A DNA stretch of 64,000 nucleotides. It comes from a phage. The stretch lies in sequence record OZ335964.1, one strand, 5' to 3'. This document shows positions 1-64,000 of the stretch, piece by piece. Under the pieces are notes generated by a model. That model ran no database searches and was not told where the DNA came from. It saw only the letters and a program-made list of their open reading frames with translations. Each line of letters opens with the position of its first letter. Positions within the stretch are counted from its first letter, which is position 1. Both the position numbers and the translations under genes were made by a program.

Positions 1-239
1 CACTCCGCAATCACACATTCCATAATATTAAATGCTAACACATCTTCATCAATGTTGTAAACACTTGCTGCCTTCACTTTAACTAATGTGTCTCTGCGAT
101 CTGGCAGCATGATCACATAATCCAGTGTCGCCGGATCATATGTCATAAAGGGATCAATGTAAATCCCTTTATTCAATGCCAGATATTCGCGAAGACCTTC
201 TATAACCCTGTGTCTAAGGTAGGTCATCGATAGAATCAT
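1..239 (-). CDS. hypothetical protein, N-terminal fragment (gene continues beyond window start)
   Basis: ATG at 239 overlapping upstream stop in ATGA fashion; open frame runs to position 1 (MILSMTYLRHRVIEG...). Confidence 0.35.
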   Translation of the reverse strand, partial: MILSMTYLRHRVIEGLREYLALNKGIYIDPFMTYDPATLDYVIMLPDRRDTLVKVKAASVYNIDEDVLAFNIMECVIAE

Positions 240-808
240 TTTAGTTTATGTTCCTCTAAAAATTCTTCAATTTCACCTTGCAGGTCTTCCGCTTGTTGTT
301 CCAGAATATCGCGAAATTCACCTACAGTCAAGCGATAATCACACTTCACCAGTCGATGTGGGAGAATATACCCTTTATACATCGTCTCTGACGCTTCCAG
401 GAATACCCCACTATGCATGACAGAGATCCAACCTGTTAGCGTCAATGGAGTATTCGGAAAATAATACTTGCTGGATTGTTTCCACTGGACGAAAGCACCA
501 TATACAATCGGATTATATTCACCAACCACACTCTTAATAATGGCTTCTACTTTGTCTTTTACAAATACGCCAATGTCCATAGTTACCATCAAATCCTGTG
601 GATGAATCACTTTAAGGTAACGACGATAACCGTCATCATACCACATCTTAACCACTGGCTGACCCCACATTTTAGCAATACGCGCTTTCAGATAGCCATA
701 GATCGGATTCTTGCAATGTGATTGTTTTAGTGTGTATGTGTGCACCAATTCAATAAAATGTTCCATTACCAGCGAATCAGAATCAGCCGCGACCATAGTC
801 GTATTCAT
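236..808 (-). CDS. hypothetical protein
   Basis: ORF track 236..832; likely start ATG at 808 preceded by GAGGAA RBS. Confidence 0.5.
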   Translation of the reverse strand: MNTTMVAADSDSLVMEHFIELVHTYTLKQSHCKNPIYGYLKARIAKMWGQPVVKMWYDDGYRRYLKVIHPQDLMVTMDIGVFVKDKVEAIIKSVVGEYNPIVYGAFVQWKQSSKYYFPNTPLTLTGWISVMHSGVFLEASETMYKGYILPHRLVKCDYRLTVGEFRDILEQQAEDLQGEIEEFLEEHKLK

Positions 809-1100
809 AATATGTTCCTCGTTCAATTTCATATTGTTTCAGGTCTTCTAAAAGCTCATCCATTGCTTGTTTCAGCGTATGACGTAGCGTAAAGTAATAG
901 CTTTCATCAAATTCTATTTCTGCGCGAGGGATAGAGCGAAACTTACACTTAACGGTAGTATCAGTGAGTCGCTTTTCGACCATCATCCGAACTTCTTCAT
1001 GCTCTTTGGAATACCATACATCAACGGAGATCCCCTTACGTCGAGCAAACATAGGCAAAGCTGCATTAAATTCTACTACTTTTTGTGCAAGTGTTTTCAT
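783..1100 (-). CDS. hypothetical protein
   Basis: ORF track 783..1127; internal ATG at 1100 with GGAG RBS, directly after stop of upstream gene. Confidence 0.5.
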   Translation of the reverse strand: MKTLAQKVVEFNAALPMFARRKGISVDVWYSKEHEEVRMMVEKRLTDTTVKCKFRSIPRAEIEFDESYYFTLRHTLKQAMDELLEDLKQYEIERGTYYEYDYGRG

Positions 1101-1101
1101 T

Positions 1102-1347
1102 TTACATACTCCACGATTCACGGGCAATCACATTCTGGGTAATATCAGCAATCTTACGGGATACGATGTTTGTTAGCCCCTCTTTGGTGATATTTTCACG
1201 ATCAAATGGGATTTCGTCATGAGTCCATAACCCAGAGTTAGACCGAAATGATAGCATATACTGACCATCTCGCACAACCTCAAATACATGGATCTTTGTG
1301 AACTTCGCTAAACCTTCGTTGATTTCTTTCAGTGCATTAGTAATCAT
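1102..1347 (-). CDS. hypothetical protein
   Basis: ORF track 1102..1359 begins with TTG; ATG at 1347 preceded by GGAGG. Confidence 0.45.
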   Translation of the reverse strand: MITNALKEINEGLAKFTKIHVFEVVRDGQYMLSFRSNSGLWTHDEIPFDRENITKEGLTNIVSRKIADITQNVIARESWSM

Positions 1348-1402
1348 AACAACCTCCAATCAATTTTTTAGAGAGTATAACGGGGATTTCTCCCCGCGTC
1401 AA

Positions 1403-2428
1403 CTAACTTTTTGCGCTATTTACTTCGGCTAAAAGTTCATCAGAAATACGCTTGACCGCCGCAAGTTCTTCTGGTTCTAGGTTTTGTTCTTCCAGATATT
1501 CATAGACCATCTGAATAGTGCTTTTAACTTCAATAACACCTGTTTCCTGTGATGCGCTACTCTCCAGCTTATGGACCACTTTTAGCTTGTGCACAACGGC
1601 CTCTAACGCGCTTTCTAACTTAGTTAACCCATTATCAGCGACCGTTGCGATAAGACGCACACTAAGCCCCTTAAAGCGTTCTACATCGATTTTATCATCT
1701 GACGGGTAAGTAATACGCACATGATAAGTTTTGTCATTCTGAATAAACTCTTTTTTGTGTGTATCGGTATCGAATACCCAAAAACCACGCGGATCGTTTT
1801 CGTCACCCGCCGTTAGTGTGTATGGTGTACCAATATATGTTACGTTACCGCCATCGCTGATAGTATGAAAGTGACCGGAAAACACTTCACGGTATTTCTT
1901 GAGGAAGTCCGCGCTATAACCTTCGGATTTTAGCCCTTTATAGAAATAGTAACCGGACAATTCCCAATGGCCTACACAATATTCGCTGAATGAGTTTTGA
2001 ATAAACTCTAAAATCTCTGATTTATTGTCATCACAAAACCACGGGAACAGATCAAATGATACACCATCAAAGGTAACTGTTTCCGGCTTATCAATGACCT
2101 TAATGCAATCATACTGGCTTAACACTTCACGCGGTGCGTTAGGCTGGATCTTATTGCGCTTAAACATATCATGATTCCCGACCGTGATATAACAAGTAAT
2201 ACCAGCCTCTTCCAGTAACGGGATGACCTTAGTACGGTTAAATTTCATGGTTTCATGAGTAATTGCTTTTCGGCAATCAAACCAATCCCCTGTTTGAATC
2301 CATGTCTTAATATTATGCTCTTTGGAGTATTCAACCGCTTTCTTGATGGTATCAAGAATATACTCATGCACCCACGGATCATCGCCACCGATACCAGTAT
2401 GCAGATCACCTAAAAGCAAAATTTTCAT
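1403..2428 (-). CDS. 47: recombination endonuclease subunit gp47 (Mre11/SbcD-like phosphoesterase)
   Basis: 341 aa; MKILLLGDLHTG...GDWFD...GNHD...GHFH phosphoesterase motifs; near-colinear with remembered T4 gp47; RBS GAGGAAGAG. Confidence 0.9.
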   Translation of the reverse strand: MKILLLGDLHTGIGGDDPWVHEYILDTIKKAVEYSKEHNIKTWIQTGDWFDCRKAITHETMKFNRTKVIPLLEEAGITCYITVGNHDMFKRNKIQPNAPREVLSQYDCIKVIDKPETVTFDGVSFDLFPWFCDDNKSEILEFIQNSFSEYCVGHWELSGYYFYKGLKSEGYSADFLKKYREVFSGHFHTISDGGNVTYIGTPYTLTAGDENDPRGFWVFDTDTHKKEFIQNDKTYHVRITYPSDDKIDVERFKGLSVRLIATVADNGLTKLESALEAVVHKLKVVHKLESSASQETGVIEVKSTIQMVYEYLEEQNLEPEELAAVKRISDELLAEVNSAKS

Positions 2429-2470
2429 AGTCTCTTCCTCTCTTCGTTTTCGATGCTCTCACTATATCAC

Positions 2471-2508
2471 AGAAAAATAAAAAGGGAAACCCCTTTCGGA
2501 GTCTCCCT
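2471..2508 (-). terminator. intrinsic terminator
   Basis: minus-strand hairpin GGGAGAC..GUUUCCC followed by U-run. Confidence 0.55.
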
Positions 2509-2518
2509 TATAAAGCCA

Positions 2519-2806
2519 TTACAGCATACTTAATACCGTTTGCCGTGTACTGACCCACATAGCAGAAAGCAGTTCTGGCGTGTGTGGCTGTTTGTAGATA
2601 TCACGTAACTTTCCGATAGCGTAGATATACGCATCACGGTTATCATCGATGATAGCTTGTTCAGCCCACCGCTTAAGGCGTGCAATCTCTCGCGAGTTCT
2701 TACGCAAGATCTTTTCCGCTTTCTTAGCGGCTTTCGCCTCTAGTTCTGCTTGAACTTTGTCTACTTCATTCACTACAATCTGGTCATGTTGTTCATCGTA
2801 AGTCAT
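2519..2806 (-). CDS. hypothetical protein
   Basis: 95 aa ORF, ATG + AGAAGGAAA RBS; intrinsic terminator downstream. Confidence 0.5.
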   Translation of the reverse strand: MTYDEQHDQIVVNEVDKVQAELEAKAAKKAEKILRKNSREIARLKRWAEQAIIDDNRDAYIYAIGKLRDIYKQPHTPELLSAMWVSTRQTVLSML

Positions 2807-2807
2807 A

Positions 2808-3041
2808 TTATTTTCCTTCTGGGATATAGTCGATGATTAAAGAAAATTCATCTTCTGATACATTATAGCTATGTGAGATTGTACCCGTAAAGACCTCAAG
2901 ATCCGGTGACTTGATATTACACGGATCGATAATCACCGGAACGCCGCAATCTCTCAAAAATAATTTGGCGAAATACGGCACAAGGTCAGTTTCAAACTCT
3001 GCTTCTTCCAGCAAACGGGAAATGTTAATTTTCAATCTCAT
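2808..3041 (-). CDS. hypothetical protein
   Basis: 77 aa ORF with ATG start, tightly packed between gp55 and next gene. Confidence 0.45.
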
Positions 3042-3558
3042 AAAATTGGTCCAGGCTAGGCAATTCCTCGGTCAATACATCTTCAACCTTTGGCGCTTTC
3101 GGTTTATTGACCGATTCCTCGTAGTTGTTGATTTTATCGTAAATGTCCTGTATGAATGCCTCATCCGCAATCTGGCACATATCAGCGTCGCGTTCGTCAT
3201 ATACATGATGCACAAAATATTTGTATTTTGCGGCTGTCGCTGTTCTTTCTTTTTTAATGCGCTGCACAAAAGCATTAAAGCACGCTTGCGTAATGTAAGC
3301 ATGAGGATTTTTATACTTTGTCTCGTCAAAATTAATCAAACCCTTGACCGCCGCTTCGATTCCGTCGTCGATCATTTCTTCGCGCCATGTTTGACTATAG
3401 CCAGAAAAGTTAAAACGCCGTGATAGATTTTTAGAGATTTGCATAATTGCTAGACCGATTTGGTCGCTCATTGGCACTTGCCGACCTTCTGCTGCAATTC
3501 GTTGTTTCCAACGGCAAATTTCTTCGTAAAGCTCTTTATTGTTTACATAATCAGACAC
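3025..3558 (-). CDS. 55: late-transcription sigma factor gp55
   Basis: 177 aa; YVNNKEL...FNFSGY...[29 protein letters not shown] matches remembered T4 gp55; GTG start with GAGGGT RBS. Confidence 0.9.
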
Positions 3559-3598
3559 TTCGCACCCTCGCTATTATTTAGGAAATAACCCTTTCGGG

Positions 3599-5068
3599 CT
3601 ATTCCCCATTACCATTATACTTTCTTTGCTTAGTTATCCACACTCTAACCATTTCTACTGATTCGCCGTCAGACGGATCAAGAGTTTTTCCTTTTTTCTT
3701 CATGCGGTACTTAAATCCGTTAAATCTTGCATTCTCTTGCTCGTTAAAGTCGAACATCTTTTTAAATGATTTTCGCCCTTTACGCTCACCACATTCTAGC
3801 GGAATCATTCGGTCTGTTATTACATTGGCATTAGGTAGAAACGTTTTTAGATAATCCACCAACGCCCAATCAGGAACATATAGATTAACATTCTCCTTGC
3901 TCTCGTTGTCTCTCAGGTTACAACGCAAACATAATTGAAATGCTGGTTCCAGATAATCAGACACATGACGCGCTTTCAAAAACTCGTTTGTCGGGAGATC
4001 ACAACTATTAGCAAGACCTTTTAAAATATCAATCTCCCATCGTTGAGGGTTAAAGCTGAACATCACAGCAACATTTTTATGATGAATGTAAGAGTTAAGA
4101 CCATAAGATCCGTAAGGTATCCGCTCACCAATACCATTTGTGCACGCTTCTCGGTCCCGATTCACGGTATAAATGAAGTCATCACCACATTCATTTTTAA
4201 CCATATCAACAAGACGTTCAAAGGTATTGTTTGTTTCTGACTGGTGACGCGACCATCGTTCAGAGTCCGTCATAAGGATGATGTTAACTCTATCTGTATT
4301 TTTATACTCTTTGAAATATAGTCTGGATTCTAGCGCACTCGGAACAAAATCGCAATTTGCATAGTATCGTAGATACTTCCCACTATATGTATCAAAGAGA
4401 TTTGCACATGCTATCGTAACCTTTTTAAAGTCTCCCCACGTACCGTGTTTGTTATCGTTCAAGAAAACAATTTTCGACCCATTCTTCCGGTGTCCTTCGT
4501 TATGTTTTACCATAACGTTGATTTTCTTCTCTAATAACGCCTCATAAAGCCCTCTAAGCGAAGAATCGATCATATCAGTACCATCCTTCGCACTTTCTAT
4601 CTTTTCTTTGATAGCGGACTTCTCAGAGTCTTTTAGAACTAAGTTCTGTAGGCATTCCGATTCGTCGGCGATTGGTTCGCAATGCTTCGTGATAAGTTCA
4701 AGATTAGACTTAAACGGATACTCATTAAATTCAACCAGTTGAGGAACTTCATCAATGTAAAGAGCATAATCACCAAACATTTTTGAACGTTCCATATTAG
4801 ATAACGCTGTATGTGTAATGAATATCACATCAGCACCGTCTTTAACTGATTGCATTATCGACGCTTGCACTGTCTTAAGGCTTCTTAGTCGTGTGCTATC
4901 AATCAAGACAGCACGACCGCCCATTCTTTTAAACTTATTGTAAGATTGTTCACTTAAAACACGAGATGGCGAAGCAATAACCGCTTTTTCTTTTGTCTCT
5001 AGGACGTGGGAAAGTATAGCATCAGTTTTCCCCGCCGCTGGCAATGCGATTAATGTTTCAATCTTCAT
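3599..5068 (-). CDS. P-loop NTPase of unknown function (Walker A ALPAAGKT, Walker B ALYIDE)
   Basis: 489 aa; Walker A/B motifs read directly; sits after gp55, next to the slot where T4 has a-gt; no family assignment possible without search. Confidence 0.6.
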   Translation of the reverse strand: MKIETLIALPAAGKTDAILSHVLETKEKAVIASPSRVLSEQSYNKFKRMGGRAVLIDSTRLRSLKTVQASIMQSVKDGADVIFITHTALSNMERSKMFGDYALYIDEVPQLVEFNEYPFKSNLELITKHCEPIADESECLQNLVLKDSEKSAIKEKIESAKDGTDMIDSSLRGLYEALLEKKINVMVKHNEGHRKNGSKIVFLNDNKHGTWGDFKKVTIACANLFDTYSGKYLRYYANCDFVPSALESRLYFKEYKNTDRVNIILMTDSERWSRHQSETNNTFERLVDMVKNECGDDFIYTVNRDREACTNGIGERIPYGSYGLNSYIHHKNVAVMFSFNPQRWEIDILKGLANSCDLPTNEFLKARHVSDYLEPAFQLCLRCNLRDNESKENVNLYVPDWALVDYLKTFLPNANVITDRMIPLECGERKGRKSFKKMFDFNEQENARFNGFKYRMKKKGKTLDPSDGESVEMVRVWITKQRKYNGNGE

Positions 5069-5355
5069 TAGAAACCCTTACGTCGTGCTTTCTGGCATTT
5101 CTTGATCATTTTATCAGAAATTTCGCGCTTAGGTGCAATCTCTTTCACACCGAAAGCACTAATGCCAAATTCAGAGAGAATATATTCAACCAACAATTCA
5201 CGCACACGCGCTTTACCGATATTCACGCCGTTATTTTTCAGATATGTCTGGCCTTCGACTTGCATCAGATCTAAATCTGCGTCGGTAATATTGATTTCTT
5301 CCATGCGCCCAAATCGAGAATAAACCATGTGTGCGATTGCATTGTGTACTAACAT
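5068..5355 (-). CDS. hypothetical protein
   Basis: ORF track 5068..5373 begins with TTG; ATG at 5355 preceded by GAGGAA. Confidence 0.45.
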   Translation of the reverse strand: MLVHNAIAHMVYSRFGRMEEINITDADLDLMQVEGQTYLKNNGVNIGKARVRELLVEYILSEFGISAFGVKEIAPKREISDKMIKKCQKARRKGF

Positions 5356-5376
5356 AATATATTCCTCACTCAAGAA

Positions 5377-5535
5377 TTACTTAATGATACTTACTTTACC
5401 AGATCCATGACAATGAGCGCAACACCCATCACCACGCAATCCTGTTCCGTTACAGTGTTTACACTTCTTCAACGGTAAAGCCATTATAGCAAATAAAGCA
5501 ATAATGAATACCGAAACTAAATTCTCAATAATCAT
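5377..5535 (-). CDS. small membrane-anchored protein with two DnaJ-type CxxCxGxG zinc-finger repeats
   Basis: 52 aa not in ORF track: MIIENLVSVFIIALFAIMAL (TM) then CKHCNGTG...CAHCHGSG; start overlaps stop of upstream glutaredoxin. Confidence 0.4.
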   Translation of the reverse strand: MIIENLVSVFIIALFAIMALPLKKCKHCNGTGLRGDGCCAHCHGSGKVSIIK

Positions 5536-5794
5536 AAATCGCCCTCAGTTCTTTATAGCCTCCAATGTGCTCGTTGTCAATGAATATCTGGGGGTATACA
5601 AACCGGAGGCTCTTTGAGTTCAGCCTCCCCGCCAGTTCTTCAATCATATCACGGTCGGGAATAATGTCAACCCCGACCTGCTTGAATACTGGTTTAAGTG
5701 TATACGGAATACCCAGATCATCCAGTAGCTTCATTGCACTAATACAACCATAACAATGATAAGCCTCTTTCGGTATACCGTATATCTCGATCAT
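5525..5794 (-). CDS. nrdH: glutaredoxin-like protein (NrdH-like)
   Basis: 89 aa; CYGC redox motif, YPQIFIDNEHIGGY glutaredoxin signature; position between gp55 and nrdG as in T4. Confidence 0.8.
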   Translation of the reverse strand: MIEIYGIPKEAYHCYGCISAMKLLDDLGIPYTLKPVFKQVGVDIIPDRDMIEELAGRLNSKSLRFVYPQIFIDNEHIGGYKELRAIYDY

Positions 5795-6267
5795 TTCTCA
5801 GCCTTTAATCTTTCTAGTTCTTCTTCCAGTTCCTTGATCCGTTGGTCACGTTCAAAGTCACGCTGTAACTTAGTGGCGAATACTCGTTTAAACTGATTGT
5901 AATCATCGATTTTAAACACTTCTTCTTCGCCATAGCGACGCACAGAAACTTCGTAGTTATTGAAGAATTGTTGCATCATTGCTTCGGATGATAGCTCTGC
6001 TGATACCACTTTAAAATATTGATCTTCTGTAGGCGAAAACCAATTACAAGCATAAAGATAAACCTTTTCATTGTCTGGACACTGGTAAGCCTTACCATCG
6101 ATTTCAATCACAGAAACATATTCAGGTATACTAGATGAATCAATAGCTAAGACTTTAAACGCACGGTCCCCGATAAACTCGGAGATCACACGATTCGCAT
6201 CACTGGTTGCAAATGCTTTACGCGCTTGTTCGTTTTTCCACTGATAGGTCATACCAACAACAAACAT
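5791..6267 (-). CDS. paralog-family protein (GxTYxWK beta domain + C-terminal coiled coil)
   Basis: ATG at 6267 with GAGGA RBS; MFVVGMTYQWKNE...VIEIDGKAY... then EELERLKAEK-type coiled coil. Confidence 0.55.
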   Translation of the reverse strand: MFVVGMTYQWKNEQARKAFATSDANRVISEFIGDRAFKVLAIDSSSIPEYVSVIEIDGKAYQCPDNEKVYLYACNWFSPTEDQYFKVVSAELSSEAMMQQFFNNYEVSVRRYGEEEVFKIDDYNQFKRVFATKLQRDFERDQRIKELEEELERLKAEK

Positions 6268-6268
6268 A

Positions 6269-7093
6269 TTACCATCCTCGCTCTTTACCAATCAAAAATT
6301 CAACTTCACGACGTTTAATGTCTTCTTGAAGGTCTTTAATCTTCTGGCGATCTTGCATGATTTCATCCATCTTGTCAAGTGCCGCAATGAAATCATCGAA
6401 ACGTTCAAAGGTTTTACCTTCATTTGCTTCGCCAAATTTAACCATTGTCAGTCCGTAACGACTACTAAACAGACGTTTCAACTGTCCAACGATCTTAGAA
6501 TCAGTGGTTATAACTTCCAATTCTTCTACTTCACGAAAGAATTTTCTATCAGAATCAATAAACCAGCTAGTTCCTTTATGGTCTCTATCTTCGGTTGCGC
6601 TCATTAGAGTATGGTCTTTACCATCAATTTCAATTACATCAATTTGCCCACATGGACTAACATTTTTAACAGTAAAAGGTCTATAATTTATTGCTCGTGC
6701 AATAACATAATTAAGGTTAGATACGTTTTCAGCATAATGGCAGAAGTCGGTCATAGCATTCGCATCTTTCCAAGTATAAGTTTTACCAACTTCCCATTTC
6801 TGGGGAACTTCTTCAACTTCACGAAAGAATTTTCGATCGAATGGACTAAAGAAATATGTTGCAGTCCAAATGTCTTTTCCTGTAGCAGTTTTCGCCGTAT
6901 GATAAACACCGTCTAGCTCTATTGCATTAATCCAACCGTTACCCTCGATCTCGATGATGGTAAATGGCTTGTCACCAATAGCTGCACTAATATCGCTGTT
7001 AAGTGGAGAAAGAACACCTTCTCCGTTAGTAATAAACTCAGTTTTAGCGTTTTCATCTTTCCAAGTGTAAGTTTTACCAATTTCCCATTTCAT
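6269..7093 (-). CDS. paralog-family protein with two tandem KWEVGKTYTWKD...DRKFFREVEE domains
   Basis: 274 aa; the ~90 aa domain occurs twice in this one protein. Confidence 0.6.
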   Translation of the reverse strand: MKWEIGKTYTWKDENAKTEFITNGEGVLSPLNSDISAAIGDKPFTIIEIEGNGWINAIELDGVYHTAKTATGKDIWTATYFFSPFDRKFFREVEEVPQKWEVGKTYTWKDANAMTDFCHYAENVSNLNYVIARAINYRPFTVKNVSPCGQIDVIEIDGKDHTLMSATEDRDHKGTSWFIDSDRKFFREVEELEVITTDSKIVGQLKRLFSSRYGLTMVKFGEANEGKTFERFDDFIAALDKMDEIMQDRQKIKDLQEDIKRREVEFLIGKERGW

Positions 7094-7105
7094 AATATAT
7101 TCCCC

Positions 7106-7570
7106 TTAACCGATTTTATCAAGTTCGTTTAATGCTTTCTCTGCTTCCTGTATAGCTTGCACCCTTTCCGGCATTTTGTCAAGAAAATCTTTCAACTCTT
7201 CAAAACTGGAGATATGACGCAAGGCGTTAGCACCGATAGCCGCATGTGATTTGCATTCAAAGCGAATTTTATAATTATCCATCGCCAACTTGAGAAGATC
7301 AATTAGTTTAGATTCTTCTGGAATACTAATTTCTTCAAATCTGCTACGGTCGTGATCCAGAAACCAACAAGATAGACCTACATCGGTTGAACTCATATAA
7401 GTTCCATCATGAAGATATACAGATCGCACGTATCCTTTTTTCGCATCAACCGACGCAACTTTAAACGGTAATCGCAGATATTTCAAATAATCAACATCAT
7501 ACCATTTAAAAAATTGGTTTGCATCTTTTACATCTTTCCACGCATAGGTCTTACCAACTTCCCATTTCAT
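7106..7570 (-). CDS. paralog-family protein (single KWEVGKTY domain)
   Basis: ORF track 7106..7585; homologous start MKWEVGK at 7570. Confidence 0.55.
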   Translation of the reverse strand: MKWEVGKTYAWKDVKDANQFFKWYDVDYLKYLRLPFKVASVDAKKGYVRSVYLHDGTYMSSTDVGLSCWFLDHDRSRFEEISIPEESKLIDLLKLAMDNYKIRFECKSHAAIGANALRHISSFEELKDFLDKMPERVQAIQEAEKALNELDKIG

Positions 7571-7574
7571 AATA

Positions 7575-8099
7575 TCATCTCTCATTTTTGATACGTGATT
7601 CTAATTGGATCATACGGTCTCGCGTTTGCTTGTATTCACGGATATTGCCGATCCGGCTAGGCATACCATCAAGCACGCTCTTAATCCCTTCTAGGGTAGT
7701 GATTTTAGCAATGCTATTATGTAACCCCATCTTATCGATCAACTGAATGTCGTAGGCTTCCATAAGCAGACCCAGACGTTCTAAAGTTAGGTCTTCTTTT
7801 TCTTCCGATTCTGGAATCTTAGGTTCAATAGTAACTTCGGTAAAGAAACGACGCTCACCAGCCCAAAACCACACACCGGAAAAGCCAATAGGGGATTCTT
7901 TTAACGTCATAGAGTCGTAACCACTGCCGATAATAGTAATTTCTCTAACATCACCATCATCGTCAATGTCTTCTACCCTAAACGGGCGACCAGCCAACAA
8001 GTCCACAATACGTCTGTTAATAGACGACGAAAATTTAGTCAGTTCGGCTTTCGACGCTTCGCATTCAATCTTGTAAGTTTTACCAACTTCCCATTCCAT
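7575..8099 (-). CDS. paralog-family protein (MEWEVGKTY domain)
   Basis: ORF track starts with GTG at 8108; ATG at 8099 with GAGGTGA RBS. Confidence 0.55.
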   Translation of the reverse strand: MEWEVGKTYKIECEASKAELTKFSSSINRRIVDLLAGRPFRVEDIDDDGDVREITIIGSGYDSMTLKESPIGFSGVWFWAGERRFFTEVTIEPKIPESEEKEDLTLERLGLLMEAYDIQLIDKMGLHNSIAKITTLEGIKSVLDGMPSRIGNIREYKQTRDRMIQLESRIKNER

Positions 8100-8109
8100 A
8101 ATAATCACC

Positions 8110-8613
8110 TCAAATAATTTTCACTGGAATACTATTAACAATCTTGTATTGTACTTGATTGTCAGACCCCCGCCACGGCTTCTTCGTTGGCATATCTTTA
8201 ATATAACGCCCATCGATGAACATGTCAACTGATTCTACAATTTTTCTTTGCTCATCATTCAATTGGTCAAGGGTATAACCGGACCATAGCCAAATATCTT
8301 TATTTGGCATCCATGATTTTACCTCATCGATGATCCGCTGTACACCCTTTAAATTGCGTTTATACAGTGGATCACCACCTAAGAATGTTAGCCCCTGAAT
8401 AAAATCAGGTCTAAGCAGATCCAGAATCAATCCCATTGTATCATCGGTGAATGGTTCCCCGTTCTTAGGATTGAGTAGGCTAGCATTAAAGCAACCATCA
8501 CATGCGTGTGAACATCCGGTAACGTAAAGGGAGACTCTCACTCCCTCACCGTTAACCATATCACAATCTTTAATATCGGCATAGCGTAGTTTGCCGTATG
8601 TATCAGAACTCAT
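8110..8613 (-). CDS. nrdG: anaerobic ribonucleotide reductase activating protein NrdG (radical SAM)
   Basis: CSHACDGC radical-SAM cysteine motif; size and position as T4 NrdG. Confidence 0.85.
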   Translation of the reverse strand: MSSDTYGKLRYADIKDCDMVNGEGVRVSLYVTGCSHACDGCFNASLLNPKNGEPFTDDTMGLILDLLRPDFIQGLTFLGGDPLYKRNLKGVQRIIDEVKSWMPNKDIWLWSGYTLDQLNDEQRKIVESVDMFIDGRYIKDMPTKKPWRGSDNQVQYKIVNSIPVKII

Positions 8614-8755
8614 ATTCAATTACCCCGAACTCGTTTACAATCTGCGCTTTATAGTAACCACCGCGAGATGCCAATAGATAAGCTGGGCTTAGGTATTCGC
8701 ATTCACGGATTTCTACTTGTGCGTTTTCAGTTTCCCAAATCAGTAAAGTCCACAT
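8603..8755 (-). CDS. small hypothetical protein (promoter-stem-loop cassette ORF)
   Basis: ORF track 8603..8830 overlaps the promoter; ATG at 8755 with AGGAGAATCAAAT leader. Confidence 0.35.
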   Translation of the reverse strand: MWTLLIWETENAQVEIRECEYLSPAYLLASRGGYYKAQIVNEFGVIEYEF

Positions 8756-8797
8756 ATTTGATTCTCCTGTAAAGTTGTATCTCGTCTTGATGAATAT

Positions 8798-8826
8798 AGT
8801 ATAGGGGATCTCGCGATCCCCGTCAA
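8798..8826 (-). promoter_or_regulatory. sigma70-like early promoter with spacer stem-loop (TTGACG-N17-TATACT)
   Basis: minus strand; spacer is palindrome GGGGATC..GATCCCC; A-rich upstream tract. Confidence 0.5.
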
Positions 8827-8830
8827 GCAT

Positions 8831-9358
8831 TTATTTTAAATTTTTTCGAATGTATTCAGACCATTCTCTGCCAGTAAGTTCGGTCCCATTCTGGAAACTG
8901 AAATACTCATACGGCATCGAGTCAAGATAAAACAGGATCATACATCGCGCCATATAATACCAATCACGATTAAAGTAAACTACGTTATCACCAGTACCAT
9001 CAACCCCTTTATCATAACCATCGCGGGTACGGGCGACCCATTGAATAGTATCATTTTTCTCACGGATCGTAACAGGTTCCCAATATCCAGCACATCCAGC
9101 ATGACCACACGAACAAGTAAGGAAATATTGACCTTTTGCTTTGTTGTCATCCCATTCACGATGGATTGGTTCGATCTCGTGAAACAGTGCTAAGCAATCA
9201 TGATTATGCAACACTGGCTTACCATCAATCAATGCATGGAATGTATACAAACGACCAGTAGACAAATAGCTATCCTCACGCTCAACCAGTTCAATAGCAA
9301 TCTTTTTAGCTCGTTCTTTGTGTCGTTGTGCTTTACGCTTACGGTTTAATGATTTCAT
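8831..9358 (-). CDS. hypothetical protein
   Basis: ORF track 8831..9379 begins with TTG; ATG at 9358 with GAGGTGA RBS. Confidence 0.5.
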   Translation of the reverse strand: MKSLNRKRKAQRHKERAKKIAIELVEREDSYLSTGRLYTFHALIDGKPVLHNHDCLALFHEIEPIHREWDDNKAKGQYFLTCSCGHAGCAGYWEPVTIREKNDTIQWVARTRDGYDKGVDGTGDNVVYFNRDWYYMARCMILFYLDSMPYEYFSFQNGTELTGREWSEYIRKNLK

Positions 9359-9375
9359 ATTCACCTCACACATTA

Positions 9376-9918
9376 TCAAAGGTCGCGATATAGTACATTA
9401 TGAAAATGAGAACTTGCATTACCAATATTGTAGATAATAAATTCTTCATCCGGCGCTTGCGCTACAAATTGAGTATGAGCAACCGCCACAACCTTAAAAA
9501 TACGATCCGTGATCTTGTGTTTAATTTCGGCTCCTACTTCCATAGGAACATATTCATGTGTTTCTGTTTCAGTCGCAAAACAGCCATCTTCTTCATAAGC
9601 ACGAACAAATCGATCGCAATCAGTACGCTTAACAAATTCAAGAGTATACAATTCTCGTGAATTGTCGGTATAGACCAATACAGAATTATTATGATAGCGA
9701 ATCACATACAGGTTATTATCATCGTCAATTACGCAAAAGCTACGGATTCCTTCGCCTATACTCCAGCAGATATTAACCACCGTTCCTCTAATAAAAAAAC
9801 TTTCCTTTAAATTAAAACTAGTCAATGTGCTAGCGTGCATTTTAACAACAACACCATCGCCAATTTCCAGTTTACGAAGTTTAACTTCTTTGCTCAGTAC
9901 ACAAAACATCATCATCAT
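9376..9918 (-). CDS. hypothetical protein
   Basis: 180 aa; ATG run (MMMM) with GAGAGGA RBS; promoter-stem-loop element upstream. Confidence 0.5.
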   Translation of the reverse strand: MMMMFCVLSKEVKLRKLEIGDGVVVKMHASTLTSFNLKESFFIRGTVVNICWSIGEGIRSFCVIDDDNNLYVIRYHNNSVLVYTDNSRELYTLEFVKRTDCDRFVRAYEEDGCFATETETHEYVPMEVGAEIKHKITDRIFKVVAVAHTQFVAQAPDEEFIIYNIGNASSHFHNVLYRDL

Positions 9919-9937
9919 GTTGTCCTCTCGTTGTTTT

Positions 9938-9965
9938 CGATGTGAGCATTATACATTAGCTAATC
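9938..9965 (-). promoter_or_regulatory. sigma70-like early promoter (TTGACA-N16-TATAAT)
   Basis: minus strand, directly after nrdD terminator, upstream of gene 9376..9918. Confidence 0.55.
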
Positions 9966-9971
9966 ATGTTG

Positions 9972-10003
9972 TCAACACCCCAAAACGAAAAAGCCGACCC
10001 TTT
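9972..10003 (-). terminator. intrinsic terminator after nrdD
   Basis: GC hairpin with GAAA loop and U-run on minus strand. Confidence 0.6.
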
Positions 10004-10018
10004 CGGATCGGCTAAAAA

Positions 10019-11881
10019 TTACATGTGCTTAACGCGGTTTACCATCTCGGAGTGTTTCCCGTGGTTAAATGGACGCAGATCAACAGATCCAAGATATCCA
10101 CTAACGCGCCGGATAACATTCATCTTTTCCAGATTGTCATTGCCGCAATCAGGACAAACAAAACCAGACTCGGTCGCTCTCATTTCCTTAGTAGATCCGC
10201 ATACATGACATACATCAGAAGGAGTATTAACACCGAAGTAATGCAATTTATCCATTGCATAGTCTACTACAGTTTCAAGACCTTTCAGGTTGTTTTTCAT
10301 GTCTGGGAACTCAACATAAGAGATCATGCCACCGGACGCCAGCCAGTGATAATCTTTCTCAAAGTCGATTTTCTCAAACGGTGTGACTTTCCGGTCTACG
10401 TCAAGATGGAATGAGTTGGTGTACCAGTCTTTATCGGTAGCACCCTTAACAATACCAAATTGCTCTCGATCCAGTCGATTAAATCGATAGCAAAGGCTCT
10501 CGGCTGGCGTACCGTAAAGACTAAACCCAAGTCCGGTTTCGTCCTTCCATTTTTCAGTATAATGACGCAAGATCTTAAGAATATGTTTACCGTATCGCTG
10601 CGCATCTTCCGAATCAAACGGATGAACACCAAACAGGACGCTCAATACCTCATGTAAACCAATATATCCAAGAGAGATACTAGCGCGACCATCTTTCAAC
10701 ACTTCCAAAATTTCATCGTTTTGATGAATACGGAAAAATGCACCTTCTGTATACAGCACAGGAGCAACATTGGCTTTAGCCCCTTTTAAAGCGTCTACGC
10801 GACTCATCAGCGCATCAAAGCAAATAGGCATACGATTAGCTAGCTCTTGTTCGAATAGCTCAATTCTGCGCATTACAGACGCTTTACCAGCACGACGCGC
10901 GGCAATAAGAGCAATACGCGGAAGATTCAGAGTCACAACACCTAAGTTATTACGTCCGTCTAATACTTCTTCGCCTTTCTCATTATGCCACACACCCAGG
11001 AAGCTACGACAACCCATCGGGCTAACCGGAACACTAGATCCAGTGATACTACGGTTATTCTTCGCAGAGATATAATCAGGGTAAAGACGCTTACTAGAAC
11101 ATTCCAATGCAAGTTGCTTAATGTCGTAGTTCGGATCTTCCGGTTTAAGGTTTAATCCTTCTTCTAAGAACATCACCAGCTTAGGAAACACCGGAGTGAT
11201 ACCATCTTTACCTAAACCTTTAGTTCGAACGTTCAGGATCGCTTTCTGAATCAGTTTTTCTTCCCAGCTAGTACCCATACCAAAGGTTAAAGTCACAAAA
11301 GGCGTTTGACCGTTGGTAGAGAACAAAGTGTTGATCTCATATTCCAACGCCTGATATCCGTCTAACGTTTCTTTTTCTGTCTTCTCTTGTGCATAGAGAG
11401 TATCAGCTTTGATTCCGTAGGTTTCGGCATCAGCAAGGTGTTTATGATATGTTTTCTCAACATACGGTGCTAACACCTGATCGATGTTTGCAATTGTGGT
11501 CCCGCCATATTGATGACTTGCCACCTGTGCGATAATTTGAGCGGTTACAGCACAAGCAACGCCGATTGATTTCGGACTTTCGATTTGTGCACTACCCAAT
11601 TTAAAACCATTCTCTAACATGTCTTTGAGATTAACAAGACAGCAGTTAGTAAACGGCATAGCGGGTGCATAATCCATATCATGATAATGAATATCACCGT
11701 CTACATGCGCTTTATAGATGTGCTCAGGTAACACGGTTTTAGCAATCTGTTTAGACACAGCACCAGCAATCAGATCTCGACGTGTCGGGAATGTTCGCGC
11801 GTCTTTGTTCGCGTTCTCTTTGCTTACTTCGTTTTCTTTACCCGTTGCGATCTCTGTAATGTCTTTGATTAGTTTTTCCAT
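10019..11881 (-). CDS. nrdD: anaerobic ribonucleoside-triphosphate reductase NrdD (glycyl radical enzyme)
   Basis: 620 aa; C-terminal RVSGYLG glycyl radical motif and CPDCG zinc site. Confidence 0.9.
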   Translation of the reverse strand: MEKLIKDITEIATGKENEVSKENANKDARTFPTRRDLIAGAVSKQIAKTVLPEHIYKAHVDGDIHYHDMDYAPAMPFTNCCLVNLKDMLENGFKLGSAQIESPKSIGVACAVTAQIIAQVASHQYGGTTIANIDQVLAPYVEKTYHKHLADAETYGIKADTLYAQEKTEKETLDGYQALEYEINTLFSTNGQTPFVTLTFGMGTSWEEKLIQKAILNVRTKGLGKDGITPVFPKLVMFLEEGLNLKPEDPNYDIKQLALECSSKRLYPDYISAKNNRSITGSSVPVSPMGCRSFLGVWHNEKGEEVLDGRNNLGVVTLNLPRIALIAARRAGKASVMRRIELFEQELANRMPICFDALMSRVDALKGAKANVAPVLYTEGAFFRIHQNDEILEVLKDGRASISLGYIGLHEVLSVLFGVHPFDSEDAQRYGKHILKILRHYTEKWKDETGLGFSLYGTPAESLCYRFNRLDREQFGIVKGATDKDWYTNSFHLDVDRKVTPFEKIDFEKDYHWLASGGMISYVEFPDMKNNLKGLETVVDYAMDKLHYFGVNTPSDVCHVCGSTKEMRATESGFVCPDCGNDNLEKMNVIRRVSGYLGSVDLRPFNHGKHSEMVNRVKHM

Positions 11882-11925
11882 TGTATCACCTATGAAAAAG
11901 CGGGATTTCTCCCGCTCGTTGATAG

Positions 11926-12420
11926 TTATTTTACCAGTTCTGCTAATTCTTTTTCCGCCGCTTCCAGTTCAGCTTTCAGTTGTTTGATCTCTTGTCGCTT
12001 CTTATTAGCGGCTTCCTGCTTACTATTTCGGATAACCTGATCTAGATACAACTCCCAATCCTGAATATTTTTGATAATGTAGCCGTCAACGTTCAGAGCT
12101 TTAATATTAAGAACTTCTTCCAGCTTACTTAAAGAACGTTGTGTTTCTGGGAAGAAATAGTCATATTCACCTCGGTCAAACCAGTAGCTTATGCCAGCTT
12201 TATCTAAACGACGATGCAATTCATAAAAATCTCTACCATCTTCGACGATGAGTTTGTCTACATCGCCATTACAGTTAACAGAGACTTTGAATCTAATATT
12301 ATCAACCCCACCAAAAACATCAATAAGGATAGTTCCGATCGTGTTATCCGCGCTTCCAGTATCCATAAAAGATTCTAGTTTTTCTTGATTAGTAACGTAC
12401 CAAACATCTTGTTTCCACAT
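11926..12420 (-). CDS. hypothetical protein with C-terminal coiled coil (distant paralog-family member)
   Basis: 164 aa; beta-rich N-terminal part, KQLKAELEAAEKELAELVK tail. Confidence 0.5.
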   Translation of the reverse strand: MWKQDVWYVTNQEKLESFMDTGSADNTIGTILIDVFGGVDNIRFKVSVNCNGDVDKLIVEDGRDFYELHRRLDKAGISYWFDRGEYDYFFPETQRSLSKLEEVLNIKALNVDGYIIKNIQDWELYLDQVIRNSKQEAANKKRQEIKQLKAELEAAEKELAELVK

Positions 12421-12450
12421 AATATAATCCTCTCGTTGTTAAGTGGGAGT

Positions 12451-12478
12451 ATTATAGCATACTCCCTTCGCATGTCAA
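12451..12478 (-). promoter_or_regulatory. sigma70-like early promoter with stem-loop (TTGACA-N16-TATAAT)
   Basis: minus strand; hairpin GGGAGTAT..ATACTCCC overlaps spacer and -10. Confidence 0.55.
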
Positions 12479-13653
12479 GCACTAACTTTTTTCTTTACTG
12501 CTTTCACCTTCTGGCGAATTGCTCGAATCTCTTCGATCTCTTTTTCAGTCTCTTTAACAATTTCTTTGCGATTCTGAATATCTGTATCGAGATTATCATC
12601 AAGTTTAGGCAGCATGTCAATCAAGAACTTTTTAAAGTCTTTCAGGTTTCTGATAACAGCACCTTCACCCATTACCGCCACCCCTACACCATCCGGCAGA
12701 TCGCCAAACAGTTTAACCAGTTCAGACAGATGATCATGATCTTCTAGTGCTTCTTCCGGTTCAGATGGCAGTTCAACAAAGTTATAACGTTCATCATTGC
12801 TGATGATGTGATACCAGCAAAGCCCGAATGATTTCGGTGTATATTCTACACCATCAATTTCAACCGAGTCAACACTTCCATAATCATCTACTTTAGTTAC
12901 CTTAAATCCTTGTCCCAGCTTTTGAACAATTTCAACAACATGACTTGATACAGTTTCAGCGGTAAACCAATATGGCAAATTATGCTGATTTGGCTTGTAG
13001 CGTTCACCTACTTTAAATCTCTGACCAGCCGCTTGCATAGCATGAAATTGTTGTTTCGTGATTTCCGCGAAGTATTCAAATTCGCTACCATCAAACAAGC
13101 AATTCCATTGATCACAAAAACGATCCGCCTTGACGGTTTCACCTTTCGCGGTGATCACGGTAGCTGATCCGTGCAATTCTTCTTCAACTAAAAAGCCATA
13201 TTCGACAAAATCGACAAGTTTCATGGCTTCTTTGTGCTCTGGATCATTCTCTCCCCAGAATCGCTTAAATTCTTGCAAACCTTCCGGGGTAAACGAATAA
13301 CATTTACCTTTTTCAAAGTAAGTCGGCATTGCATCCTCTTTCTTGTTCATAGCTTCGTATGCCTCTTTTGAGATACGTTTAAAGTATTTGCGCTCATTGT
13401 GCATAATCATAGTAGCCCAATAATAAACGATATCCTCAGCGGAATAAACTACATCTCCAGCTTCAATAGTAATAACATGACCGTGGTCATCTTTTTCTAA
13501 TACTTTAAAGCCCTTTTCTACGATTTCAGCAACCCGAATATGACCACGGCGCGAAGCATCGGTCAGAATAATTGAATAGCGAGAAAAGTCTAGAAACTCA
13601 TCTTTACCGCCTTCACGGAATGCATAGTAATGACCTTCAAAGAATTTAGCCAT
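12475..13653 (-). CDS. paralog-family protein, multi-domain (ERKYFKRI and DERYNF repeats)
   Basis: 392 aa; repeated FKV..VD..G.V..IE.DG..Y units. Confidence 0.6.
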   Translation of the reverse strand: MAKFFEGHYYAFREGGKDEFLDFSRYSIILTDASRRGHIRVAEIVEKGFKVLEKDDHGHVITIEAGDVVYSAEDIVYYWATMIMHNERKYFKRISKEAYEAMNKKEDAMPTYFEKGKCYSFTPEGLQEFKRFWGENDPEHKEAMKLVDFVEYGFLVEEELHGSATVITAKGETVKADRFCDQWNCLFDGSEFEYFAEITKQQFHAMQAAGQRFKVGERYKPNQHNLPYWFTAETVSSHVVEIVQKLGQGFKVTKVDDYGSVDSVEIDGVEYTPKSFGLCWYHIISNDERYNFVELPSEPEEALEDHDHLSELVKLFGDLPDGVGVAVMGEGAVIRNLKDFKKFLIDMLPKLDDNLDTDIQNRKEIVKETEKEIEEIRAIRQKVKAVKKKVSA

Positions 13654-13684
13654 AATATAATCCTCTCGTTGTTTAGACGGGAGT

Positions 13685-13713
13685 ATCTTACTACTCCCGT
13701 TTCATCATGTCAA
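13685..13713 (-). promoter_or_regulatory. sigma70-like early promoter with stem-loop (TTGACA-N17-TAAGAT)
   Basis: minus strand; hairpin ACGGGAGTA..TACTCCCGT. Confidence 0.45.
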
Positions 13714-14276
13714 GCGTTAAATGACTTTTGGATCTCTTTCAGTTCAGCTACTTTATCGGCGCTGAATTTAGCGTAGGTATCATGTCGAATAATTTCACTT
13801 TCAAGAAAGGTTTCCAGCCGAGATCTATTTTCAATAAGGAACTCTTTCAGGTCTTCCGCGTTCTTGATAAAGATTTTATTGTCGGTAATGTCATCTTCAA
13901 TCGCAAAGGAGATAGAGCGAACTTTACCAAACAAGTTAATCAGATCTTCCAGAGATTCTTCTTTCTTAACTGGTTTCATTTCTTCAAACTGCTTTTTAGT
14001 GATGCGTTTAAAGTATTTGCGCTCGTTTGCAGCAATCAGAACAGATGCACCTTCATACTCATGAGTTTCTACCAGATACACACGACCCATCGCATCAACA
14101 GTGAGAACTTTAAAGCCGTTACAAAGCACGTCATACAAGAACTTATTATGTTGCGGACATCGTTTGATAAATTCCTCTGCGGACTCAGCATTACGGAAAG
14201 TGTAATAACGACCTCGTTCAAAAACAGCATCAGTTGAAGACTTAGCCGGATACAATTTATACGTTTTCTGTACCAT
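13710..14276 (-). CDS. paralog-family protein (ANERKYFKRI domain)
   Basis: ORF track 13710..14294; ATG at 14276 with GAGGATTATATT leader. Confidence 0.55.
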   Translation of the reverse strand: MVQKTYKLYPAKSSTDAVFERGRYYTFRNAESAEEFIKRCPQHNKFLYDVLCNGFKVLTVDAMGRVYLVETHEYEGASVLIAANERKYFKRITKKQFEEMKPVKKEESLEDLINLFGKVRSISFAIEDDITDNKIFIKNAEDLKEFLIENRSRLETFLESEIIRHDTYAKFSADKVAELKEIQKSFNA

Positions 14277-14290
14277 AATATAATCCTCTA

Positions 14291-14563
14291 TCATTTCACT
14301 AATTGAACAGCACGAAACAGAATGCGGTCACACGGAAGAAGCATAAATTCCCAACGCGGATCAAAGTCTTTAGCGGTATATGTTTTCCCATCAACCGAGA
14401 TTTCACTTACATAACCAATAGGTGACACTTTAAGAATAGTAAATCCATTCTTGATGACTTCGTAGGTATCTTTCAATCCTTCGTAGTCATCCTCTAGGAA
14501 GTCTTTACGTGCTTGCTCAGATTTAAAAACATAGGCCACACCGGATTTAAACATCTTACGCAT
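14291..14563 (-). CDS. paralog-family protein (single domain)
   Basis: 90 aa; FTILKVSPIGYVSEISVDGKTY; AGAAGGAGAATCAACA RBS. Confidence 0.5.
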   Translation of the reverse strand: MRKMFKSGVAYVFKSEQARKDFLEDDYEGLKDTYEVIKNGFTILKVSPIGYVSEISVDGKTYTAKDFDPRWEFMLLPCDRILFRAVQLVK

Positions 14564-14594
14564 TGTTGATTCTCCTTCTTGATTAGATGGGAGT

Positions 14595-14623
14595 ATTTTA
14601 CTACTCCCATTTCATGCTGTCAA
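14595..14623 (-). promoter_or_regulatory. sigma70-like early promoter with stem-loop (TTGACA-N17-TAAAAT)
   Basis: minus strand; hairpin ATGGGAGTA..TACTCCCAT; overlaps gp49 stop. Confidence 0.45.
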
Positions 14624-14626
14624 CTA

Positions 14627-15100
14627 CTATCTTAATCTTTGTATAAATTGTTTCTTATACTTCTTCGTGATCTCTTCTCTTGTATCCGCGTCACAATAAT
14701 CGAAACCTTCTGCGTCCATAATAGCAACCATCTCCGCGCGTGTCAAGCGTGAAAATCGTTTTACTTTATCAACAGCATATTGAGGATGTAAATGATTGTT
14801 GGTGTAGTCTCCTTTGATGTAATTAACATAGTTTGTAGCCCAAACAACGAAATCAGCACCTAAAGCACCAACACCAAACCGTTTAAAGTCTCCGGTCAAC
14901 GATCCTTCTAGGCGGTTGCAACACGAATGAAGCAATCCCCTTACGCGGCCTTGCCCTTTCCCATCTAGATCGTGGTCGTGGTCAAGATGGTTTTTGCTCA
15001 TATCCTCAAAAAGTGGCAATTGACAAAGGGGGCAAATGCCCCCCTGTTTTTCGAATAGTTCTTGTTTGTACTCTTTAGCACTCTTAGCAGTCAGTAACAT
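14627..15100 (-). CDS. 49: endonuclease VII (Holliday junction resolvase) gp49
   Basis: MLLTAK...CPLCQ...HLDHDHDLDG...GRVRGLLHSCCN matches remembered T4 EndoVII; ATG at 15100 after GGAGGG. Confidence 0.9.
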   Translation of the reverse strand: MLLTAKSAKEYKQELFEKQGGICPLCQLPLFEDMSKNHLDHDHDLDGKGQGRVRGLLHSCCNRLEGSLTGDFKRFGVGALGADFVVWATNYVNYIKGDYTNNHLHPQYAVDKVKRFSRLTRAEMVAIMDAEGFDYCDADTREEITKKYKKQFIQRLR

Positions 15101-15124
15101 AAATTCACCCTCCAAAGAAGGTAT

Positions 15125-15406
15125 TTAACCATTAATCTTGTTTTTGACTACAAAGGATCGGAACTCATCAAAGCCACCAATATAATCACCATTATAGAAA
15201 ATCTGCGGCATGGTGGCAATAACTTCTACCCCTGCGCGATCCTGAATATCGGCAATGATAGAATCAATCTTTACAGGGCGACCGTTTTCGTCAACACCAT
15301 CATTAACCGGAATGTAGATGTAAGGGATCTTACGCGATTCACAAAGGCGCTTTGCATTCTGGCAATACTTACAGTTGTAACCTTCAAAACCAAAAATTTC
15401 TACCAT
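15125..15406 (-). CDS. nrdC: glutaredoxin/thioredoxin NrdC-like
   Basis: CKYC active site, MPQIFYNGDYIGGFDEF; ATG at 15406 with GAGGT RBS. Confidence 0.8.
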   Translation of the reverse strand: MVEIFGFEGYNCKYCQNAKRLCESRKIPYIYIPVNDGVDENGRPVKIDSIIADIQDRAGVEVIATMPQIFYNGDYIGGFDEFRSFVVKNKING

Positions 15407-15414
15407 ATTATACC

Positions 15415-16227
15415 TCAATCTACGTTAGTTACATAAACTTCTTGTGTATCAGAAGACTTGCCTCCTGAACGATCTAGGCAATAGGTCTTATTCAACAGGA
15501 CGCAGTTTAGATCATTCCTCTTGATAAAGTCAAGAAGATGATCATTTACCTTTCCCTTATGATGCGTGACATTACTGATACCAAACTGAAAACCACGCAC
15601 CATAATAGATTCCACCCACTGATAGAATTTAATCTCTTCCTCGTCACTCCAGAACTTATTATATTCCGCAGAAGTGATAAGGTACGGCGGGTCCAAATAA
15701 ACGAAATCGCCTGGCAAGATCTCGATCTCGTCATATCGTCCAGAAGTAAAATTGATTCGACCGTCTTTGTTTTCTTCTTTAAAATTCAGGACACGCTCTA
15801 CCGCGTTTTCGTTAAAAGTCCGGCGACCAAAATTAGCATTAAATTCGCCCTTCCGGTTATGTCGGTTAATGTTGCTAAAACTATGCTGAATCAACACAAA
15901 CAGCGATAGCGGATCTGGATTCTCGTTATACTTCTTACGGAATGTCATGTAAGCGTCTTTATCTTCGCGAGACAAACCATTCTCGGCAATAATCCGCTTG
16001 ATCGTAGAAACCGGATCAGGACACTCGTCAATGGCCTTGTAAGCGTCAATTAAACGATGGTCGTAGTCATTAGCCAGCACATCACCTTCGACGTACAGAG
16101 ACACGCTCAAGCCACCACAAAAGGCATCGACAAAGCGGTTATAGTGCTTAGGGAAATACTTACTAACACCAGGCAATAACTTTTCCTTATTGCCCGTATA
16201 GGGAATTAAACCTAATGCTTTCTTCAT
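15415..16227 (-). CDS. dam: DNA adenine methyltransferase Dam (GATC-type N6-adenine MTase)
   Basis: FVDAFCGGLSVSL SAM motif, DFVYLDPPYLITSAEYNKFWSDEEE matches remembered T4 Dam. Confidence 0.9.
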   Translation of the reverse strand: MKKALGLIPYTGNKEKLLPGVSKYFPKHYNRFVDAFCGGLSVSLYVEGDVLANDYDHRLIDAYKAIDECPDPVSTIKRIIAENGLSREDKDAYMTFRKKYNENPDPLSLFVLIQHSFSNINRHNRKGEFNANFGRRTFNENAVERVLNFKEENKDGRINFTSGRYDEIEILPGDFVYLDPPYLITSAEYNKFWSDEEEIKFYQWVESIMVRGFQFGISNVTHHKGKVNDHLLDFIKRNDLNCVLLNKTYCLDRSGGKSSDTQEVYVTNVD

Positions 16228-16658
16228 TATCCCTTCCTCAAATACGTTCGCTCAATCTCTACCAGTTCGAAAAATTCTTGCCAACCGCAAGGAAAATTGC
16301 AGTTTCCAAAATGATCCTCTTTGTAAAGTTCTTTACCGGATGGCAGCTTAATATCTGTTACGCTGTAGTATCCGCAACAATCGCAATCACCCTCTGTATA
16401 TTCTGTTTTAGTCGGAATATCCATCATTGCCAGATACAAAGGTACATCGTCTTGCTCAAAGTTCATGTAACCTTCATGGTCAAACGAAACAAAATTGTCA
16501 TCACCGCCGAAAGGGATATAATGGTCATAATCGGTTACAGGTTGACCGTGTAATTCCCATTCTACAATTTTAACATTACCGCTAAAATTGATACCCATAA
16601 TTTCAACAAGAAAATGAGTATCGTCAATGTAAATCTTACTAGGAGTTGGATAAACCAT
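16227..16658 (-). CDS. hypothetical protein
   Basis: 143 aa; GAGGATTATATA leader. Confidence 0.5.
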   Translation of the reverse strand: MVYPTPSKIYIDDTHFLVEIMGINFSGNVKIVEWELHGQPVTDYDHYIPFGGDDNFVSFDHEGYMNFEQDDVPLYLAMMDIPTKTEYTEGDCDCCGYYSVTDIKLPSGKELYKEDHFGNCNFPCGWQEFFELVEIERTYLRKG

Positions 16659-16668
16659 TATATAATCC

Positions 16669-16962
16669 TCATATCTCAGAGAATAGAATCTCTGTTAATC
16701 GCACTGACTGCTCTCTGAATGTTAGCGTATACTCGAAAGGAAAGTCAACACCTAATTTCAGAAGAGAATAGCCTACCGCCTCTTTATGCTTATCTGTTAG
16801 GGCAATCCTAACCAATTCCCGTTGAATCTCTTTAGGCGGTGAATGGATAGTAACACGGGTATCATGTAATGTCCAGTCACCATTTCGAATTAAGATTAAC
16901 GGTTTATCATCATTGAAGATCACCGACCCCTTTCCGGTCGGTGAGTGTTTTATACTAATCAT
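16669..16962 (-). CDS. hypothetical protein
   Basis: ORF track starts with TTG at 16965; ATG at 16962. Confidence 0.45.
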   Translation of the reverse strand: MISIKHSPTGKGSVIFNDDKPLILIRNGDWTLHDTRVTIHSPPKEIQRELVRIALTDKHKEAVGYSLLKLGVDFPFEYTLTFREQSVRLTEILFSEI

Positions 16963-17176
16963 CAAATTCTAAGAAATATTCTGGAACGATATAACCGTTA
17001 AAGTCATTGCACTTATAAAAATGTGGTGCATTTAATGCTGGATGAGCATTAGTAAAGAGTTTACCCTCTAGAAACAGAATGTAATTAATAGGTCTAATAC
17101 CGACAGAATCAGGATCTAATCCCTTTTCTCTCAGTTCAGCCAGCGTTAAAACTCGTCCAGATCGTAACTTAGCCAT
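16955..17176 (-). CDS. hypothetical protein
   Basis: 73 aa ATG-initiated ORF. Confidence 0.45.
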   Translation of the reverse strand: MAKLRSGRVLTLAELREKGLDPDSVGIRPINYILFLEGKLFTNAHPALNAPHFYKCNDFNGYIVPEYFLEFDD

Positions 17177-17462
17177 GATTTACCCCAAATTCATCAAGAT
17201 TGTGTCGCAGCATTTCAGAGTATTTTTCTACTTCCTTGATCTTAGTGTGGATATCCACGATCTCATCTTCACTATCAGATAGTTTAATGGCAATCGCGAG
17301 CGTGCTTTTACCAGCTTTCATAGTCTCTTTCCGTTCAACCAATAGATCCGCGTGTTTCAATAGCAATTCTTCACGTCGAACATAAGCGACGGTCAAAGCC
17401 TCATCAGCAATTTCTAAAGCATTTTCAGCGACACCAACAACCATTTTACGAGTAGACAGCAT
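17169..17462 (-). CDS. hypothetical protein (predicted helical)
   Basis: 97 aa ATG-initiated ORF. Confidence 0.45.
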   Translation of the reverse strand: MLSTRKMVVGVAENALEIADEALTVAYVRREELLLKHADLLVERKETMKAGKSTLAIAIKLSDSEDEIVDIHTKIKEVEKYSEMLRHNLDEFGVNHG

Positions 17463-17476
17463 AAATTCACCTCACA

Positions 17477-17785
17477 TTATTTCACGTTAACGCCGTCATC
17501 AATCCAGCCGACGCTATTTGGTTTAACAGTTTTACCATAGGATGCATACTTAATCAAGCATGGTTTAACATCGTTATCAAATCTTCCTAAACGTACTCCA
17601 AAATCAGGAATATCCATGTATGCGGCTTTATATCCCCATGTGCCATATTCAGAATCAATCTCAACCGGACGGCCTTTAAAAGCATACACTACACCGTGAC
17701 GGTCAACGATAACATAGCAATAGCCAGCCGGAAGATACACAGTTTCGCCGTAAACTTTAACTGGAGTAGCAGAAGAGATAAACAT
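17477..17785 (-). CDS. hypothetical protein
   Basis: 102 aa; GAGGATTATATT leader; promoter-stem-loop upstream. Confidence 0.5.
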   Translation of the reverse strand: MFISSATPVKVYGETVYLPAGYCYVIVDRHGVVYAFKGRPVEIDSEYGTWGYKAAYMDIPDFGVRLGRFDNDVKPCLIKYASYGKTVKPNSVGWIDDGVNVK

Positions 17786-17819
17786 AATATAATCCTCACA
17801 TCGTTCATTTGATGCGGTT

Positions 17820-17848
17820 ATTATAGGATAACCGCATTTTCATGTCAA
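17820..17848 (-). promoter_or_regulatory. sigma70-like early promoter with stem-loop (TTGACA-N17-TATAAT)
   Basis: minus strand; hairpin GCGGTTAT..ATAACCGC in spacer. Confidence 0.55.
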
Positions 17849-17854
17849 CAGTTT

Positions 17855-18163
17855 TTAAAAATCTTCTTCCGGTTTATATCGACCGTCATCGACTGGTTTT
17901 GGACTGAATCCTGTATGTGTGCGCGGTTTAACTTCCGGTTTGCCAGCAATCATCAAACCAAAACATTTCAATCCTTTATAGCACATAACAATATTAACCA
18001 CTGTCCACGTTATAGGCCATACGATTGCAGCAATACAAAATGCTCCTGTATCGACCTCTTTGGTGTCCTTGTCGAATCTGGCGTACAAGCAGAATACTAG
18101 ATACGAGATCATTGCACCTGTAGGCCAGATATAAAGCACATTAACAATATCTTGTGTTGTCAC
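17855..18163 (-). CDS. small membrane protein
   Basis: ORF track 17855..18229; GTG start at 18163 preceded by GGAGGATAAC right after upstream stop; hydrophobic helices. Confidence 0.5.
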   Translation of the reverse strand: MTTQDIVNVLYIWPTGAMISYLVFCLYARFDKDTKEVDTGAFCIAAIVWPITWTVVNIVMCYKGLKCFGLMIAGKPEVKPRTHTGFSPKPVDDGRYKPEEDF

Positions 18164-18173
18164 GTTATCCTCC

Positions 18174-18452
18174 TTACATGTCTTGCAGTGCATAAAAGCA
18201 TTTTTCTTCGTAGTCATAGAAAATGTCAAAGTATGCTTTTTCTACATACTCGCCATTGATCCAAGCGGCAGTAACAATCAGAGTGGTCCAGTTAGATCCG
18301 CTCTCAACGGTAAAGGTTTTAATACCCAGCTTCGCTGCTAAGTCGAACGCAAACCGGACGCAACCACGGCAGGAAGTGATATTGGAAGTTTTGATTTTAA
18401 AGCCACCGCGAGTTTTAGAAATTTCTACTTTAGCGAAAGACAGGTTGCTCAT
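18174..18452 (-). CDS. hypothetical protein
   Basis: 92 aa; AAGGAGAATCAAA leader; promoter-stem-loop upstream. Confidence 0.5.
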   Translation of the reverse strand: MSNLSFAKVEISKTRGGFKIKTSNITSCRGCVRFAFDLAAKLGIKTFTVESGSNWTTLIVTAAWINGEYVEKAYFDIFYDYEEKCFYALQDM

Positions 18453-18494
18453 TTTGATTCTCCTTAAGAAAGTGTGTTTCGTTTTGATGTGTGT

Positions 18495-18523
18495 AGTATA
18501 GGGGATCGGTGATCCCCTGTCAA
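18495..18523 (-). promoter_or_regulatory. sigma70-like early promoter with stem-loop (TTGACA-N17-TATACT)
   Basis: minus strand; spacer is palindrome GGGGATCACCGATCCCC; conserved leader ...AAAACGAAACACAC...AAGGAGAATCAAA. Confidence 0.55.
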
Positions 18524-18532
18524 CAACTTTTT

Positions 18533-18862
18533 TTATGAGTTTAGTGAATTAACTACTACATCAAAATGATGTACAGAGTACACCTTATTAAACACATACT
18601 CATCGTGTTTAGGAATAGCCCCTAATCGCTCTATTTCGCTCGCTAACACGATAAACCGTTTATCCGGTGCATTTACCTTATATGCTTCAACAACGCACGG
18701 GAAACGCGTTTCAGAGAGTTCTGGATAGTTTTCTGAATCCATCAGGACAATGAATACCCTGTTACATTGATTGTAGAATCCTGTTTTTGATTTCATCAAG
18801 TTTTCTTCTCTGTACAATTCGTGCAATCTTCCTTTCATGATTTCGTTGGTTCTTGTCTTCAC
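18533..18862 (-). CDS. hypothetical protein (start uncertain; candidates 18838, 18796, 18742)
   Basis: ORF track coordinates; overlaps upstream gene, no unambiguous RBS. Confidence 0.35.
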   Translation of the reverse strand: MKTRTNEIMKGRLHELYREENLMKSKTGFYNQCNRVFIVLMDSENYPELSETRFPCVVEAYKVNAPDKRFIVLASEIERLGAIPKHDEYVFNKVYSVHHFDVVVNSLNS

Positions 18863-19100
18863 AGTTTACCCACTCAACAAGATCTTTACCTAACTCGAAA
18901 GCCCATTCTCGGTCTTGCTTTACGTTTTGTAGGTATGGACTTTCTGACACTCTACGAAGTGATGTTGTCGTAACAAGAATGATCCCAAGAATGGTCGGAT
19001 GTTCCTTTCCATATACAATAGGACGCGAGTCACTATCAATACCTTGTAAGAAGGTGTATCCTGAATCACTTAGAATCATATACTTTTTCATTTCACACAT
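18762..19100 (-). CDS. hypothetical protein
   Basis: ORF track starts with GTG at 19103; ATG at 19100. Confidence 0.45.
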   Translation of the reverse strand: MCEMKKYMILSDSGYTFLQGIDSDSRPIVYGKEHPTILGIILVTTTSLRRVSESPYLQNVKQDREWAFELGKDLVEWVNCEDKNQRNHERKIARIVQRRKLDEIKNRILQSM

Positions 19101-19357
19101 CACAGTTTCCTCAACCAGTTATTAAAGCGAGCAAACCATGATGCTTTTCGTGCTTCTTTTACTTTATGTGCACGAAAACCACTGAAACACCATTCATAAT
19201 CATCACCGAAACATGATTCAACAGGAACACCCGCATTTCGTAGTTCTCTGGTCTTTATCATAAATCCTTGACATAAGGGGCGACCTTCAACAATGATAGG
19301 AAGTTTAACTTTTTCCATGAAAGTATACCCAGCACGGTCAATAATTTCAATTTTCAT
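19100..19357 (-). CDS. hypothetical protein
   Basis: 85 aa ATG-initiated ORF. Confidence 0.5.
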   Translation of the reverse strand: MKIEIIDRAGYTFMEKVKLPIIVEGRPLCQGFMIKTRELRNAGVPVESCFGDDYEWCFSGFRAHKVKEARKASWFARFNNWLRKL

Positions 19358-19602
19358 TTTACATTGTCTCCATAGATCTTTCCATCAATATCAATTTCAC
19401 CAGCACGAACATCTAGGATAAGATGCGGTAGGTGTATGCAGTTTTCCCACCCTACGCGCTTCATTTCTTCTACGGTAACGTAAGCCCATCCGTTCGCTGT
19501 AATAAAGTCTACTTCAACCTTGAGAGGAAAGCAAGACTTTTTTATGTCTTCAAATCCGACAATGTGTTTTGTCGTTGAATATGGAATATATCCGGTGATC
19601 AT
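19354..19602 (-). CDS. hypothetical protein
   Basis: 82 aa; GGAGATCACAAA leader. Confidence 0.5.
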   Translation of the reverse strand: MITGYIPYSTTKHIVGFEDIKKSCFPLKVEVDFITANGWAYVTVEEMKRVGWENCIHLPHLILDVRAGEIDIDGKIYGDNVK

Positions 19603-20033
19603 TTTGTGATCTCCTTATACTCAACACACCATAAGCGGGTAGCCCATGATAAACGCTCATAACGCTGGCAGAAATCGGACCATAGATATTGTGTACCGTC
19701 TTGCATAGTTGAAATATGCGTTTTCTCTCCTACTTTCACGAATGAAGTATTCGATTTTGTGATCTCGACCGGAGTATATCCGAAAGCTGGTTCCAAGTCA
19801 ACATCTGAACTAAATGCTAATTTAACAGAATTTGTTTTTCTGACCGCTGTCCGGTTTCCTTCTGGGTACAGCACAGCAGGTTTAGCGCCTAAGCGGATAA
19901 ACTCAGTGTTTTTAATAAACAGAATATCATGATAACCGTCATATTCCGACACTTCCATAGTAACAGGAAAATCGACATGTTCTAAACCCGGTAGATCTCG
20001 CATATCATGAAATGTAGCCATCAACTTTTTCAT
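19599..20033 (-). CDS. hypothetical protein
   Basis: ORF track 19599..20060; ATG at 20033 with GAGGAA RBS, no overlap with upstream gene. Confidence 0.5.
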   Translation of the reverse strand: MKKLMATFHDMRDLPGLEHVDFPVTMEVSEYDGYHDILFIKNTEFIRLGAKPAVLYPEGNRTAVRKTNSVKLAFSSDVDLEPAFGYTPVEITKSNTSFVKVGEKTHISTMQDGTQYLWSDFCQRYERLSWATRLWCVEYKEITK

Positions 20034-20043
20034 TCTATATTCC

Positions 20044-20241
20044 TCACTCTTCTGTTTCATTTCTTTTATATGGTACTATAACAGGATTAATACAGCAAGC
20101 ACCAATTACGTTATGAGCACCACAATTTAAACATTTATAGTCATGGAACTTATTAAGGAATCGACCAAACTCATAACCGACTAGCGCCGCATGTACTTGA
20201 GTCTCGATCTCATCCATATCAGCCAATGTTTTAGCCTTCAT
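20044..20241 (-). CDS. small Cys-containing hypothetical protein
   Basis: ORF track 20044..20280; ATG at 20241 with GAGGATTATACT leader; CLNCGAHNVIGACC. Confidence 0.45.
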   Translation of the reverse strand: MKAKTLADMDEIETQVHAALVGYEFGRFLNKFHDYKCLNCGAHNVIGACCINPVIVPYKRNETEE

Positions 20242-20251
20242 AGTATAATCC

Positions 20252-20542
20252 TCAAACGGTAGTTTTGCGAAGATGGTCATTACATGCTTTTAATGCATCA
20301 GTCGCGGTGTCATAGCGAGTATTATCATAGCACCAGTAACCATCGGTCAACTGATAAATCAATCCATCCCTTTTAGCTTCGATGAAAGATAACTCTTTGA
20401 AAGTTTCTACTTTCTTTGCTGATACTCCACGGTCACGGCGCTTATAGAGTTTAGCTAAAATGCGTTCAGCTTGTTCCTCTTTATCACCAGACAGATCCCA
20501 AATAATGTTGCGGATATGTTTGATTAATTGTTCAGTGGTCAT
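20252..20542 (-). CDS. hypothetical protein
   Basis: 96 aa; AAGGAGAATCAAAG leader; promoter-stem-loop upstream. Confidence 0.5.
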   Translation of the reverse strand: MTTEQLIKHIRNIIWDLSGDKEEQAERILAKLYKRRDRGVSAKKVETFKELSFIEAKRDGLIYQLTDGYWCYDNTRYDTATDALKACNDHLRKTTV

Positions 20543-20571
20543 CTTTGATTCTCCTTAGTTGGTATGTGTGC

Positions 20572-20599
20572 ATTATAGCACTATGACTTTCATTGTCAA
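20572..20599 (-). promoter_or_regulatory. sigma70-like early promoter (TTGACA-N16-TATAAT)
   Basis: minus strand; preceded by intrinsic terminator and A-tract. Confidence 0.55.
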
Positions 20600-20602
20600 C
20601 AA

Positions 20603-20638
20603 CTAAAAACAAAAAAGGCTACCCCTAAGGATAGCCCA
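20603..20638 (-). terminator. intrinsic terminator after gp38-like gene
   Basis: GGCUAUCC..GGGUAGCC hairpin + U6 on minus strand. Confidence 0.65.
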
Positions 20639-20643
20639 TAAAA

Positions 20644-21444
20644 TTACACGCGAGCACCGTAGATCGTGCCTACTTTATCCCAGCGAGGGGCATTGCCAGT
20701 AACAGCCTTACCAGCTGCACCAGCACCACTGGCATTATAGTTTGATGTACGAACGGCAGCACCACCAGCCGCACCAACGTTACCACCAGCACCACTCATG
20801 TTATTACCATCAACGGTTACTTTACCACCTGCGGCGGTTAACGATGCATTACCACCATTACCACGACCACCACGACCACCTGTACCGAAAGGACGACCAC
20901 CACCGCCGCCTGCAACGCCAGCTAATGTGAAGTTATAGTCTATGGACCATCCGCCGCCGCCACCGCCACCGCCAGCAATTGCACCATTATTCGTAATACG
21001 TAAGCGTGTACCGATGCCATTATTGATCGCTGTACCCCCGGCGGTCGCACGAACTAAAGCATCTCCAGATCCACCACTAGACCCAGATCCGTTACCGCCA
21101 CGACCATATACAGTGACGCCGGAATTAATGATAAGAGTTACATATTCATTAGTTAATGAGCTAGGGAAATCCAGACACGGAACACCAGCAGAATTAGAAA
21201 CAAGATCCCCGGTAATAGTAACTACTACCGGAGTAGACCCCTGTGATTTTAGATAGTTAATCAGAGTATCTTTATTGTAGTTGTGGTTTGCACCAATGCT
21301 ATAATGAATCTCTTTAGAGCGTCCGACCATCGCCGACATATACGCCGGACGACCTAAGCGAACAGCTTGCATTGCGGCGCTCATCCACCGTTGACCAGTC
21401 TCAGCAACAGCCGATGATCCTACCCAACCTGCTTTAATTGCCAT
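20644..21444 (-). CDS. 38: gp38-like receptor-recognising adhesin with glycine-rich motifs (T2-type)
   Basis: 266 aa; N-terminus MAIKAGWVGSSAVAETGQRWMS resembles remembered T2-type gp38; C-terminal half has poly-Gly tracts (GGGGGGGG, GGGGGRPFGTGGRGG); GAGGAAACC RBS. Confidence 0.65.
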   Translation of the reverse strand: MAIKAGWVGSSAVAETGQRWMSAAMQAVRLGRPAYMSAMVGRSKEIHYSIGANHNYNKDTLINYLKSQGSTPVVVTITGDLVSNSAGVPCLDFPSSLTNEYVTLIINSGVTVYGRGGNGSGSSGGSGDALVRATAGGTAINNGIGTRLRITNNGAIAGGGGGGGGWSIDYNFTLAGVAGGGGGRPFGTGGRGGRGNGGNASLTAAGGKVTVDGNNMSGAGGNVGAAGGAAVRTSNYNASGAGAAGKAVTGNAPRWDKVGTIYGARV

Positions 21445-21457
21445 AAGGTTTCCTCAC

Positions 21458-21480
21458 AAGAAAAGCCCCATTTAAGGGGC
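21458..21480 (-). terminator. intrinsic terminator
   Basis: GCCCCUUAAAUGGGGC hairpin + U-run on minus strand, 14 nt before gp38-like RBS. Confidence 0.6.
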
Positions 21481-21498
21481 ATTGATTGATAATATTAC

Positions 21499-21720
21499 TT
21501 AGATGATCTCTGCTTCACCATTCAGGAAGAAAGACCATGTTTTGTTAGGATAGCGAAGCGCCCATGATTCAGCAGTTTTAACACCAGCTTCGAACAATTG
21601 ACGGCTGGTCACTTTAGCCATACCATCTTCGATGGCAACGTTTTCAATAATCATCGGGTACTTAGCTCCACGCATGAAACCGAAGCCAGCGGAAGATTTG
21701 ATAATTTTAACAGTTGCCAT
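21499..21720 (-). CDS. hypothetical protein
   Basis: 73 aa; promoter-stem-loop upstream, terminator downstream. Confidence 0.5.
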   Translation of the reverse strand: MATVKIIKSSAGFGFMRGAKYPMIIENVAIEDGMAKVTSRQLFEAGVKTAESWALRYPNKTWSFFLNGEAEII

Positions 21721-21761
21721 TTTTGATTCTCCTAGAAAGTGTATCTCGTTTCGATGGGTGT

Positions 21762-21790
21762 ATTATGCAATAACACCGGATCGCTGTCAA
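21762..21790 (-). promoter_or_regulatory. sigma70-like early promoter with stem-loop (TTGACA-N17-CATAAT)
   Basis: minus strand; conserved leader CATCGAAACGAGATACAC. Confidence 0.5.
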
Positions 21791-21808
21791 CACTTTCTAA
21801 GAAAAATT

Positions 21809-22093
21809 TTAAATTAATCGAATATAGCCCAGAATTTCAGCACTTTTAGCCAGTCCTAAAACTTCCCATTCAAGGTCGCCGTAGTCATAATTTGCAACCA
21901 TCAGTTCACCATTTTTCATGCAGCAATCATGAGAGAAAATTTGCCCCGCATAAACTACGATAGTGATAAACTTTCCTGATTCTGGCGGTGTGGAAGACAA
22001 AGCGACCATATGACCATTCAGCTTAGTCACCAGTGATGGAACAATAAAATTCGGGCTTACCTGAATACCGTTAAATTCGTTTGTGTCTTTCAT
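21809..22093 (-). CDS. hypothetical protein
   Basis: 94 aa ATG-initiated ORF. Confidence 0.5.
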   Translation of the reverse strand: MKDTNEFNGIQVSPNFIVPSLVTKLNGHMVALSSTPPESGKFITIVVYAGQIFSHDCCMKNGELMVANYDYGDLEWEVLGLAKSAEILGYIRLI

Positions 22094-22440
22094 GCCAGAC
22101 CTCGCAAAACACTAATAGCATAATCATGCTGGTTATTCATAATATCAATTGCATTGTGATAACGAGCTAAACCATCAAGAATAAATTCTTGTTTATCCTG
22201 TTTTAGCTTAGTATCACGCGCAGCCATAAGAGCATCAAGAACAGGTCCAAAGTGATTATCTAATTCATCTTCGGTTGCAATGTTTCCTATTGCCTCGTCG
22301 ATCCGTGATTCTAATTCTTGCTTTTCGTTGATCACTTGCTGGGTATATTCCAACACATCAAGAATATCGCGGGTAACGTCGCCATGATAAGGTATTCCCG
22401 CATGAAGGTGATCAATTAGTCGTTGAATGTCAATGTTCAT
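22090..22440 (-). CDS. hypothetical protein
   Basis: 116 aa; ATGA overlap with neighbour. Confidence 0.5.
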   Translation of the reverse strand: MNIDIQRLIDHLHAGIPYHGDVTRDILDVLEYTQQVINEKQELESRIDEAIGNIATEDELDNHFGPVLDALMAARDTKLKQDKQEFILDGLARYHNAIDIMNNQHDYAISVLRGLA

Positions 22441-22775
22441 TCGTAACCCTCCTCTGAAAGCACATCCCAGATCGTTGCGTCAAGGTGCATTAAATTCCAC
22501 ATAATAGAGTCATAACTACCGAAGCCAGAAGTAAAAATTACATCACACTGGCGATAGGTCTTATGAAAATCGGTGGCTGTCTCTGCATCAATCGGCATAT
22601 CGTCACCGGAAAGCACCAGACATTTAAGAATCATAACTCTGTTAGCCGTTGGCGCTTGCTTAGTCTTTTCAGCATATTTTTCGATGATCCGTTTTGCCTT
22701 TTCTTCTTTGATACGTCCAGAATAGACACGGTTTCGGTATTGATTCATAATAACTTCAATTACATCATTTTGCAT
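22437..22775 (-). CDS. hypothetical protein
   Basis: 112 aa; GGAGA RBS. Confidence 0.5.
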   Translation of the reverse strand: MQNDVIEVIMNQYRNRVYSGRIKEEKAKRIIEKYAEKTKQAPTANRVMILKCLVLSGDDMPIDAETATDFHKTYRQCDVIFTSGFGSYDSIMWNLMHLDATIWDVLSEEGYE

Positions 22776-22974
22776 TCTTCACGGTCTCCATAATTGTTTT
22801 GTAAGCCAGTTTAAGATGATCACCGAAAAACTTTGCAGTGTTACCCTTCGGATCGCGAAGCATGGTTTCTACGATCTCATCGGCAGTAACAATTTCACCT
22901 TTCTTTGCTGCGTGTTCTACCATATACTTCAAAGTTTCTTCGGAAGCAAGTGCTGCGGCTACTGGATTAATCAT
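22765..22974 (-). CDS. hypothetical protein
   Basis: 69 aa; GGAGAACCAAA leader; promoter-stem-loop upstream. Confidence 0.5.
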   Translation of the reverse strand: MINPVAAALASEETLKYMVEHAAKKGEIVTADEIVETMLRDPKGNTAKFFGDHLKLAYKTIMETVKNAK

Positions 22975-23003
22975 TTTGGTTCTCCTTTGTTGTCGATGTG
23001 TGC

Positions 23004-23032
23004 ATTATGCTATACCCTATTCTTGTTGTCAA
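23004..23032 (-). promoter_or_regulatory. sigma70-like early promoter (TTGACA-N17-CATAAT)
   Basis: minus strand; directly after terminator of the 712 aa gene. Confidence 0.5.
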
Positions 23033-23035
23033 CAC

Positions 23036-23069
23036 CTAAAAACGAAAAAAGCCACCCTTTCGGATGGCT
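23036..23069 (-). terminator. intrinsic terminator after 712 aa gene
   Basis: GCCAUCC-GAAA-GGGUGGC hairpin + U6 on minus strand. Confidence 0.65.
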
Positions 23070-23078
23070 TTTGATTAA

Positions 23079-25217
23079 TTAAGGATTTCGGCCAGGGTAA
23101 TGCTTAAATCGACCGTAACCAGTTTCAATGCTCATATCTCGTTGACGCACAATCGCCCAATAACCGTTGCAGGAATCTTGAAGATATAGATCCTTACCTT
23201 TTAGGAACTCATTAAAAATAGTGATCTGCCAATCATAATAGACCGCATCAGCAAGACTACCCATCCAACCGTGCGGATCTTCCATCAGTTCGACAAGTTC
23301 ATCAATTACCCAATATGGACAAGGGCTAAATTTACCCTTACTAAAATCGCTGAACATAGTAACGATCTTGACTTCCGGTCGAGGCTGATCGGGAATATCT
23401 GGACGTTTGTTAACTACGACTTGCACATATTTTGTGTAGCCTACAATTTCACCTTCATCTAAGTTAGTGTTATTGTTTTTGTCGGCAAATGCAACAAATT
23501 TGTAAACACCAGAATCATTTAATGTTGCATTAGCTTTACGATATACCGGAACACTGGAATCTGCAATAGGTAATTTAATACCACTTTTACTAAATTCATA
23601 GGTCGGCACATAGTTAGATGGCGGTTTAATCATGGTTGCTTCCAGCACCAACGGATCACCCTCAGTAATTTGCACCGGATGCGGACCGTCAAATTCCATA
23701 TTAGGAATTACTTCAACTTTATAGGTTGCACGTCCTGCAATATCATATCCGGTATGCGCACTATGAGGATCTCGGCTAGGACTATCGCGATATTCATGCG
23801 ACCAGATACCATTATGTTCTTTATCCGCCGCATCAGTGATCTTATATTCTTTCGTTTCAATCGGCAATTCTGTTACAAGAACATCGTTTTTCAAAATTGC
23901 TAACGAACGAGTTTGAGTCGGATCATTACTTGCTGGAGGTTCTGGATCAACAATTTTAATAACAATAGGTTCCCCAACCTCAATACCGCTATAATCATGC
24001 TCGACGTCATAGATATCTAACATACGGCGATCATAAAATAACGGGCGAGAAGTTGGAGTTCTCTGCGGATCATCATCACGCGCAGGAGCTACCAACAATT
24101 GCAGGGCTACACTATTATCATATTGCAATTTCTCAAGACTAATACGGTCATAACCAGGATCACCATATTTCTTGCTTTGTAATTGCGTACCACCTAACAT
24201 CCACGTAAAGTAGACATTATTTGTTAATAAACCATAATGTCGGTTCCATGAATTATCAACAGGGGAAACTGGCATATCAATACTAACAGAAGACCCAGAA
24301 GGATAACGAAATTCAATAGCAGAAAAATCTCGGCTAAAAAATTCGTTTTCCTTGACGTTAACGCGGAATCGATGGCGCTGACCTTCCAGATACGATTCAC
24401 TACTACCAGGACCATTTTCAACCTTATAGGAACGAATACAAGCGACATAATCACCTGCATCTGCTTCGGTAGCATGTTTCGTCACATATAAAGTTTTATT
24501 CTTTGATTCATAAACCAAAGTACCATCGCCACGTTCCAGACGATAACGAACTATGGTATGTTCAGCGTCATTTGGGGCATCGTCTTCTACAGTATAATAG
24601 GCAGGTGCATATTTTTGTACATTGAATACAGCTAAATTTTCTCGAATTGTTGCTGTAAACGGATATACAAATTTAACATCACCTGTTTCGTCGCTTAATT
24701 CCATTCGATAAAGACCGGAAAATTCAGGCCATGCGAATTTTGCAATTTTAAATTCACGATGGTCCAATCCCAAATCACCATCTACGGAATCAACTAGACC
24801 ATTATTATAATACAAGTCAACAGAGATATTAGCAGGAATATTACTACGAAAAACAATTTTCGCTTTAAGTTCATCACCAATATTAAATGATGTCGGAGGA
24901 TATACATGTTCAACATATGGATTATCAAATAACTTAAATGTAAAGTTTTCCGTGCCAATATCGATAGAATCACCACTAAATGATGTGTCGCCTAGCGCAT
25001 AACCTCGAACGTTTACAGACCATCCGGTAACATCGTCTTCTTTAACGGAATCCAATGTAAATGTCGGAGAGGCACTTGTTGCTATAATCTGGTCATTTTT
25101 CTTCCAGACATAACCTTTTTTCGGTTTTGTTGAATCAGGGCTTTCATCAACAATACAGCAGCTAAAATCGTGCGGCATCCAAATCATATTATTGACCGTG
25201 GTGTTTACTACTGCCAT
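23079..25217 (-). CDS. large protein with Ig-like domain signatures (possible virion decoration or adhesin)
   Basis: 712 aa; DxGxYxC-type Ig motifs (EADAGDYVACI, LNDSGVYKFVAF); strong AGGAGGATTC RBS; own terminator. Confidence 0.55.
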   Translation of the reverse strand: MAVVNTTVNNMIWMPHDFSCCIVDESPDSTKPKKGYVWKKNDQIIATSASPTFTLDSVKEDDVTGWSVNVRGYALGDTSFSGDSIDIGTENFTFKLFDNPYVEHVYPPTSFNIGDELKAKIVFRSNIPANISVDLYYNNGLVDSVDGDLGLDHREFKIAKFAWPEFSGLYRMELSDETGDVKFVYPFTATIRENLAVFNVQKYAPAYYTVEDDAPNDAEHTIVRYRLERGDGTLVYESKNKTLYVTKHATEADAGDYVACIRSYKVENGPGSSESYLEGQRHRFRVNVKENEFFSRDFSAIEFRYPSGSSVSIDMPVSPVDNSWNRHYGLLTNNVYFTWMLGGTQLQSKKYGDPGYDRISLEKLQYDNSVALQLLVAPARDDDPQRTPTSRPLFYDRRMLDIYDVEHDYSGIEVGEPIVIKIVDPEPPASNDPTQTRSLAILKNDVLVTELPIETKEYKITDAADKEHNGIWSHEYRDSPSRDPHSAHTGYDIAGRATYKVEVIPNMEFDGPHPVQITEGDPLVLEATMIKPPSNYVPTYEFSKSGIKLPIADSSVPVYRKANATLNDSGVYKFVAFADKNNNTNLDEGEIVGYTKYVQVVVNKRPDIPDQPRPEVKIVTMFSDFSKGKFSPCPYWVIDELVELMEDPHGWMGSLADAVYYDWQITIFNEFLKGKDLYLQDSCNGYWAIVRQRDMSIETGYGRFKHYPGRNP

Positions 25218-25238
25218 GAATCCTCCTTATAACTGACA

Positions 25239-25637
25239 TTAAGCCAGTCGAGTGAGTTTATAAATTGTTTTAAAGCATAAAACTTTAATATCGTCTAAAA
25301 CGCTCTGCAAAGAGCTATCAACATCATTATAAATCTCACTAGCCATTTGCGTTAATTCCTGCAAATAGGCAATTTCGTTAATCTCCTTACGGACGACCAA
25401 CGTTGGTTGATACCGACCAGTGATCCCAATATTGGTTTCTGTGAAATTATCAACCAATTCTTGCATTTCAAGATAGAACTCTTCTAGAGCCTTATGTTTT
25501 GAATAAGACCCAGGTCCAGTTACCCCAAAATGCGCAGAATGCATATAAGTAACGCTCATTAGGCATTCACCAATAAAGCGGTCTACTTTATTAGCTTTTC
25601 CTCCCTCGGAAGTCTGCCTAAATTCACTGAATTTCAT
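25239..25637 (-). CDS. ferritin/Dps-like protein (putative)
   Basis: 133 aa; HSAHFGVTGPGSYSKHKALEEFY resembles the Dps HxxHW.V.GP.F..LH..FEE.Y helix motif; GGAGAA RBS. Confidence 0.4.
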   Translation of the reverse strand: MKFSEFRQTSEGGKANKVDRFIGECLMSVTYMHSAHFGVTGPGSYSKHKALEEFYLEMQELVDNFTETNIGITGRYQPTLVVRKEINEIAYLQELTQMASEIYNDVDSSLQSVLDDIKVLCFKTIYKLTRLA

Positions 25638-25923
25638 TATATCGATTCTCCATTTTATTAAGCACAATAAATTGATTTGCGGCATACTCTCCCATCATGA
25701 AACAATGTTTAGCATCCATACATTTACTACGTGCGTATGTTTTCATTATGTGGTCATGAAATTTTTGACTTGTCTCCACCGATGGTTGTATTTTGTTTAT
25801 ATACACGATCATAGCACCGTCGAAGTAATCAGTAAAGTCACCAACAGGACACTGATCGGCACTTACGCTACCAACTGCCATAACGCATATACCCGCAACG
25901 AGTGTTTTACGAATAAATGACAT
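25624..25923 (-). CDS. secreted small protein, RI-like (candidate lysis-inhibition antiholin)
   Basis: 99 aa; N-terminal signal-anchor; size, Cys pair and position next to tk as T4 rI; MKTYARSKC...C resembles T4 RI MRTTYKNDPC...C. Confidence 0.45.
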   Translation of the reverse strand: MSFIRKTLVAGICVMAVGSVSADQCPVGDFTDYFDGAMIVYINKIQPSVETSQKFHDHIMKTYARSKCMDAKHCFMMGEYAANQFIVLNKMENRYNEIQ

Positions 25924-25984
25924 AAGTCATTCCCCCAGATTAAAAATTTCAAGTATATTTATAATCTGGGGATATATTTACGCC

Positions 25985-26581
25985 TTAGTGGGTAGATCCA
26001 TCAATAAAATGTTTACGACAAACAGAAATATATTTATCTTCCGCACCAATTTCGATTTGAGCACCATCGCGAATAACATTACCATCTTTATCTACGCGAA
26101 GGACCATAGTTGCTTTCTTTCCACAATGACAAATACCCTTCATTTCGACCAGTTTATCAGCAAATGCCATCAATGCCGCAGATCCTTCAAATAGATTGCC
26201 CTGAAAGTCGGTGCGAAGGCCATAGCACAGTACAGGGATATTTGCATCATCAACAAGCGCACACAAGCCTAAAACATGCTCTTTAGTCATAAATTGGGCT
26301 TCATCTACAAATACAGCATCAGGACGCCATCGATCCGATCTACGCTTACCTAGTGATTCACGATAAACTAAGTCGAAAAGATCATCCGATTTAGTGAACG
26401 TAATAGCCGGAGCACTTAGACCAATTCGGGAAACAACTTCACTATCTGAATCACGATTATCAATCGCTGGTTTAAGAATTAATACTCGCATATCACGTTC
26501 GGTATAGTTATAAGCACTTTGTAACAGGGAAGTTGATTTGCCAGCGTTCATAGATGCATAGTAGAAATATAGTTGCGCCAT
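25985..26581 (-). CDS. tk: thymidine kinase
   Basis: 198 aa; MNAGKST P-loop, CHCGKKAT zinc site. Confidence 0.9.
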   Translation of the reverse strand: MAQLYFYYASMNAGKSTSLLQSAYNYTERDMRVLILKPAIDNRDSDSEVVSRIGLSAPAITFTKSDDLFDLVYRESLGKRRSDRWRPDAVFVDEAQFMTKEHVLGLCALVDDANIPVLCYGLRTDFQGNLFEGSAALMAFADKLVEMKGICHCGKKATMVLRVDKDGNVIRDGAQIEIGAEDKYISVCRKHFIDGSTH

Positions 26582-26874
26582 TAATTAATCTCCAAAAATC
26601 CAGCAAGACCTAAACCAACATAAACCCAGATGCAAAGGAAAAAGAAGCAAACACCCATAGCAAAGATAAATCCGCGTAGTGTCTTTGGATAACCTACCCA
26701 ATATTCCCGACCATCTTCTAACCGGATCAGTTTATTGCCTTGAGAGTCCATGTCAATCACAACATGCTTATTTCGAGATTGCAATAGATATTGTTTTACA
26801 ATCTCTACACCCGCCATAATAACAATAACGAAATTAAAAGTCCACATAACAAGGTTAATGATAGTCTCAAGCAT
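26581..26874 (-). CDS. small membrane protein
   Basis: 97 aa with two hydrophobic helices. Confidence 0.5.
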   Translation of the reverse strand: MLETIINLVMWTFNFVIVIMAGVEIVKQYLLQSRNKHVVIDMDSQGNKLIRLEDGREYWVGYPKTLRGFIFAMGVCFFFLCIWVYVGLGLAGFLEIN

Positions 26875-27085
26875 TTTCTATCACCTCCACCCAATCAGGC
26901 GTTTCCTGAAATACTCCTTCGCCTTCGTGGTGGATGCATCCTTTATTGCTACAATACATCCACCAATCCCACATTCCCCACGGTAAACGCTGCATATCGT
27001 CGTTACAGCAAGTGAAGATGATAGGCCAACCACATCTAACACATCGGCAGTTTTCTTTCATGTGAGCGGTATTAGGCTTCTTCAT
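26867..27085 (-). CDS. Cys/Trp-rich small protein (putative zinc binding)
   Basis: ATG at 27085 with GGAG RBS; CRCVRCGW...CC...C. Confidence 0.45.
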   Translation of the reverse strand: MKKPNTAHMKENCRCVRCGWPIIFTCCNDDMQRLPWGMWDWWMYCSNKGCIHHEGEGVFQETPDWVEVIENA

Positions 27086-27276
27086 AGATGACTCCAATAT
27101 AATCGACATTTACATTTAGGGCAATGCGGTTCTTTAATATAATACCCGTCTGTCTTTGGAACACTAACAGGAGCGGTTTTTATATTGTATTCAGTGAAAC
27201 AACGAAAACAAGTTACGTTTTCTACAGACTGACGTTTCACCCAATCACCGGAATAGAGATCATTTTTATTTGTCAT
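27082..27276 (-). CDS. Cys-rich small protein (zinc-ribbon-like)
   Basis: ATG at 27276; CFRCF...HCPKCKC. Confidence 0.45.
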   Translation of the reverse strand: MTNKNDLYSGDWVKRQSVENVTCFRCFTEYNIKTAPVSVPKTDGYYIKEPHCPKCKCRLYWSHL

Positions 27277-27721
27277 ATTCAACCACCACAATGTTAATGT
27301 CTGGAGTAGCAATATTAATGATCTCTTCTACACATTCCCACTCAAGGCCACCGATACCGCAACCGATTTTAGGAATATAGAAAGGCTGTATAGCACCTTC
27401 AAAAACATCATTGATAGTCTCAAATCCTTTCAGGATAGCACCATATTCAGCATTTGGACCCGGTCGGAATTGGGTATAGAGATTCACCCCGCACCAGTTA
27501 TAACCATTAACTTGATGCGTCCAGACACTAAACCCACCCAGCTTTTCTACCTTACCGCGAGAAGTTTGCTTGTCAATTTCTAACGCTTGCGGGAACTCTT
27601 TCGCGATATCCGCAGCAATACCAGCGCCCATAGTATGAAAACAATTACAACCATGAATTAAATGACCGTTTCCTTGTTTAAACAGGGCGATGAGATCGCC
27701 CTTTACAGTATCAATAATCAT
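27266..27721 (-). CDS. macro-domain-like protein (putative ADP-ribose binding/processing)
   Basis: 151 aa; HGCNCFHTMGAGIAADI resembles the macro-domain N..N...G.G(V/I) loop. Confidence 0.55.
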   Translation of the reverse strand: MIIDTVKGDLIALFKQGNGHLIHGCNCFHTMGAGIAADIAKEFPQALEIDKQTSRGKVEKLGGFSVWTHQVNGYNWCGVNLYTQFRPGPNAEYGAILKGFETINDVFEGAIQPFYIPKIGCGIGGLEWECVEEIINIATPDINIVVVEYDK

Positions 27722-27736
27722 AATATAAACCTCTCA

Positions 27737-28096
27737 TTAGTCACGGGAAGACAACCCAGCCATAAAACGGCTTAAAAGCGTGTCACGATAAGCAAAGCAT
27801 AATTGCTTATCAGGGGCAGTATCACACAGGTTGCGTTTTGTTTTAGCAAAGCTGGCAATACTCAGATCCCACGCTCGATTTTTTCGTTTTTCATCTCGAC
27901 CTTGTTTGTATGCCTCGTCAAGTTCAAGTGCGATAAAATCGCTACACATGTTATCATCATCACAGAAGGTTTTAATGATCTTTTTGTTGATCTCAAATCC
28001 TTTGTATTCGACCTTTGGATAAGGGCGCTCATTACTAGCAAGCGCACCAGCCGAGAACATCATAGCAATCATAGCAATTATTGTCAACTTTTTCAT
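27737..28096 (-). CDS. secreted protein of unknown function
   Basis: 119 aa; signal peptide MKKLTIIAMIAMMFSAGALA. Confidence 0.5.
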   Translation of the reverse strand: MKKLTIIAMIAMMFSAGALASNERPYPKVEYKGFEINKKIIKTFCDDDNMCSDFIALELDEAYKQGRDEKRKNRAWDLSIASFAKTKRNLCDTAPDKQLCFAYRDTLLSRFMAGLSSRD

Positions 28097-28103
28097 ATAT
28101 TCC

Positions 28104-28694
28104 TCAATAGCGTTTAGTTTTAAGAATGCCTTTACTCTTTAGATGGTTAGCCTTTTTTAGTACGTCATCAGCATAACCCAATCCGGCTTTATAGTTCCAT
28201 CCAGCATTGTAAGAAGCTAGCGCGAGTCGGATATTACCGTTTCGAACATCCAGCCAGTATGCTAACTCATCCATCGCGTAGAATGCAGAAACCTCGCGAT
28301 TCATGATAAATTTGATAGTCTGGCGATCACTCATTTTAACACCGCGCTTTGCATTTTTCGCTTTCACCGTTTTAAGGTAATTTTGAAATAATCCATAAGC
28401 ATGATGATTTTTCTTTGGTGCTAAGTTTGCACCCGCGCTTGATTCTTGCCATGCTATACCCGCCAGGATGTGGCCTAAACCCTTTCCGTCATAGCGAATA
28501 TTCGGATGGTCATTTTTCAACTTACCGCTTTTCTCGAATTGTTCGCCATATTGATAGGCGAAATGTAAATTATCTAGTTGGTGTGCTGTAAAGTTGTCTA
28601 TCGGCGCTTTTTTGATCGGTGCGCTAGTCGATGCGTGTGTAGCACCAACGGCTAGTGACAGACTCAATACTATCGCTTTTAGAACTTTTAACAT
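28104..28694 (-). CDS. secreted lytic transglycosylase (SLT domain)
   Basis: 196 aa; signal peptide; SLT motifs GIAWQESS, AYGLFQ, ALASYNAG. Confidence 0.75.
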   Translation of the reverse strand: MLKVLKAIVLSLSLAVGATHASTSAPIKKAPIDNFTAHQLDNLHFAYQYGEQFEKSGKLKNDHPNIRYDGKGLGHILAGIAWQESSAGANLAPKKNHHAYGLFQNYLKTVKAKNAKRGVKMSDRQTIKFIMNREVSAFYAMDELAYWLDVRNGNIRLALASYNAGWNYKAGLGYADDVLKKANHLKSKGILKTKRY

Positions 28695-28779
28695 TAATTT
28701 CTCCTGTTTGGCTTAACTTTCTGATTCCATAATATAGCCCTATCACCAGAAAGTCAAGCATTATTTTAACCAATCTCCA

Positions 28780-29202
28780 TTATTGGTCCACTTTCAAAAC
28801 AACAGCCGACATTTTACCCGCCAGTCGTTTTGGATTCTCTATAATCATTCGACAGCATAGACCGTGATATGGCTTGCCGTCTTCAATTAGGTCTACTGTC
28901 ATCCCGATCCACATGTTACCGTCAGTAATTTCTAATCGATTAGGTCGGTCTTCCATTTTCAGGAAGTCGAAGATCTCCGGCAAACGAGTTTCTACCTTAT
29001 TGAATAGTTCCATTGTCTTATGTTCATCGATATGACGATCGGTTAGACGGTCGATCATATGCGGACTAAAGCGAATGAAAATATACTCACCGTAACCATC
29101 ATTCAAGCACTTTTCTTTGATCTGCGCATTGGTTTTGCGCATTTCGGTTTCGAAGAATCTACGCAGCTTACTACGGCGAACGTGTACATTAATTGTTTCC
29201 AT
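28780..29202 (-). CDS. regB: site-specific endoribonuclease RegB
   Basis: METINVHVRRSKLRRFFETE...NRLEITDGNMW matches remembered T4 RegB; ATG at 29202 after AAGGAGAATAAA. Confidence 0.85.
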   Translation of the reverse strand: METINVHVRRSKLRRFFETEMRKTNAQIKEKCLNDGYGEYIFIRFSPHMIDRLTDRHIDEHKTMELFNKVETRLPEIFDFLKMEDRPNRLEITDGNMWIGMTVDLIEDGKPYHGLCCRMIIENPKRLAGKMSAVVLKVDQ

Positions 29203-29203
29203 T

Positions 29204-29542
29204 TTATTCTCCTTTCTTAAACAAATTGCGAAGCCAGTATACAAACGGGATTTCTTTAAACTTGAACTTGTCAATAGTTAATTCTTTAGTAGCAAGATGA
29301 ATACCATAAGCATCATGTGTCACGATATGCCATTTTCTATAGCCCAAATGTGAACAACCGTCTGAATCTAGGTTAATAAGAGTTTCTCGCTCACTAGGAT
29401 TATTTTTCCACAATTTTGTAACCGGGTCGCACATAATTCGACCTAGCGTACCATGAATAATCTCACAACGGTAAAGTTTTCCAGCAGTGAGATAGGCGCA
29501 CCCGTCATAGTCGGTATAAACAAACACTTCTTTAACACTCAT
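29204..29542 (-). CDS. small paralog (C.HL.G..W family), double-domain member
   Basis: ATG at 29542; DYDGCAYLTAGKLY and DSDGCSHLGYRKWHIV. Confidence 0.5.
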   Translation of the reverse strand: MSVKEVFVYTDYDGCAYLTAGKLYRCEIIHGTLGRIMCDPVTKLWKNNPSERETLINLDSDGCSHLGYRKWHIVTHDAYGIHLATKELTIDKFKFKEIPFVYWLRNLFKKGE

Positions 29543-29573
29543 TTTAATACTCCTTTGTTGTTTCGATGGGGGT

Positions 29574-29602
29574 ATATTACTACCCCCGATCATGTGTGTC
29601 AA
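29574..29602 (-). promoter_or_regulatory. sigma70-like early promoter with stem-loop (TTGACA-N17-TAATAT)
   Basis: minus strand; hairpin GGGGGTA..TACCCCC. Confidence 0.45.
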
Positions 29603-29848
29603 CTACTTTTTCAAGAATTTTTTAATTGCGTTCCAAAGACCTTTATTCTCAGGTTGTTTTGGTTCTTCGATCAGCGTCCATGTTCGACCGTCTAAGTGTG
29701 CACAATTTTTAAGGCAAATAAAAATCTGGTGTCCCTTATCATCACGGATATAACCACTATTCGCAAATCTTTCATGTGGTGTATATTCATACAGTGTATT
29801 TGGTGTAATATACTTGCGGTTACTATAAGGTGTCATCACATACATCAT
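29603..29848 (-). CDS. small paralog (C.HL.G..W family)
   Basis: ATG at 29848 (ATGA overlap), GGGAG RBS; CAHLDGRTWTLI. Confidence 0.5.
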   Translation of the reverse strand: MMYVMTPYSNRKYITPNTLYEYTPHERFANSGYIRDDKGHQIFICLKNCAHLDGRTWTLIEEPKQPENKGLWNAIKKFLKK

Positions 29849-30039
29849 GGTACTAACTCCCAACGATCACCGCGAAGATGAGAACATCCACCATCAAGAA
29901 GGATCGTAATACGAAACCCCGCATCATCTTCAATATACCCGATAGTCGGTGGATGTTCGTCGTCTCGTGCCGGGGTAAAATCATACATCTTTCCGGGCGT
30001 AATATCTTGTCCTTTATTGCTATTGGTATAAACTTGCAT
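29845..30039 (-). CDS. small paralog (C.HL.G..W family)
   Basis: 64 aa; CSHLRGDRWELV. Confidence 0.5.
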   Translation of the reverse strand: MQVYTNSNKGQDITPGKMYDFTPARDDEHPPTIGYIEDDAGFRITILLDGGCSHLRGDRWELVP

Positions 30040-30060
30040 TTTCTTAATCTCCTATATTAA

Positions 30061-30759
30061 CTAACCACGGGTATAGTGTTCCAGAACAACGGTCAGATGA
30101 ATATATTCTAATAAATCTTTCCAAAAGTCAACATCTGGTTCTTCCGGCATACCGTTTTTCTTTGCCTCTTCACGCGCGAGTTTAACACGCTCGTAGAGAT
30201 CTTTCAATTCTTCCCGCACATTATCAAAGGTTCTTTCTCCTAACTTACACGCTAAAATAGAAGAACGTCGCGCGAGTGGGAATTGTAGATCACCTGTCTG
30301 ATAGATTTCAAGTAGCTGATAACCAACACGCAGAGCATGAGAAAGATCTTTCCAGTTACTGAAATACTTTTCAGATTTTGCTACCTGCTTTTTGAGATAA
30401 CCAGACAAACCCCACATCCCAACATGATAGAATTTATCGCGATGTGTTCGGATGTATTCCCATTCTCTGGAGGATTCAATCAACATGTTACTAGGCGCGT
30501 GCACCATGTCAATAGCGCCAATATCACCTTTACATGCCAGATTGATAAACCGTTTTAGACTGAACATATTAACGTCAATATCGTCTTTGGTGTTCTTGAT
30601 ACCTTGACCGCTAGTGCTTTGGTCATAGTGTTCTTTCATCGTTCCTAAGATAATTTCTTTCGCAGTCGGAACAAAGATACCACGATAATCTTTATCGGAA
30701 TTTTCAGTATCAAGACCGTATAAGTGAGATCCGAAGACCATTTTAACCATTGTATGCAT
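30061..30759 (-). CDS. Pol-beta-superfamily nucleotidyltransferase (putative)
   Basis: 232 aa; FGSHLYGLDTENSDKDYRGIF = GS...G...SD.D nucleotidyltransferase motif near N-terminus. Confidence 0.6.
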   Translation of the reverse strand: MHTMVKMVFGSHLYGLDTENSDKDYRGIFVPTAKEIILGTMKEHYDQSTSGQGIKNTKDDIDVNMFSLKRFINLACKGDIGAIDMVHAPSNMLIESSREWEYIRTHRDKFYHVGMWGLSGYLKKQVAKSEKYFSNWKDLSHALRVGYQLLEIYQTGDLQFPLARRSSILACKLGERTFDNVREELKDLYERVKLAREEAKKNGMPEEPDVDFWKDLLEYIHLTVVLEHYTRG

Positions 30760-30801
30760 AATTAAACCCTCAGTTGATTAAGAGATTGCATCATATCATC
30801 A

Positions 30802-30835
30802 TAAAACGAAAAAGCCAACCCTTTTCGGATTGGCT
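30802..30835 (-). terminator. intrinsic terminator after GrcA-like gene
   Basis: AGCCAAUCC..GGGUUGGCU hairpin + U-run on minus strand. Confidence 0.65.
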
Positions 30836-30845
30836 TGATGAAAAA

Positions 30846-31262
30846 TTAGAGAGATTCGGTAAAGGTGCGCGAAATAACATCACGTTGTTGGTCTGGAGTC
30901 AGACTATTGAATCTTACGGCATATCCGCTAACGCGAATGGTTAGTTGCGGATACTTATCAGGATTAGCAACCGCATCAAGAAGAAGATCGCGACTCATCA
31001 CATTGATATTCGCGTGCTGACCTCCTTCGACAACCGGAGCACCAGTATCTACAATAACAGGACGGAAGCTAGTTGTGTGCAGTGCCAGCGAATCGACGTC
31101 TTCTGCGGTGATCACATGGTCTTCTGCGAAAGTTTTACTAACAATTACTTTAGCGCCGATCAGTGCTTTCGGTTCGGATACCAGAATCATAGGCGCGAAA
31201 TGTCCACCAATAATAGTACCTTTATGCTCACCTTTCATGATTTGAATTGCTTTAAATTCCAT
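30846..31262 (-). CDS. grcA: autonomous glycyl radical cofactor GrcA/YfiD-like protein
   Basis: 138 aa; C-terminus [33 protein letters not shown] matches remembered E. coli GrcA/PflB glycyl radical domain. Confidence 0.85.
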
Positions 31263-31397
31263 AATTCACCTCTTATAGATCAGGACGTTCGTCATTAATT
31301 TTACCAACCAAAACACCATAGAGTTTATCAGGTTGGACTTTACGATTCTTATTGATTGTAGCACGAAATCGACGAGCTACGCTATCTTTATTTTTCA

Positions 31398-31883
31398 TCA
31401 GTTGATACCTAAGCCAATGAAAATAGGTTGGTCTTCTACATTACCCATTCCAACACTACGTCGATTTAATTCTAAAAACTGCAATACGCTGTCAGTAAAT
31501 CCGCGCATGGTAGTATCTAGGATAAAAATTGTTTTGTCAAGACTACGACCTCGCCAAGTGATCGGATTCAGGAAAGTTCGGATCGACGTGCAATCTACAT
31601 TTGAAATGTTGACATTTTCACCGCGACCGCGATCTCGGATCGTTTTGGCATGTTCCCGCGTCGTTGAAACGATAAAGACACTATAGCCCTTTCGCGTATA
31701 ATGGTCATATAACTTGATTGTAGCGTCTGTATGCCCTGTCTGACGGCCTAAATTGATTGAGACAATGGAATCTAGGTCATCAGCAAAATTGCGTCGCTTA
31801 CGACGTTCTATGATGTCATTTACGGCAGATACACACGCAGCATAAATCAAATCTTTACTTTCTAATTTTACATCAATATTCAT
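31398..31883 (-). CDS. hypothetical protein
   Basis: 161 aa ATG-initiated ORF. Confidence 0.5.
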   Translation of the reverse strand: MNIDVKLESKDLIYAACVSAVNDIIERRKRRNFADDLDSIVSINLGRQTGHTDATIKLYDHYTRKGYSVFIVSTTREHAKTIRDRGRGENVNISNVDCTSIRTFLNPITWRGRSLDKTIFILDTTMRGFTDSVLQFLELNRRSVGMGNVEDQPIFIGLGIN

Positions 31884-31945
31884 GGTAAAGTCTCCAGTGA
31901 ACGGGGAGAGATCCTTAGATTGTCTCCCCGTTGATGGTTAATATT

Positions 31946-32335
31946 TTATTTTGGATCTGGGTATTTGCTGTGTGGCAATTGTAGATGAGGACCATCTTTA
32001 AACGATACCCAATCCCCACCCCATTCAACAGGAACACCCAATTCTCGACCAGCTTGTTTAAATGCATCAGCGATCATGCGGTAATATTTCATGTTCCATG
32101 TATCCTTATCTTTCGGATACGCTACAACGTCAACCGCGAAACCGTGAAGATGACGAGATTTCATAGTCTTAGATTTACCTTCCGCAACATATTTCTTTTG
32201 CGTTTCTAGACTACGCACACCTTCCGTAATACCAAAATCGACCGGAGTCAGTTCTAATGCACGATGAACGACTTTTACCAGGTCTGGATGTACACCAACA
32301 AGCCGATCTTTGCTTCTTTGAGATAATTTAAACAT
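31946..32335 (-). CDS. peptidase M15 (LAS metallopeptidase, VanY-like) - probable endolysin
   Basis: 129 aa; SRHLHGFAVDV...DGPHLQL zinc ligands; occupies the position of T4 e. Confidence 0.7.
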   Translation of the reverse strand: MFKLSQRSKDRLVGVHPDLVKVVHRALELTPVDFGITEGVRSLETQKKYVAEGKSKTMKSRHLHGFAVDVVAYPKDKDTWNMKYYRMIADAFKQAGRELGVPVEWGGDWVSFKDGPHLQLPHSKYPDPK

Positions 32336-32363
32336 TATTCACCCCCTTTGTGAGTGATAATAT

Positions 32364-32555
32364 TTAGATTCCAGTGATCCTGCATAGAGTTCTTGTATTA
32401 GCACCAATCAGGATCGCATTAACGACAACCATTCCCCAATCAACCCACTGATTATTATAAATGCTAAACCCGTTTGCAAGACCAAATACAAGCATTCCGG
32501 TACACATACTCAGAGCAATAATCAACATCACGGTAAAACCAAATGCAAATCTCAT
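32364..32555 (-). CDS. small hydrophobic membrane protein
   Basis: 63 aa, hydrophobic throughout. Confidence 0.45.
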   Translation of the reverse strand: MRFAFGFTVMLIIALSMCTGMLVFGLANGFSIYNNQWVDWGMVVVNAILIGANTRTLCRITGI

Positions 32556-32556
32556 A

Positions 32557-32772
32557 TTATTTTCCTTTTCTCTGTTTACGTTTATAAAAGTAATACATTA
32601 CCTCATCGCGTCCGGTGATCCAACATGCTAGGGCGGTAAACAGGTTTACAATTCCCAACACACCTACGGATGCGGCGCTGTCAACAGACATAGGAACAGT
32701 AAAGGCCATAGCTAACATAGCAACGCCACAAATGACATTAAGCACCATTATAATAAGACCGAAGAAAACCAT
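32557..32772 (-). CDS. small hydrophobic membrane protein
   Basis: ATG at 32772 with GGGAGGA RBS. Confidence 0.45.
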   Translation of the reverse strand: MVFFGLIIMVLNVICGVAMLAMAFTVPMSVDSAASVGVLGIVNLFTALACWITGRDEVMYYFYKRKQRKGK

Positions 32773-32774
32773 TG

Positions 32775-32954
32775 TCAATCCTCCCAAATAAGAAAACCAA
32801 CAATCACGCCAGTGATAAGACATGATGCGCCGCTAATCAGACAACCCGCGCCAAGTGATTCCCACCAGATCAGAGAAGCGACAATAACGCAAATTCCCCA
32901 GACTACCGCAATCACAACATAGGCAATGGTCGCCAAAAACATATATTTGTTCAT
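32775..32954 (-). CDS. small hydrophobic membrane protein
   Basis: ATG at 32954 directly after upstream stop. Confidence 0.4.
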   Translation of the reverse strand: MNKYMFLATIAYVVIAVVWGICVIVASLIWWESLGAGCLISGASCLITGVIVGFLIWED

Positions 32955-33139
32955 AATAAATCCCATTCACCAAACAAATAAGAAAAAAGCCATATCAACA
33001 GAAACGAGGCAATTGATCCGGCAAGCAAAATGATATTAGAGAATCCACCGTTTATCCAGTTGACAAAACAGAATACGCCAGTATAGAAGCATAAACCCAT
33101 TACAAAGCATACTATAAGCAACCATAGATAAAACGCCAT
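32951..33139 (-). CDS. small hydrophobic membrane protein
   Basis: 62 aa; GGAGGG RBS. Confidence 0.45.
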   Translation of the reverse strand: MAFYLWLLIVCFVMGLCFYTGVFCFVNWINGGFSNIILLAGSIASFLLIWLFSYLFGEWDLL

Positions 33140-33200
33140 AGAAAGCCCTCCAGCGAGATAAATTAGTGCGGGTAGGGGAATGTACTACCCGCTTTGTTAA

Positions 33201-33359
33201 TCAACGCAGGGCTTGTTCTAGCGCGATCCCAAACCATCCACAAACAACGCCCATACAGACAGCTACAAGAAGATTCATTCTCTCTTTAGGGATCATTGCA
33301 ATCATAACAACAACCATACAGAAAGCCATTACCATTGAAGTTAACATTTGTTCAACCAT
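33201..33359 (-). CDS. small hydrophobic membrane protein (not in ORF track)
   Basis: 52 aa MVEQMLTSMVMAFCMVVVMIAMIPKE... with AAGGTG RBS. Confidence 0.4.
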   Translation of the reverse strand: MVEQMLTSMVMAFCMVVVMIAMIPKERMNLLVAVCMGVVCGWFGIALEQALR

Positions 33360-33361
33360 TA

Positions 33362-33694
33362 TCACACCTTTAAAGTCATAGACGCATAAACATTAACACC
33401 AGGCCAGTTAGGATCGCAATTATACTCAACATCCCACAAATAAAGCGGTTTAGATGTATCAGCCAAGTTTTTAAAATCTTCTACCCACATTTCAATGCTA
33501 TATGATGGATAAACTAGGCTGTCATATCCTCCGTAACGTTGGCCTACTGGTCGGTCAGTAAAAACTACCTCAAGATCCGGTAATTCTTTTTCAAGGATAA
33601 CCGCCAGCGCATAAATCAGACGGTCTTCCTTGTTACGCTGCCGAAGGACCGTTGTCAGTTGGCTTTTCTGGTTCACTAGCAAGCACCTCCACAT
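33362..33694 (-). CDS. hypothetical protein (start uncertain)
   Basis: ORF track 33362..33700 (GTG); overlaps upstream gene by about 60 nt. Confidence 0.35.
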   Translation of the reverse strand: MWRCLLVNQKSQLTTVLRQRNKEDRLIYALAVILEKELPDLEVVFTDRPVGQRYGGYDSLVYPSYSIEMWVEDFKNLADTSKPLYLWDVEYNCDPNWPGVNVYASMTLKV

Positions 33695-33953
33695 TTTCAC
33701 AGAATGAAATTTTCACAGACACAATTTTACCATAAGTGAAGAATGAATATACATTATCGAGATATTCAACGTCACCTACAATCACATCAAACTGCGGATC
33801 AGCAACCGCCGCAACATATTCTACCAGTTCATCAAGAGAATGCAACTTAATTTCATCAATTCGGCTGTATTTGGTTGCATCTTTGATTTTAAAACCACGT
33901 TCTTTCAGCTTATCAATTAGAATTTCACGCGGAGTTTCAAACAGTTTGCTCAT
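33633..33953 (-). CDS. hypothetical protein
   Basis: 106 aa; GAGGATTATACT leader. Confidence 0.5.
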   Translation of the reverse strand: MSKLFETPREILIDKLKERGFKIKDATKYSRIDEIKLHSLDELVEYVAAVADPQFDVIVGDVEYLDNVYSFFTYGKIVSVKISFCENVEVLASEPEKPTDNGPSAA

Positions 33954-33975
33954 AGTATAATCCTCACATAGTTAA

Positions 33976-34170
33976 TCAATGGTCAATAATCTTGCACATT
34001 ATAACAGAAAGAACAAAGACCGCAACCCACATATAGATCCCAGCAATCAATGCAATTTCAATATCACAATATCCAAGATATACAACAGGAATAAAAACAA
34101 ACATACAGACCAGCGCAAAGAAACTAGCAAAGGCGCTAGAAAATCCGATAGCAGTATTAGTAATATTCAT
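33976..34170 (-). CDS. small hydrophobic membrane protein
   Basis: 64 aa, two predicted TM helices. Confidence 0.45.
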   Translation of the reverse strand: MNITNTAIGFSSAFASFFALVCMFVFIPVVYLGYCDIEIALIAGIYMWVAVFVLSVIMCKIIDH

Positions 34171-34171
34171 A

Positions 34172-34354
34172 TTAACAATCCTCGCGGCTTAAGTCAACAG
34201 CAATTGCATACAGCATAATGAATATGCTAGCCGATCCGAGAATCAATACACCCTCACATTTTGAAACTCGCTCATCAAAATGTAACATTATCCAACCGAG
34301 GATGTTAAAGGCGCAGACCGCGCCTATGTTCGCTAACCAATTAATCTTTTTCAT
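34172..34354 (-). CDS. small hydrophobic membrane protein
   Basis: 60 aa. Confidence 0.45.
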   Translation of the reverse strand: MKKINWLANIGAVCAFNILGWIMLHFDERVSKCEGVLILGSASIFIMLYAIAVDLSREDC

Positions 34355-34362
34355 AATATACC

Positions 34363-34689
34363 TTAGAAAGAAACAGTTTTCAAGAAATCCAGATTTTTAG
34401 TACCGAAAACAGAAAAGTAGTGTTTTCCTTTTTCGGTTTTAGAGAAAGCGATTGTCTTCTCTACATGGTGACGGAAGCCAGACAGACGATCACCCAGGTC
34501 AAGGCGGCAAGCGTAAGTAGTGCCGTTTTCGAAAGTAACCTCGATTTGAGTTTTGTCATATTCGCTTTCATAGGCTTTTGCTGCCGCGTCCTGTGCTTTA
34601 CGCTCGAAGTCTTCGAAGTGGAATACTTCGTTTGCGTTAGCGAATACAGAAGATTCAGAGAAGATAACTTTAACAGATACTGGTTTCAT
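34363..34689 (-). CDS. hypothetical protein
   Basis: 108 aa; promoter-stem-loop upstream. Confidence 0.5.
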   Translation of the reverse strand: MKPVSVKVIFSESSVFANANEVFHFEDFERKAQDAAAKAYESEYDKTQIEVTFENGTTYACRLDLGDRLSGFRHHVEKTIAFSKTEKGKHYFSVFGTKNLDFLKTVSF

Positions 34690-34731
34690 TTTGATACTCC
34701 TTAGTAGTTCGTGTTTCGTTTCGATGGGTGT

Positions 34732-34760
34732 ATTATGCTATACACCCTCTCGCGTGTCAA
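34732..34760 (-). promoter_or_regulatory. sigma70-like early promoter with stem-loop (TTGACA-N17-CATAAT)
   Basis: minus strand; hairpin GGGTGTAT..ATACACCC; leader CATCGAAACGAAACACG. Confidence 0.5.
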
Positions 34761-34768
34761 CAACTTTT

Positions 34769-34957
34769 TTAGTCTTTTTTCATAATTTCTAGAGCAGTTT
34801 CTACAGCACCTTTCCAACCTTCCCACATAATGGACATAGTAAGGAAGTTAAAGCACCCGCAGGAATCAACCTTTTTAGAGATAAACCATTCTACAAACGC
34901 TTCGCTCATACCATGCTCTTTAGCGGATTCGCGTAATTGTTCAATTTGGTCTTCCAT
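34769..34957 (-). CDS. hypothetical protein
   Basis: 62 aa; GAGGTGATACT leader. Confidence 0.45.
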   Translation of the reverse strand: MEDQIEQLRESAKEHGMSEAFVEWFISKKVDSCGCFNFLTMSIMWEGWKGAVETALEIMKKD

Positions 34958-34979
34958 AGTATCACCTCAACACTTAACG

Positions 34980-35174
34980 TTATTCAAACTCAAACGGTCT
35001 ATTCAACCTATTGTAAAAGTACATATAACAAGCAAAATTATGCTTTGGCTGTACCGTATCAGATAGACACGCTTTTACAGCCTCGCGGTCCGATGGGTCT
35101 ACACCCTCAGCTTTAAGTAATGCTAAAATCTGGTTATAGCGTACTCTTAGTTGTACTAATGGTTTATCCCCCAT
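34980..35174 (-). CDS. hypothetical protein
   Basis: 64 aa; AAGGGGG RBS. Confidence 0.45.
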   Translation of the reverse strand: MGDKPLVQLRVRYNQILALLKAEGVDPSDREAVKACLSDTVQPKHNFACYMYFYNRLNRPFEFE

Positions 35175-35183
35175 ATTACCCCC

Positions 35184-35411
35184 TTATAGTTGATCAGCAA
35201 TGTATGCGGTGCATTTGCGGAGTTTAGCCATAGCACCACCTTTCATGTCGCTTGCGCCTACAATGTTCATGATCTCTAAGCGATCAGCCGGATTCAGTCT
35301 AGTAGCCCAGATCTGGTTAGCCAGTTCCATTTTACCCATCTGCGGTTCCATCTCAAACATTTCACGCTCAAAGTCGATAATTTCTTTTGCTGCGTCTTTA
35401 AAGTTAATCAT
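35184..35411 (-). CDS. hypothetical protein
   Basis: 75 aa; GGGAGGACCAAA leader; promoter-stem-loop upstream. Confidence 0.5.
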   Translation of the reverse strand: MINFKDAAKEIIDFEREMFEMEPQMGKMELANQIWATRLNPADRLEIMNIVGASDMKGGAMAKLRKCTAYIADQL

Positions 35412-35440
35412 TTTGGTCCTCCCGTTTCGTTGATGGTTGT

Positions 35441-35469
35441 ATTGTAGGGGAGTTATCCTCCCCTGTCAA
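35441..35469 (-). promoter_or_regulatory. sigma70-like early promoter with stem-loop (TTGACA-N17-TACAAT)
   Basis: minus strand; hairpin AGGGGAG..CTCCCCT in spacer. Confidence 0.5.
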
Positions 35470-35477
35470 CACTTTTA

Positions 35478-35663
35478 TCAGAAATATGCAATATAGTTTG
35501 CCAGTCCTACAGAGTCATCATTCGGCATTGCTTTTACCGCCAGTTCAAACCCTGCTTCAACTTTCTGTTTAGCGGATTCTTCGTTATAACCCCAGATGAC
35601 CAGAATAGCTACTACGTTTTCTTTGCTTACTGCTTTCAGTGCTTTAGTGATGCGACGTGCCAT
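35478..35663 (-). CDS. hypothetical protein
   Basis: 61 aa; GGAGAATCAAATT leader; promoter-stem-loop upstream. Confidence 0.45.
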   Translation of the reverse strand: MARRITKALKAVSKENVVAILVIWGYNEESAKQKVEAGFELAVKAMPNDDSVGLANYIAYF

Positions 35664-35709
35664 AATTTGATTCTCCGTTTAAGAAAGTGTGTTTCGTTTC
35701 GATGGGTGT

Positions 35710-35738
35710 ATTATGCTATAGGCGTGATCTGGTGTCAA
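35710..35738 (-). promoter_or_regulatory. sigma70-like early promoter (TTGACA-N17-CATAAT)
   Basis: minus strand; leader CATCGAAACGAAACACAC; directly after terminator 35765..35793. Confidence 0.5.
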
Positions 35739-35764
35739 CAACTTTTTTAAAAAATTTTAGGCAA

Positions 35765-35793
35765 TAAAAAAGCCACTCCGAAGAGTGGCTTAT
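35765..35793 (-). terminator. intrinsic terminator
   Basis: AGCCACUC-UUCG-GAGUGGCU hairpin + U6 on minus strand. Confidence 0.65.
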
Positions 35794-35935
35794 AGGGAAG
35801 GTAGCGAATCTTCCTTGTCTCCAACCTGCTAGCGGCCTAGCAAGTGAATGCTTTAGCGTACCGGATCACCCCATACGCTGCAATAAATGCGGCTAGGTGA
35901 CGTCCAAATCATTCTAACCGCGCTGTCTTTAGTTC
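35794..35935 (-). ncRNA. candidate small non-coding RNA or structured 3' UTR (between a late-promoter motif and an intrinsic terminator)
   Basis: about 140 nt with no ORF; TATAAATA on minus strand at 35948..35941; three stem-loops (GCGUA..UACGC, GCUAG..CUAGC, GGAAG..CUUCC) then terminator; T4 carries small RNAs (rnaC/rnaD) in the equivalent neighbourhood. Confidence 0.3.
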
Positions 35936-35939
35936 ACTA

Positions 35940-36158
35940 TTATTTATATCGCTTTCTCTCGCGACGTTTTTGATCTTCTTCCTTGATAGAGTTAAATGCA
36001 TCAAAAAGACACATGACACTGATAATGAACATAACCGTATTTTCTACGATATCCCACGGCTTCGCATCAGTACAGATCCCCCAAACGGTAAGAAATGCAA
36101 ATAGTGCAGAAGAGATCACAAGCATGATACTTGCTAAGATATAAAAAGTCATTTTCAT
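35940..36158 (-). CDS. small hydrophobic membrane protein
   Basis: 72 aa, TM helices, basic C-terminus. Confidence 0.45.
   Translation of the reverse strand: MKMTFYILASIMLVISSALFAFLTVWGICTDAKPWDIVENTVMFIISVMCLFDAFNSIKEEDQKRRERKRYK
35941..35948 (-). promoter_or_regulatory. T4-type late promoter motif TATAAATA on minus strand
   Basis: plus-strand TATTTATA; precedes the ORF-free 140 nt stretch ending at a terminator. Confidence 0.4.
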
Positions 36159-36337
36159 GGTTTTACCTCAATTCTTCGATATTCATCACACATCCACGCA
36201 GTAAGCAAGAATCCCAGCACATAAGCAACAAAATACGTTAATGCTTCTTCTGGTTCTGTGCTGTGTATCATCATTAAACCAGCTAGAACGGTCTTAACAA
36301 TTACATTTAAAATAATTAGCCACGCAAATAATTTCAT
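36155..36337 (-). CDS. small hydrophobic membrane protein
   Basis: ATG at 36337 in ATGA overlap with upstream gene. Confidence 0.45.
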   Translation of the reverse strand: MKLFAWLIILNVIVKTVLAGLMMIHSTEPEEALTYFVAYVLGFLLTAWMCDEYRRIEVKP

Positions 36338-36558
36338 CGTTTGCCCCATTTCGGTCGAGTCTTTTCAAACTTATACATTCCGTAACAATCTCGAATCATC
36401 CACGTAACAAGAGCACCAGTCAACACAGACAATACACAGAAGAAGTAAAACGGTCCGGTTGCATTATCAACATGAGCAAGCCAGGTAAAGAAAACACATG
36501 CTAAGAATGTGAAGAACATCATAAAACACAAGAAAGCAAAATATTTTATGCTACTCAT
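36334..36558 (-). CDS. small hydrophobic membrane protein
   Basis: ORF track starts with TTG; ATG at 36558 with GGTGG RBS. Confidence 0.45.
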   Translation of the reverse strand: MSSIKYFAFLCFMMFFTFLACVFFTWLAHVDNATGPFYFFCVLSVLTGALVTWMIRDCYGMYKFEKTRPKWGKR

Positions 36559-36661
36559 AGCGCCACCATACAACAGATCATAAGAAACCCCAACGCAATA
36601 AGAATTGCATCAAATTTAGTGAACTCAGGTCCACCTATCAACATCATTCGTTCCTGTTCAT

Positions 36662-36859
36662 TCATAGATCACAGAGCCATCTTAAAGCACCACATAAAGC
36701 GAGCAGAATACTAGGTATAAAAGAGACCAAAACAAGTTCGCAAAAATCATCTAAGGTAACACCGGAATAGCTACCTACTGTAACAACACCGATCATCAGA
36801 CACAGAAAGAAAACAAATGCAATCAGAAACAAAGTATTGCTAAACAGTTTAGTGATCAT
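36662..36859 (-). CDS. small hydrophobic membrane protein
   Basis: ATG at 36859 with GGGGTG RBS; longer track ORF would overlap upstream gene. Confidence 0.4.
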   Translation of the reverse strand: MITKLFSNTLFLIAFVFFLCLMIGVVTVGSYSGVTLDDFCELVLVSFIPSILLALCGALRWLCDL

Positions 36860-37052
36860 TAGACACCCCACGACGATCAATTTCAAAAACTTTTTTATCA
36901 TCAACGAAGCATGTCACAACTGCCTCGTTGACTTCCGCAAATTGTTGTGTTACCCACTTAAGGTCAGATCGAAACAATGTTTTGTTAATAACAAATGTTT
37001 TACCGCTCTTATCCTTACCCATAAATTTTGCTTTAACCATATCCAATTCCAT
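36849..37052 (-). CDS. hypothetical protein
   Basis: 67 aa soluble; AAGGTGATAAT leader. Confidence 0.45.
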   Translation of the reverse strand: MELDMVKAKFMGKDKSGKTFVINKTLFRSDLKWVTQQFAEVNEAVVTCFVDDKKVFEIDRRGVSNDH

Positions 37053-37061
37053 ATTATCACC

Positions 37062-37220
37062 TTATTTGCTAATCGCTAAACCCAATCCGAAGAGAGCACC
37101 CGATGCTACAGTATACCCGAAAGTTTCAAATGCAGTAAAGATATCTAAGCCACCAGCTAACAGAGTTGCAGTAAACAGAGTACCAGCTACGAACATAAAA
37201 GTTTTACCGATAAATTTCAT
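37062..37220 (-). CDS. small hydrophobic membrane protein (not in ORF track)
   Basis: 52 aa MKFIGKTFMFVAGTLFTATLLAGG...; GGAGAATCAAAATG leader; promoter-stem-loop upstream. Confidence 0.4.
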   Translation of the reverse strand: MKFIGKTFMFVAGTLFTATLLAGGLDIFTAFETFGYTVASGALFGLGLAISK

Positions 37221-37251
37221 TTTGATTCTCCTTTCGTTTGTTTGTGGGGGT

Positions 37252-37280
37252 ATCTTACTACCCCCGTTTCATGTTGTCAA
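37252..37280 (-). promoter_or_regulatory. sigma70-like early promoter with stem-loop (TTGACA-N17-TAAGAT)
   Basis: minus strand; hairpin GGGGGTA..TACCCCC. Confidence 0.45.
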
Positions 37281-37286
37281 CTGTTT

Positions 37287-37661
37287 TTAAGAAAATTTTA
37301 CTTCGTCTACAATGTCTTTCATGACATTGATTTCCATTCCGGTCAGAACACGTTGGAACATGTGCTGCACATACGCTTTCAGATATTCATTTGATGGCTT
37401 GCTATCAAAAGTCTTTTTAGTATAGTAGTCATCACCGAAAGCTACTGTAATTACATTTTCGTCGTCGTTCCAAGCGATATAAGCAAATTTGCCGTTATCC
37501 CAGAAGCGAGCACTAATTGCTACTTTTGTTGAATCGAATCCTACTTCGCTGTGAGATTCAAGAACTACTTGCGTGCCAGTTTCTTTATGAATGTAGTAGC
37601 GGGATACTAAGTCAAAGTTACGAGTGTAGTGACATTCGAATTTATCTTTAAACATCATCAT
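37287..37661 (-). CDS. hypothetical protein
   Basis: ORF track 37287..37730 overlaps promoter; ATG run at 37661 after GGAGAATCAAAA leader. Confidence 0.5.
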   Translation of the reverse strand: MMMFKDKFECHYTRNFDLVSRYYIHKETGTQVVLESHSEVGFDSTKVAISARFWDNGKFAYIAWNDDENVITVAFGDDYYTKKTFDSKPSNEYLKAYVQHMFQRVLTGMEINVMKDIVDEVKFS

Positions 37662-37698
37662 TTTTGATTCTCCTAGTGTGTTTCGTTTCGATATGTGC

Positions 37699-37728
37699 AT
37701 TATGATATAGTCGTTTATGGTTGTCAAC
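37699..37728 (-). promoter_or_regulatory. sigma70-like early promoter (TTGACA-N18-CATAAT)
   Basis: minus strand; directly after terminator of the Acb1-like gene. Confidence 0.45.
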
Positions 37729-37734
37729 ACCTAA

Positions 37735-37763
37735 AAACAAAAAACCCCGAAAAATTTTCGGGG
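37735..37763 (-). terminator. intrinsic terminator after Acb1-like gene
   Basis: CCCCGAAAAUUUUCGGGG hairpin + U-run on minus strand. Confidence 0.6.
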
Positions 37764-37770
37764 TATAAAA

Positions 37771-38235
37771 TTACAGTTTGGTCGTCCACTCCAGGTCTAG
37801 ATCTTCGACATACTCATGAGATCGGACAATCTCTAAATCGAACTCTAGGTCAGTGCCAAATTTACGCGCACCAACATCATAAGAAAGCGTGATATGCGGT
37901 ACATATTCAGGATAATCCCACGTCGCGCCTAAAGCAGTTCCGATATCGTGTCTGAATTGCATGTAGTCGCTTTCAAATGCCAGCACAAGTGCATTAGTAC
38001 CGGATTGAGTTTCAAACACTTTCAGATGACACAGAGAGCCTAAGAACTTTTCCCCTTCTTCTGGGATAAACGGAACATAGACACGAGAATATAAGATAGT
38101 GCTATGAAGTTTATCACGAGGAACGGCATTAGGCAGATCGTAGAACTCCTGCAATTTTTCAATGCGGTCTAGTGTATCCTCAGTGAATTTAACCGCCGCA
38201 TATGTACCTTTAACGGATTCTCGAAACGGGGTCAT
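37771..38235 (-). CDS. 57B: 2H-phosphoesterase-fold protein, Acb1 (gene 57B)-like cyclic-oligonucleotide phosphodiesterase
   Basis: two H-x-T/S motifs (KLHSTIL, VPHITLS); position immediately before 57A and gp1 as T4 57B; ATG at 38235 after GGAGG. Confidence 0.65.
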   Translation of the reverse strand: MTPFRESVKGTYAAVKFTEDTLDRIEKLQEFYDLPNAVPRDKLHSTILYSRVYVPFIPEEGEKFLGSLCHLKVFETQSGTNALVLAFESDYMQFRHDIGTALGATWDYPEYVPHITLSYDVGARKFGTDLEFDLEIVRSHEYVEDLDLEWTTKL

Positions 38236-38237
38236 AA

Positions 38238-38489
38238 TCAAGCCTCCGTGATCAGTTCTACTTCCTCTTCTGCGTCTTCGCCTTTAGGGAGAAGTGATTT
38301 CACTTCTTCGACAATAGCATCAAGGGAAACAGTGCCGTTTTCGTCTGGCTGAATACCCAGAATGCGTACCAGTTCCATCAATACACGCTCACGATCTTTC
38401 AGTTGGCCTTCTAAGAATGCGGCCTTTTCTTGAGTGTCAAACAGACGGACTTTCAGGACATTAATCATTTGTTCATGCTGATTGGACAT
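38238..38489 (-). CDS. 57A: tail fibre assembly chaperone gp57A-like
   Basis: 83 aa acidic coiled-coil protein directly before gp1, as T4 57A. Confidence 0.55.
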   Translation of the reverse strand: MSNQHEQMINVLKVRLFDTQEKAAFLEGQLKDRERVLMELVRILGIQPDENGTVSLDAIVEEVKSLLPKGEDAEEEVELITEA

Positions 38490-38522
38490 ATTCACATCTC
38501 CTACTTGTTGATAACTTTTTTA

Positions 38523-39179
38523 TTAAATGTTCGCGAGAATCGCGCTTTCAAATTCTTCTAATGTACCATTATTTATGATAATTGTTTCACCGTCAATAGG
38601 CACAATTCCTTTTTCGGTGGAGTGAGTAGATACAATACCAGTATCACGCTGAATATGCAACACCTTAGCACCCATAGAACGCATGAGAGCAATTTCAATA
38701 GGCTGGCGCACATCAACCACTACAAAATACCCTTCTTCATTTTTGCGCTTCATAAACTCATTCACGAAGAGATTACACCAATAAAGCGGATTGATCAAGT
38801 TAACCATTATATCAGTACCGAGAGTGGTTAACATGAGACGAATAGACCAGACGTTATTATGTTTTTCGCCGATCTCATTAACGACCTTGTAAATCTCAGC
38901 CAGACGATCACAAGTAAAGGAACTACCGCCATACTTCGAATCTAGCATAAGCAGACACTGAATAAACCACTTATGCGCGGTGTAGGTATCAATACCTAGA
39001 TCGGCTTCTCTGTCACGCCCTAACCCGTCAAAGTCAAGATAAGTCAGACCTAAGTCTGGTTGACATTCGCACAATATTTCTTTGATCGGTGCTGCCAGTT
39101 GATAACTATGTCCATCAATGATTAACGCGGCAGTGTCTTTTCCTACTCGCTTTTTACCACAAAGTGCAATCAATTTCAT
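38523..39179 (-). CDS. 1: deoxynucleoside monophosphate kinase gp1
   Basis: 218 aa; P-loop GKKRVGKDT; synteny 57A-1-3-2-4. Confidence 0.85.
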   Translation of the reverse strand: MKLIALCGKKRVGKDTAALIIDGHSYQLAAPIKEILCECQPDLGLTYLDFDGLGRDREADLGIDTYTAHKWFIQCLLMLDSKYGGSSFTCDRLAEIYKVVNEIGEKHNNVWSIRLMLTTLGTDIMVNLINPLYWCNLFVNEFMKRKNEEGYFVVVDVRQPIEIALMRSMGAKVLHIQRDTGIVSTHSTEKGIVPIDGETIIINNGTLEEFESAILANI

Positions 39180-39194
39180 TATATAAGCCTCTTA

Positions 39195-39785
39195 TTACTT
39201 TCTAAAAGCAGGGTGCATAGCTTTAATACCTTCCACCCGCTGACGATCCGCCGCCTGAATTGCAGGGCGAGGAACGATCAGTTGACCATCACGTTCAATG
39301 CTCATTGTTTTAAAGGGAAGAATTGCAGTACACACCAGAGATTCATGCATATCATCGGTGTATGTTAACTCAAGTTCCCCCAATTGTGAACACCAACAAC
39401 CATAAAAGTTAAAAGTGCACACAATGTTACGGCGTTCGTTGTCCATCATGTGAACTTGAACGGCTTCCGGCATTGAATCCTTCCACGCAGTGGAGTTACC
39501 GTTATTGTAGTCTACTATAGAAAGCATCCATGTGTAAAGGTTTAGATAGCTTTCTAGATGTTCATCGACAATAAACCGAACGACCAACGGGTCAAACTCC
39601 ACATGACTAGACGGATAATCAGCGACCGCCAAACCATATTGACCAGCAACTTGCTTAGTCGGTGGAATGGTTATAGCCGGAAGTGTAACACCTTGACAGT
39701 TTAAAGTAAAGCCTTTTGTTAGCTGTCCATCTGGAATATTGATCTGCCAGTTGCTAGGGTTAGCATAGTTAAAGAGATTAGACAT
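39195..39785 (-). CDS. 3: tail completion / sheath stabiliser gp3
   Basis: 196 aa; position between gp1 and gp2 as in T4. Confidence 0.7.
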   Translation of the reverse strand: MSNLFNYANPSNWQINIPDGQLTKGFTLNCQGVTLPAITIPPTKQVAGQYGLAVADYPSSHVEFDPLVVRFIVDEHLESYLNLYTWMLSIVDYNNGNSTAWKDSMPEAVQVHMMDNERRNIVCTFNFYGCWCSQLGELELTYTDDMHESLVCTAILPFKTMSIERDGQLIVPRPAIQAADRQRVEGIKAMHPAFRK

Positions 39786-39974
39786 TACTGATTCCTCAAA
39801 TGAAAATATTTATTAACAATTGTCGCTTCGCGACGTGCCGTAGGCACTGACTACTTTTTAACCGAAACAAATTTTTATTATTCTAAAGATCTTTCTTCGT
39901 TTTGGTTATGTTTTAACCAATAACTATATTTTTATACAGTAATAAATAAAACGGGTACTATACGAGGACTTCTT

Positions 39975-40229
39975 ATGACAGAAGACATTTTGTTAAAACT
40001 CTATGATCGTTTGGATAACGAATTAGCAACATTGCGGGGTGAAGTTCTCTATTTGTCTAAATGCAATACAGATCTGCTTAAGCAGATTGCAGAAAGGGAT
40101 GATCAAATAAAATCCCTTTCAGGTGCATTACGTGATCGCGACAAGGCATTAGAGATTTTACAGCGTGTTACCAATAAGGAAGAATTAAAAGACTTCTTAC
40201 ATGGTTATGCTCATGCTATCGATCTATAA
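39975..40229 (+). CDS. hypothetical coiled-coil protein
   Basis: 84 aa plus-strand ORF with ACGAGGAC RBS, convergent with the Zn-ribbon nuclease gene; shared terminator hairpin. Confidence 0.45.
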   Translation: MTEDILLKLYDRLDNELATLRGEVLYLSKCNTDLLKQIAERDDQIKSLSGALRDRDKALEILQRVTNKEELKDFLHGYAHAIDL

Positions 40230-40258
40230 TAAAAAAGCCCGTCAATGACGGGCTTAAT
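40229..40258. terminator. bidirectional terminator hairpin between convergent genes
   Basis: AGCCCGUCA..ACGGGCU hairpin; strong U-run on minus side, weaker on plus side. Confidence 0.55.
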
Positions 40259-40259
40259 G

Positions 40260-41402
40260 TTAACTATTGATCATATCAATGACGTTTTGTAGCTCTGATA
40301 TGGATAGCGTTTCTGTATATCCATCGGGCATATCTTCTTTACTAACATAGAAACCTTTATACTTTTTCTTTATTGCACATTCCATAGAAAGAGCATCATC
40401 ACCGTTATCGTATTTTTTATAAAATGTCAACTCATGACGAAATATAGATTTTGAAGATTGGTTTTGTATTCTTTTTATTAATCTGTTGTTGGTTATACCA
40501 AATTTTATAGCAACCGCAACATCTTCTTTGTATAAAGTTTGTACATAAATGTATGCAGGTTTATTCCTCTTAAATCCATGATTGCTACACATAGGGCAAC
40601 CGCTATTTTTTGATACGTAGTCTCCTAAGTTTGGCGTAAATTCATGTCCGCTACTACAACGCATTACCAATTTTGTTTTTAGCATTCCTCTATACTCACC
40701 GCCAACAAAATCAACAAATGTATCACCTTTATCAATCGCCTTATCTGTTATTTCCTTTACTACTTGCTCAGTTGACTTCTTGTTTTTACCTGAACATAGT
40801 TTACATCTAGATCCATTAACTAAAAACGAGTGACCAGATGCAGTATATTCATGTCCATTAGGACATTTAACTAAGATATTTCTTTCATAAAAATCTTTAT
40901 AATCAGACACATAGCCAATAACTTCGTGGTCTTTTTGGGCATTCCTCATCTCTGTTAGCAACTCTTCGCTATTCCAGCGTTTACCCTTAACGCAGAGACA
41001 ACCATGACCTTGATAAAGATATATAAATTTCTTAGTAAAGTTTTTGTTACAGTCAGGGCAGTGCATTAGTAATTCTGTCATTTGACCTGTATACCCTTTA
41101 GGAATATCGATCAATGTGTATTTTCCGCATATTGTCTTTAATGCATCATCTATTCTTTCTTTGGTCCAGCGTAAGCGACCAGTGCATTCATGACATTTTA
41201 CACCCAGTCTAAGAGTATCTAAACTAAATATAGTTGACGTATGTCCTTTATCACATTTTAACTTAAATCTAGTATCCTTTGCGTTGGTGTATTCTCCAAC
41301 TAGACCATACCATTCATAACCACATGGGATATGTTCTTTTACCTTCTCTAGATATACACCGAACGGTCTAGGAACTGAATTAGGTTTTCTTTCTTTAGTC
41401 AT
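40260..41402 (-). CDS. multi-zinc-ribbon protein with C-terminal GIY-YIG-like (T5orf172-type) nuclease domain; probable free-standing homing-endonuclease-like gene
   Basis: 380 aa; four about 45 aa Cys modules (CDKGH..CHEC, CPDC, CPNGH..CKLC, CSSGH..CPMC) then KPAYIYVQ...KFGITNNRLIKR; inserted between gp3 and gp2. Confidence 0.5.
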   Translation of the reverse strand: MTKERKPNSVPRPFGVYLEKVKEHIPCGYEWYGLVGEYTNAKDTRFKLKCDKGHTSTIFSLDTLRLGVKCHECTGRLRWTKERIDDALKTICGKYTLIDIPKGYTGQMTELLMHCPDCNKNFTKKFIYLYQGHGCLCVKGKRWNSEELLTEMRNAQKDHEVIGYVSDYKDFYERNILVKCPNGHEYTASGHSFLVNGSRCKLCSGKNKKSTEQVVKEITDKAIDKGDTFVDFVGGEYRGMLKTKLVMRCSSGHEFTPNLGDYVSKNSGCPMCSNHGFKRNKPAYIYVQTLYKEDVAVAIKFGITNNRLIKRIQNQSSKSIFRHELTFYKKYDNGDDALSMECAIKKKYKGFYVSKEDMPDGYTETLSISELQNVIDMINS

Positions 41403-41457
41403 ATTTTATATCCTGTAAATTAAAGCGCCGTCACCAGCGGCGCTATTTTTATAATCA

Positions 41458-42279
41458 TTAAAACAATTTCCACACCTTACGAGCATCATATTTCTTGTCT
41501 TTGCTCATAAACTGGTAGGTCGGAAGATACACGACCGTGCTCCAATCTTTTGGTGCGATCTCAATCAGTTTTGTTTGGATGTGTCCAGGCAAATATGCTT
41601 TGATCATGTGGTCTGCGCCTCTCATACCTTTAACATCACTCCATTTAATTTTTAAACGAGTTTTATTACTAAGAGTAGGTGTACTCGCGTATTGTCGCAA
41701 CAACGCTTCTAAGAACTGCTGGCGAGCTTTAGGTGGCGCATAGTGCAAGTTCAAACCTAGCATAATCTCGTTTCCCGCTTTAGATGTACCAAATCCTAGA
41801 CAGATAATCAAGGGGTATCGGTCAAAGAATGGCAAAGAATCCCGATATTTTGGGTTATACGCATAAGTATAGATCCGTCCCACTTGTGGTTTTACTACCT
41901 GATGACCTTTTACACCCGCCTTGATAGTCTTCATAAACCATTCTTGCGACTTCTCTTTAGGGCGACTCTTTGATACAGCACGCATAGACGCACGAAAATC
42001 ATTAATCATCATCATTGCGCGTTGCTGCTTATTGAGACCCTTTGCGCCTTTCCCTTTTAGTTTTTCAACTTCTATTGCTGTTTTAATTTCGCTGGCATAA
42101 CGAGACATACTTTTAGTGAAAGTTGCATAGGCTATTCCCTTAGAATCTGCAAATGCTTTAGCTGTCATGCCTTTGGCTTTTGCTTTCGCAAATTCTACAC
42201 CCAATTCGACCCACTGTTTAGACTTTCGTTTTTGGGGAGACGGCTTTTCGTCTTCTGTGATTATTTCAAATACGCTCAT
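41458..42279 (-). CDS. 2: DNA end protector protein gp2
   Basis: 273 aa; size and position match T4 gp2. Confidence 0.8.
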   Translation of the reverse strand: MSVFEIITEDEKPSPQKRKSKQWVELGVEFAKAKAKGMTAKAFADSKGIAYATFTKSMSRYASEIKTAIEVEKLKGKGAKGLNKQQRAMMMINDFRASMRAVSKSRPKEKSQEWFMKTIKAGVKGHQVVKPQVGRIYTYAYNPKYRDSLPFFDRYPLIICLGFGTSKAGNEIMLGLNLHYAPPKARQQFLEALLRQYASTPTLSNKTRLKIKWSDVKGMRGADHMIKAYLPGHIQTKLIEIAPKDWSTVVYLPTYQFMSKDKKYDARKVWKLF

Positions 42280-42290
42280 AATATTATCCT

Positions 42291-42764
42291 CTATTTGTTA
42301 AGCCCTTTAAAGCCAAATACTTTCTTTAATGCATGTTCGGTGATGATCTTAAACTCCATGTTATGCTTTTGGCATAATTTCACGGCAGCTAACCATTTTT
42401 CAGTATTTTTTGTGTACGTCCATACTTCATGCATATATCGTTGCTTTGTCTTTGCGGTCATTCTTTTTGGCTTTTCCGGTGGCCTTGTCTCTTTAGCTGG
42501 TTTAACTTCCCATAAATGCTCCTTGCCATCATCAAACTTAACGTAAAAATCCATAAAGTATCTGTGTCTTTTTCCGTCTGTTGATGACTCATAAGGAATT
42601 ACTACGGTCTCAGATCCCCATTTTGCAACTCTAGGATTGCGGTCTAGCCACTGCATGATCCATCTTTCCCAGCTTGAACGGTATGTGATCTTACGTATAT
42701 CCCCTTTATACTTTTCCTTATTCTCAGGAACATACTTACCCTTATAAGTGTTAGATCCTCCCAT
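42291..42764 (-). CDS. 4: head completion protein gp4
   Basis: 157 aa; divergent from gp53 as in T4. Confidence 0.8.
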   Translation of the reverse strand: MGGSNTYKGKYVPENKEKYKGDIRKITYRSSWERWIMQWLDRNPRVAKWGSETVVIPYESSTDGKRHRYFMDFYVKFDDGKEHLWEVKPAKETRPPEKPKRMTAKTKQRYMHEVWTYTKNTEKWLAAVKLCQKHNMEFKIITEHALKKVFGFKGLNK

Positions 42765-42779
42765 TTTAGCACCCTTTAT

Positions 42780-42787
42780 TATAAATA
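42780..42787 (+). promoter_or_regulatory. T4-type late promoter TATAAATA (upstream of gp53)
   Basis: exact TATAAATA 33 nt upstream of gp53 ATG. Confidence 0.6.
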
Positions 42788-42819
42788 CATAATACTATTT
42801 ATCAATTGAGGGTGCTAAA

Positions 42820-43374
42820 ATGCTCTTTTCTTTCTTCCCTGCCATTGAATACAACGGCAAGATGATTACTGACATTGTGCGCAATTACCGCGCATATTTC
42901 AACGCAATAATTTCTGATTATAACATACAAACATATTACATTCAAGGTAGTCCACGACCGGAACAAGTTGCATATGAAGTATACGGAAACCAACAACTTT
43001 ATTGGATCTTGCTGATGCTTAATGACGTATACGATCCGTTCCATGACTGGATCACCGATCAAGAGACAGCATATGAATCAGCCGAACAACGATATGCAAA
43101 CGTAGGAGGAAATCAAGTATTATACCACGTTGATATTGACGGAAACAAGTATTGGAATCTTACCGAATATCCGAAAGGATCAAGCAATTGGTATGATAAA
43201 GGGGATATTCATCACCGTTATTTGCAGTTTCATGGTGCATTATCGGCGGTAGACACACTGGAAGATGCGATCCTCCGCAATGAGGAACGACGCAAGATCA
43301 AGATCATAGATCCTACACAAATTAAACAATTTATTAACGCATTCATTCGAGAAATGGAAAAGGCTGATGTGTAA
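42820..43374 (+). CDS. 53: baseplate wedge protein gp53
   Basis: 184 aa; first gene of the plus-strand late module; TATAAATA upstream. Confidence 0.75.
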   Translation: MLFSFFPAIEYNGKMITDIVRNYRAYFNAIISDYNIQTYYIQGSPRPEQVAYEVYGNQQLYWILLMLNDVYDPFHDWITDQETAYESAEQRYANVGGNQVLYHVDIDGNKYWNLTEYPKGSSNWYDKGDIHHRYLQFHGALSAVDTLEDAILRNEERRKIKIIDPTQIKQFINAFIREMEKADV

Positions 43375-43385
43375 GGTGATTAATT

Positions 43386-45185
43386 ATGCTAATGTTTAAT
43401 AACTCCGTTAAATGGTTTACCGGAATTGTAGAAAACAGGGAAGACCCATTAATGCTGGGGCGCGTTCAGGTTAGGATTCATGGTATACATCCTTCGCTAT
43501 CCGCACACGGTGACATTCAAGGTCTTCCAACCGAAGATCTATTATGGATTACGCCAGTACAAGATATTACAAGTGCGGCGATCTCCGGTATAGGTCAAAG
43601 CCCTACTGGTATTGTTGAAGGTTCAATGGTATTTGGTTTGGCTTTAGATGAACGTTATTTAAACTGCGTTATTCTTGGTACTATTGCCGGACAATATACA
43701 GAGAAACCACTCACGACAGAAGGTTTTTGTGACCCTTCTGGTGCATATCCTCGTTATATTGGTAATGATGTTAATATTCTTGCTCGTGGCGGTATTAACC
43801 CAGAAACCGGACAAACAACAAAACCTGATAGTGTCTATATTCGAGATGAAAACACTGGAGTTGCCGTAAATCCAGACGACGAGCCATTAGACCAAATTCC
43901 GGTTGATGATAATCCTGATTTTACAATAGAAAAAATGCTGCGGGGCGATGAGGGATATCGCGAGAAATGGTATCTTGATTCAGAAGGATATCCGACAATA
44001 GGCATCGGGCATTTGATCATTTATAAGAAAACCAGTGATCTTGGTATTATCAATAATGAACTTTCTAAGCTGGTAGGGCGTGAAGTTACAAACGGAAGAC
44101 TTACAGCCGAAGAAGTTAGTAAAGTATTTGCTGACGATATAGAAAAGACTCGTCGTGATATGCGCAAACATCCACGAATTGCACCTGTCTATAATAAATG
44201 TAATGCCTCACGTCGTATGGCATTAGAAAATATGGCGTTTCAAATGGGTGTTGGTGGATTGGGTAAATTTAAGAATAGTCTTGCTGCGATGTTAGCGGAA
44301 GAATGGAAACAAGCCTATGATGGATTACGTCAATCTGTATGGGCTAATCAAACTCCAGGACGCTCCAGCCGTGTTTCTAAAATTATTTTAACTGGTAACT
44401 TAGAATCATATGGCGTAATTGCTCCAAAGAAAGAGGAATCAATTTCGGATGATCCGCGAGCACGTTTAAGAAATGCCCGTATTGCTGCCTATAAGACACA
44501 GAGAGCAGAAGAAGACCCAGAAGCACCGTTTACCCCACAAGACACACGAATCATGTTTAAAGAGCCTAAGAGTTCGTATTCTGCAAGGTATCCTTATAAC
44601 CATGTGTACGAGTCAGAGAGCGGTCATATTATCGAGATTGATGATACTCCTTCTCATGAGCGATATCATCGTAAACATCCTTCTGGTACATTTGAAGAAA
44701 CCAGACCGGACGGAACGAGGGTAGAAAAGATTGAAGGTGATGATTATCTAATCGTTAAACAAGGCCGTAAAGTAAACGTTAAGGGTAATTTGCAAGTTGT
44801 TGTTGAAGGTGACGCGCAAGTTTATTATATGGGTAATGTGATGCAAACCGTTGATGGTAACGTCACTGAATTTATTCGTGGCAATGTTAATCAGACCGTT
44901 GAAGGTACTGCTAACATGCATGTTGTCGGTGATGTTATCGCACAGCTTGACGCTAATTTGACGGCTAATGTCAAGGGTAATGCTGAATTAATGATCGAGG
45001 GTAACACTACAGAGACAATTAAAGGTAACTATGATTTAACCGTTGAGGGTAATTTTAATATGACCGTCAATGGCACTAAATCAGATCAGGTTAATGGTGA
45101 CTGGTCCCGTAATTGTGGTGCAAGCGTTAAAGATATTGCATCTGGTACAGTTAAAATTGATGGTAGCCGTATTGATCTTGGGTGA
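43386..45185 (+). CDS. 5: baseplate hub + tail lysozyme gp5 (cell-puncturing device)
   Basis: 599 aa; N-terminal OB-fold, central lysozyme domain (GYREKWYLDSEGYPTIGIGHL), C-terminal beta-helix V.G repeats. Confidence 0.9.
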   Translation: MLMFNNSVKWFTGIVENREDPLMLGRVQVRIHGIHPSLSAHGDIQGLPTEDLLWITPVQDITSAAISGIGQSPTGIVEGSMVFGLALDERYLNCVILGTIAGQYTEKPLTTEGFCDPSGAYPRYIGNDVNILARGGINPETGQTTKPDSVYIRDENTGVAVNPDDEPLDQIPVDDNPDFTIEKMLRGDEGYREKWYLDSEGYPTIGIGHLIIYKKTSDLGIINNELSKLVGREVTNGRLTAEEVSKVFADDIEKTRRDMRKHPRIAPVYNKCNASRRMALENMAFQMGVGGLGKFKNSLAAMLAEEWKQAYDGLRQSVWANQTPGRSSRVSKIILTGNLESYGVIAPKKEESISDDPRARLRNARIAAYKTQRAEEDPEAPFTPQDTRIMFKEPKSSYSARYPYNHVYESESGHIIEIDDTPSHERYHRKHPSGTFEETRPDGTRVEKIEGDDYLIVKQGRKVNVKGNLQVVVEGDAQVYYMGNVMQTVDGNVTEFIRGNVNQTVEGTANMHVVGDVIAQLDANLTANVKGNAELMIEGNTTETIKGNYDLTVEGNFNMTVNGTKSDQVNGDWSRNCGASVKDIASGTVKIDGSRIDLG

Positions 45186-45193
45186 GGTAACTA

Positions 45194-45760
45194 ATGGTTG
45201 AAATTCTTCCGATGAGTTCAAAATTGGAGGATATCAGCGAGCGAGAAATCTTTGAGGTGGTGTTCTCTTATAAAGCAACGCCACCGGATGCAAATACCAC
45301 ATACACGATTAAAGAGTTTAAGATCAGCGAGTATCGCCCTAATAAGGGCGTTACCGTTGAAGAAACTAAAATATCTGGTGAGTATCGGGATAGTTTTTCG
45401 CTTGGCGCGGATTCTCTTAAATATATAACGAAAGATCGAATTAAAAAATCTGCCGGAAGTTTTGATGATTTACCAGATCCAACTACCGCAGATCTATATT
45501 ATTTTAACGCTCCTACACGTCTACAGGAGGTGTATACTTATAAAGTAACCCTAACCTATATCCAATCTGTTTCAGAGTCTTCTGGTGGTTCCGGTGAAGG
45601 AAATAGTGGTGGTTCCAATAGCCGAGAGGGTGCTGGTGAAACTAATCCGCCTCCGGTAGTAACCGAGCACACAATAGAGAAAGTTTATACTCAAACCGTT
45701 TTTGGAAATTGGGATGTGTGGGCGCAGCAACTAAGAGATTATGTACATAGGGGTGTTTAA
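45194..45760 (+). CDS. hypothetical baseplate-region protein (gp5.1 position)
   Basis: 188 aa with Ser/Gly-rich segment; between gp5 and the PAAR gene. Confidence 0.5.
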
Positions 45761-46053
45761 TGGCTGGATTATCCTACGATAAAGCTAAAACTACAGGGCA
45801 CGGAAACTACCCACCTACGGTAATTAATGCAACTCAATCTAAGGTATTTGTTGAGGGTATCCCTGTATTAGTCGAAGGAGACCCAATTACACCACATACA
45901 AAAACAACGAAGCCTTATGATACACACGGGGGAACTACGGTCGCCAGTACCCCGAAAGTATTTGTTACCGGAAAGAAAGCAATTCAAATGGCAGATCGTA
46001 TTAGCTGTGGCGATACCGTCGCTGTGGCATCACCGAAGGTATTCATAAAATGA
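45760..46053 (+). CDS. 5.4: PAAR-repeat spike tip protein gp5.4
   Basis: 97 aa; size and position match T4 gp5.4; ATGA overlaps. Confidence 0.75.
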
Positions 46054-47954
46054 CAAAGCAAAAGATTACACAAATTCCTGATATTTTTAATGCTGCTACA
46101 TTCGATGAAATTAAAAGCGCATTAACAGACTGGATGAGAAACCAGGAAGAATTTAAAGATTTTGATTTTAATGGTGCTGGTATTAACGTATTGATGGACT
46201 TGCTCGCATATAATACCCTTTATATTCAGCAATTCGCCAACGCCGCGCTATATGAATCTTTTATCAGAACAGCAATTAAGCGTAGTTCCGTTGTTCAAGC
46301 CGCGCAAGATTTAGGATATTTGCCAGCGAGTAAAACTAGTGCATCAACTACTATTATGTTGCACGTATCACATCCGCGAAATCCGGCAAGTATTCGAATC
46401 CCACGAGGAACTAAATTTATTGCAAGTGTGGATCGCCAGACGTCTTATCCGTTTGTGACTACAGAAGACGTTGTGAGCGTTTTAGGTTCAAATGGTTTAT
46501 ATACGCCTATGCTTAAAGTCGCACAAGGTCGTATTGTTCGTACAGAAATGTTATTTGATCCGAAGAAACAAATTCTGATCCGTGATCCTGATATTGACCG
46601 CGCTCAGGTTAAATTGTGGGTGGATGGTGCTGAATGGAAAGACTGGACACGAGAAAGCATTGTTAATGCAACTGGTGCAAGCAATATTTTCTATATGCGT
46701 GAAACCGTAGACGGTCATACAGAAATTTTCTTTGGTGAAGGTGAATCAACTTTATCTGCTGCTGGCGGTGCACTGGAAGCAAATTATATTGGTGGACTTA
46801 AACCGTCAACTGGTGCTAATATTGTTATCGAATATATCAGCACTAAAGGCGCGGAAGCTAACGGATCTGTCAATTTCACATACGCGGATACCCTTGCATC
46901 CATCTCTATTGTTAAAATTATTGAGAATCCGACAAATGACCGTGATTATGTAGGTGCTGATGGTGGCGGTGATCCTGAATCAATCGAACGTATTCGTGAA
47001 CTTGCTCCGGTAATGCGTGAATCTCAGCGTCGTTGTGTAACTGCTTCCGACTACGAGGCTTTTGTGTCTAGCCGTTTTGGTAGTATTGTTCAGGCGGTAC
47101 AATGTTTCACCGACCGAGAAAAACCGGGTTATGCTTTTGTTGCTGTTAAGCCTAAATCTGGCTTGCGCTTGACAACTGTTCAAAAAGAAGATATGCGGGA
47201 TTATCTGGCAAAATATAATCTTGCTCCTATCACGCCGAGCATCATTGACCCTAACTATCTGTATATTAAACAGAATATTAAAGTTTCCTATTCAATCAAT
47301 GACTTGTCAGAATCAGAGCAGTGGTTGCGCGGTGCGGTTATTGATCAGATTGATGCATATTATACCGACGAAGTGGAAATTTTTAACCAGACCTTTAGTA
47401 AGTCTAAAATGCTTGCGCGTATTGACAAAGCTGATGTATCTGTGATAGGTTCTAGTGCAGAAATCGAGATGGTGCGAGAGATCGACAACTTCTATAAAGC
47501 ACCGATGGCTGGAATCAAGTTTTTAAACCAGTATAAGAGCGGAATCAAGTCTAGTTCATTCAACTTCGAAAAGGACGACAAGCAATATCCGATCCATTAT
47601 GTAAGTACAGAAATGAACAAAGAATCCGGTTTAGCTAAATTGCTGGTTGGACCTTTCCCTGTTGGTTCTACAATCGCTTTACCGCACTATTCCGGCACTG
47701 ATTTTGATAAAGAGGTTATCGACGGTGCGGACCTATACTTTGAGGTTGGAGAGGTTCAGCATTATGAAGACCTTATTTCATGGGATCTGGGTAAACTGAA
47801 TATCAATAGCGATCGCTTTACTGGTTCATATATTGAGTTGACAGCTAAACCGATTGCTGATAACATCTTTACTAAAGACGGTTCTTTGATCGTGTTTGAA
47901 AACGATCTCCGTCCTCAGTACACAACTATTAGTCTGGAGGCAATTGCTCAATGA
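46050..47954 (+). CDS. 6: baseplate wedge protein gp6
   Basis: 634 aa; synteny 5-6-7-8. Confidence 0.85.
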
Positions 47955-50900
47955 TTAAAGCGCCTAGTGTAACTAGCTTGACAATAGAAAAATTGTCTGC
48001 TAATCAGGCGTATATCACATGGGATGACGTAGGCGAAAACTTCTTTTATTTTGTGGAGTTAGCCGAAACCAGAACACGAGACGGGGAGATCATCCCCGTC
48101 GATGAGTTAAGCTGGGTAAACCTGGGATATACTGCCGACCAAAACTGGTTTGAGGATAAAAACCTTTTTCCAGAATATTATTACAAGTTTCGTGTAGCAG
48201 TAGCCGCAGAAGGATTTGAACAAAGTAAATGGGTTGAGACAGAAGAGTTTCAGACATTTAAAACAAACGCATATAATTTTTCTATGATGCGAGAGTTCAA
48301 CCTTGCAAACGAGTTTATAAAGGAAAAATTTACATACGATAATAGAGAGTATGTCAAGTTTAATACCGACCTTATTCAAGCATCATTGATGAAGGAAGAT
48401 TTTGTCTTTAGTCCTGAATATGCAAACATGACAAATATCTCAAACTACATTGTAGTTGATGAGAACTTTCATGAAATACAGGACCACATAGAAAAAGTTT
48501 GTACTGATATAAACCGCACAATGTTAGCGGAAATGAACGGTGTTTTGTACCTTTTCGAACGGTTCCAGCCGATCGTGAAAGTGTCAAATGATAAAGGTCA
48601 ATCATGGAAAGCATACAAGGCTTTTAATGATCGTGTAGGCAATCCGGTTTCCCGTACATGCGTTTATCAGTCTAAAACCACTACTTACGTTTTAGGATAT
48701 GACCGAATCTTTTACGGACGACAAGCTAGCGATACTCGATGGAGCGCGGACGATGTTCGATTTAGTGATGATACGATCACTTTTGCAAAGGTTGGTGACG
48801 AGAACGATTTAGGCTTTGATGTTGAGGTATTTGGCGTATTTTCCAGATTAACAGGTGATACCACAAAATACGCCGAAGCTATGGCGTGTAGCGATGACTA
48901 TTTGTGGGTTGGTGCTAAAGATGTTATTCGCCGGATTCGTCTTAAGAATACTCCGGTTGATACCGTTCAGGGTTCGCCTACGTTTGGCGAAAAAATATTC
49001 GATCCTGATGTTATCCGAGTAACAGGAAATGATAAAGCTGTCATTCAGAAAATGGATGTAATCGACGGTAAATTGCTTGTATTTGTTACTGGTGAAGTTA
49101 AACAGCGTTATCAAGATCCAACTAAACCGGAAAACGTTGTTCCGTCAGATGATGCGGGTGTATACTTAATCGGGAGTGATGGTCTGTCTTTTCAGAGAGT
49201 ATTTGGCAACACTCCGCAGGAAAGGGAATATATTCAGCATGGGTTCAGTAATATGTCAACCAATGGTGATGAGGTGTTCATAAGCCATTATAATCATCAC
49301 TTCGAAAGCATTTTACCTGATCCAGAAACTGCCGCGAAATATGAATTGGGCGAAGCTGTAAAATATTCTCAGGAGCCAACTTATCTAACTGATAAGAAAA
49401 TACATCAAACTACTTTCAGAGCAAGTTATGATGATTTGCGTATTTGGGAGCTAGGTCCACAAGCATATTATAACGAGGCTGATTATACATGGATGCGTCG
49501 AAACGGTGTCCGTGTGTGGATCACAAATGATAATCGCCCGTTGGTTGTTTATCCAGAGGTTATCTATACTCAAGAAGTTGATACGTCTGGCATTCTTGAC
49601 CAAAATAGGGTTAACCGAGAAGTTTATGATAAAGGGACCGTGACCTGTTATCTTAACAATGTTAAATTTGAAGGATTCAAACAATATGCATCCGGTGTAA
49701 TGTTCCATAAAAACACGGGAGAGATCATAGGATTCTATCAATTTAATTATCGTGTTCGTGATCAGGTTGGTGTATATTGGAAACCTACAAATGTAGCATT
49801 TGTTGCTGAATTGCAAAATCAAGTTAGAGAGGTTCCCTGGGTTCCGGTTCACTACGATCGAGAGCAAGATCCAGATTTGCGACCTTTACTGAATAAGATG
49901 ACACCGGATAGCTTTTTACTTGAGAACGAAAATTTCAGAAAATTCTCTGAATATTATCTGCAATTCTTAAGTGATGGTTCAGGAACATATTATAATAAAC
50001 TAAAAAATCTGATTAAAAACAAATATCCACGCGAGCAAGATGCATATGAGTATCTTTGGTCAGAGATGAACAAACGAAACATCTATGCAGATAAAAACAA
50101 GCGAGATGCGGTAGTAAGATTCTTTGAATCCCGCAAATCAGATTTTTATTCCACTAAGGGCGTGGAGGCTTCTTATAAGTTCTTGTTTAAGTTACTTTAT
50201 AATGAAGATGTGGAAATTGAGGTTGAATCACAAGCCGGACTAGAGTATGATATTGTTGTTAGTTCAACGAACATTGACGAGGATATCGTAGGTCGCACGA
50301 TTTATACTCCGACCGGACGGGCTAACGTGACGTATCTTGAAAGGGAATATGAAGGTGGTCGCCTACGCTGGCGAGTAACCATTCATAACCTGATCGGGCG
50401 GTTCGAAGAAGGTCAAGTGATCAAATCAGAGAAAACAGCGTTTGAAGGGATGATCCTTGTTGGTGTACGTGGTAAAGAGTTGTTGAGTAGTTCAATCGAC
50501 TATATCAACCGCTCACGAAGCCAATACACCATGAAGATTAAAAGTGCATTGCCAGTTTCGCGCTATGCAAATGATGTAATGCGATTTGTTCATCCTGTCG
50601 GCTTTGGGTTTATCGGTGTTACCCTGCTTACGATGTTCATTAACAGCGGGTTGAGCATGAAGCACACCGAGACTATAATTCAATCTCTGAAAAATTATAA
50701 GTTTGACAGCGGATTGCCTAGCGTGTATCCTGATCGGGTGGCAGACCTTGACGTTGACGGAAACATTAAGAAAGACCCGCTTACCGGAAAAGCATTATAT
50801 TTGACTTCACCTTTAATTGGTGATGAATTTCCGGTTCCTCCTGAATATGACCAGGAGAACAGCGAATTGTTCCACGGACTTAAAGCAAGCGAACGAAGAT

Positions 50901-51037
50901 TTGCAATGAGTCCACTGTTTGACCAGTCGGCGGTAACATTCTCTATGTTCCGTGAACTTGTAGATAAACGGTTGAAGGACAATGTAGGGAATCCACGAGA
51001 TCCGAAGAATCCGACACAGAGGAAAATTAATGGCTAA
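47951..51037 (+). CDS. 7: baseplate wedge initiator gp7
   Basis: 1028 aa (T4 gp7 about 1032 aa); synteny. Confidence 0.85.
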   Translation: MIKAPSVTSLTIEKLSANQAYITWDDVGENFFYFVELAETRTRDGEIIPVDELSWVNLGYTADQNWFEDKNLFPEYYYKFRVAVAAEGFEQSKWVETEEFQTFKTNAYNFSMMREFNLANEFIKEKFTYDNREYVKFNTDLIQASLMKEDFVFSPEYANMTNISNYIVVDENFHEIQDHIEKVCTDINRTMLAEMNGVLYLFERFQPIVKVSNDKGQSWKAYKAFNDRVGNPVSRTCVYQSKTTTYVLGYDRIFYGRQASDTRWSADDVRFSDDTITFAKVGDENDLGFDVEVFGVFSRLTGDTTKYAEAMACSDDYLWVGAKDVIRRIRLKNTPVDTVQGSPTFGEKIFDPDVIRVTGNDKAVIQKMDVIDGKLLVFVTGEVKQRYQDPTKPENVVPSDDAGVYLIGSDGLSFQRVFGNTPQEREYIQHGFSNMSTNGDEVFISHYNHHFESILPDPETAAKYELGEAVKYSQEPTYLTDKKIHQTTFRASYDDLRIWELGPQAYYNEADYTWMRRNGVRVWITNDNRPLVVYPEVIYTQEVDTSGILDQNRVNREVYDKGTVTCYLNNVKFEGFKQYASGVMFHKNTGEIIGFYQFNYRVRDQVGVYWKPTNVAFVAELQNQVREVPWVPVHYDREQDPDLRPLLNKMTPDSFLLENENFRKFSEYYLQFLSDGSGTYYNKLKNLIKNKYPREQDAYEYLWSEMNKRNIYADKNKRDAVVRFFESRKSDFYSTKGVEASYKFLFKLLYNEDVEIEVESQAGLEYDIVVSSTNIDEDIVGRTIYTPTGRANVTYLEREYEGGRLRWRVTIHNLIGRFEEGQVIKSEKTAFEGMILVGVRGKELLSSSIDYINRSRSQYTMKIKSALPVSRYANDVMRFVHPVGFGFIGVTLLTMFINSGLSMKHTETIIQSLKNYKFDSGLPSVYPDRVADLDVDGNIKKDPLTGKALYLTSPLIGDEFPVPPEYDQENSELFHGLKASERRFAMSPLFDQSAVTFSMFRELVDKRLKDNVGNPRDPKNPTQRKING

Positions 51038-52025
51038 TGAAAATAGTGTGATCTATCGCTCAATCATTACTAGCAAATTCAGGACAGAGAAACTTCTGAA
51101 TTTCTATAATTCTGTAGGCGATGGGGCAAATCAAATTACAATTTATGGAACGTTTGGACGTTCGGAGCCGTGGTCAGAAAACGAAAAAGAGGTGGGCTTT
51201 GCCCCACCTTATCCGACCGATTCAACGGCTGGCGTTGTTGATATGTGGACCCATATGATGGGGGCGGTTAAGATTAACAAATCACTTCTTGATGCGGTTA
51301 TCCCTCGTAAAGATTGGGGTGATACCGGACAGGATAACCCGCGCACATTCTTTATCAATGATATTGTTGTTGTTAACTCAGCACCATATAACCGAACTGA
51401 TGTTGGTAGCGGCTGGATGGTGTATCGCGTAACCGATGTTCCTGATCGCGGTTACTGCTCGATTTCAAGCATTGACGCTAAAGTAGAGTGTTTGAAGCTG
51501 GGCGGAAAGTGGACACCTACCCATGAATCAATTGCGCCACCTGTAGGAAAGGGCGATTCTATTGATATGGGTGATGGGTATCGTTGGGAATATCTGTACA
51601 CAATTCCACCTGATGCGGCGATCAACCGTTGCACCAATGAACATATTGTTGTACCGTTCCCCGATGAACTGCGACAAGATCCGGCGCGTTGGGGCTATGA
51701 CAATGTGATCACCTGGTATAATGACTATAATCTGCTTTATCGGCTGAAAGTAGTAACTTTGCGTTTTCAGGCTTATATGGACTCTGCGCAATTCCCAACT
51801 ACCGCGTTAGTGGGTAATACTGGTTTCCGTCAGTTAAGCATTATCCTTAACCCATTGGAAAAGAAAGCACGCCCTAGCGATCCAGACGTTAAAGCGGTTA
51901 AAGATAAGTACCGACCGCAAGACTTAGAGCCACACTCAGGCGAAATGATCTACATGGAAAACCGACAACCTATCGTTCGGTCATTAGATCAAACAGAACT
52001 TGTTTCTGTATTGTTTGAGTTCTAA
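51030..52025 (+). CDS. 8: baseplate wedge protein gp8
   Basis: 331 aa; synteny; terminator follows. Confidence 0.85.
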   Translation: MANENSVIYRSIITSKFRTEKLLNFYNSVGDGANQITIYGTFGRSEPWSENEKEVGFAPPYPTDSTAGVVDMWTHMMGAVKINKSLLDAVIPRKDWGDTGQDNPRTFFINDIVVVNSAPYNRTDVGSGWMVYRVTDVPDRGYCSISSIDAKVECLKLGGKWTPTHESIAPPVGKGDSIDMGDGYRWEYLYTIPPDAAINRCTNEHIVVPFPDELRQDPARWGYDNVITWYNDYNLLYRLKVVTLRFQAYMDSAQFPTTALVGNTGFRQLSIILNPLEKKARPSDPDVKAVKDKYRPQDLEPHSGEMIYMENRQPIVRSLDQTELVSVLFEF

Positions 52026-52040
52026 GTGTATGATTTAAAA

Positions 52041-52066
52041 GCCAATTCGAGAGAGTTGGCTTTTTC
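52041..52066 (+). terminator. intrinsic terminator after gp8
   Basis: GCCAA..UUGGC hairpin + UUUUU. Confidence 0.6.
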
Positions 52067-52077
52067 TATTTTGGGTG

Positions 52078-52106
52078 TTGACAGTCTTGTCTGGTAAAGG
52101 TATAAT
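52078..52106 (+). promoter_or_regulatory. consensus sigma70 promoter (TTGACA-N17-TATAAT) driving the methyltransferase moron
   Basis: exact consensus hexamers with 17 nt spacer, 30 nt upstream of ATG 52136, right after gp8 terminator. Confidence 0.7.
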
Positions 52107-52135
52107 GTTCACATCTAAACAACGGAGGATAAATT

Positions 52136-52393
52136 ATGGCACGTCGTAAATTTACAGATAATTGTGAAGCAATTCAGGTATCCCCTTGCGGTTGGGATGT
52201 GATCGCGAACGGTGAAAAGATCGGAGAGATCATCGATCATACTCATTCATCACTAGCCGATTACACCGATGAACTGTGGGAGGGTATCAACTTCATGAAT
52301 GACACTAAACGATTCAAGACTATCGACGAAGCTATCTATTTTGTGTATAATCCAACTTTCGGTATGTGGGGAACTAGAAAATGGCACGCGTAA
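52136..52393 (+). CDS. hypothetical protein (moron gene 1)
   Basis: 85 aa; GGAGG RBS; downstream of consensus sigma70 promoter. Confidence 0.5.
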   Translation: MARRKFTDNCEAIQVSPCGWDVIANGEKIGEIIDHTHSSLADYTDELWEGINFMNDTKRFKTIDEAIYFVYNPTFGMWGTRKWHA

Positions 52394-52713
52394 ATATTAA
52401 ATTGCATTACACAATGAATAAAGCTAAGTTCCCAATGCAAAAGCATTACTATGGTCTACGTGCACAAGATCCAAAACTCTATGGTACTCATTGGTTTTGT
52501 AAACATGATAACCAATGGCACACATACGAAGAAATGCACGAGATGATGAAACAGGGTATTGAATTTAGTTATTCTAATTATGACCATCGTATAACTTGCA
52601 TTCGAAAATTGAAACGATGGATTCGTAAGAATCCGCAATTTAAAAACTTTGTGTTCTTTATGTCTCATGTTTATTTGGGGCATAGCGTTACCGTAACAGC
52701 AAAGGTTAAATAA
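52381..52713 (+). CDS. hypothetical protein (moron gene 2)
   Basis: 110 aa; overlaps gene 1 stop; same ATGGCACG start context. Confidence 0.5.
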   Translation: MARVNIKLHYTMNKAKFPMQKHYYGLRAQDPKLYGTHWFCKHDNQWHTYEEMHEMMKQGIEFSYSNYDHRITCIRKLKRWIRKNPQFKNFVFFMSHVYLGHSVTVTAKVK

Positions 52714-53552
52714 TGGCACGACTTTCTAAACAAGAACAAAAATTACACGATCGAGCAATGGAGTTGATTAATTCAGATCGTCCATTGACATATGAAGAAA
52801 AAGAATTTTGCTATAATAACTATCATGGCGATGGGCTAGGTGGTTCCGGTGCATTCTTTACACCAGAAGGTCTTGCATGGGATTTTACCATCGATGCACA
52901 TTGCACAGGAAAAGTATTAGATCTTTGTGCTGGGATCGGTCGCTTATCTTTTTGTATGTTACATCGTTGTAAGCCAGAAAAGATCGTATGCGTCGAACTC
53001 AATCCAGAATTTGCGCGTATAGGTAAACGACTATTACCGGAAGCAGAATGGATCACCAGCGATGTATTCGAATTTGAGTCAAACGAAAAATTCGATGTGG
53101 TGATCAGCAATCCACCTTTCGGGAAAATCAATACAACCGACACAAAGGATGTATTTGAGTACACTGGCGGCGAATTTGAATTTAAGGTTATGACATTAGG
53201 CCAGAAGTTTGCCGATGTAGGTTATTTTATTGTTCCTACTGGTTCCGCTGGTTTTGCCTATTCTGGTAGACCTTATTATGACGGGACCATGAAGTCTAAT
53301 AAATATCTAAAATGGAGCAAACAAACTGGTTTGGTGACTTATGCCGGATGTGGGATCGATACATCAATCTATCGCGATGAATGGCATAGTACCAACGTTT
53401 TAACAGAAGTGGTTGAGGTTCGGTATTACGAGAAAGAAGCCGTAGAAGCGCCTAAATCACGTCCTAACGAACAAATAGAAGAAAGTAAGGAGATTACCTT
53501 ACCGAAACAGGAAAGCGAGTCTGGGACGCTCTCAGATTTGTTTGACATTTAA
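52713..53552 (+). CDS. gamma-class N6-adenine methyltransferase (putative DNA MTase)
   Basis: 279 aa; motif order FFTP, then VLDLCAGIGRL (SAM binding), then NPPFG (catalytic). Confidence 0.7.
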   Translation: MARLSKQEQKLHDRAMELINSDRPLTYEEKEFCYNNYHGDGLGGSGAFFTPEGLAWDFTIDAHCTGKVLDLCAGIGRLSFCMLHRCKPEKIVCVELNPEFARIGKRLLPEAEWITSDVFEFESNEKFDVVISNPPFGKINTTDTKDVFEYTGGEFEFKVMTLGQKFADVGYFIVPTGSAGFAYSGRPYYDGTMKSNKYLKWSKQTGLVTYAGCGIDTSIYRDEWHSTNVLTEVVEVRYYEKEAVEAPKSRPNEQIEESKEITLPKQESESGTLSDLFDI

Positions 53553-53556
53553 TTAT

Positions 53557-53583
53557 AAGCCGTCCTTGTGGGCGGCTTTTTTG
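53557..53583 (+). terminator. intrinsic terminator after methyltransferase moron
   Basis: GCCGUCC..GGCGGC hairpin + UUUUUU. Confidence 0.6.
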
Positions 53584-53592
53584 TATGTATTT

Positions 53593-53600
53593 TATAAATA
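53593..53600 (+). promoter_or_regulatory. T4-type late promoter TATAAATA (upstream of gp9)
   Basis: exact TATAAATA 28 nt upstream of gp9 ATG, after the moron terminator. Confidence 0.6.
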
Positions 53601-53627
53601 ATACATCATAACATGAGGAATTAAACA

Positions 53628-54482
53628 ATGGCACAAGTTCCAAAGAAAAGAATAGACACAGGTACTGTCGGCAATCCATCGACTGGCGATATCTTATATG
53701 ATGGCGGTAATAAAATTAACGATAACTTTGATTCAATATATGACGCATTTGCTGATCAGCGGTTTAAAGACGTAGACCACGGCGTGGGAAGAATGGTTAT
53801 TCATGCAACCGGATACTATCAGAAGCATCCACGTCAAAGCTACGCTGGTTCCGCTGTTGAGATTGGGAGTCTACACGATATCGATACAACTCAAGGCGCA
53901 CTTATTGCTATTCTACCTAAAGCAAAGGTTGGCGAGGGTGTTGTATTCATAAATAGTAACGGTAGCCTTTCAACGACGACACCGCTCAATATTCGAACTC
54001 AAGCAGGTGATTCTATTAGCGGTTATTCCGGTGATGCTACAATAACACAACCATTTTCAAAAGTCACTGTTTGGTGTACTGCCGTTGAAGGTAGTCGCGT
54101 AACATGGCGATTGGGTATCGAAAGTATGTTTACCGATACAACGACGCCATTAGATAAAACAGTTAACGTAACTGGAGTAGCAACAAACGTTGCTATTGCC
54201 GCAAAAACAGAATACGTTTCCATCAAATTATTAACTACCGCTAGCAATACATCCGGTTCAAAAATGCGTTCAAGTGAAACGCTACTGATGATTGATTCTA
54301 AAGCCGGAAAAGTTTATGCGACGGAATATGCAGTTTTGCAGAAGACAGAAGATGAACTATACACGGTTCGTTATTTCATCGGTTCCGGCGATAAAGTATA
54401 TGCAGAGTATAAGGCTACTGGCGAAAATATTCGTTTAGCAGTTAAAGCCGTAGACACTATTAAAATCGGGGTTGCTACATGA
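53628..54482 (+). CDS. 9: baseplate wedge / long-tail-fibre socket protein gp9
   Basis: PKKRIDTGTVGNPSTGDILYDGGNKINDNFDSIYDAF...HATGYYQK matches remembered T4 gp9 N-terminus. Confidence 0.9.
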   Translation: MAQVPKKRIDTGTVGNPSTGDILYDGGNKINDNFDSIYDAFADQRFKDVDHGVGRMVIHATGYYQKHPRQSYAGSAVEIGSLHDIDTTQGALIAILPKAKVGEGVVFINSNGSLSTTTPLNIRTQAGDSISGYSGDATITQPFSKVTVWCTAVEGSRVTWRLGIESMFTDTTTPLDKTVNVTGVATNVAIAAKTEYVSIKLLTTASNTSGSKMRSSETLLMIDSKAGKVYATEYAVLQKTEDELYTVRYFIGSGDKVYAEYKATGENIRLAVKAVDTIKIGVAT

Positions 54483-56281
54483 AACAATTAATTAATATCG
54501 GTAACGTTGTTGATGACGGTACAGGTGATTATCTAAGAAAAGGTGGTCAAAAGATTAATGACAACTTTTCTGAACTTTACACTAAGCTGGGGGATGGTGA
54601 TATCCCTCATGCATCCGGCGCGTGGAAAACTCACACACAACCAGTATTAAAACCAAATTTTGGTGATGCATGGGCGATTAATACAACGAACAACGCTGTT
54701 TCTGTTGAATTGCCTAAAGGAAGCGCGAGTGATTATAATAAAACAATTAAACTTCGTGATGTTTGGCGCTCATGGGCTGCACATAACGTAACGTTGAAGC
54801 CAGCACAAGGTGATACCATTAAGGGATCTCCAATCGACCGTGAGTTGTATAAAGATTTCATGGATGTTGAATTGGTTTATTGTGCGCCTGGACGTTGGGA
54901 ATATGTCGAAAATAAACGAGTAGATACTATCACCACTTCCGATTTAAGCACAGTCGCTAAGGAAGTTTATATTGCAACCGAAGGACAAACAGACTTCCCC
55001 AATGTGTTTGGTTCCAATACTTACAATATTCGAAATGTTGAAGTTTATTATCGCGGTAACTTGCTTTATTATGGCAAGGATTTAACCGATGATTCTAACT
55101 ATGGTTCAATCGGTGAAAACGGTGATATTGTTCCTCTGGACGGTAAAAGTATTAAATTGCGCTTCCCTTGTTCGGCGGGTGATACCATTCAAATCATCAC
55201 TTATATGGACGGTATCGCATCCTTCCGGTCAAGCTATATTACTCATACAATCCGCGTTTATGAAACAGGAATGACAACTTTGGAATCCATCCCCGGTGAA
55301 GTTTGGGTTGGTGAACTAGCTAATAAGAAAGAATTTACTAATGCTGAATTAGGCGTAAGTAAGCGAGATCTTATTAATCCAAATTCATTTGAATTGCTGA
55401 TCAACGGCACACAAATGATTAAAGCGGGTGATGCGGATTTACCTTCCTTTATTTGTGAAGGTGCTGACGGTGAAACAGAAGAAACCTGCGTACTTGCTGG
55501 CGGTCAATGGGTAGAATCTGGGGAAGATTATTCATTGATGTTCGACGAAAACAGCGTGGTGACTGGTATTAAATTATCTAAAGCACTAGATAACCGAGAT
55601 ACTATCACAATTCGCTGGTTTAATAATGATATCGGAACATTAATGGAATGGGACGGTGTAGGCGGTATTAAAGAAAAAGCAGATCAATTTTATCTTAATA
55701 ACGAAGATGAAGTTACTCTGACAAATCGAATTGAATATACTGACTTCCAGAATCCAAGTCAAGCAACTAAACGCCCGATGGAAGATTATACAGGTCGTGT
55801 GATGGATATCTATGCCATCTTTGACATTTTCCATCCTATAGGCACAATTTATGAAAATGCGCATAACCCAGCCAACCCAGCGACCTATATGGGAATTGGT
55901 ACATGGGTACGTTATGCGGAAGGTGAATTTCTGGCTGGTTGGTCATCTGACGCAAGTGACCAGAATTTTGCATTAAACAATAATGATCTTGATAGTCATG
56001 GTCAACCTACACATACCGCAGGTGGTAAAGGTGGTGATGTTGCATACCAGATCAAGAAAAACATGATTCCTGAATTACAGAGCAACGATCGAGTTCTTGT
56101 AAAAGATGATAACGGAAATATTATTATCGGTGGTTGTCAGGTAGACCCTGATGCAGTAGGTCCAGCATTTACCAAATACCGCGAGGATACTGTAAAAGTT
56201 AATCAGGGGAATACAGACCCATCAATGATGGGTATTCTTCCTCCATACAGAACTGTCTATCGTTGGCTAAGGGTAGGTTAA
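54479..56281 (+). CDS. 10: baseplate wedge / tail pin protein gp10
   Basis: MKQLINIGNVVDDGTGDYLRKGGQKINDNFSELYTKLGDGD matches remembered T4 gp10. Confidence 0.9.
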   Translation: MKQLINIGNVVDDGTGDYLRKGGQKINDNFSELYTKLGDGDIPHASGAWKTHTQPVLKPNFGDAWAINTTNNAVSVELPKGSASDYNKTIKLRDVWRSWAAHNVTLKPAQGDTIKGSPIDRELYKDFMDVELVYCAPGRWEYVENKRVDTITTSDLSTVAKEVYIATEGQTDFPNVFGSNTYNIRNVEVYYRGNLLYYGKDLTDDSNYGSIGENGDIVPLDGKSIKLRFPCSAGDTIQIITYMDGIASFRSSYITHTIRVYETGMTTLESIPGEVWVGELANKKEFTNAELGVSKRDLINPNSFELLINGTQMIKAGDADLPSFICEGADGETEETCVLAGGQWVESGEDYSLMFDENSVVTGIKLSKALDNRDTITIRWFNNDIGTLMEWDGVGGIKEKADQFYLNNEDEVTLTNRIEYTDFQNPSQATKRPMEDYTGRVMDIYAIFDIFHPIGTIYENAHNPANPATYMGIGTWVRYAEGEFLAGWSSDASDQNFALNNNDLDSHGQPTHTAGGKGGDVAYQIKKNMIPELQSNDRVLVKDDNGNIIIGGCQVDPDAVGPAFTKYREDTVKVNQGNTDPSMMGILPPYRTVYRWLRVG

Positions 56282-56282
56282 T

Positions 56283-56927
56283 ATGATTTCTAAAACACGT
56301 TCAAAAGCTAGTGCATTTTCCAGCGATGCGGCGTTTATTTCATACGATCCAGGATCGAAAGATCCTGTTATCGGTGGTTCTCGTCCTATTGGTGGTGTTA
56401 ATGTCGATCAATCAAGAAAAGGTTCCTATGTAAACAACGTTCAATCTGCAATTGATGACCTTTATTCGTTGTCAATGATCCGAATTGGTGACGTTTTAGT
56501 AACAACAAATTCAACTGCACCACAATCGGCAGGGCAAATTGAAACATTAACATTTGCAGGAAGTGTTAATAATCAACATAACCCAGAAGCAAAGAAAGTA
56601 TTAATTGATGTTTTGGGTTATCCATTTATTGTTGATGTTGGGTCTTCCGGCGTTTCTCTATGTGAGAAAGTAACGGAAAAATTTACCGAACTAATGAATA
56701 AAAACATTATGTTCAAAGAAGTAAAAAGAAAAGGAAGTAGCAACGACCAATTAGAAATTCATTATATCGATTCTCTTGAACATCCACCAACCGATATTAA
56801 CAAGTACGGAATTACAATCACAGGAAATGTTGATTCCCCTGCCCGTGTTGGTTATGGTTCATGGTCTCGCATGGGAACAGAAGAAAAATTTAATACAACT
56901 TTATACTATTTCAAACGTATTGCATAA
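56283..56927 (+). CDS. 11: baseplate wedge / short-tail-fibre connector gp11
   Basis: 214 aa; synteny 10-11-12. Confidence 0.85.
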   Translation: MISKTRSKASAFSSDAAFISYDPGSKDPVIGGSRPIGGVNVDQSRKGSYVNNVQSAIDDLYSLSMIRIGDVLVTTNSTAPQSAGQIETLTFAGSVNNQHNPEAKKVLIDVLGYPFIVDVGSSGVSLCEKVTEKFTELMNKNIMFKEVKRKGSSNDQLEIHYIDSLEHPPTDINKYGITITGNVDSPARVGYGSWSRMGTEEKFNTTLYYFKRIA

Positions 56928-56938
56928 GGTGATGTATA

Positions 56939-58339
56939 ATGGCAAACAATACTATTAACCATGTAAAAGACGATGCTCAATACGTCAAGTTTAACCCTGT
57001 AAATGATTGGCCTCAAAGCATTACCAACGTACAAGCGGCTTTAGCCGCTATTAACGGCTTTGCCGTAAATGGATTACCGGACGCTACGGAAGATACAGCC
57101 GGGATCGCTGCAATCGCAACTCAGGAAGAAGTAAACGACGGTACAGTAGACAATAAGATCGTGACTCCAAAAACACTGGCTGTTAAAATGTCACGTCCAG
57201 ATGCCACAAAAGAAGTAAAGGGTATCACCCGATTTGCCACGATGGAAGAATCGCTGCAAGAGAGCAACGAGAACATGGCAATCGGTCCAGACACACTAAA
57301 CCATTACTTCACCACTAAAAAGGCGTCAGAGAGCGTTCAGGGGACTATTAAGATATGTTCTCTTGAGGCAGCAAAGATTGGCAGTGATGACACAATGGCA
57401 GTAACACCGAAAAAGATGCACACTGCTATTGCACAGATTGTACCGGGATTAATTCCAGATCAAAACACAGCAACCGAAAGCGCACAAGGTTTAGTTCAGT
57501 TAGCAACCAATGCGCAAGTTTTACAAGGCCAGATTCGAGAAGGTTTTGCAATTAGCCCTTATGCATTTGCAAATGCTCGCGCCAATGAGAATCAGGCGGG
57601 TACTGTTAAGATCGCCAACCAGTCACAGATGAATGCTGGTTCAGATGATACTGTAGTTGTTTCTGCTAAGAAGTTTGCAAGCACTAAGGCAACAACGTCT
57701 CAATACGGTATTGTTAAACTACGAGACACCGTAGGAAGTGAGGCTAACGCTGCACTATCAGCAAATGCTAAGGTTCTTCCTAGCACTGGCGGTACGGTAA
57801 GCGGAAACGTCTATAAAGGTTCTAACTCAGACGGCAACCAGTTTGTTACTAAAAATGAATTAGCGAATCACGCAATGCCAATTGGTGGTATTATCCTTTC
57901 TGGATTCAATGCTGATCGCGGTGACTTTCTGATCTGTAATGGTCGTTCACTGAATAAAAATCAATATCCGCAATTATTTTCTGCGATTGGTTATACCTTT
58001 GGTGGTTCAGGTAACAATTTTAACCTTCCTGATATGCGTGGTTTAGTTGCTCGTGGTTGCGATCATGGAAGAAACTTTGATCCAGGCCGTCGATTTGGTT
58101 CTTATCAAGAAGACGCAATGCAGAGAATTACTGGTAAATTCCCTGTAGCTGACCGCTGGCGCGGTTGGTATGGTGGCGCATTTACTGCACAGCGCGGTCA
58201 ATGGAGCACGAACTATAAAAACGGTGGGGGTGATGATTGGGGTTCTACTGTTAACTTTGACTCAGGAAGATCCGTAAGAACGGCTAACGAGACTCGCGTC
58301 AAGAGTCTGGCATTAAACTACATCATAAGGGTGCGCTAA
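56939..58339 (+). CDS. 12: short tail fibre protein gp12
   Basis: MANNTINHV...YVKF...VQAALAAIN..VNGLPDA and C-terminal LPDMRGLVARG...LNYIIRV match remembered T4 gp12. Confidence 0.9.
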   Translation: MANNTINHVKDDAQYVKFNPVNDWPQSITNVQAALAAINGFAVNGLPDATEDTAGIAAIATQEEVNDGTVDNKIVTPKTLAVKMSRPDATKEVKGITRFATMEESLQESNENMAIGPDTLNHYFTTKKASESVQGTIKICSLEAAKIGSDDTMAVTPKKMHTAIAQIVPGLIPDQNTATESAQGLVQLATNAQVLQGQIREGFAISPYAFANARANENQAGTVKIANQSQMNAGSDDTVVVSAKKFASTKATTSQYGIVKLRDTVGSEANAALSANAKVLPSTGGTVSGNVYKGSNSDGNQFVTKNELANHAMPIGGIILSGFNADRGDFLICNGRSLNKNQYPQLFSAIGYTFGGSGNNFNLPDMRGLVARGCDHGRNFDPGRRFGSYQEDAMQRITGKFPVADRWRGWYGGAFTAQRGQWSTNYKNGGGDDWGSTVNFDSGRSVRTANETRVKSLALNYIIRVR

Positions 58340-60108
58340 TGATCGAACAATTAAACATTCGTAACATTCCTAACGTTGATGGTGTACCGGGCGAAGGCCA
58401 ACACTCAATCATGTGGATGAAAAATGGTGAATGTTTAAGCGCAGCAACTACCCAGACTGGTCATGACGGTACGCTTAACCGCGTACCTTATGCTATTCAG
58501 GAAAACGTTGTTCGCTTAGACGAAAACGCTAAAACAACTAAGACAAAAATTAATGAGATCGTAACTGCCGTTAATGACATTAAAACGACTTTAGGTGCAA
58601 TCGGTGACGGTAGCGTTATTGATATTGTAAACCAAACAATCGAACATGTCAATGCAGTCGAGGAAAACTTAGGAGAAACCGCAAGAACTCTCCAGACTGC
58701 CGTAACTGGTCTGGAAGGTGTTCAAATCAAGATCGGTGTTCGTCCAGCAGCAGATCCGAGCACACGAACGATCTATGATGATATTTCCTTCATTAAACAG
58801 GAGATGGGTGCATATCCGGGATTTAACATCAACGGACAGCCGGAAGCAGATAACTCCGGTTCTGGTATGAAATATCGTTTAATGCAGAATACAGCAGCAT
58901 TAAACAACCACGGTCAACGAATCTCCCAATTAGAAAGCGATTGGCAAGATTCTGATGTGGGCGATCTGACCGAGAAGGTAAACAAATTTCGTAGCGAACT
59001 AGGCGACACTTCCCTAGCCACACAGGATAATGTTTATCTTCGCTTGCGTACCAATACCCGCAATATTGCTAACTTATCAAATGAAGTCTTAGAAGTCAAG
59101 AAAGCAATTTTATTCGATGCGGTTCCTGATATCGGGACGAAAGTAACAAACCTTACTGCAAACTTTGACCGTTTAGACAGTGAAGTCAACGGCGTAGATT
59201 CTGGTATTCGTCCGCGACTGACGGCAATCGAAAATAAAATTGGCAATCCTCAAGCCGCAGGAAGTCTTGATTATCGTTTAACTAATCAGGAACGAGAATT
59301 TAATGACCTGAAAGTTACAGTTGGTGTTAGTGGCGCAGATGGCCTACGCGGTGAAGTTGCACGGTTGACTAACCAGATCGGGACCGACGTTGATCGTCAT
59401 ACTATCGCCGGACGAATCAAGATTATCGAAAACACACAAGGCCGTTTAGAAGCAAGTGTCCAGGACATTGAGCAAATGGTAGGCAATGCGCAATCCGGTA
59501 TTGTCGCTGGTGTGATGAAACTGTCAACTGATATGTATGGTGATCCACAAGGCGCTGATCAGTTTACTCAAGATGGTATTGTGAAAACTGTCAAGGCGAT
59601 CCAAAAATCTGATGCTGGTAAAGTCTCCGATGTTCCTGATGATGGGTATCATTATCTGCGTAAACACGGTGAATGGGTACAAGTGGCATATGCGGCGGGG
59701 GCATTCAAAAACACTACCGATATTACACTAGAACTTGATGCACAAGACACATACAAGGGTATTCCTTTGACGGACATGACCGCAGAAGTTCCGGTACGTC
59801 AGATGGTTAAAAGCGATTCGCTGGTTACTGTACAGGATAAAGGTTTATTCCGTTGTGTATTCCGCACATCGATTCACGCACAGCATAATGCTACCTTCGT
59901 GGTCGGTATTTTCAAAAACGGGCAAATTGTGCACGAGGTAAGAAATGGTCATTATGGCACTGATGAATTGACCAGCTATTCCACCAGTGCATTCCTAAAT
60001 ATTGAAAATGGCGATAATATAGATATTCGTATTAAGGGTGTATCTGCCGAGGCAGTAGCACAACCAGCACAAATTAAAGAGTTCCTCTTTGGGATTTCTC
60101 CGGTATAA
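58339..60108 (+). CDS. wac: fibritin (whisker, wac) with additional C-terminal domain after the foldon
   Basis: N-terminus VDGVPGEGQHSIMWMKNGE as T4 wac; foldon-like DGYHYLRKHGEWVQV followed by about 125 extra residues. Confidence 0.8.
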   Translation: MIEQLNIRNIPNVDGVPGEGQHSIMWMKNGECLSAATTQTGHDGTLNRVPYAIQENVVRLDENAKTTKTKINEIVTAVNDIKTTLGAIGDGSVIDIVNQTIEHVNAVEENLGETARTLQTAVTGLEGVQIKIGVRPAADPSTRTIYDDISFIKQEMGAYPGFNINGQPEADNSGSGMKYRLMQNTAALNNHGQRISQLESDWQDSDVGDLTEKVNKFRSELGDTSLATQDNVYLRLRTNTRNIANLSNEVLEVKKAILFDAVPDIGTKVTNLTANFDRLDSEVNGVDSGIRPRLTAIENKIGNPQAAGSLDYRLTNQEREFNDLKVTVGVSGADGLRGEVARLTNQIGTDVDRHTIAGRIKIIENTQGRLEASVQDIEQMVGNAQSGIVAGVMKLSTDMYGDPQGADQFTQDGIVKTVKAIQKSDAGKVSDVPDDGYHYLRKHGEWVQVAYAAGAFKNTTDITLELDAQDTYKGIPLTDMTAEVPVRQMVKSDSLVTVQDKGLFRCVFRTSIHAQHNATFVVGIFKNGQIVHEVRNGHYGTDELTSYSTSAFLNIENGDNIDIRIKGVSAEAVAQPAQIKEFLFGISPV

Positions 60109-60114
60109 GAAATT

Positions 60115-60139
60115 AAAGGGGCGTTAAGCCCCTTTTTCG
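60115..60139 (+). terminator. intrinsic terminator after fibritin
   Basis: GGGGC-GUUAA-GCCCC hairpin + UUUUU. Confidence 0.6.
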
Positions 60140-60154
60140 TTTATAGGTGATATT

Positions 60155-61087
60155 ATGTCAGGATATGTAACCAATAACCCTAGAGAATTAAAAGACGCTA
60201 TTCTACGTCGTTTAGGTGCACCAGTAATTAACATCGAGGTGACAGAAGACCAGATTTATGATTGTATTCAACGGGCATTAGAACTCTATGGAGAATATCA
60301 TTTTGATGGCGTGAATAAAGGTTATAAGGTATTTCATGTTAGCGCAGAACAAGCACAACACGGGGTATTTGATTTAAGCGATTCCGGCGTGTATGCGGTA
60401 ACTAAAATAATTCGAACAAACGTAGGAAGTGCTGCCACGATGGATGGTACTGCCGTTTATCCGTGGTTTACTGACTTTCTGTTAGGTTTAGCGGGTGTAA
60501 ACGGTGGATTGGGATCTGGTTGCAGTAAATTCTATGGTCCAAATGCAATGGGTGGTGATTTGGGTTATTTCGCCCAGCTTATGAGCTATCGTGCTACTAT
60601 GCAAAATATGCTTAATCCGCTTCCTGATTACTGGTATAATAGCGCAAACGGACAATTAAAAATTACGGGTAACTTCCGTGCTGGTGATATTATTGTCGCG
60701 GAGGTTTACGTGAAAAGCTATGTGGATGTTCCTGATATGATCGGGGCGGTTGCTGGTTATGCTCACGCTGGCGGGTGCGCTACTATCGGTGGAATCGATG
60801 CAATTTATGATAATCCTACCGCTGGATTAAATGGCATTGTTGCTGGTATGGGTTCTTCTCGTGAAAATAGTCAAGGCGCATATAATAACCGTTGGGTTAA
60901 AGATATGGCGGTTGCATTTACGCGTGAACTTTGGGGACAGATTCTGGCTAAACATCAAGGTCTGCAATTACCCGGTGGTATCACGGTCGATGGGGTTCGA
61001 ATCATCGAAGAAGCACGCGTCGAAATTGAAAGACTACGTGAAGAATTGGAATTGCTCGATCCGCCAGCAGGGATCATTATGGTATGA
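60155..61087 (+). CDS. 13: neck protein gp13
   Basis: 310 aa; synteny wac-13-14-15. Confidence 0.85.
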
Positions 61088-61123
61088 TTAATTGGGGGAA
61101 TATTCCCCCATTTGGAGTAACAC

Positions 61124-61864
61124 ATGTTCAATAATACTCTTTTTGCTCGCTTAGAATCCCAGAAAGACTACGAGAATACACGACAAACCGAGATTCTCAA
61201 TCCCTATGTAAACTTCAACGGTCATACTAATACCCAGACACTGGCTGATGTAATGGTTGCTGAATCTATCCAGATGCGCGGTGTAGAATTGTATTATATC
61301 CCTAGAGAATTTGTCAAACCGGATATGATCTTTGGTGAAGATGTTCAGAGCAAATTTACTAAAGCATGGAAGTTTGCTGCATATATCAATTCATTTGAGG
61401 GATATGAAGGTGCTGGTAATTTCTTCTCTAGTTTCGGGTATCAAGCTAATGATGAATTAACTTTTACGGTGAATCCGAATCTATTCAAACATCAAGTAGA
61501 CGGAAACGAGCCGAAAGCGGGGGATTTGATTTATATTCCTATGAGTAATGATTTATTTGAAATCAACTACTTAGAGCCGTATCAACCGTGGTTCCAGAAT
61601 GGCGCTAATGCTATGCGTAAAATCACAGCAGAGAAATTTGTGTATAGTGGCGAAGAACTTCGACCAGAATTACAGCGTAATGATGGAATTAATGTTGATG
61701 AGTTCGCGGATCTGGATCTTGCACCAATTACCAATCTTGATGGGCTGACAGATATTAACCTTGATCAATATAAAGAAGATAAGCAATTCAGAGACGAAGG
61801 TCGAGACTATATTCAACCGTTTGATCCGATTAATGGCACTGGTTCTCCTTTCGCCGATTTTTGA
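61124..61864 (+). CDS. 14: neck protein gp14
   Basis: 246 aa; synteny. Confidence 0.85.
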
Positions 61865-61904
61865 TAAATACTTGTATTGATATAATATAAGGATCTAATG
61901 ACTT

Positions 61905-62660
61905 ATGAAAAACTATTATCTATACGAAATAAAGAACAATATAAATGGTAAGATATATGTTGGCATTCGTGGGTATGATGGTGACATAAGTCAAGATCCT
62001 TATATGGGTAGTGGATTGACTCTTAAGAGGTCTATTAAAAAGAACGGGATAGAAAACTTCACAAAAACAATTCTCAAAACGTTTGACTCATGGAAAGAGG
62101 CAAGGAAAGCAGAAAGAGAAATAGTTACAGAGGAATTTGTAAAAAGAGAAGATACCTATAATGTTTCGGTTGGTGGACAAGGTGGAAATACTCACGCCGG
62201 GATGAGCGAAGAACGAAGAAAACTTGCAAGCGAAAGACACGCAGAAGCAAACCGAAATAGAGTATGGAAGCAAGAATCTAGAGATAAGGTTAGCGCAAGA
62301 TTCAAAGGTCATAAGCTATCACAGAAGCAGATAGACGCGCTAAAGAAGGCAAACACAGGAAGAAAGTTCACAGAAGAACACAAGTTCAAAATAGGTAAAA
62401 CGTGGCGAGGAAAGAAACGACCAGATATAGGAGAGAAGGTTGCGGCAAAATTAACAGGGAGAAAACTACCCCCAGAACATGTGGCAGCAATAACGCAAAA
62501 TACACCGAGAGGAAAACAACACTTTAGGGCAAAAAGATTCTTCATCGACGATATGGAATTTTATATTTTGAGTGATGCAGCTAAAATGTTTGGTATAAGT
62601 TATAAAACGGTTAAAGCTAGACTTCTCTCAGATAAGTTTCCTACATGGAGATATGAATAA
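61905..62660 (+). CDS. GIY-YIG homing endonuclease (Seg-like, free-standing)
   Basis: N-terminal YLYEIKNNINGKIYVGI GIY-YIG motif; Lys/Arg-rich DNA-binding C-terminus; inserted between gp14 and gp15; visibly AGA/AAA-rich codon usage. Confidence 0.8.
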   Translation: MKNYYLYEIKNNINGKIYVGIRGYDGDISQDPYMGSGLTLKRSIKKNGIENFTKTILKTFDSWKEARKAEREIVTEEFVKREDTYNVSVGGQGGNTHAGMSEERRKLASERHAEANRNRVWKQESRDKVSARFKGHKLSQKQIDALKKANTGRKFTEEHKFKIGKTWRGKKRPDIGEKVAAKLTGRKLPPEHVAAITQNTPRGKQHFRAKRFFIDDMEFYILSDAAKMFGISYKTVKARLLSDKFPTWRYE

Positions 62661-63494
62661 ATGTTTTCACATTTTTACAATTCGTCAATTAGACGGTATA
62701 TTGTATTGCTGGGTAATCTATTCTCCGGTGTACAGATTAAAAGGGTGCGTAGCGATGGTGATCGATTCATTAAAGTTCCTATTACCTACGCAAAGAAAGA
62801 AAAATTTATGATGAGTCTGGACAAGTATAATAATATTTCAAGTGAAGAAGATGTAGCAAAGGTAGAAACTATTCTACCGCGTATGTGTCTTTCTTTGATT
62901 GATATGACATACGCCCAGAACTTTAAAACCAATATTGCTAATAAAACAACTCCGAGATATACAGAAAACGGGATAAGAAGTATTACACAATATAATCCGG
63001 TTCCGTATAAATTTACGTTTGAATTGGGGATTTATACGCGTAACGAAGATGATATGTTTCAGATCGTCGAACAAATCCTCCCGTATTTTCAACCACATTT
63101 TAACTGCAAGATAAAAGAATTGCATGGTAATGATGTATGGATTGACCGAGATATTCAGGTTACTATTAGTTCAATCACTCCCGACGAACAGGTAGGCGAA
63201 GATAAGTTTTCTCGTCGCCGTCTGGAATGGACTATTATGTTTGAGTTCATTGGGTTTATCTATCCTCCAGCTACAGACGTTAGAGGTGAAATTAGAACGG
63301 TATATCTAGATTTTCATGCTAATTCTCGTGAATTGAATCCTAGCGGTAATTTTGAATCTGTGGATCATGAGGTGGTAAGTCGAAATGTAGATCAAAGCAA
63401 ATGGGATGGAAATAGTAAAGAATCATATTCTAGTGATATTCCTGTACCAGTTGCACCAACTCCACCGGGTCCACGTATTGTAAGAGAATTTTAA
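62661..63494 (+). CDS. 15: tail sheath stabiliser / completion protein gp15
   Basis: MFSHFYNSSIRRY...KVPITYA...DMFQIVEQILPYFQPHFN...FHAN matches remembered T4 gp15. Confidence 0.9.
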   Translation: MFSHFYNSSIRRYIVLLGNLFSGVQIKRVRSDGDRFIKVPITYAKKEKFMMSLDKYNNISSEEDVAKVETILPRMCLSLIDMTYAQNFKTNIANKTTPRYTENGIRSITQYNPVPYKFTFELGIYTRNEDDMFQIVEQILPYFQPHFNCKIKELHGNDVWIDRDIQVTISSITPDEQVGEDKFSRRRLEWTIMFEFIGFIYPPATDVRGEIRTVYLDFHANSRELNPSGNFESVDHEVVSRNVDQSKWDGNSKESYSSDIPVPVAPTPPGPRIVREF

Positions 63495-63516
63495 GAGGTA
63501 ATTATTATGTCAGATC

Positions 63517-64000
63517 TAGGCTTAGATATGAAGCAATTAATGAATTTCGAAAGTCTAGGTCTTCCGGGGTCATTCGACGCGGAAGAAGATCGAGTGAGTT
63601 ATGATCCGCTCGTCTTGACTCCGGTCGAAAGTCACCCAGAAGATCGTAATATTGACTTACAACGAGATTATAATGAGGCACGTCAGAATATTCATTTTCA
63701 GAATCAGATGATGATGGACGCAGCAAAGATTTATCTTGAACTTGCAAAAAATAGTGAGTCTCCGAGGTTCCTACAAGCGTTTAATGGCCTCATGCAGCAA
63801 ATGAGTAATAACAATAAAGAATTACTGAATATCCATAAGGATATGAAGAAAATCACCGAGCAAGCTGGAGAGAAAAAGAAAGATAATACCCCAGCCGCAC
63901 CAGTTAATATCCAGAATGCGACCGTCTTTATGGGTTCTCCTAGTGATTTAATGGATGAAATCGAAGACGAGGAAGCGCGAGTTATTGAAGGTGAGACAGT
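63517..64000 (+). CDS. 16: terminase small subunit gp16 (partial, continues past window end)
   Basis: Own translation: MSDLGLDMKQL...HFQNQMMMDAAKIYLELAKNSESPRF...NIQNATVFMGSPSDLMDEI matches remembered T4 gp16; absent from ORF track because no stop in window. Confidence 0.85.

Follow-up and report, generated by a model that had tools for sequence, protein, structure and literature searches.

We propose that the 489-aa protein encoded directly upstream of the late sigma factor gene in RB49-like phages is a catalytically competent SF2 helicase or translocase, an early-expressed accessory protein that most likely acts on DNA. We put the probability of this reading at roughly 0.6. The protein was found in a stretch of phage DNA of 64,000 nucleotides (the window; sequence record OZ335964.1), which comes from a Krischvirus, an RB49-like T4-type phage, and is ~98% identical to RB49, JSE, and SAP. 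An earlier note on the same DNA had recognized a P-loop NTPase of the helicase/translocase type, which Pfam and the fold searches of the predicted structure bear out, and had been unable to place it in a family. We find that the protein matches PHROG 2467 over its full length and that it is an SF2 helicase-like ATPase, with a modelled fold that appears closest to the XPD/DinG type. The gene carries the label "hypothetical protein" in almost all of ~240 T4-like genomes, several of them therapy candidates, and can now be annotated as encoding an SF2 helicase-like ATPase. No paper on a member of this family turned up when the literature was searched by locus tag and accession.

Motifs and predicted fold of the 489-aa protein

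The Walker A (ALPAAGKT) and Walker B (ALYIDE) motifs pointed out in the earlier note are confirmed, and both lie in RecA-like lobe 1, while a second lobe carries a predicted arginine-finger motif VI, as in SF2 proteins. The full order of motifs is I, Ia, Ib, II, III-like TIACANL, IV-like FIYTxN, V-like HGLN, and VI-like QxxxRxxxR (Table 1). Across 72-89 relatives at ~20% identity to the query, eight residues never vary: K14, D106, E107, G323, N325, Q378, R382, and R386. In alignments with DEAD-box chains the Ia-like segment falls on their PTRELxxQ motif, and the insertion between motifs II and III contains a helical hairpin at residues 147-180. The only cysteines that are invariant in the family are C130 and C380. 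Relative to RB49, 14 codons of the ORF differ, 12 of them synonymously and 2 non-synonymously; together with the full-length homologs described below, this excludes a chance ORF.

Table 1. Features of the helicase region, with positions counted along the window
Feature	Position	Strand	Basis or remark
gp47	1403-2428		separated from gp55 by two small ORFs only
Terminator-like hairpin, 12 bp + T run, after a-gt.4	2482..2509	(-)	consensus match only
a-gt.4 homolog; a-gt.5 homolog	2519-2806; 2808-3041	(-)	Pfam DUF2654 and DUF5491, respectively; RB49 and T4 annotation
gp55, late sigma factor	3025..3558	(-)	PHROG 234, E 4.8e-63; RB49 annotation
489-aa SF2 helicase-like ATPase	3599..5068	(-)	ortholog of RB49p044; PHROG 2467
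Basic C-terminal helical tail, residues 433-489	3602..3772	(-)	14 K/R vs 8 D/E; W477 invariant
Motif VI-like, YLEPAFQLCLRCNLR	3911..3955	(-)	Q378, R382, R386 all invariant across wide family
Motif V-like, YGSYGLNSY (consensus PYNPHGLNxY)	4088..4114	(-)	G323 and N325 invariant across wide family
~100-residue insertion, residues 113-215	4424..4732	(-)	between motif II and motif III-like TIACANL
Motif II / Walker B, ALYIDEVP, residues 102-109	4742..4765	(-)	D106 and E107 invariant across wide family
Motif Ia-like, ASPSRVLSEQS, residues 32-42	4943..4975	(-)	S33, L38, S42 invariant in T4-like family
Motif I / Walker A, ALPAAGKT, residues 8-15	5024..5047	(-)	K14 invariant in 89 relatives ~20% identical
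Ortholog of T4 gp55.2, 95 aa	5068..5355	(-)	BLASTP 42% identity, E 7e-20; Pfam DUF7570, E 1.4e-28
52-aa peptide, ortholog of RB49p046	5377..5535	(-)	PHROG 3931, E 4e-10
Candidate sigma-70-type promoter-like site, TTGACA-16-TATGAT with TG	5643..5670	(-)	consensus scan, 11/12 matches

Sequence profiles identify the ATPase, and the predicted structure narrows the assignment. The protein matches Pfam DEAD just above the cut-off (E 3.4e-6, 27.3 bits against 26), and among 72 relatives 53 match DEAD and 30 match ResIII. A single-sequence search against solved structures gave no match. Family profiles searched against the same structures reach only the generic N-terminal lobe, where they find DEAD-box, PriA, Mfd, UvrB, and reverse gyrase chains; the top matches are the DEAD-box RNA helicases Mss116 and DDX42 (E 1e-7 to 1e-6), over the RecA1 lobe only. 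No solved XPD or DinG chain is among the best 60 matches of the HMMER family profile, and none of the 72 relatives matches Pfam DEAD_2 or Helicase_C_2 at E up to 0.05. NCBIfam and PADLOC gave no useful match for any of the three ORFs of the locus. The earlier note had proposed structure prediction as a check, and the AF2 model (pLDDT 87.7) has two alpha/beta RecA-like lobes, both of which align with SF2 helicases. Foldseek against the PDB ranks DinG, CasDinG, and XPD at the top (E ~6e-9), and the structural matches that span most of the protein are DNA helicases, with CasDinG, Hna, and DdmD among the neighbors. The XPD/DinG assignment thus rests on the predicted structure, since the profiles extend no further than the generic first RecA lobe of SF2 proteins.

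Gene order and transcription unit

The three ORFs of 489, 95, and 52 aa are present where the earlier note had placed them, all on the minus strand, but a single module made up of the three is not supported. We identify the 95-aa ORF as the T4 gp55.2 ortholog, and like that gene it lies upstream of gene 55; homologs occur in 1093 phage records, Tequatrovirus included. Its length is counted from an ATG preceded at 8 nt by GAGG, and an alternative start at an upstream TTG (5373) would give 101 aa. The T4 protein is a topoisomerase I inhibitor, an activity demonstrated for T4 gp55.2 rather than for the RB49-type ortholog (PMC4396842). The 52-aa peptide, by contrast, turned up in just the two Krischvirus loci among the 14 loci searched. 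It has a predicted N-terminal transmembrane segment (residues 1-21, hydrophobic, Kyte-Doolittle ~2.4) followed by two CxxCxGxG motifs, CKHCNGTG and CAHCHGSG, and its matches to the DnaJ zinc finger are weak (Pfam DnaJ_CXXCXGXG 14.6 bits against a cut-off of 32.7; NCBIfam DnaJ far below its cut-off).

The order nrdH...55.2-helicase-55-a-gt.5-a-gt.4-47-46 is kept in Krischvirus, Bragavirus, and Ceceduovirus and also in Cronobacter phage S13, Serratia phage Muldoon, and Aeromonas phage Aes012. In RB43 only the nrdH-55.2-helicase part is kept, and the helicase is followed by the tail-fibre gene 34 rather than gene 55. The two small ORFs that the earlier note had seen between gp47 and gp55 are indeed the only ones there and are homologs of a-gt.4 and a-gt.5; by Pfam and by comparison with the RB49 and T4 annotations, a-gt itself is absent from 2519..3041.

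Candidate promoter and terminator sites, both of them consensus matches only, flank the proposed gp55.2-helicase-gp55-a-gt.5-a-gt.4 unit. The promoter-like site lies within nrdH, 5' of the 52-aa, 95-aa, and 489-aa ORFs, and the predicted end of the unit is the hairpin that follows a-gt.4. The late-promoter motif TATAAATA was not found within 20 kb of the genes of the unit. In a TAATG sequence, the TAA stop of 55.2 overlaps the helicase ATG. We propose that the helicase would be transcribed early, from the sigma-70-type promoter and as one unit with gp55.2, gp55, a-gt.5, and a-gt.4, and that its translation is probably coupled to that of gp55.2. Powered by ATP, the protein would translocate on nucleic acid or unwind it, with DNA the most likely substrate, and may serve as an accessory helicase at the replication, recombination, or repair intermediates of the phage; removing R-loops and other obstacles, as DinG does, would be one example. 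RB49-type phages are reported to have gp41, Dda, and UvsW, the usual helicases of T4, as well, which leaves the need for a fourth helicase unexplained. If its activity is confirmed, the protein would add a fourth helicase type to the T4-like replication and repair toolkit and mark a clear difference between T-even and other T4-like phages.

Distribution and the question of DNA modification

Full-length homologs are found by tblastn in 244 phage records and, more widely, in 1353 cluster representatives (>1,300 clusters at 50% identity), many of which come from integrative elements and have an extra primase-like domain; this wider family may turn out to be a replication module widespread among mobile elements. 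The tblastn search matched no T-even phage. The earlier note had allowed for homology to a known T4 core replication or packaging ATPase; with no T-even ortholog, the candidates gp41, gp44, gp17, UvsX, UvsW, Dda, and gp46 are all rejected, and orthology to UvsW in particular fails on the same search. In phages of Aeromonas, Proteus, Serratia, and Cronobacter, and in the RB43 group, the helicase occupies the T4 gene 55.1 slot, where T-even phages have an unrelated 87-aa gene 55.1. The two proteins share no similarity in sequence comparison, so the helicase is not an expanded gp55.1. A scan of bacterial and archaeal genomes found only two close copies, both with a T4-like gene neighborhood, which we take to be phage DNA within the assemblies, and a plasmid search gave only two weak Sinorhizobium megaplasmid matches. 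We conclude that the helicase is an accessory gene of the non-T-even T4-like phages that is inherited with the phage backbone.

The earlier note had set the ATPase beside the a-gt slot and had raised a lack of alpha-glucosylation along with it. The placement needs correction, and a link of the gene to that slot or to a lack of glucosylation is not supported: gp55 intervenes, the gene sits at the position of T4 gene 55.1, and Aeromonas phages 44RR and 25 have both the helicase and gene 42 (PMC2993671 for gene 42). This rules out a strict anticorrelation between the helicase and hmC, and because the gene is also present in gene-42-carrying phages it is not tied to cytosine modification. The accompanying suggestion that DNA without a-gt is not alpha-glucosylated holds up in part. 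It fits the unmodified cytosine of RB49 (PMC4041780; PMC2993671, Table 4), for which the absence of a-gt was already known. A caveat comes from a 2026 report in which the cytosines of Krischvirus SAP are fully modified (glucosylated), even though Krischvirus genomes yielded no homolog of a hydroxymethylase or glucosyltransferase (PMC13390438). Given SAP, to read DNA chemistry from a missing a-gt is less safe than it appears. The same helicase gene is found in TB34, a phage with canonical cytosine and 99.96% identity to SAP (PMC13390438). Taken together, there is no demonstrable link between the helicase and DNA glucosylation or cytosine modification; the gene is uninformative about glucosylation, and the answer to the question raised in the earlier note is negative.

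Alternative roles and comparison with known systems

The C-terminal tail suggests a different role, which we consider possible but unlikely: a replication initiator, whose tail would recognize one particular site in the phage DNA, for instance an origin, for the motor to open. Herpesvirus UL9 would be one analog, and the replicases of integrative mobile elements, a possible source of the gene, another. The AF2 model has helices at residues 443-458 and 468-484, and the tail aligns with the C-terminal helix-turn-helix (HTH) of relatives of 480-500 aa, which have sub-threshold matches to Pfam HTH_23, HTH_7, and HTH_29 at residues ~440-496; W477 lines up with the tryptophan in the recognition helix of those relatives. 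We infer from this alignment, for the accessory helicase of the preferred reading too, that the tail is an HTH-derived DNA-binding module, but the tail of the T4-like proteins themselves has no HTH match in Pfam. In relatives of ~800 aa a further domain follows at the C-terminus, marked by a DxD/E...R...D pattern and ending in a PriCT-like segment. These relatives, which also count in favor of the preferred reading, adjoin integrase and HTH_17 (AlpA-type) genes or resolvase and AAA_25 genes, the usual place of a mobile-element replicase. Their C-terminal domain is putatively primase-like, a reading that itself is inferred from motifs and predicted secondary structure and to that extent weakens the argument; a profile search of it gave no PDB match, tblastn against phages found nothing, and Pfam PriCT_1 is present in only 1 of 20 long relatives. 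An algal-virus replication origin-binding protein is among the BFVD matches, and one relative has a weak match to Pfam Herpes_ori_bp (E 1.4e-3), which however spans the generic ATPase lobe only. Also counting against an initiator, T4 begins replication from R-loops and recombination intermediates and is not known to use an initiator protein. A broader version, which we regard as decidedly unlikely, is that the T4-like protein is the phage branch of an unrecognized family of mobile-element replication proteins built on an XPD/DinG-like SF2 helicase that lacks the Fe-S cluster. In integrative elements this helicase would be followed by the primase-like domain and PriCT-like end, the reverse of the usual primase-then-helicase order, and in the short forms by a site-recognizing HTH. 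If so, the non-T-even T4-like phages would possess, unlike T4, a dedicated helicase that acts as a DNA-site-specific initiator or loader.

Three further roles appear less probable again. A factor in counter-defence or inter-phage competition, which might for instance dislodge the host's restriction or defence complexes from little-modified or unmodified phage DNA or outcompete them there, would suit an accessory gene that is absent from the hmC-glucosylated T-evens and occurs in phages of the RB49 and RB43 types, whose cytosine is ordinary (PMC4041780; PMC2993671), that has as its neighbor gp55.2, which targets a host enzyme in T4 (PMC4396842), and whose structural neighbors include the defence helicases CasDinG, Hna, and DdmD. 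We nevertheless find it quite improbable: the gene's position is stable in a cross-genus gene order, unlike that of typical fast-exchanged anti-defence genes, gene-42-positive 44RR and 25 have it too (PMC2993671), the sole PADLOC match is marginal and to an unrelated model, and 489 aa with fully conserved catalytic motifs contrasts with the mostly small known inhibitors. Adjacency to gene 55, kept in most lineages, and best sequence-profile matches to Pfam DEAD and to Mss116/DDX42 would instead suit a protein that unwinds RNA or remodels RNA-protein complexes during transcription or mRNA metabolism and has a link to the late sigma factor. This is very improbable given that those matches are confined to the generic RecA1 lobe whereas DNA helicases match over most of the protein, that motif III SAT is absent and the DEAD-box C-terminal domain is matched by only 2 of 72 relatives (E 0.025), and that RB43 breaks the adjacency. 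Finally, glucosylated SAP might leave room for the gene in a Krischvirus DNA modification pathway, but canonical-cytosine TB34 has it as well (PMC13390438), the fold suggests no transferase or nucleotide-modifying enzyme, and the gene is widespread in phages of other DNA chemistries, which makes such a role extremely improbable. We retain the accessory DNA helicase as the preferred reading.

Among known systems, the closest to the 489-aa protein appears to be the XPD/DinG family, which has two RecA lobes and a large lobe-1 insertion between motifs II and III, as predicted here, and which carries its Arch domain where the 489-aa protein has its ~100-residue insertion. The 4Fe-4S domain of that family is absent, with no Cys in residues 1-129, and since motifs Ia and II are only ~60 residues apart, a vestigial iron-sulfur domain is not apparent either. 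CasDinG (CRISPR type IV), an accepted member of the family, is also without an iron-sulfur cluster. Motif II reads DEVP instead of DEAH, the basic C-terminal tail is extra, and the arginines of motif VI, R382 and R386, are spaced i+4 rather than the i+3 of the canonical GRxxR. T4 UvsW is a weaker structural match than XPD/DinG and differs in genomic position. Herpesvirus UL9, which combines a helicase motor with a C-terminal DNA-binding module, is comparable in that arrangement. Within integrative elements the long relatives take the integrase-AlpA-replicase position, as do mobile-element replicases such as P4 alpha. In domain order they differ: P4 alpha is an SF3 helicase with its primase N-terminal, while in the long forms of the 489-aa family the helicase comes first.

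Gene neighborhood of the probable helicase

The 1400-8700 part of the window can be aligned end to end with 59 Krischvirus genomes at 96-98.4% identity, including RB49, JSE, Phi1, TB34 and SAP (the best match). Every gene in this part is on the minus strand, GC content is about 0.40 throughout and there is no compositional break at the ORFs of 489, 95 and 52 aa. The three ORFs are present as the earlier note stated, and the Walker A/B ATPase of the largest, here called the helicase, is real and conserved. On the T4 map the order is 47, 47.1, a-gt, mobB, a-gt.2 to a-gt.5, 55, 55.1, 55.2 ... nrdH. Compared with this map, a-gt is absent at this locus, and the interval between gp47 and gp55 holds homologs of a-gt.4 and a-gt.5 only. 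The ATPase had also been placed beside the a-gt slot, but its gene lies on the opposite side of gene 55, in the exact position of the 87-aa T4 gene 55.1, and is unconnected with the slot. It is not a relative of gp55.1, as the two proteins have no similarity. In RB49, an HNH endonuclease gene sits between gene 47 and a-gt.4 (4045-4599 of the RB49 locus, L001); it is absent from window 2429-2518, where only a terminator-like intergenic hairpin remains. The corresponding T4 interval, from gene 47 to a-gt.4, contains mobB, which encodes an HNH homing endonuclease distinct from that of RB49.

Features of the window around the helicase gene
Feature	Position	Strand	Details
gp47 gene	1403-2428	-	
Hairpin	2509-2482	-	12 bp plus T run; consensus match
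gp55 gene	3025-3558	-	
489-aa ORF (helicase)	3599-5068	-	ALPAAGKT, residues 8-15; ALYIDEVP, residues 102-109
95-aa ORF	5068-5355	-	ATG at 5355 after GAGG; start agrees with RB49 annotation (ORF tool: 101 aa, counting from upstream TTG)
52-aa ORF	5377-5535	-	residues 1-21 strongly hydrophobic; CKHCNGTG and CAHCHGSG
Sigma-70-type site, strong	5670-5643	-	TTGACA-16 nt-TATGAT with TG; consensus match

Sequence similarity identifies the 95-aa protein as the gp55.2 ortholog (42% identity to the T4 protein, E = 7e-20; Pfam DUF7570, E = 1.4e-28), with homologs in 1093 phage records, T-even types among them. The T4 protein is an inhibitor of E. coli topoisomerase I (PMC4396842). The 52-aa peptide matches PHROG 3931 and, below threshold only, DnaJ zinc-finger models; its transmembrane segment and pair of CxxCxGxG motifs would make it a minimal DnaJ-type zinc knuckle anchored in the membrane. 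Its ORF shares 11 nt with the end of nrdH. Because the 95-aa protein is the gp55.2 ortholog and the peptide was seen, of the 14 loci searched, in the two Krischvirus ones only, the three ORFs are not a self-contained module. Given the sigma-70-type site upstream, the hairpin at the end and the lack of the late-promoter motif TATAAATA near these genes, we infer a probable early transcription unit comprising the 52-aa ORF, 55.2, helicase, 55, a-gt.5 and a-gt.4. Farther upstream, the nrdH-nrdG interval (5791-8108, minus strand) contains four consecutive ORFs of 166, 274, 159 and 177 aa, in which a domain of about 90 aa occurs five times, beginning with (M/Q)KWEVGKTYxWKD and ending with DRxFFxEV. 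Two copies are in the 274-aa ORF, copies are 25-35% identical to the first, and the domain has no Pfam match.

With tblastn, the 489-aa protein has matches in 244 phage records. Identity is at least 98% for the Krischvirus copies and 35-42% for those of RB43/RB16 and of T4-like phages of Erwinia, Proteus, Serratia, Cronobacter, Aeromonas, Citrobacter, Klebsiella and Enterobacter; remoter matches are to Atu_ph07, a jumbo phage, and to a phage of Pseudoalteromonas. T-even phages are missing from the matches, which rules out a T4 core ATPase. The order nrdH ... 55.2, helicase, 55, a-gt.5, a-gt.4, 47, 46 recurs in Krischvirus, Bragavirus, Ceceduovirus, Cronobacter S13, Serratia Muldoon and Aeromonas Aes012 phages, and RB43 retains nrdH, 55.2 and helicase, followed by gene 34. 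Two genome-collection matches have a T4-like neighborhood (nrdH plus either 55.2 or gene 55) and are taken to be phage DNA. In 6 of 8 lineages examined, the 55.2 ortholog leaves no gap before the start of the helicase gene, which it either abuts or overlaps; the junction in the window is TAATG, suggesting that the two genes may be translationally coupled.

Cytosine modification in helicase-carrying phages

RB49 is reported to be without hydroxymethylase and beta-glucosyltransferase, and its DNA is cut by enzymes that modified cytosine blocks (PMC4041780). The gene 42 carriers given in Table 4 of PMC2993671 include 44RR, 31 and 25, all Aeromonas phages, and RB49 is not among them. Both 44RR and 25 also encode the helicase; therefore, it is not tied to unmodified DNA. 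Within Krischvirus, a 2026 study found SAP cytosines to be fully modified and glucosylated and those of TB34, 99.96% identical to SAP, to be canonical, and detected no hydroxymethylase or glucosyltransferase homologs across Krischvirus genomes (PMC13390438). The helicase is present in SAP and TB34 alike and thus does not explain this difference. The window is 98.4% identical to both SAP (OZ034687) and TB34 (OX001802).

Conservation, relatives and likely role

The 489-aa protein has a full-length match to PHROG 2467 (E = 2.7e-175; annotated "function unknown"), and one GenBank record already labels it a "putative helicase". When 1.84 billion cluster representatives were searched with a profile, 1353 relatives were obtained at E up to 1e-3. 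Two alignments, of 72 and 89 of these relatives at about 20% identity to the query, have eight invariant residues: the Walker A lysine K14, the Walker B acidic pair D106/E107, a motif V-like G-x-N (G323/N325) and a motif VI-like Q/R/R set (Q378/R382/R386). Relative to RB49, 12 of 14 differing codons in the gene are synonymous. This pattern would be expected of an active ATPase under purifying selection, and we regard the protein as a real, conserved and probably active SF2 helicase-like ATPase. The tail (residues 433-489) is basic (14 K/R versus 8 D/E) and helical. Relatives of 480-500 aa have consistent sub-threshold Pfam matches to HTH_23, HTH_7, HTH_29 and Sigma70_r4 at about 440-496, and the family alignment places W477, invariant in T4-like proteins, on the recognition-helix Trp of these relatives; the tail may therefore be a derived DNA-binding module.

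Most likely, the protein would serve replication, recombination or repair as an accessory, early-expressed DNA helicase or translocase. In Aes012-type Aeromonas phages, the gene that overlaps the helicase start with its stop codon (4429-5004 of locus L004) carries the annotation of a DprA-like DNA recombination mediator and not of 55.2; this is a second pointer to a possible connection of the helicase with DNA recombination. The most interesting alternative, an origin or site-specific initiator, is suggested by the helicase's relatives. About one third of the 150 best are long forms of 750-850 aa with a C-terminal extension (including P0048, P0074, P0194 and P0225; loci L007-L009, L015-L017 and L019-L024). 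The extension reads LDFD/E-G ... R-x-R-V-x-I-P ... G-x-D-x-x-K ... FYLP before a helical end, giving a DxD/E...R...D pattern with a PriCT-like end; Pfam PriCT_1 is matched by 1 of 20 long-form members (E = 1.3e-3). In the AlphaFold model of P0048 (pLDDT 85.7) the extension runs beta-alpha-beta-beta-alpha-beta, presumably resembling the archaeo-eukaryotic primase core, and the domain is possibly such a primase placed after the helicase. Pfam and PADLOC gave no match to this primase-like domain, and neither did a profile search of PDB sequences. One long-form gene directly follows genes for a tyrosine integrase and an AlpA-type HTH_17 protein, a second is preceded by HTH_17 with AAA_25 close by, and others have serine resolvases, an AAA_25 ATPase, a PolB-type exonuclease or a DDE transposase in their vicinity. 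Another adjoins an ATP-dependent DNA ligase gene on a Bradyrhizobium chromosome. These loci appear to be integrative mobile elements, and such settings suggest a mobile-element replication protein; no PADLOC defense family was found among the helicase relatives. A literature search found no experimental work on any family member.

Fold in comparison with XPD and DinG

Residues 11-130 just pass the Pfam DEAD threshold. In an alignment of 29 homologs from the T4-like family, the conserved N-terminal patterns are PAAGKT, AS-x-SR-x-LS-x-QS, VIFITH-x-AL and LYIDEVP, followed by TIA-x-AN, FIYT-x-N-x-x-R, PYNPHGLN-x-Y and YLEPAFQLC-x-R-x-x-IR. The AlphaFold model built on this alignment is confident (pLDDT 87.7, pTM 0.76), and Foldseek against the PDB ranks DinG, CasDinG and XPD at the top, giving independent support. 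Based on the model, we describe the protein as an SF2 helicase whose fold is XPD/DinG-like and which has no iron-sulfur cluster. We do not place it in the XPD/DinG family because profiles built from the phage protein and its relatives extend no further than the generic RecA lobe 1 found in many SF2 proteins, and none of 72 relatives matches Pfam DEAD_2 or Helicase_C_2. In lobe 1 of the model, about 100 residues are inserted after motif II and before the motif III-like TIACANL, and residues 147-180 of this insertion form a helical hairpin. The corresponding position in XPD and DinG, between motifs II and III, is occupied by the Arch domain. The iron-sulfur domain is absent from the phage protein, which has no cysteine in residues 1-129.

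What the first reader, a model, noticed from the sequence alone, without database searches (positions are those of the whole stretch)
5791..14563. Expanded paralogous domain family (GKTYxWK ... IEIDG ... RKFF/ERKYF) in two clusters flanking nrdG and nrdD
Eight genes (5791-6267, 6269-7093, 7106-7570, 7575-8099, 11926-12420, 12475-13653, 13710-14276, 14291-14563) carry one to three copies of an about 90 aa beta-rich domain with recurring motifs (K/E-W-E-V-G-K-T-Y-x-W-K; FKV..VD..G.V..IEIDG..Y; DRKFFREVEE / ERKYFKRI), usually followed by a coiled-coil tail. I count at least 12 domain copies within 9 kb. I do not recognise the domain. Such expansion in a lytic phage early region suggests a diversifying host-takeover or counter-defence family.
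Basis: seen in the sequence. Interest (0 to 1): 0.75.

Follow-up and report, generated by a model that had tools for sequence, protein, structure and literature searches.

The report
Expanded GoF-family genes with swappable domains
An RB49-like T4-type coliphage carries eight neighbouring genes (11 domain copies) of the already described but functionally unsolved GoF/Frd.2/MotB.1 family, and in closely related phages the small barrel domain of five copies has been swapped for very different versions while the rest of each gene stays nearly identical, which points to a target-recognition role.

Summary
The window is an RB49-like Krischvirus (T4-type coliphage). All eight minus-strand genes carry the roughly 90 aa domain, but there are 11 copies, not 12 or more: ten are robust and G5 is divergent.

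The domain is not unknown. [quoted passage not shown] 2025, PMC12152347). A profile built only from the window copies finds T4 GoF at E 2.9e-9 and Frd.2 at 6.5e-5. The AlphaFold2 model of G4 gives a confident barrel closest to FeoA, Tudor and KOW folds.

I did not find the following described in the papers I searched:
- The family is expanded at the nrdH–nrdG and nrdD–gene 49 junctions, which hold no family member in T4.
- Some proteins carry two or three barrels in tandem.
- G1–G7 share a C-terminal helix–hairpin–helix–long-helix module.
- Three family-specific promoter/stem-loop cassettes sit upstream of G5, G6 and G8.
- Across nine Krischvirus genomes that are about 98% identical in backbone genes, the barrels of G1, G2b, G3, G4 and G5 occur as deep alleles (39–64% aa identity), while their tails stay 81–100% identical.
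- Gene and domain number also vary between these phages.

Function remains unproven. Modular early host-interaction binders are my best reading. Counter-defence is plausible but untested.

The parts
5791..6267 (-). G1: one barrel domain (NTD, 5983-6267) plus the conserved C-terminal module with a coiled-coil-like end (5791-5982)
   Evidence: (leave-one-out E 6.5e-14). phrog_5347 at 1.5e-60 and phrog_622 at 5.7e-7. Three NTD allele types are seen in 9 genomes.
6269..7093 (-). G2: two tandem barrels (NTDa 6803-7093, NTDb 6503-6802) plus the C-terminal module (6269-6502)
   Evidence: both copies about 6e-15. The 30-nt repeat encoding DRKFFREVEE lies at 6521-6550 and 6809-6838 at 93% identity. One-barrel versions occur in phage E26, AV108 and metagenomic proteins P0001/P0002.
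7106..7570 (-). G3: one barrel (7313-7570) plus the C-terminal module (7106-7312)
   Evidence: (E 9e-13). The NTD is 46-47% identical and the CT 96-97% identical to the alternative allele found in five of eight relatives.
7575..8099 (-). G4: one barrel (7818-8099) plus the C-terminal module (7575-7817). This is the protein that was modelled.
11926..12420 (-). G5: a divergent member, with one barrel (12136-12420) plus the C-terminal module and a long heptad helix (11926-12135)
   Evidence: Broad family HMM E 3.3e-7. hhalign 77% probability, E 2e-5. The AF2 model has the same order of secondary-structure elements as G4 but low confidence, 64.6. The NTD is 44-52% and the CT 81-87% identical to the orthologues.
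12475..13653 (-). G6 (annotated frd.2 / goF-like in RB49): three tandem barrels (13342-13653, 13039-13341, 12739-13038) plus the C-terminal module (12475-12738)
   Evidence: 2e-10, 4e-3, 3e-10. phrog_8944 'goF mRNA metabolism modulator' at 7e-213. Annotation.
13710..14276 (-). G7: one barrel (13965-14237) plus the C-terminal module (13710-13964). In this gene the tail is the more variable part.
   Evidence: E 8.7e-13; CT 62-63% identical in KMB43 and Whisky. Absent from KFS-EC.
14291..14563 (-). G8: a barrel domain alone, with no tail
   Evidence: E 8.4e-17; phrog_16115. Absent from KFS-EC.
12421..12478 (-). PeSL-type cassette upstream of G5: TTGACA, the stem GGGAGTA...TACTCCC overlapping a TATAAT -10 box, then a Shine-Dalgarno sequence
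   Evidence: (12 of 12 promoter matches). The cassette type is described in PMC2839356.
13654..13713 (-). PeSL-type cassette of the same subtype upstream of G6
14564..14623 (-). PeSL-type cassette of the same subtype upstream of G8 (G8 and G7 lie 14 nt apart and are probably co-transcribed)
   Evidence: The pattern occurs exactly 3 times in 64 kb, with 0 expected.
6739..8104 (-). Four copies of a 69-nt direct repeat covering the ribosome-binding site and the first ~20 codons (MKWEVGKTY...) of G2b, G2a, G3 and G4
   Evidence: family D1, 67-77% identity. These are traces of the tandem duplications and possible recombination substrates.

Best explanation
The region is a lineage-specific expansion of the GoF/Frd.2/MotB.1 family of T4-type phages. 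It comprises eight genes and eleven copies of the family's N-terminal SH3-like beta-barrel. In seven of the genes the barrel or barrels are followed by one shared C-terminal module that ends in a long heptad helix.

Shown here:
- the barrel fold;
- the common tail;
- sigma-70 consensus promoter/stem-loop cassettes in front of G5, G6 and G8;
- the population pattern, in which the barrels of five slots are replaced by deeply divergent alleles on an almost identical backbone, and genes and barrels are gained and lost.

Inferred mechanism:
- These are early, dispensable host-interaction proteins.
- The barrel is the specificity module that binds a target. The target is more likely a host protein than RNA, because 9 of the 11 barrels are acidic and the nearest folds are protein-binding Tudor, KOW, CarD and FeoA barrels.
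- The conserved tail dimerises or anchors the protein.
- Tandem or dimerised barrels would therefore bind multivalently and sequester or retarget the host factor.
- The only functional clue for the family is T4 goF genetics (rho suppression and mRNA stabilisation by GoF D25Y). This points to the transcription-termination or RNA-decay machinery as one target class.
- The allele shuffling suggests that several targets vary between host strains.
- New barrels can be imported by recombination between the conserved upstream region (PeSL or repeat) and the conserved tail.
For: Identity:
- The window-only HMM hits T4 GoF at 2.9e-9, Frd.2 at 6.5e-5 and MotB.1 at 0.013, each over the full domain.
- T4 GoF and Frd.2 both fall in phrog_622, which seven of the eight window proteins also hit.
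- The family is described in PMC12152347.

Fold:
- AF2 model of G4 has NTD blocks at pLDDT 80-95.
- BFVD gives 68 hits, all uncharacterised proteins, the named ones mostly from T4-type phages.

Tail: alignment and HMM, and the same order of secondary-structure elements in the G4 and G5 models.

Early promoters. PeSL promoter and terminator activity was shown experimentally for RB49/phi1 cassettes in PMC2839356.

Barrel-restricted diversity:
- Per-domain identity and dN/dS.
- Diversity map of 0.18-0.24 against 0.011-0.026.
- 18 barrel types in 11 slots across 9 genomes.
- Alleles are nearest to alleles of the same slot.

Copy-number changes: KFS-EC lacks G4, G7 and G8. E26 and AV108 have a one-barrel G2.

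Placement: T4 has no family member at these junctions. RB49 has none at the T4 goF, motB.1 or frd.2 positions.

Charge: barrel pI is 4.5-6.1, except G7 at 8.9 and G8 at 7.8.
Against: - No binding partner, dimer or expression timing was measured here.
- The AF2 tail is only moderately confident (pLDDT 58-79).
- The only experimental phenotype in the family concerns RNA stability, which favours an RNA-linked role. [quoted passage not shown]
- dN/dS is below 1 in all barrels, with dS saturated, so positive selection is not shown.
- Unrelated neighbours (orf8831, orf9376) show the same deep-allele pattern. Part of the diversity may therefore simply reflect a recombination-prone accessory region.
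Confidence: 0.5

Rival explanations
1. RNA-binding LSm-like modulators. The barrels bind mRNA or sRNA directly, as proposed for GoF(D25Y), and tune the stability or translation of phage or host transcripts. Multiple paralogues and tandem barrels would give different RNA specificities.
For: - GoF(D25Y) raises reporter mRNA half-life post-transcriptionally, and the family was described as LSm-like (PMC12152347).
- PHROGs labels G6 and G7 'goF mRNA metabolism modulator'.
- The site of the second rho-suppressor mutation, GoF G84R, is naturally K or R in 5 of the 11 copies.
- G7 and G8 barrels are basic.
Against: - Wild-type GoF and MotB.1 had little effect in the same assay.
- Nine of the 11 barrels are acidic.
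- AF3 gave no confident ring oligomers in the paper.
Confidence: 0.22
2. Counter-defence family. Each barrel inhibits or decoys a particular host immune protein, and the allele turnover reflects an arms race with strain-variable defence systems.
For: - Barrel-restricted allele replacement, and presence/absence of genes and domains, among phages about 98% identical in backbone genes.
- Early-type promoters.
- Location in accessory segments that are dispensable in T4-type phages. The T4 family members are non-essential.
Against: - No similarity to PADLOC models.
- No experiment links any family member to defence.
- dN/dS is below 1.
- Unrelated neighbouring ORFs share the allele pattern.
- The only genetics in the family points to Rho and mRNA rather than immunity.
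Confidence: 0.2
3. Functionally neutral or selfish cassette expansion. PeSL- and repeat-mediated recombination duplicates and shuffles ORFan cassettes, and the family persists without a specific host-directed activity.
For: - PeSL-mediated shuffling is documented in RB49/phi1 (PMC2839356).
- Direct repeats lie at the gene 5' ends.
- T4 members show no phenotype when deleted.
Against: - There is purifying selection on barrels (dN/dS 0.2-0.5) and tails (0-0.46, mostly at or below about 0.25).
- Core residues are conserved across T4-type genera.
- All 11 copies are retained in 8 of the 9 genomes compared.
- GoF is abundant, at about 20,000 copies per cell.
Confidence: 0.08

Closest known systems
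T4 GoF (ComC-alpha), Frd.2 and MotB.1: the phage 'LSm-like fold' family (Kim et al. 2025, PMC12152347)
   Same: - Homologous N-terminal barrel of about 90 aa, with the same conserved core (G..Y ... F ... F.V ... G.V ... F.EV).
- The barrel is followed by a linker and a C-terminal part.
- Encoded by T4-type phages among accessory genes.
- FeoA-like SH3 barrels are the nearest solved folds, both here and in the paper.
   Different: - Eight clustered genes here, against three dispersed single-barrel genes in T4.
- Two- and three-barrel proteins.
- A different, longer, shared tail ending in a coiled-coil-like helix. The T4 tails are short and unlike each other.
[quoted passage not shown]
- Barrel-only allele replacement between near-identical phages is not reported for the T4 genes.
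PeSL + ORFan cassettes of RB49/phi1 (Arbiol et al. 2010, PMC2839356)
   Same: G5, G6 and G8 are each preceded by a strong sigma-70 consensus promoter with an overlapping stem-loop, a Shine-Dalgarno sequence and a start codon. The surrounding genes vary between close relatives, as described for PeSL-flanked ORFans.
   Different: - That paper describes whole-ORF insertion, deletion or replacement. Here the unit replaced is usually only the barrel-coding part, with the downstream breakpoint inside the gene at the domain boundary.
- Cluster 1 (G4-G1) has no PeSL and relies on coding-sequence repeats.
- The paper does not describe this gene family.
SH3-like small barrels: FeoA, Tudor domains of PcrA/UvrD, CarD RNAP-interacting domain, KOW domains of EF-P/Spt5, and the Sm/LSm fold (Hfq)
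   Different: - No sequence relationship: there are no Pfam or PDB sequence hits.
- Two helices are inserted between strands 1 and 2.
- No metal-binding histidines and no Sm motifs.

Membership tests
GoF/Frd.2/MotB.1 phage family (Kim et al. 2025) | [quoted passage not shown] | tested here: met
   An HMM built from the window copies alone hits GoF at 2.9e-9, Frd.2 at 6.5e-5 and MotB.1 at 0.013, each full length. Cross-hits to phrog_622, the PHROG family of T4 GoF and Frd.2. G5 is recovered only by the broad profile, at 3.3e-7.
GoF/Frd.2/MotB.1 phage family (Kim et al. 2025) | Predicted bent five-stranded antiparallel beta-sheet (SH3/LSm-like), with FeoA-type barrels as nearest structures | tested here: met
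GoF/Frd.2/MotB.1 phage family (Kim et al. 2025) | Early gene of a T4-type phage, non-essential | not testable with these tools
   The phage type is confirmed. Early expression is inferred from sigma-70 consensus/PeSL cassettes. Natural loss of G4, G7 and G8 in KFS-EC indicates that those genes are dispensable.
GoF/Frd.2/MotB.1 phage family (Kim et al. 2025) | Effect on mRNA level or stability (known only for the GoF D25Y mutant) | not testable with these tools
   Needs reporter or RNA half-life assays.
Pfam PF03197 (Bacteriophage FRD2 protein) | Score at or above the Pfam gathering threshold (29 bits) | tested here: not met
   Only G6 matches, at 17.5 bits over residues 164-204. T4 Frd.2 itself scores 133 bits.
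Sm/LSm (Hfq-like) RNA chaperones | Sm1/Sm2 sequence motifs or a match to an LSM or Hfq model | tested here: not met
   No Pfam hit to LSM or Hfq for any of the eight proteins. No PDB sequence hit.
Sm/LSm (Hfq-like) RNA chaperones | Closest structural neighbours are Sm/Hfq proteins; basic RNA-binding faces; ring oligomer | tested here: inconclusive
PeSL regulatory cassettes (Arbiol et al. 2010) | Sigma-70 consensus promoter combined with a stem-loop, just upstream of the Shine-Dalgarno sequence and start codon of an accessory ORF | tested here: met
   Three sites with TTGACA, the GGGAGTA/TACTCCC stem overlapping the -10 box, and then SD and ATG. Promoter and terminator activity of these particular sites was not measured.

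The most novel reading that the evidence does not exclude
The GoF-family barrel is a hypervariable, exchangeable target-recognition cassette mounted on a constant dimerising tail. In effect it would be a phage-encoded repertoire of modular binders. Alleles are traded between phages by recombination between conserved upstream cassettes and the conserved tail. Individual barrels would neutralise strain-variable host factors, either immune proteins or components of the Rho/RNA-decay machinery. If so, the decades-old question of what goF does would become tractable through natural allele swaps.
Probability: 0.25. Interest if true: 0.8.

Novelty: new variant of a known kind. Interest (0 to 1): 0.5.

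Why it matters
The function of goF has been open since the rho-suppressor genetics that named the gene (work cited in PMC12152347). The family was recognised only in 2025, and only as three single-copy T4 genes with no wild-type phenotype.

The Krischvirus clusters provide what the T4 genes lack:
- many paralogues side by side;
- natural one-, two- and three-barrel versions;
- natural chimeras in which only the barrel differs on an otherwise identical phage.

This identifies the barrel as the likely specificity determinant. It also supplies ready-made isogenic comparisons for finding the targets, through pull-downs, host-range tests and defence-system panels. Finally, it extends PeSL-type modular shuffling from whole ORFs to sub-genic domain cassettes.

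Tried and rejected
- Pfam, NCBIfam and PADLOC scans of all eight proteins gave only sub-threshold noise.
- The PDB sequence profile search gave only chance-level calmodulin/EF-hand and RepX matches to the 'FkVlDvDgdG' stretch. I rejected these as compositional.
- In the 1.84-billion-protein representative search, the multi-kilodalton hits (P0036, P0037, P0042 and others) match only 25-35 profile positions, repeatedly. They have no full-length domain, so I rejected them.
- Weak in-window hits at 33636-33971, 37290-37730 and 18177-18548 cover only part of the profile and are not counted.
- The G5 structure model was too uncertain (pLDDT 64.6). Its fold search returned only its own orthologue as significant.
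- The afdb50 fold library was unavailable, so cellular homologues were not searched by structure.
- I tried to map the GoF D25Y site onto the copies. The site falls in a variable-length loop where the alignment is ambiguous, so no conclusion was drawn.
- I tested whether alternative barrel alleles arise by conversion from another slot of the same genome. They are nearest to alleles of their own slot, except for a marginal case at G2b, so conversion is not supported.
- Pairwise NG86 dN/dS cannot test positive selection here, because dS is saturated (about 1 or higher) between allele classes.


Full report
**What the window is.** The 9.7 kb around the finding is 93–98% identical in DNA to 59 Krischvirus records, including RB49, phi1, JSE and GEC-3S. 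The window is therefore an RB49-type, T4-like lytic coliphage. The gene order is nrdH, G1, G2, G3, G4, nrdG, three unrelated ORFs, nrdD, G5, G6, G7, G8, gene 49. In T4 the nrdH–nrdG interval holds only 55.8, and nrdD abuts gene 49. Both clusters are therefore lineage-specific insertions into a conserved backbone.

**Checking the observation.**
- BLASTP all-against-all links G1–G4 and G6–G8 with E values down to 1e-12.
- MAFFT aligns ten domain copies with invariant G, Y, F and F core positions.
- In a leave-one-gene-out test, a profile built from the other genes finds every omitted copy. Nine copies score E 1e-10 to 1e-17 and G6b scores 4e-3, for the 603 six-frame ORFs of the window.
- No other ORF in the 64 kb scores over the full profile.
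- G5 is not significant with the small profiles (E 0.08–0.3). A 47-sequence family profile that excludes G5 detects it at E 3.3e-7 over 80 of 88 positions. A profile of G5 orthologues aligns to the domain profile with 77% probability (E 2e-5, 88 columns).
- The low-confidence G5 model has the same order of helices and strands as G4.

The count is therefore eight genes and eleven copies (1, 2, 1, 1, 1, 3, 1, 1), not twelve or more. G1–G7 also share a conserved C-terminal module, predicted as helix, beta-hairpin, helix and a long heptad helix. G8 is a barrel alone.

**What the domain is.** It is not an unknown domain.
- PHROGs places G1–G4 in phrog_5347. Seven of the eight proteins also hit phrog_622, and G6 and G7 fall in phrog_8944, 'goF mRNA metabolism modulator'. 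T4 GoF and Frd.2 themselves fall in phrog_622, and GoF also hits phrog_5347.
- The HMM made only from the window copies finds T4 GoF (E 2.9e-9), Frd.2 (6.5e-5) and MotB.1 (0.013), each over the full domain.
- Kim et al. 2025 (PMC12152347) described exactly this family. [quoted passage not shown] All three genes are non-essential. GoF is abundant and early. Only the GoF(D25Y) mutant stabilises a reporter mRNA.
- My AlphaFold2 model of G4 (32-sequence alignment) has NTD blocks at pLDDT 80–95, but only 58–79 in the tail.
- Foldseek against BFVD returns 68 viral proteins. All are uncharacterised apart from RB49-type Dc2. The named ones come from T4-type phages of Aeromonas, Edwardsiella, Proteus, Citrobacter, Serratia, Klebsiella and others, plus phAPEC8-like phages.
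- Pfam, NCBIfam, PADLOC and PDB sequence searches give nothing above threshold. The Pfam FRD2 model is not met (17.5 against 29 bits).

**How large the family is.** Exhaustive HMMER over 1.84 billion cluster representatives finds 67 hits. About 55 of these are genuine, and they include two- and three-barrel proteins in other lineages. [quoted passage not shown] RB49 has the eight genes here plus Dc2, next to gene 41 and outside the window (E 5e-7; Foldseek 3.5e-7).

**Regulatory context.** G5, G6 and G8 are each preceded by the same cassette: TTGACA, a GGGAGTA…TACTCCC stem overlapping the −10 box, a Shine-Dalgarno sequence and ATG. This pattern occurs exactly three times in the 64 kb, with none expected by chance. 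It fits the PeSL (promoter-early stem-loop) cassettes of RB49/phi1. Those cassettes were shown experimentally to be strong promoters and terminators and to mediate modular shuffling (PMC2839356). G4–G1 are tightly packed behind nrdG without PeSLs. They share a 69-nt repeat over the ribosome-binding site and first codons, and G2 carries a 30-nt, 93%-identical repeat at the ends of its two barrels.

**Population pattern (the part I did not find described in the papers searched).** I compared the window with RB49, UPWr_E1, KMB43, KFS-EC, FL04, Makalu_002, JSE and Whisky.
- Backbone genes (nrdH, nrdG, nrdD, gene 49, nrdC) are 97–100% identical in protein, with dS of about 0–0.17, mostly below 0.1.
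- Several family genes occur as two or three deeply divergent forms, and the divergence is confined to the barrel. The table gives amino-acid identity between allele classes:

| Gene | Barrel identity | Tail identity |
|---|---|---|
| G1 | 58–64% | 90–97% |
| G2 (barrel b) | 39–43% | 100% |
| G3 | 46–47% | 96–97% |
| G4 | 49% | 89–95% |
| G5 | 44–52% | 81–87% |

- In G2, barrel a stays 93–99% identical while barrel b diverges.
- Mean pairwise nucleotide difference is 0.18–0.24 in these five barrel segments, 0.03–0.08 in their tails and 0.011–0.026 in backbone genes.
- The nine genomes hold 18 barrel types (80% identity clusters) in 11 slots.
- Each alternative allele is closest to another allele of the same slot. 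These are therefore old allelic lineages imported or maintained by recombination, not conversions from a neighbouring paralogue.
- dN/dS is 0.2–0.5 in barrels and 0–0.46 in tails (mostly at or below about 0.25), with dS saturated between classes. Purifying selection is evident, and positive selection is not demonstrated.
- Copy number also varies. KFS-EC lacks G4, G7 and G8. Phages E26 and AV108 carry a one-barrel G2, as do two metagenomic proteins whose junctions sit at the repeats.
- G7 is an exception, because its tail is the variable part. G6 and G8 are comparatively conserved.
- The unrelated ORFs between nrdG and nrdD show similar deep alleles. The whole segment is therefore recombination-prone.

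**Mechanism.**

Shown here:
- family membership;
- the barrel fold;
- the shared tail;
- promoter cassettes;
- barrel-restricted allele exchange.

Inferred:
- The barrel is the specificity module and the tail a constant dimerisation or anchoring element. Supporting this, GoF and MotB.1 run partly as dimers, and the tails end in heptad-patterned helices.
- Tandem or dimeric barrels would bind a target multivalently.
- I favour protein targets. Nine of the eleven barrels are acidic. The nearest folds are protein-binding Tudor, KOW, CarD and FeoA barrels. Wild-type GoF and MotB.1 did not act on RNA in the published assay.
- The goF–rho genetics suggests the termination or RNA-decay machinery as one target class.
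- The allele turnover suggests strain-variable targets, which could include defence proteins.

Direct RNA binding remains a serious rival. GoF D25Y supports it, the G84R site is naturally K or R in 5 of 11 copies, and G7 and G8 are basic. Counter-defence also remains a serious rival. Neither can be decided computationally.

**Verdict.** This is a real paralogous expansion of a known but functionally unsolved phage family. Its 'diversifying host-takeover/counter-defence' reading is partly supported by strong barrel-specific polymorphism, but it is not shown. I rate it a new variant of a known kind, of moderate interest.

Noticed in passing
window 9948-10013 (-): Directly after the nrdD stop there is a 9-bp GC-rich hairpin with a T-run (10013-9992), followed by a perfect TTGACA-16-TATAAT promoter (9975-9948) in front of orf9376. 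This is another terminator-plus-early-promoter (PeSL-like) unit, of a different subtype from the three at G5, G6 and G8.
   Followed up: partly
window 8831-9358 and 9376-9912 (-): The two ORFs between nrdG and nrdD (PHROG 8242 and 14838, unknown function, not family members) also occur as deep alleles among near-identical Krischvirus genomes: 52-59% and 72-73% aa identity, with nucleotide diversity 0.23 and 0.10.
   Followed up: partly
RB49 NC_005066 11993-12628 (locus L004; outside the window): RB49 Dc2 (211 aa, between 61.1/dc1 and gene 41) matches the barrel profile (E 5e-7). The Dc2 of phage ECD7 is a Foldseek hit of the G4 model (3.5e-7). Dc2 appears to be a ninth family gene in RB49-type phages.
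   Followed up: partly
L012 (JSE) 6035-8657; L008 (KMB43) 11420-12175: In JSE, nrdD is split by a homing endonuclease gene. In KMB43, a homing endonuclease sits between nrdC and dam, and the ORF corresponding to window 16227-16658 is missing.
   Followed up: no
window 3599-5068 (-): A 489-aa ORF (phrog_2467, unknown function) begins with a Walker-A-like 'LPAAGKTD' motif. It is 99-100% conserved among relatives, so it may be an uncharacterised NTPase.
   Followed up: no
window 5377-5535 (-): A 52-aa ORF with a hydrophobic N-terminal helix followed by two CxxCxGxG repeats (KHCNGTG...AHCHGSG). It looks like a membrane-anchored DnaJ-type zinc-finger miniprotein.
   Followed up: no
window G2a, G2b, G4, G6a, G7 (column of T4 GoF G84): The position of the T4 GoF G84R rho-suppressor mutation, just before the conserved FF.EV motif, is naturally Lys or Arg in 5 of the 11 copies. 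The D25Y position falls in a variable-length loop and cannot be aligned reliably.
   Followed up: partly
BFVD hits: Several runs of near-consecutive UniProt accessions (for example seven A0A873W... entries, several A0A6G5Y4... entries, and E1A2G9/E1A2H0 of Aeromonas phage phiAS5) suggest that other T4-type phages also carry multi-gene clusters of this family. This rests on the accession patterns only.
   Followed up: no

Follow-up and report, generated by a model that had tools for sequence, protein, structure and literature searches.

The early region of the phage analysed here (record OZ335964.1; the window is the whole stretch of 64,000 nucleotides) carries, again and again, a promoter associated with a hairpin in front of a small ORF. 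The questions that this raises are whether the repeats are one family, what they do and whether the ORFs that they frame are recently acquired cargo.

A single family of promoter–hairpin cassettes

The pattern TTGACA-N15-19-NATANT matches the window 15 times, compared with 1.6 matches expected from shuffles, and none of 100 shuffles reached 15. An nhmmer profile seeded with 11 obvious copies and iterated until it converged gave a set of exactly 17 in the window. Of these, one is on the plus strand (envelope 52037-52141) and the other 16, whose envelopes span 8745-37772, are on the minus strand; E-values were 1e-19 to 1.6e-4 in the first pass and 2.5e-10 or less for every member after iteration. 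The elements thus align as one family, as the initial annotation had proposed to check, and profile, shuffle test and common anatomy together bear out its description of repeats with a shared architecture, its minimum of 16 copies on the minus strand and the span it gave (the −10 of the lowest copy ends at 8798, and 37763 belongs to the terminator of the highest). The copies are listed below as PeSLs, the name of the published elements discussed in the next section; the hairpin is an upstream intrinsic terminator in six (class A), lies in the spacer in three (class B) or straddles the −10 in seven (class C).

PeSL 1, 37659..37772 (−), class A: terminator hairpin 37764-37744 and T-run; −35 37727-37722; −10 CATAAT 37704-37699; ATG 37661 of a 124-aa ORF at the position of phi1 ORF125
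PeSL 2, 37218..37300 (−), class C: −35 37280; hairpin GGGGGTAGTAAGATACCCCC over −10 TAAGAT 37257-37252; ATG 37220; z −4.3
PeSL 3, 35661..35793 (−), class A: terminator 35791-35770; long A/T tract; −35 35738; −10 CATAAT 35715-35710; ATG 35663 of a 61-aa ORF117 homologue
Single-gene cargo, 35478..35663 (−): this 61-aa ORF, framed by PeSL 3 and PeSL 4
PeSL 4, 35409..35516 (−), class B: −35 35469; spacer hairpin GGGGAGGATAACTCCCC; −10 TACAAT 35446-35441; ATG 35411; z −3.9
PeSL 5, 34687..34795 (−), class C: −35 34760; hairpin GGGTGTATAGCATAATACACCC around −10 CATAAT 34737-34732; ATG 34689; z −6.6
PeSL 6, 29540..29624 (−), class C: −35 29602; hairpin GGGGGTAGTAATATACCCCC; −10 TAATAT 29579-29574; ATG 29542
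PeSL 7, 22972..23083 (−), class A: terminator 23072-23047 with a G·U pair; −35 23032; −10 CATAAT 23009-23004; ATG 22974
PeSL 8, 21718..21819 (−): −35 21790; −10 CATAAT 21767-21762; ATG 21720; weak stem GGTGT...ACACC straddling the −10
g38 adhesin cassette, 20644..21480 (−): stand-alone terminator 21480-21465, then g38 21444-20644; between the PeSL 8 unit and PeSL 9
PeSL 9, 20540..20641 (−), class A: terminator 20637-20616 after g38; −35 20599; −10 TATAAT 20577-20572; ATG 20542
PeSL 10, 18450..18556 (−), class B: −35 18523; spacer hairpin GGGGATCACCGATCCCC; −10 TATACT 18500-18495; ATG 18452
PeSL 11, 17783..17885 (−), class C: −35 17848; hairpin ATGCGGTTATCCTATAATAACCGCAT around −10 TATAAT 17825-17820; leader of GAGGATTATATT type; ATG 17785; z −5.0
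PeSL 12, 14561..14643 (−), class C: −35 14623; hairpin ATGGGAGTAGTAAAATACTCCCAT; −10 TAAAAT 14600-14595; ATG 14563
PeSL 13, 13651..13742 (−), class C: −35 13713; hairpin ACGGGAGTAGTAAGATACTCCCGT; −10 TAAGAT 13690-13685; ATG 13653 (frd.2)
PeSL 14, 12418..12519 (−), class C: −35 12478-12473, overlapping the frd.2 TGA stop; hairpin GGGAGTATGCTATAATACTCCC; −10 TATAAT 12456-12451; ATG 12420
PeSL 15, 9916..10019 (−), class A: terminator 10013-9992 after nrdD; −35 9975; −10 TATAAT 9953-9948; ATG 9918
PeSL 16, 8753..8852 (−), class B: −35 TTGACG 8826; spacer hairpin GGGGATCGCGAGATCCCC; −10 TATACT 8803-8798; ATG 8755
PeSL 17, 52037..52138 (+), outside 8798-37763, class A: terminator 3′ of a 331-aa structural-region ORF; −35 52078; −10 TATAAT 52101-52106; ATG 52136; small ORFs and a 279-aa ORF downstream

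Each cassette runs in the order AT-rich tract, −35, spacer, −10, CATC-type start, A/C-rich leader, Shine–Dalgarno sequence and ATG. The −35 hexamer is TTGACA in 16 of the 17 copies and TTGACG in one, the spacer measures 17 nt in 13 and 16 nt in four, and the −10 hexamers are TATAAT and CATAAT (five each), TATACT and TAAGAT (two each), and TAATAT, TAAAAT and TACAAT (one each). The predicted start is CATC in 12/17 copies, the Shine–Dalgarno sequence includes GGAG in 13/17, and the ATG always (17/17) lies 29-46 nt 3′ of the −10. The conserved leader that had been described holds for part of the family: CGAAACGAAACAC is exact in only three copies and within two mismatches in six, and is therefore a sub-family consensus rather than a universal string. 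Both start sites and termination at the 17 window copies are predictions from this anatomy.

Correspondence to published PeSLs

The window phage is a Krischvirus (RB49/phi1-like), 95-97% identical to JK32, RB49 and phi1 (about 96% for Shigella phage JK32), and there are 16 profile matches at orthologous positions in each of six relatives, RB49 and phi1 included. With the sites thus shared, the window copies are orthologues of the PeSLs of Arbiol et al. (2010, Genome Biol Evol 2:140; PMC2839356), sharing genus, consensus and the 16 positions. The initial annotation was thus right to recognise PeSLs, the phage belonging to the very group in which they were defined; the repeats are the PeSL early-promoter and hairpin cassettes already published for RB49-type coliphages, and the observation is a rediscovery. 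Promoter and terminator annotations by the GEC-3S depositors coincide with PeSL sites. Nothing substantive distinguishes these orthologues in a new isolate from those of RB49/phi1: there are a few point changes and wobble pairs in the stems, the loop of PeSL 10 (18523) is inverted (ACC versus GGT, window versus RB49), and among the flanking genes the 712-aa ORF is kept and ORF074 and one of ORF110/111 are missing.

As defined, a PeSL has an AT-rich upstream region, a sigma-70 promoter (TTGACA-N17-TATAAT), a G(n)-loop-C(n) stem-loop in any of five possible positions and a 3′ Shine–Dalgarno sequence with ATG, and its promoter and terminator functions were assayed with lacZ (PMC2839356). For activity we draw on this work with near-identical paralogues. 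The promoter core of PeSL 10 is identical over 47 nt to phi1 PeSL206/205, a strong promoter by experiment, and the stem-loop upstream of phi1 ORF210, which cut downstream lacZ as strongly as rrnB T1 (PMC2839356), proved when we located the tested elements in phi1 to be a class B hairpin, GGGGATCGGTGATCCCC.

The PeSL/PmSL elements of T4/PST and KVP40/nt-1, found in hyperplastic regions of T4-like genomes near indels (Comeau et al., 2014; PMC4122927), are likewise composite terminator–promoter elements, but differ in their consensi (TTTACW...TAYWAT and TTGYVH...TAWWAT) and stem motifs, and their stem-loop lies just 5′ of the promoter, whereas in the window it is often within a near-perfect sigma-70 promoter. 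Lambdoid morons (Hendrix et al., 2000) and integron cassettes have been compared with PeSLs as autonomous units, a gene with its own promoter and terminator (PMC2839356). Unlike PeSLs, moron regulatory sequences are neither repeated nor proposed as a recombination substrate, and integrons use a dedicated integrase and attC sites, whereas no recombinase is associated with the window PeSLs.

Hairpins and selection on the stems

A strong hairpin, one per cassette, is present in 16/17 members, the exception being PeSL 8 (21790), whose weak stem (z −1.8) makes it the sole copy lacking a convincing one. Perfect stems scoring at least 12 occur in 12 of the 17 copies as against 4.6% of 3000 random 125-nt windows, and fold z-scores are −3.7 to −6.6 in 10 of 11 promoter-internal hairpins. 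Two independent detections place a canonical hairpin and T-run terminator before five minus-strand copies and the plus-strand copy, confirming that several copies directly follow an intrinsic terminator. A stand-alone terminator at 30812..30836 (−) belongs to the class A hairpin family (AAGCCAATCCGAAAAGGGTTGGCTT plus TTTCGTTTTA) and has no promoter behind it (a ‘half-PeSL’).

Checked in 18 distinct variants of the class C stems, the seven stem pairs hold in 126 of 126 cells, five of the seven with at least two Watson–Crick types, and slid controls are only 42-62% paired. In the sense strand alone, orthologue polymorphisms in the stems switch a pair between Watson–Crick and G·U, and among 41 hairpin variants the sense strand folds better in 27 and the antisense strand in six. 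The stems are under selection, and the covariation and sense-only wobbles point to a hairpin at the RNA level. The class C hairpins run into AUCGAAAC rather than a U-tract, which makes efficient intrinsic termination by them uncertain; they may nevertheless terminate transcription.

Genes framed by the PeSLs

A comparison of flanking ORF content in seven genomes from across the genus does not, at this scale, bear out the proposal that the ORFs between PeSLs are the likeliest recent acquisitions. Conservation and collinearity hold for all of the PeSL positions and for nearly all of the framed ORFs. Most of the roughly 10 structural differences from relatives are homing-endonuclease insertions, one internal gene decay and small ORF losses distant from PeSLs; only one is PeSL-bounded, that of g38 in phage G2248. 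This gene is polymorphic in the genus, being absent from the PeSL 8–PeSL 9 site in G2248, and exactly where it is missing a spacer-hairpin PeSL replaces the terminator-type one at the PeSL 9 site. Exact matches between two window copies reach 32 bp at the longest, most being 8-23 bp (background about 7 bp).

The ORF at 35478-35663 is 75-78% identical in nucleotide sequence to a gene of the T1-like Drexlerviridae siphophages, which is one new side observation; the homology extends from the −10 and leader start through the stop codon, its limits being the promoter on one side and the following PeSL on the other. The cargo picture would fit only the g38 polymorphism and this older cross-family ORF, and a recombination role of PeSLs in the window is weakly suggested.

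T1-like phages (phage PGN590) have a promoter–hairpin cassette family of their own, with at least 16 copies per genome, of which no description was found in the literature searched. Although Drexlerviridae are a different family (siphoviruses of about 50 kb), their cassettes resemble PeSLs in the −10 followed by a CATC(G/A)A(A/C)AAC leader start, Shine–Dalgarno sequence and ATG, in a hairpin in the spacer or over the −10 (about half of the copies) and in the one cargo ORF shared with the window; they differ in having, instead of a TTGACA −35, a conserved TAGCACTTTTTGTTAAA exactly 20 nt 5′ of an often extended −10. The T7 A2 promoter also carries TTGACAACATGAA and GTAAGATAC in the same register as PeSL 2 (37280) and PeSL 13 (13713), and the A1 and A3 starts (cc|ATCGA and ATGAAACGA) resemble the PeSL start CATCGAAACGA, but these early promoters for E. 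coli RNA polymerase stand three in tandem at one genome end, without internal hairpins and not dispersed among small ORFs. Given this extended likeness, common descent or mobility need not account for all of the conservation; some of it could reflect functional convergence.

Alternative readings

The hairpins might be mainly 3′-end stabilisers or processing signals rather than terminators, the stem blocking 3′-to-5′ exonucleases after read-through and cleavage and so setting the half-life of the upstream early mRNA. The RNA-level, sense-strand signature would suit this, as would the want of a canonical U-run in class B and class C (7-8 copies) and the early-region gene for RegB, with GGAG in 13/17 leaders (for RegB biology see PMC3014915); however, six copies are textbook intrinsic terminators and the phi1 ORF210 stem-loop, of class B, matched rrnB T1 (PMC2839356), and we consider this reading unlikely. 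Much less probable still is that the inverted repeats act as DNA, either forming a cruciform or binding a phage protein (a recombination factor, say, or endonuclease VII) by which the promoter is repressed or targeted recombination started. Stems that differ among copies with compensatory changes leave no fixed recognition sequence, G·U wobbles are confined to the sense strand and would give A·C mismatches in the other arm of a cruciform, and the three alternative hairpin positions of classes A, B and C do not suit a fixed role in promoter geometry. This has to be set against the endonuclease VII gene 49 in the early region, the speculation of Arbiol et al. that GGGG...CCCC is the target of a DNA-binding protein (PMC2839356), the overlap of class B and C repeats with core promoter elements, and the loop inversion at 18523, an event typical of DNA palindromes.

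A broader doubt is whether mobility enters at all: the cassettes could be strong early promoters and terminators of the ordinary kind, their likeness reflecting the one optimum that the E. coli RNA polymerase and ribosomes set for every early unit, with mobility incidental or absent. That all 16 positions are kept in seven genomes, that exact homology tracts between copies are short, that most indels are homing-endonuclease insertions or decay unrelated to PeSLs and that extended promoter features recur in unrelated coliphages (T7 A2, the A1/A3 starts, T1-like CATCGAAACGA leaders) all favour this. Against it stand the mini-circles and comparative evidence for mobility in RB49/phi1, which come from the literature (PMC2839356), the switch to another class of PeSL precisely at the junction of the g38 deletion in G2248, the ORF117 cassette common to Drexlerviridae, with homology that stops at the cassette boundaries, and the 47-nt identity between paralogues from different genome regions. 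We regard it as a serious possibility, if somewhat short of an even one.

Proposed role of the cassettes

The PeSLs of this RB49-type T4-like coliphage are very probably composite boundaries, each separating one early transcription unit from the next. Together with the AT-rich tract and the CATC start, the near-consensus TTGACA-N16/17-TATAAT-like core would make a strong sigma-70 promoter, used by host RNA polymerase immediately on infection, and the short A/C-rich leader with its strong Shine–Dalgarno sequence (usually GGAG, which may be a RegB target) would drive translation of the first small ORF. The stable G/C-rich hairpin would lie wholly upstream of the cassette's own start site, and so be transcribed only by polymerases coming from the upstream unit; in the sense-strand RNA it would act as terminator or attenuator, and probably also as 3′-end protector, class A as a canonical hairpin and U-run, class B as a hairpin running directly into the A/U-rich −10 and class C as a bare hairpin. 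The net effect would be insulation of each transcription unit. With about 100 bp of similar sequence present at so many sites, the cassettes, these particular copies included, could occasionally serve as homologous linkers for deletion, insertion or swap of the intervening genes. Such exchange in the window would be a rare side effect on an evolutionary timescale rather than ongoing turnover, and the genes framed by PeSLs in the RB49-type group appear, from the genomes compared, to be old and stable rather than recent cargo.

Seventeen copies of one promoter cassette

The window contains 15 matches to the motif TTGACA-N15-19-NATANT where 1.6 are expected; 14 of them, at 13 distinct sites, are on the minus strand. 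Printed with their flanks, the matches formed an obvious family whose similarity extends well beyond the two hexamers. The leader CGAAACGAAACAC, put forward in the initial annotation as conserved, was tried as a family marker and gave only six matches within two mismatches (1.7 expected); no more than three copies have it exactly, and it stands as the consensus of a sub-family but not as a universal feature. As this marker was too narrow, an nhmmer profile seeded with the 11 clearest copies and iterated until converged was used instead. The converged profile has exactly 17 members in the window, 16 on the minus strand and one on the plus strand, with E-values of 1e-19 to 1.6e-4 at the first pass and all at or below 2.5e-10 once iterated. 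The minus-strand envelopes span 8745-37772, so that both the count of at least 16 minus-strand copies and the span of 8798-37763 originally reported were borne out by the profile alignment; the plus-strand copy (52037-52141) falls outside that span. The 16 minus-strand copies lie in an early region rich in hypothetical ORFs (judged from the annotation of phi1, RB49 and JK32) and the plus-strand copy in the structural region.

All copies have an A/T tract (e.g. AAAAAAGTTG or TTTTTAGGTG) directly upstream, and upstream stop codons fall within or adjoin these tracts. The −35 hexamer is TTGACA in 16 of the 17 copies and TTGACG in the other, the spacer is 17 nt in 13 copies and 16 nt in four, and the −10 hexamer (TATAAT and CATAAT five times each, TATACT and TAAGAT twice each, TAATAT, TAAAAT and TACAAT once each) matches consensus at four to six of six positions in every copy. 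In an independent promoter scan all 16 minus-strand copies scored at least 10 of 12. Between the −10 region and the start lies a C-rich discriminator of 5-6 nt; CATC is found at the expected start in 12 of 17 copies and is followed by an A/C-rich leader, with a second leader type, GAGGATTATATT, in three copies. Every copy has a strong Shine-Dalgarno sequence (GGAG in 13 of 17) and an ATG 29-46 nt past the −10 region, opening ORFs of 50-392 aa. At copy 12478 (copies are named by the coordinate of the −35 start) the TTGACA at 12473-12478 includes the TGA stop codon of the upstream gene frd.2, and the promoter thus overlaps the end of a coding sequence.

Nearly every cassette carries one strong hairpin in one of three positions

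One strong G/C-rich hairpin was found in 16 of the 17 copies, placed upstream of the promoter in six, in the spacer in three and over the −10 region in seven. We refer to these as classes A, B and C.

Hairpin placement in the cassettes of the window (minus strand except 52078+)
Class A, six copies (37727, 35738, 23032, 20599, 9975, 52078+): canonical terminator hairpin plus T-run, upstream
Class B, three copies (35469, 18523, 8826): hairpin fills the −35/−10 spacer
Class C, seven copies (37280, 34760, 29602, 17848, 14623, 13713, 12478): stem straddles the −10 region

The class A terminators end 14-32 nt upstream of the −35 hexamer and were recovered independently by a terminator scan, in agreement with the earlier observation that several copies immediately follow an intrinsic terminator. 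In class C the stem is 7-10 bp, the −10 hexamer lies in a 6-nt loop and the right arm reaches to about −1. The remaining copy, 21790, is marginal, its class C stem being weak (z = −1.8). Minimum free energy of 44-nt windows was rejected as a test for hairpins, since 25% of random windows reached −13 kcal/mol or below; because of this strong background a perfect-stem score and shuffles of each hairpin were added. A perfect stem scoring at least 12 is present in 12 of 17 copies compared with 4.6% of 3000 random 125-nt windows, and shuffle z-scores were −3.7 to −6.6 for 10 of the 11 promoter-internal hairpins. The canonical rho-independent form (a G/C-rich hairpin, then a U-run) is seen in the six class A copies and not in classes B and C, where the −10 hexamer or AUCGAAAC comes directly after the hairpin. 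Rfam 15 at the gathering threshold gave no matches over the whole window.

Two side observations concern hairpins. At 30812-30836 (minus strand) a terminator hairpin, GCCAATCCGAAAAGGGTTGGC plus TTTTTCGTTTTA, belongs to the same sequence family as class A but is not followed by a promoter, and may be half a cassette or a degraded one. In the hairpin of copy 18523 (18500-18518) the loop is inverted between phages, the window and JK32 having GGGGATC-ACC-GATCCCC and RB49 having GGGGATC-GGT-GATCCCC; four other relatives have GGGGAT-CACGT-ATCCCC.

The cassettes are orthologues of published PeSLs

The window is 95-97% identical to, and collinear with, Krischvirus genomes (JK32, JSE, RB49, phi1 and about 70 others). 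Promoter-early stem-loop elements (PeSLs) were defined in two of these, RB49 and phi1, each genome having about 52 (Arbiol et al., 2010; PMC2839356). As described there, a PeSL has an AT-rich region upstream of a sigma-70 consensus core, a Shine-Dalgarno sequence and ATG at the 3′ end, and a G(n)-loop-C(n) stem-loop that can take five positions, among them the interval between the boxes and an overlap with the −10 box; the same study gave lacZ evidence for promoter and terminator function and described the formation of mini-circles. A follow-up paper restates the consensus as TTGACA-N17-TATAAT (PMC4122927). Most published PeSLs precede small ORFs of unknown function in hyperplastic regions; a few lie within core modules.

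The window copies agree with the published elements in promoter, A/T tract, stem-loop, Shine-Dalgarno sequence with ATG, location and homology. When the profile was run on the matching 36-41 kb of phi1, JK32, GEC-3S, RB49, G2248 and Brandy, exactly 16 minus-strand matches were found in each of these six relatives, at corresponding positions, and in GEC-3S the depositors' annotation places promoters and terminators at the PeSL sites. The 47-nt core of window copy 18523 is identical to that of phi1 PeSL206/205, a strong promoter of approximately 13,000 Miller units (PMC2839356). From the shared positions and this 47-nt identity, the window elements are orthologues or near-identical paralogues of published PeSLs; the identification first made from the sequence was therefore correct, and the finding is already known, a rediscovery in the genus in which PeSLs were defined. 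The lacZ fusions cover only PeSL193/192, 206/205 and 211/210 of phi1/RB49 (PMC2839356), and the stem-loop upstream of phi1 ORF210 that was tested as a terminator belongs to class B; its sequence is GGGGATCGGTGATCCCC, with TTATAAT next to it on the 3′ side. By near-identity to these tested elements the window copies would be expected to have promoter and terminator or attenuator activity. Among the additions of the present re-analysis is a clean catalogue of all 17 window copies, which sets out the three placements of the hairpin and its single occurrence in a cassette.

The hairpin probably acts as an RNA structure

Covariation was examined in class C by aligning 18 distinct variants, drawn from window paralogues and from orthologues, without gaps and anchored on the loop; a MAFFT alignment of the class C hairpins was discarded because one register was off by a base and the common structure line was wrong. 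Seven pairs of the stem are paired in 126 of 126 cells, and five of the seven vary between two or three Watson-Crick combinations. As a control the 3′ arm was slid by one or two columns, which reduced pairing to 42-62%. The sole non-Watson-Crick pairs in the set are T·G on the sense strand, and polymorphisms among orthologues switch between Watson-Crick and G·U pairs (positions 7, 9, 11 and 12). RNA folding favoured the sense over the antisense strand in 27 of 41 distinct variants and the reverse in six. There is one hairpin per cassette irrespective of its position.

Together the covariation, the wobble asymmetry and the independence of position indicate a role at the RNA level on the sense strand, and the covariation and sense-only wobbles are quantitative evidence that the stem is selected as RNA structure. 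A DNA-level role, as a protein site or cruciform, is disfavoured by the same covariation and strand-asymmetric wobbles. In all classes a cassette's start site lies downstream of its hairpin, which can therefore be transcribed only by polymerases arriving from the upstream unit, and the selected RNA structure fits the published view of the stem-loop as a terminator or attenuator of that unit's transcription. In class B the A/U-rich −10 region directly 3′ of the stem may replace the U-tract; for class C, where AUCGAAAC follows the stem, the efficiency of termination is uncertain. That the hairpin stabilises 3′ ends is a live alternative. The best-supported mechanism for the cassette joins a strong sigma-70 early promoter to an RNA hairpin, which insulates the promoter against the upstream unit, each cassette bringing a conserved translation leader and occasionally perhaps serving as a recombination linker.

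PeSL-framed genes are stable across the genus

The initial annotation regarded the ORFs framed by the cassettes as the most likely recently acquired cargo. A comparison of gene content (window 5.7-46 kb against the six relatives by BLAST chaining, which gave few structural differences, roughly ten) did not support recent acquisition in this genome: the 16 PeSL positions and nearly all of the ORFs are conserved genus-wide. The only breakpoint internal to a PeSL is at the g38 cassette, absent in G2248 (window 20566-21499). There the window has a terminator-type PeSL, and G2248 lacks g38 and the terminator and carries another PeSL, whose hairpin, CGGGGAGAAATCCCCG, lies in the spacer. The other structural differences from the six relatives have no PeSL boundary. 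Exact matches between pairs of window copies reach 32 bp at most and are mostly 8-23 bp long, the background being about 7 bp. Any role as a linker would come into play only rarely, and 'framed by PeSLs' should not be equated with 'recently acquired', as both positions and cargo are stable across the genus. The adhesin gene g38 itself (20644-21480, minus strand) lies in the early region behind a stand-alone terminator, without its own PeSL, and has nucleotide matches of 68-81% to g38 of other T-even genera.

Other differences from relatives

At three sites relatives carry HNH homing-endonuclease genes and the window is empty.

HNH insertions in relatives, by window coordinate
15420: GEC-3S, between nrdC and dam
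30781-30799: JK32, after nrdC.11
31961-31985: JK32 and G2248, before the endolysin gene

A 712-aa ORF of unknown function (23079-25217, minus strand; a sub-threshold Ig_3 match only) is intact in the window, JK32, G2248 and Brandy and is replaced by a non-coding stretch or short ORF in RB49, phi1 and GEC-3S. It was considered as a PeSL-mediated insertion, which was ruled out by the remnant of its 3′ end in RB49 and phi1, indicating decay or deletion in those phages. At 33969-34167 the window has one 64-aa ORF (33976-34170) in 197 bp compared with two ORFs of about 65 aa (ORF110/111) in 396 bp in the six relatives, possibly through unequal recombination between tandem paralogues. A gap the size of ORF074 at approximately 19185-19357 is common to the window, JK32 and G2248, the sequence being present in RB49, phi1, GEC-3S and Brandy; neither of these two sites is at a PeSL. 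Between ORF130 and gene 2 the window has an inserted 380-aa ORF (40260-41402, minus strand), in which CapR, DUF4379 (a treble-clef zinc finger) and, weakly, T5orf172 domains are recognised. RB49, JK32, GEC-3S and Brandy lack it, and the site is taken up in phi1 and G2248 by another ORF of about 1 kb. Strong bidirectional terminator-like hairpins flank the 380-aa ORF (40255-40235 and 41424-41444), which is probably a mobile endonuclease-type gene.

A gene shared with T1-like phages

A sensitive BLASTN search with window 34300-37800 matched about 62 Krischvirus genomes and also 113 records of T1-like siphophages (Drexlerviridae), the latter at 74-78% identity and only over window positions ~35474-35716 (minus strand). 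The matched region is a single 61-aa ORF, the homologue of ORF117 (35478-35663, minus strand), which lies between PeSLs 35738 and 35469 and is homologous over its whole length to a T1-like gene. In PGN590 (NC_049830.1) and SECphi27 homology continues upstream through GCATAATA.....CATCGAAACGA, that is, the −10 region, start and first leader bases; at the other end it stops at the stop codon, where the next window PeSL begins. These limits of homology are those of the cassette, as the PeSL-linker model predicts. TBLASTN with the 61-aa protein found Krischvirus (100% identical), T1-like phages (72-80%) and, besides these, one weak match in an Acinetobacter phage. Judged from these alignments, the homology of the ORF is genuine gene sharing. 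Its GC content (42.5%) is within the local distribution and hence uninformative on foreign origin. Elsewhere in the early region the only cross-family nucleotide matches were to ordinary T4-type genes (g38, nrdD, tk, tk.4 and vs).

PGN590 has at least 16 copies of a cassette of its own (examples are 8164+, 9039+, 9545+, 11596+, 6772-, 5104-, 3871- and 1224-). It consists of TAGCACTTTTTGTTAAA, a spacing of exactly 20 nt, a −10 region that is often extended, about 5 nt, a CATC(G/A)A(A/C)AAC (CATCGAAAC-type) leader, a Shine-Dalgarno sequence and ATG; in eight of the 16 a strong hairpin occupies the spacer or spans the −10 region, and the PeSL profile matched three (E = 2e-4 to 5e-3). No description of this cassette was found in the literature searched.

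Likenesses to T7 early promoters were also seen when window copies 37280, 13713, 14623 and 9975 were compared with them. T7 A2 (TTGACAACATGAAGTAACATGCAGTAAGATAC) resembles class C PeSLs in the −35-proximal spacer and −10 context (TTGACAACATGAA...GTAAGATAC in A2, TTGACAACATGAAACGGGGGTAGTAAGATAC in copy 37280), and the starts of A1 and A3, cc|ATCGA and ATGAAACGA, resemble the PeSL start CATCGAAACGA. Such likenesses suggest that early promoters of coliphages follow common design rules or have been exchanged. Because the host-polymerase promoters of T7 share such extended features, part of the similarity is probably convergent optimisation for Escherichia coli RNA polymerase.

Both PeSL papers (PMC2839356 and PMC4122927) leave T1-like phages unmentioned, and a literal-sequence literature search, of incomplete coverage, returned nothing relevant on a cassette link between Krischvirus and T1-like phages; given that coverage, we rate the cross-family cassette as a lead, not a discovery. 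It is conceivable, if rather doubtful, that PeSL-type cassettes occur beyond the T4-like phages and that the shared −10 region, start and leader are a cross-family recombination linker by which single early genes such as the 61-aa ORF at 35478-35663 passed from one coliphage to an unrelated one during co-infection of E. coli; T1-like Drexlerviridae would then have a dispersed cassette family of their own. If this is true, the modular-linker idea would extend across phage families.
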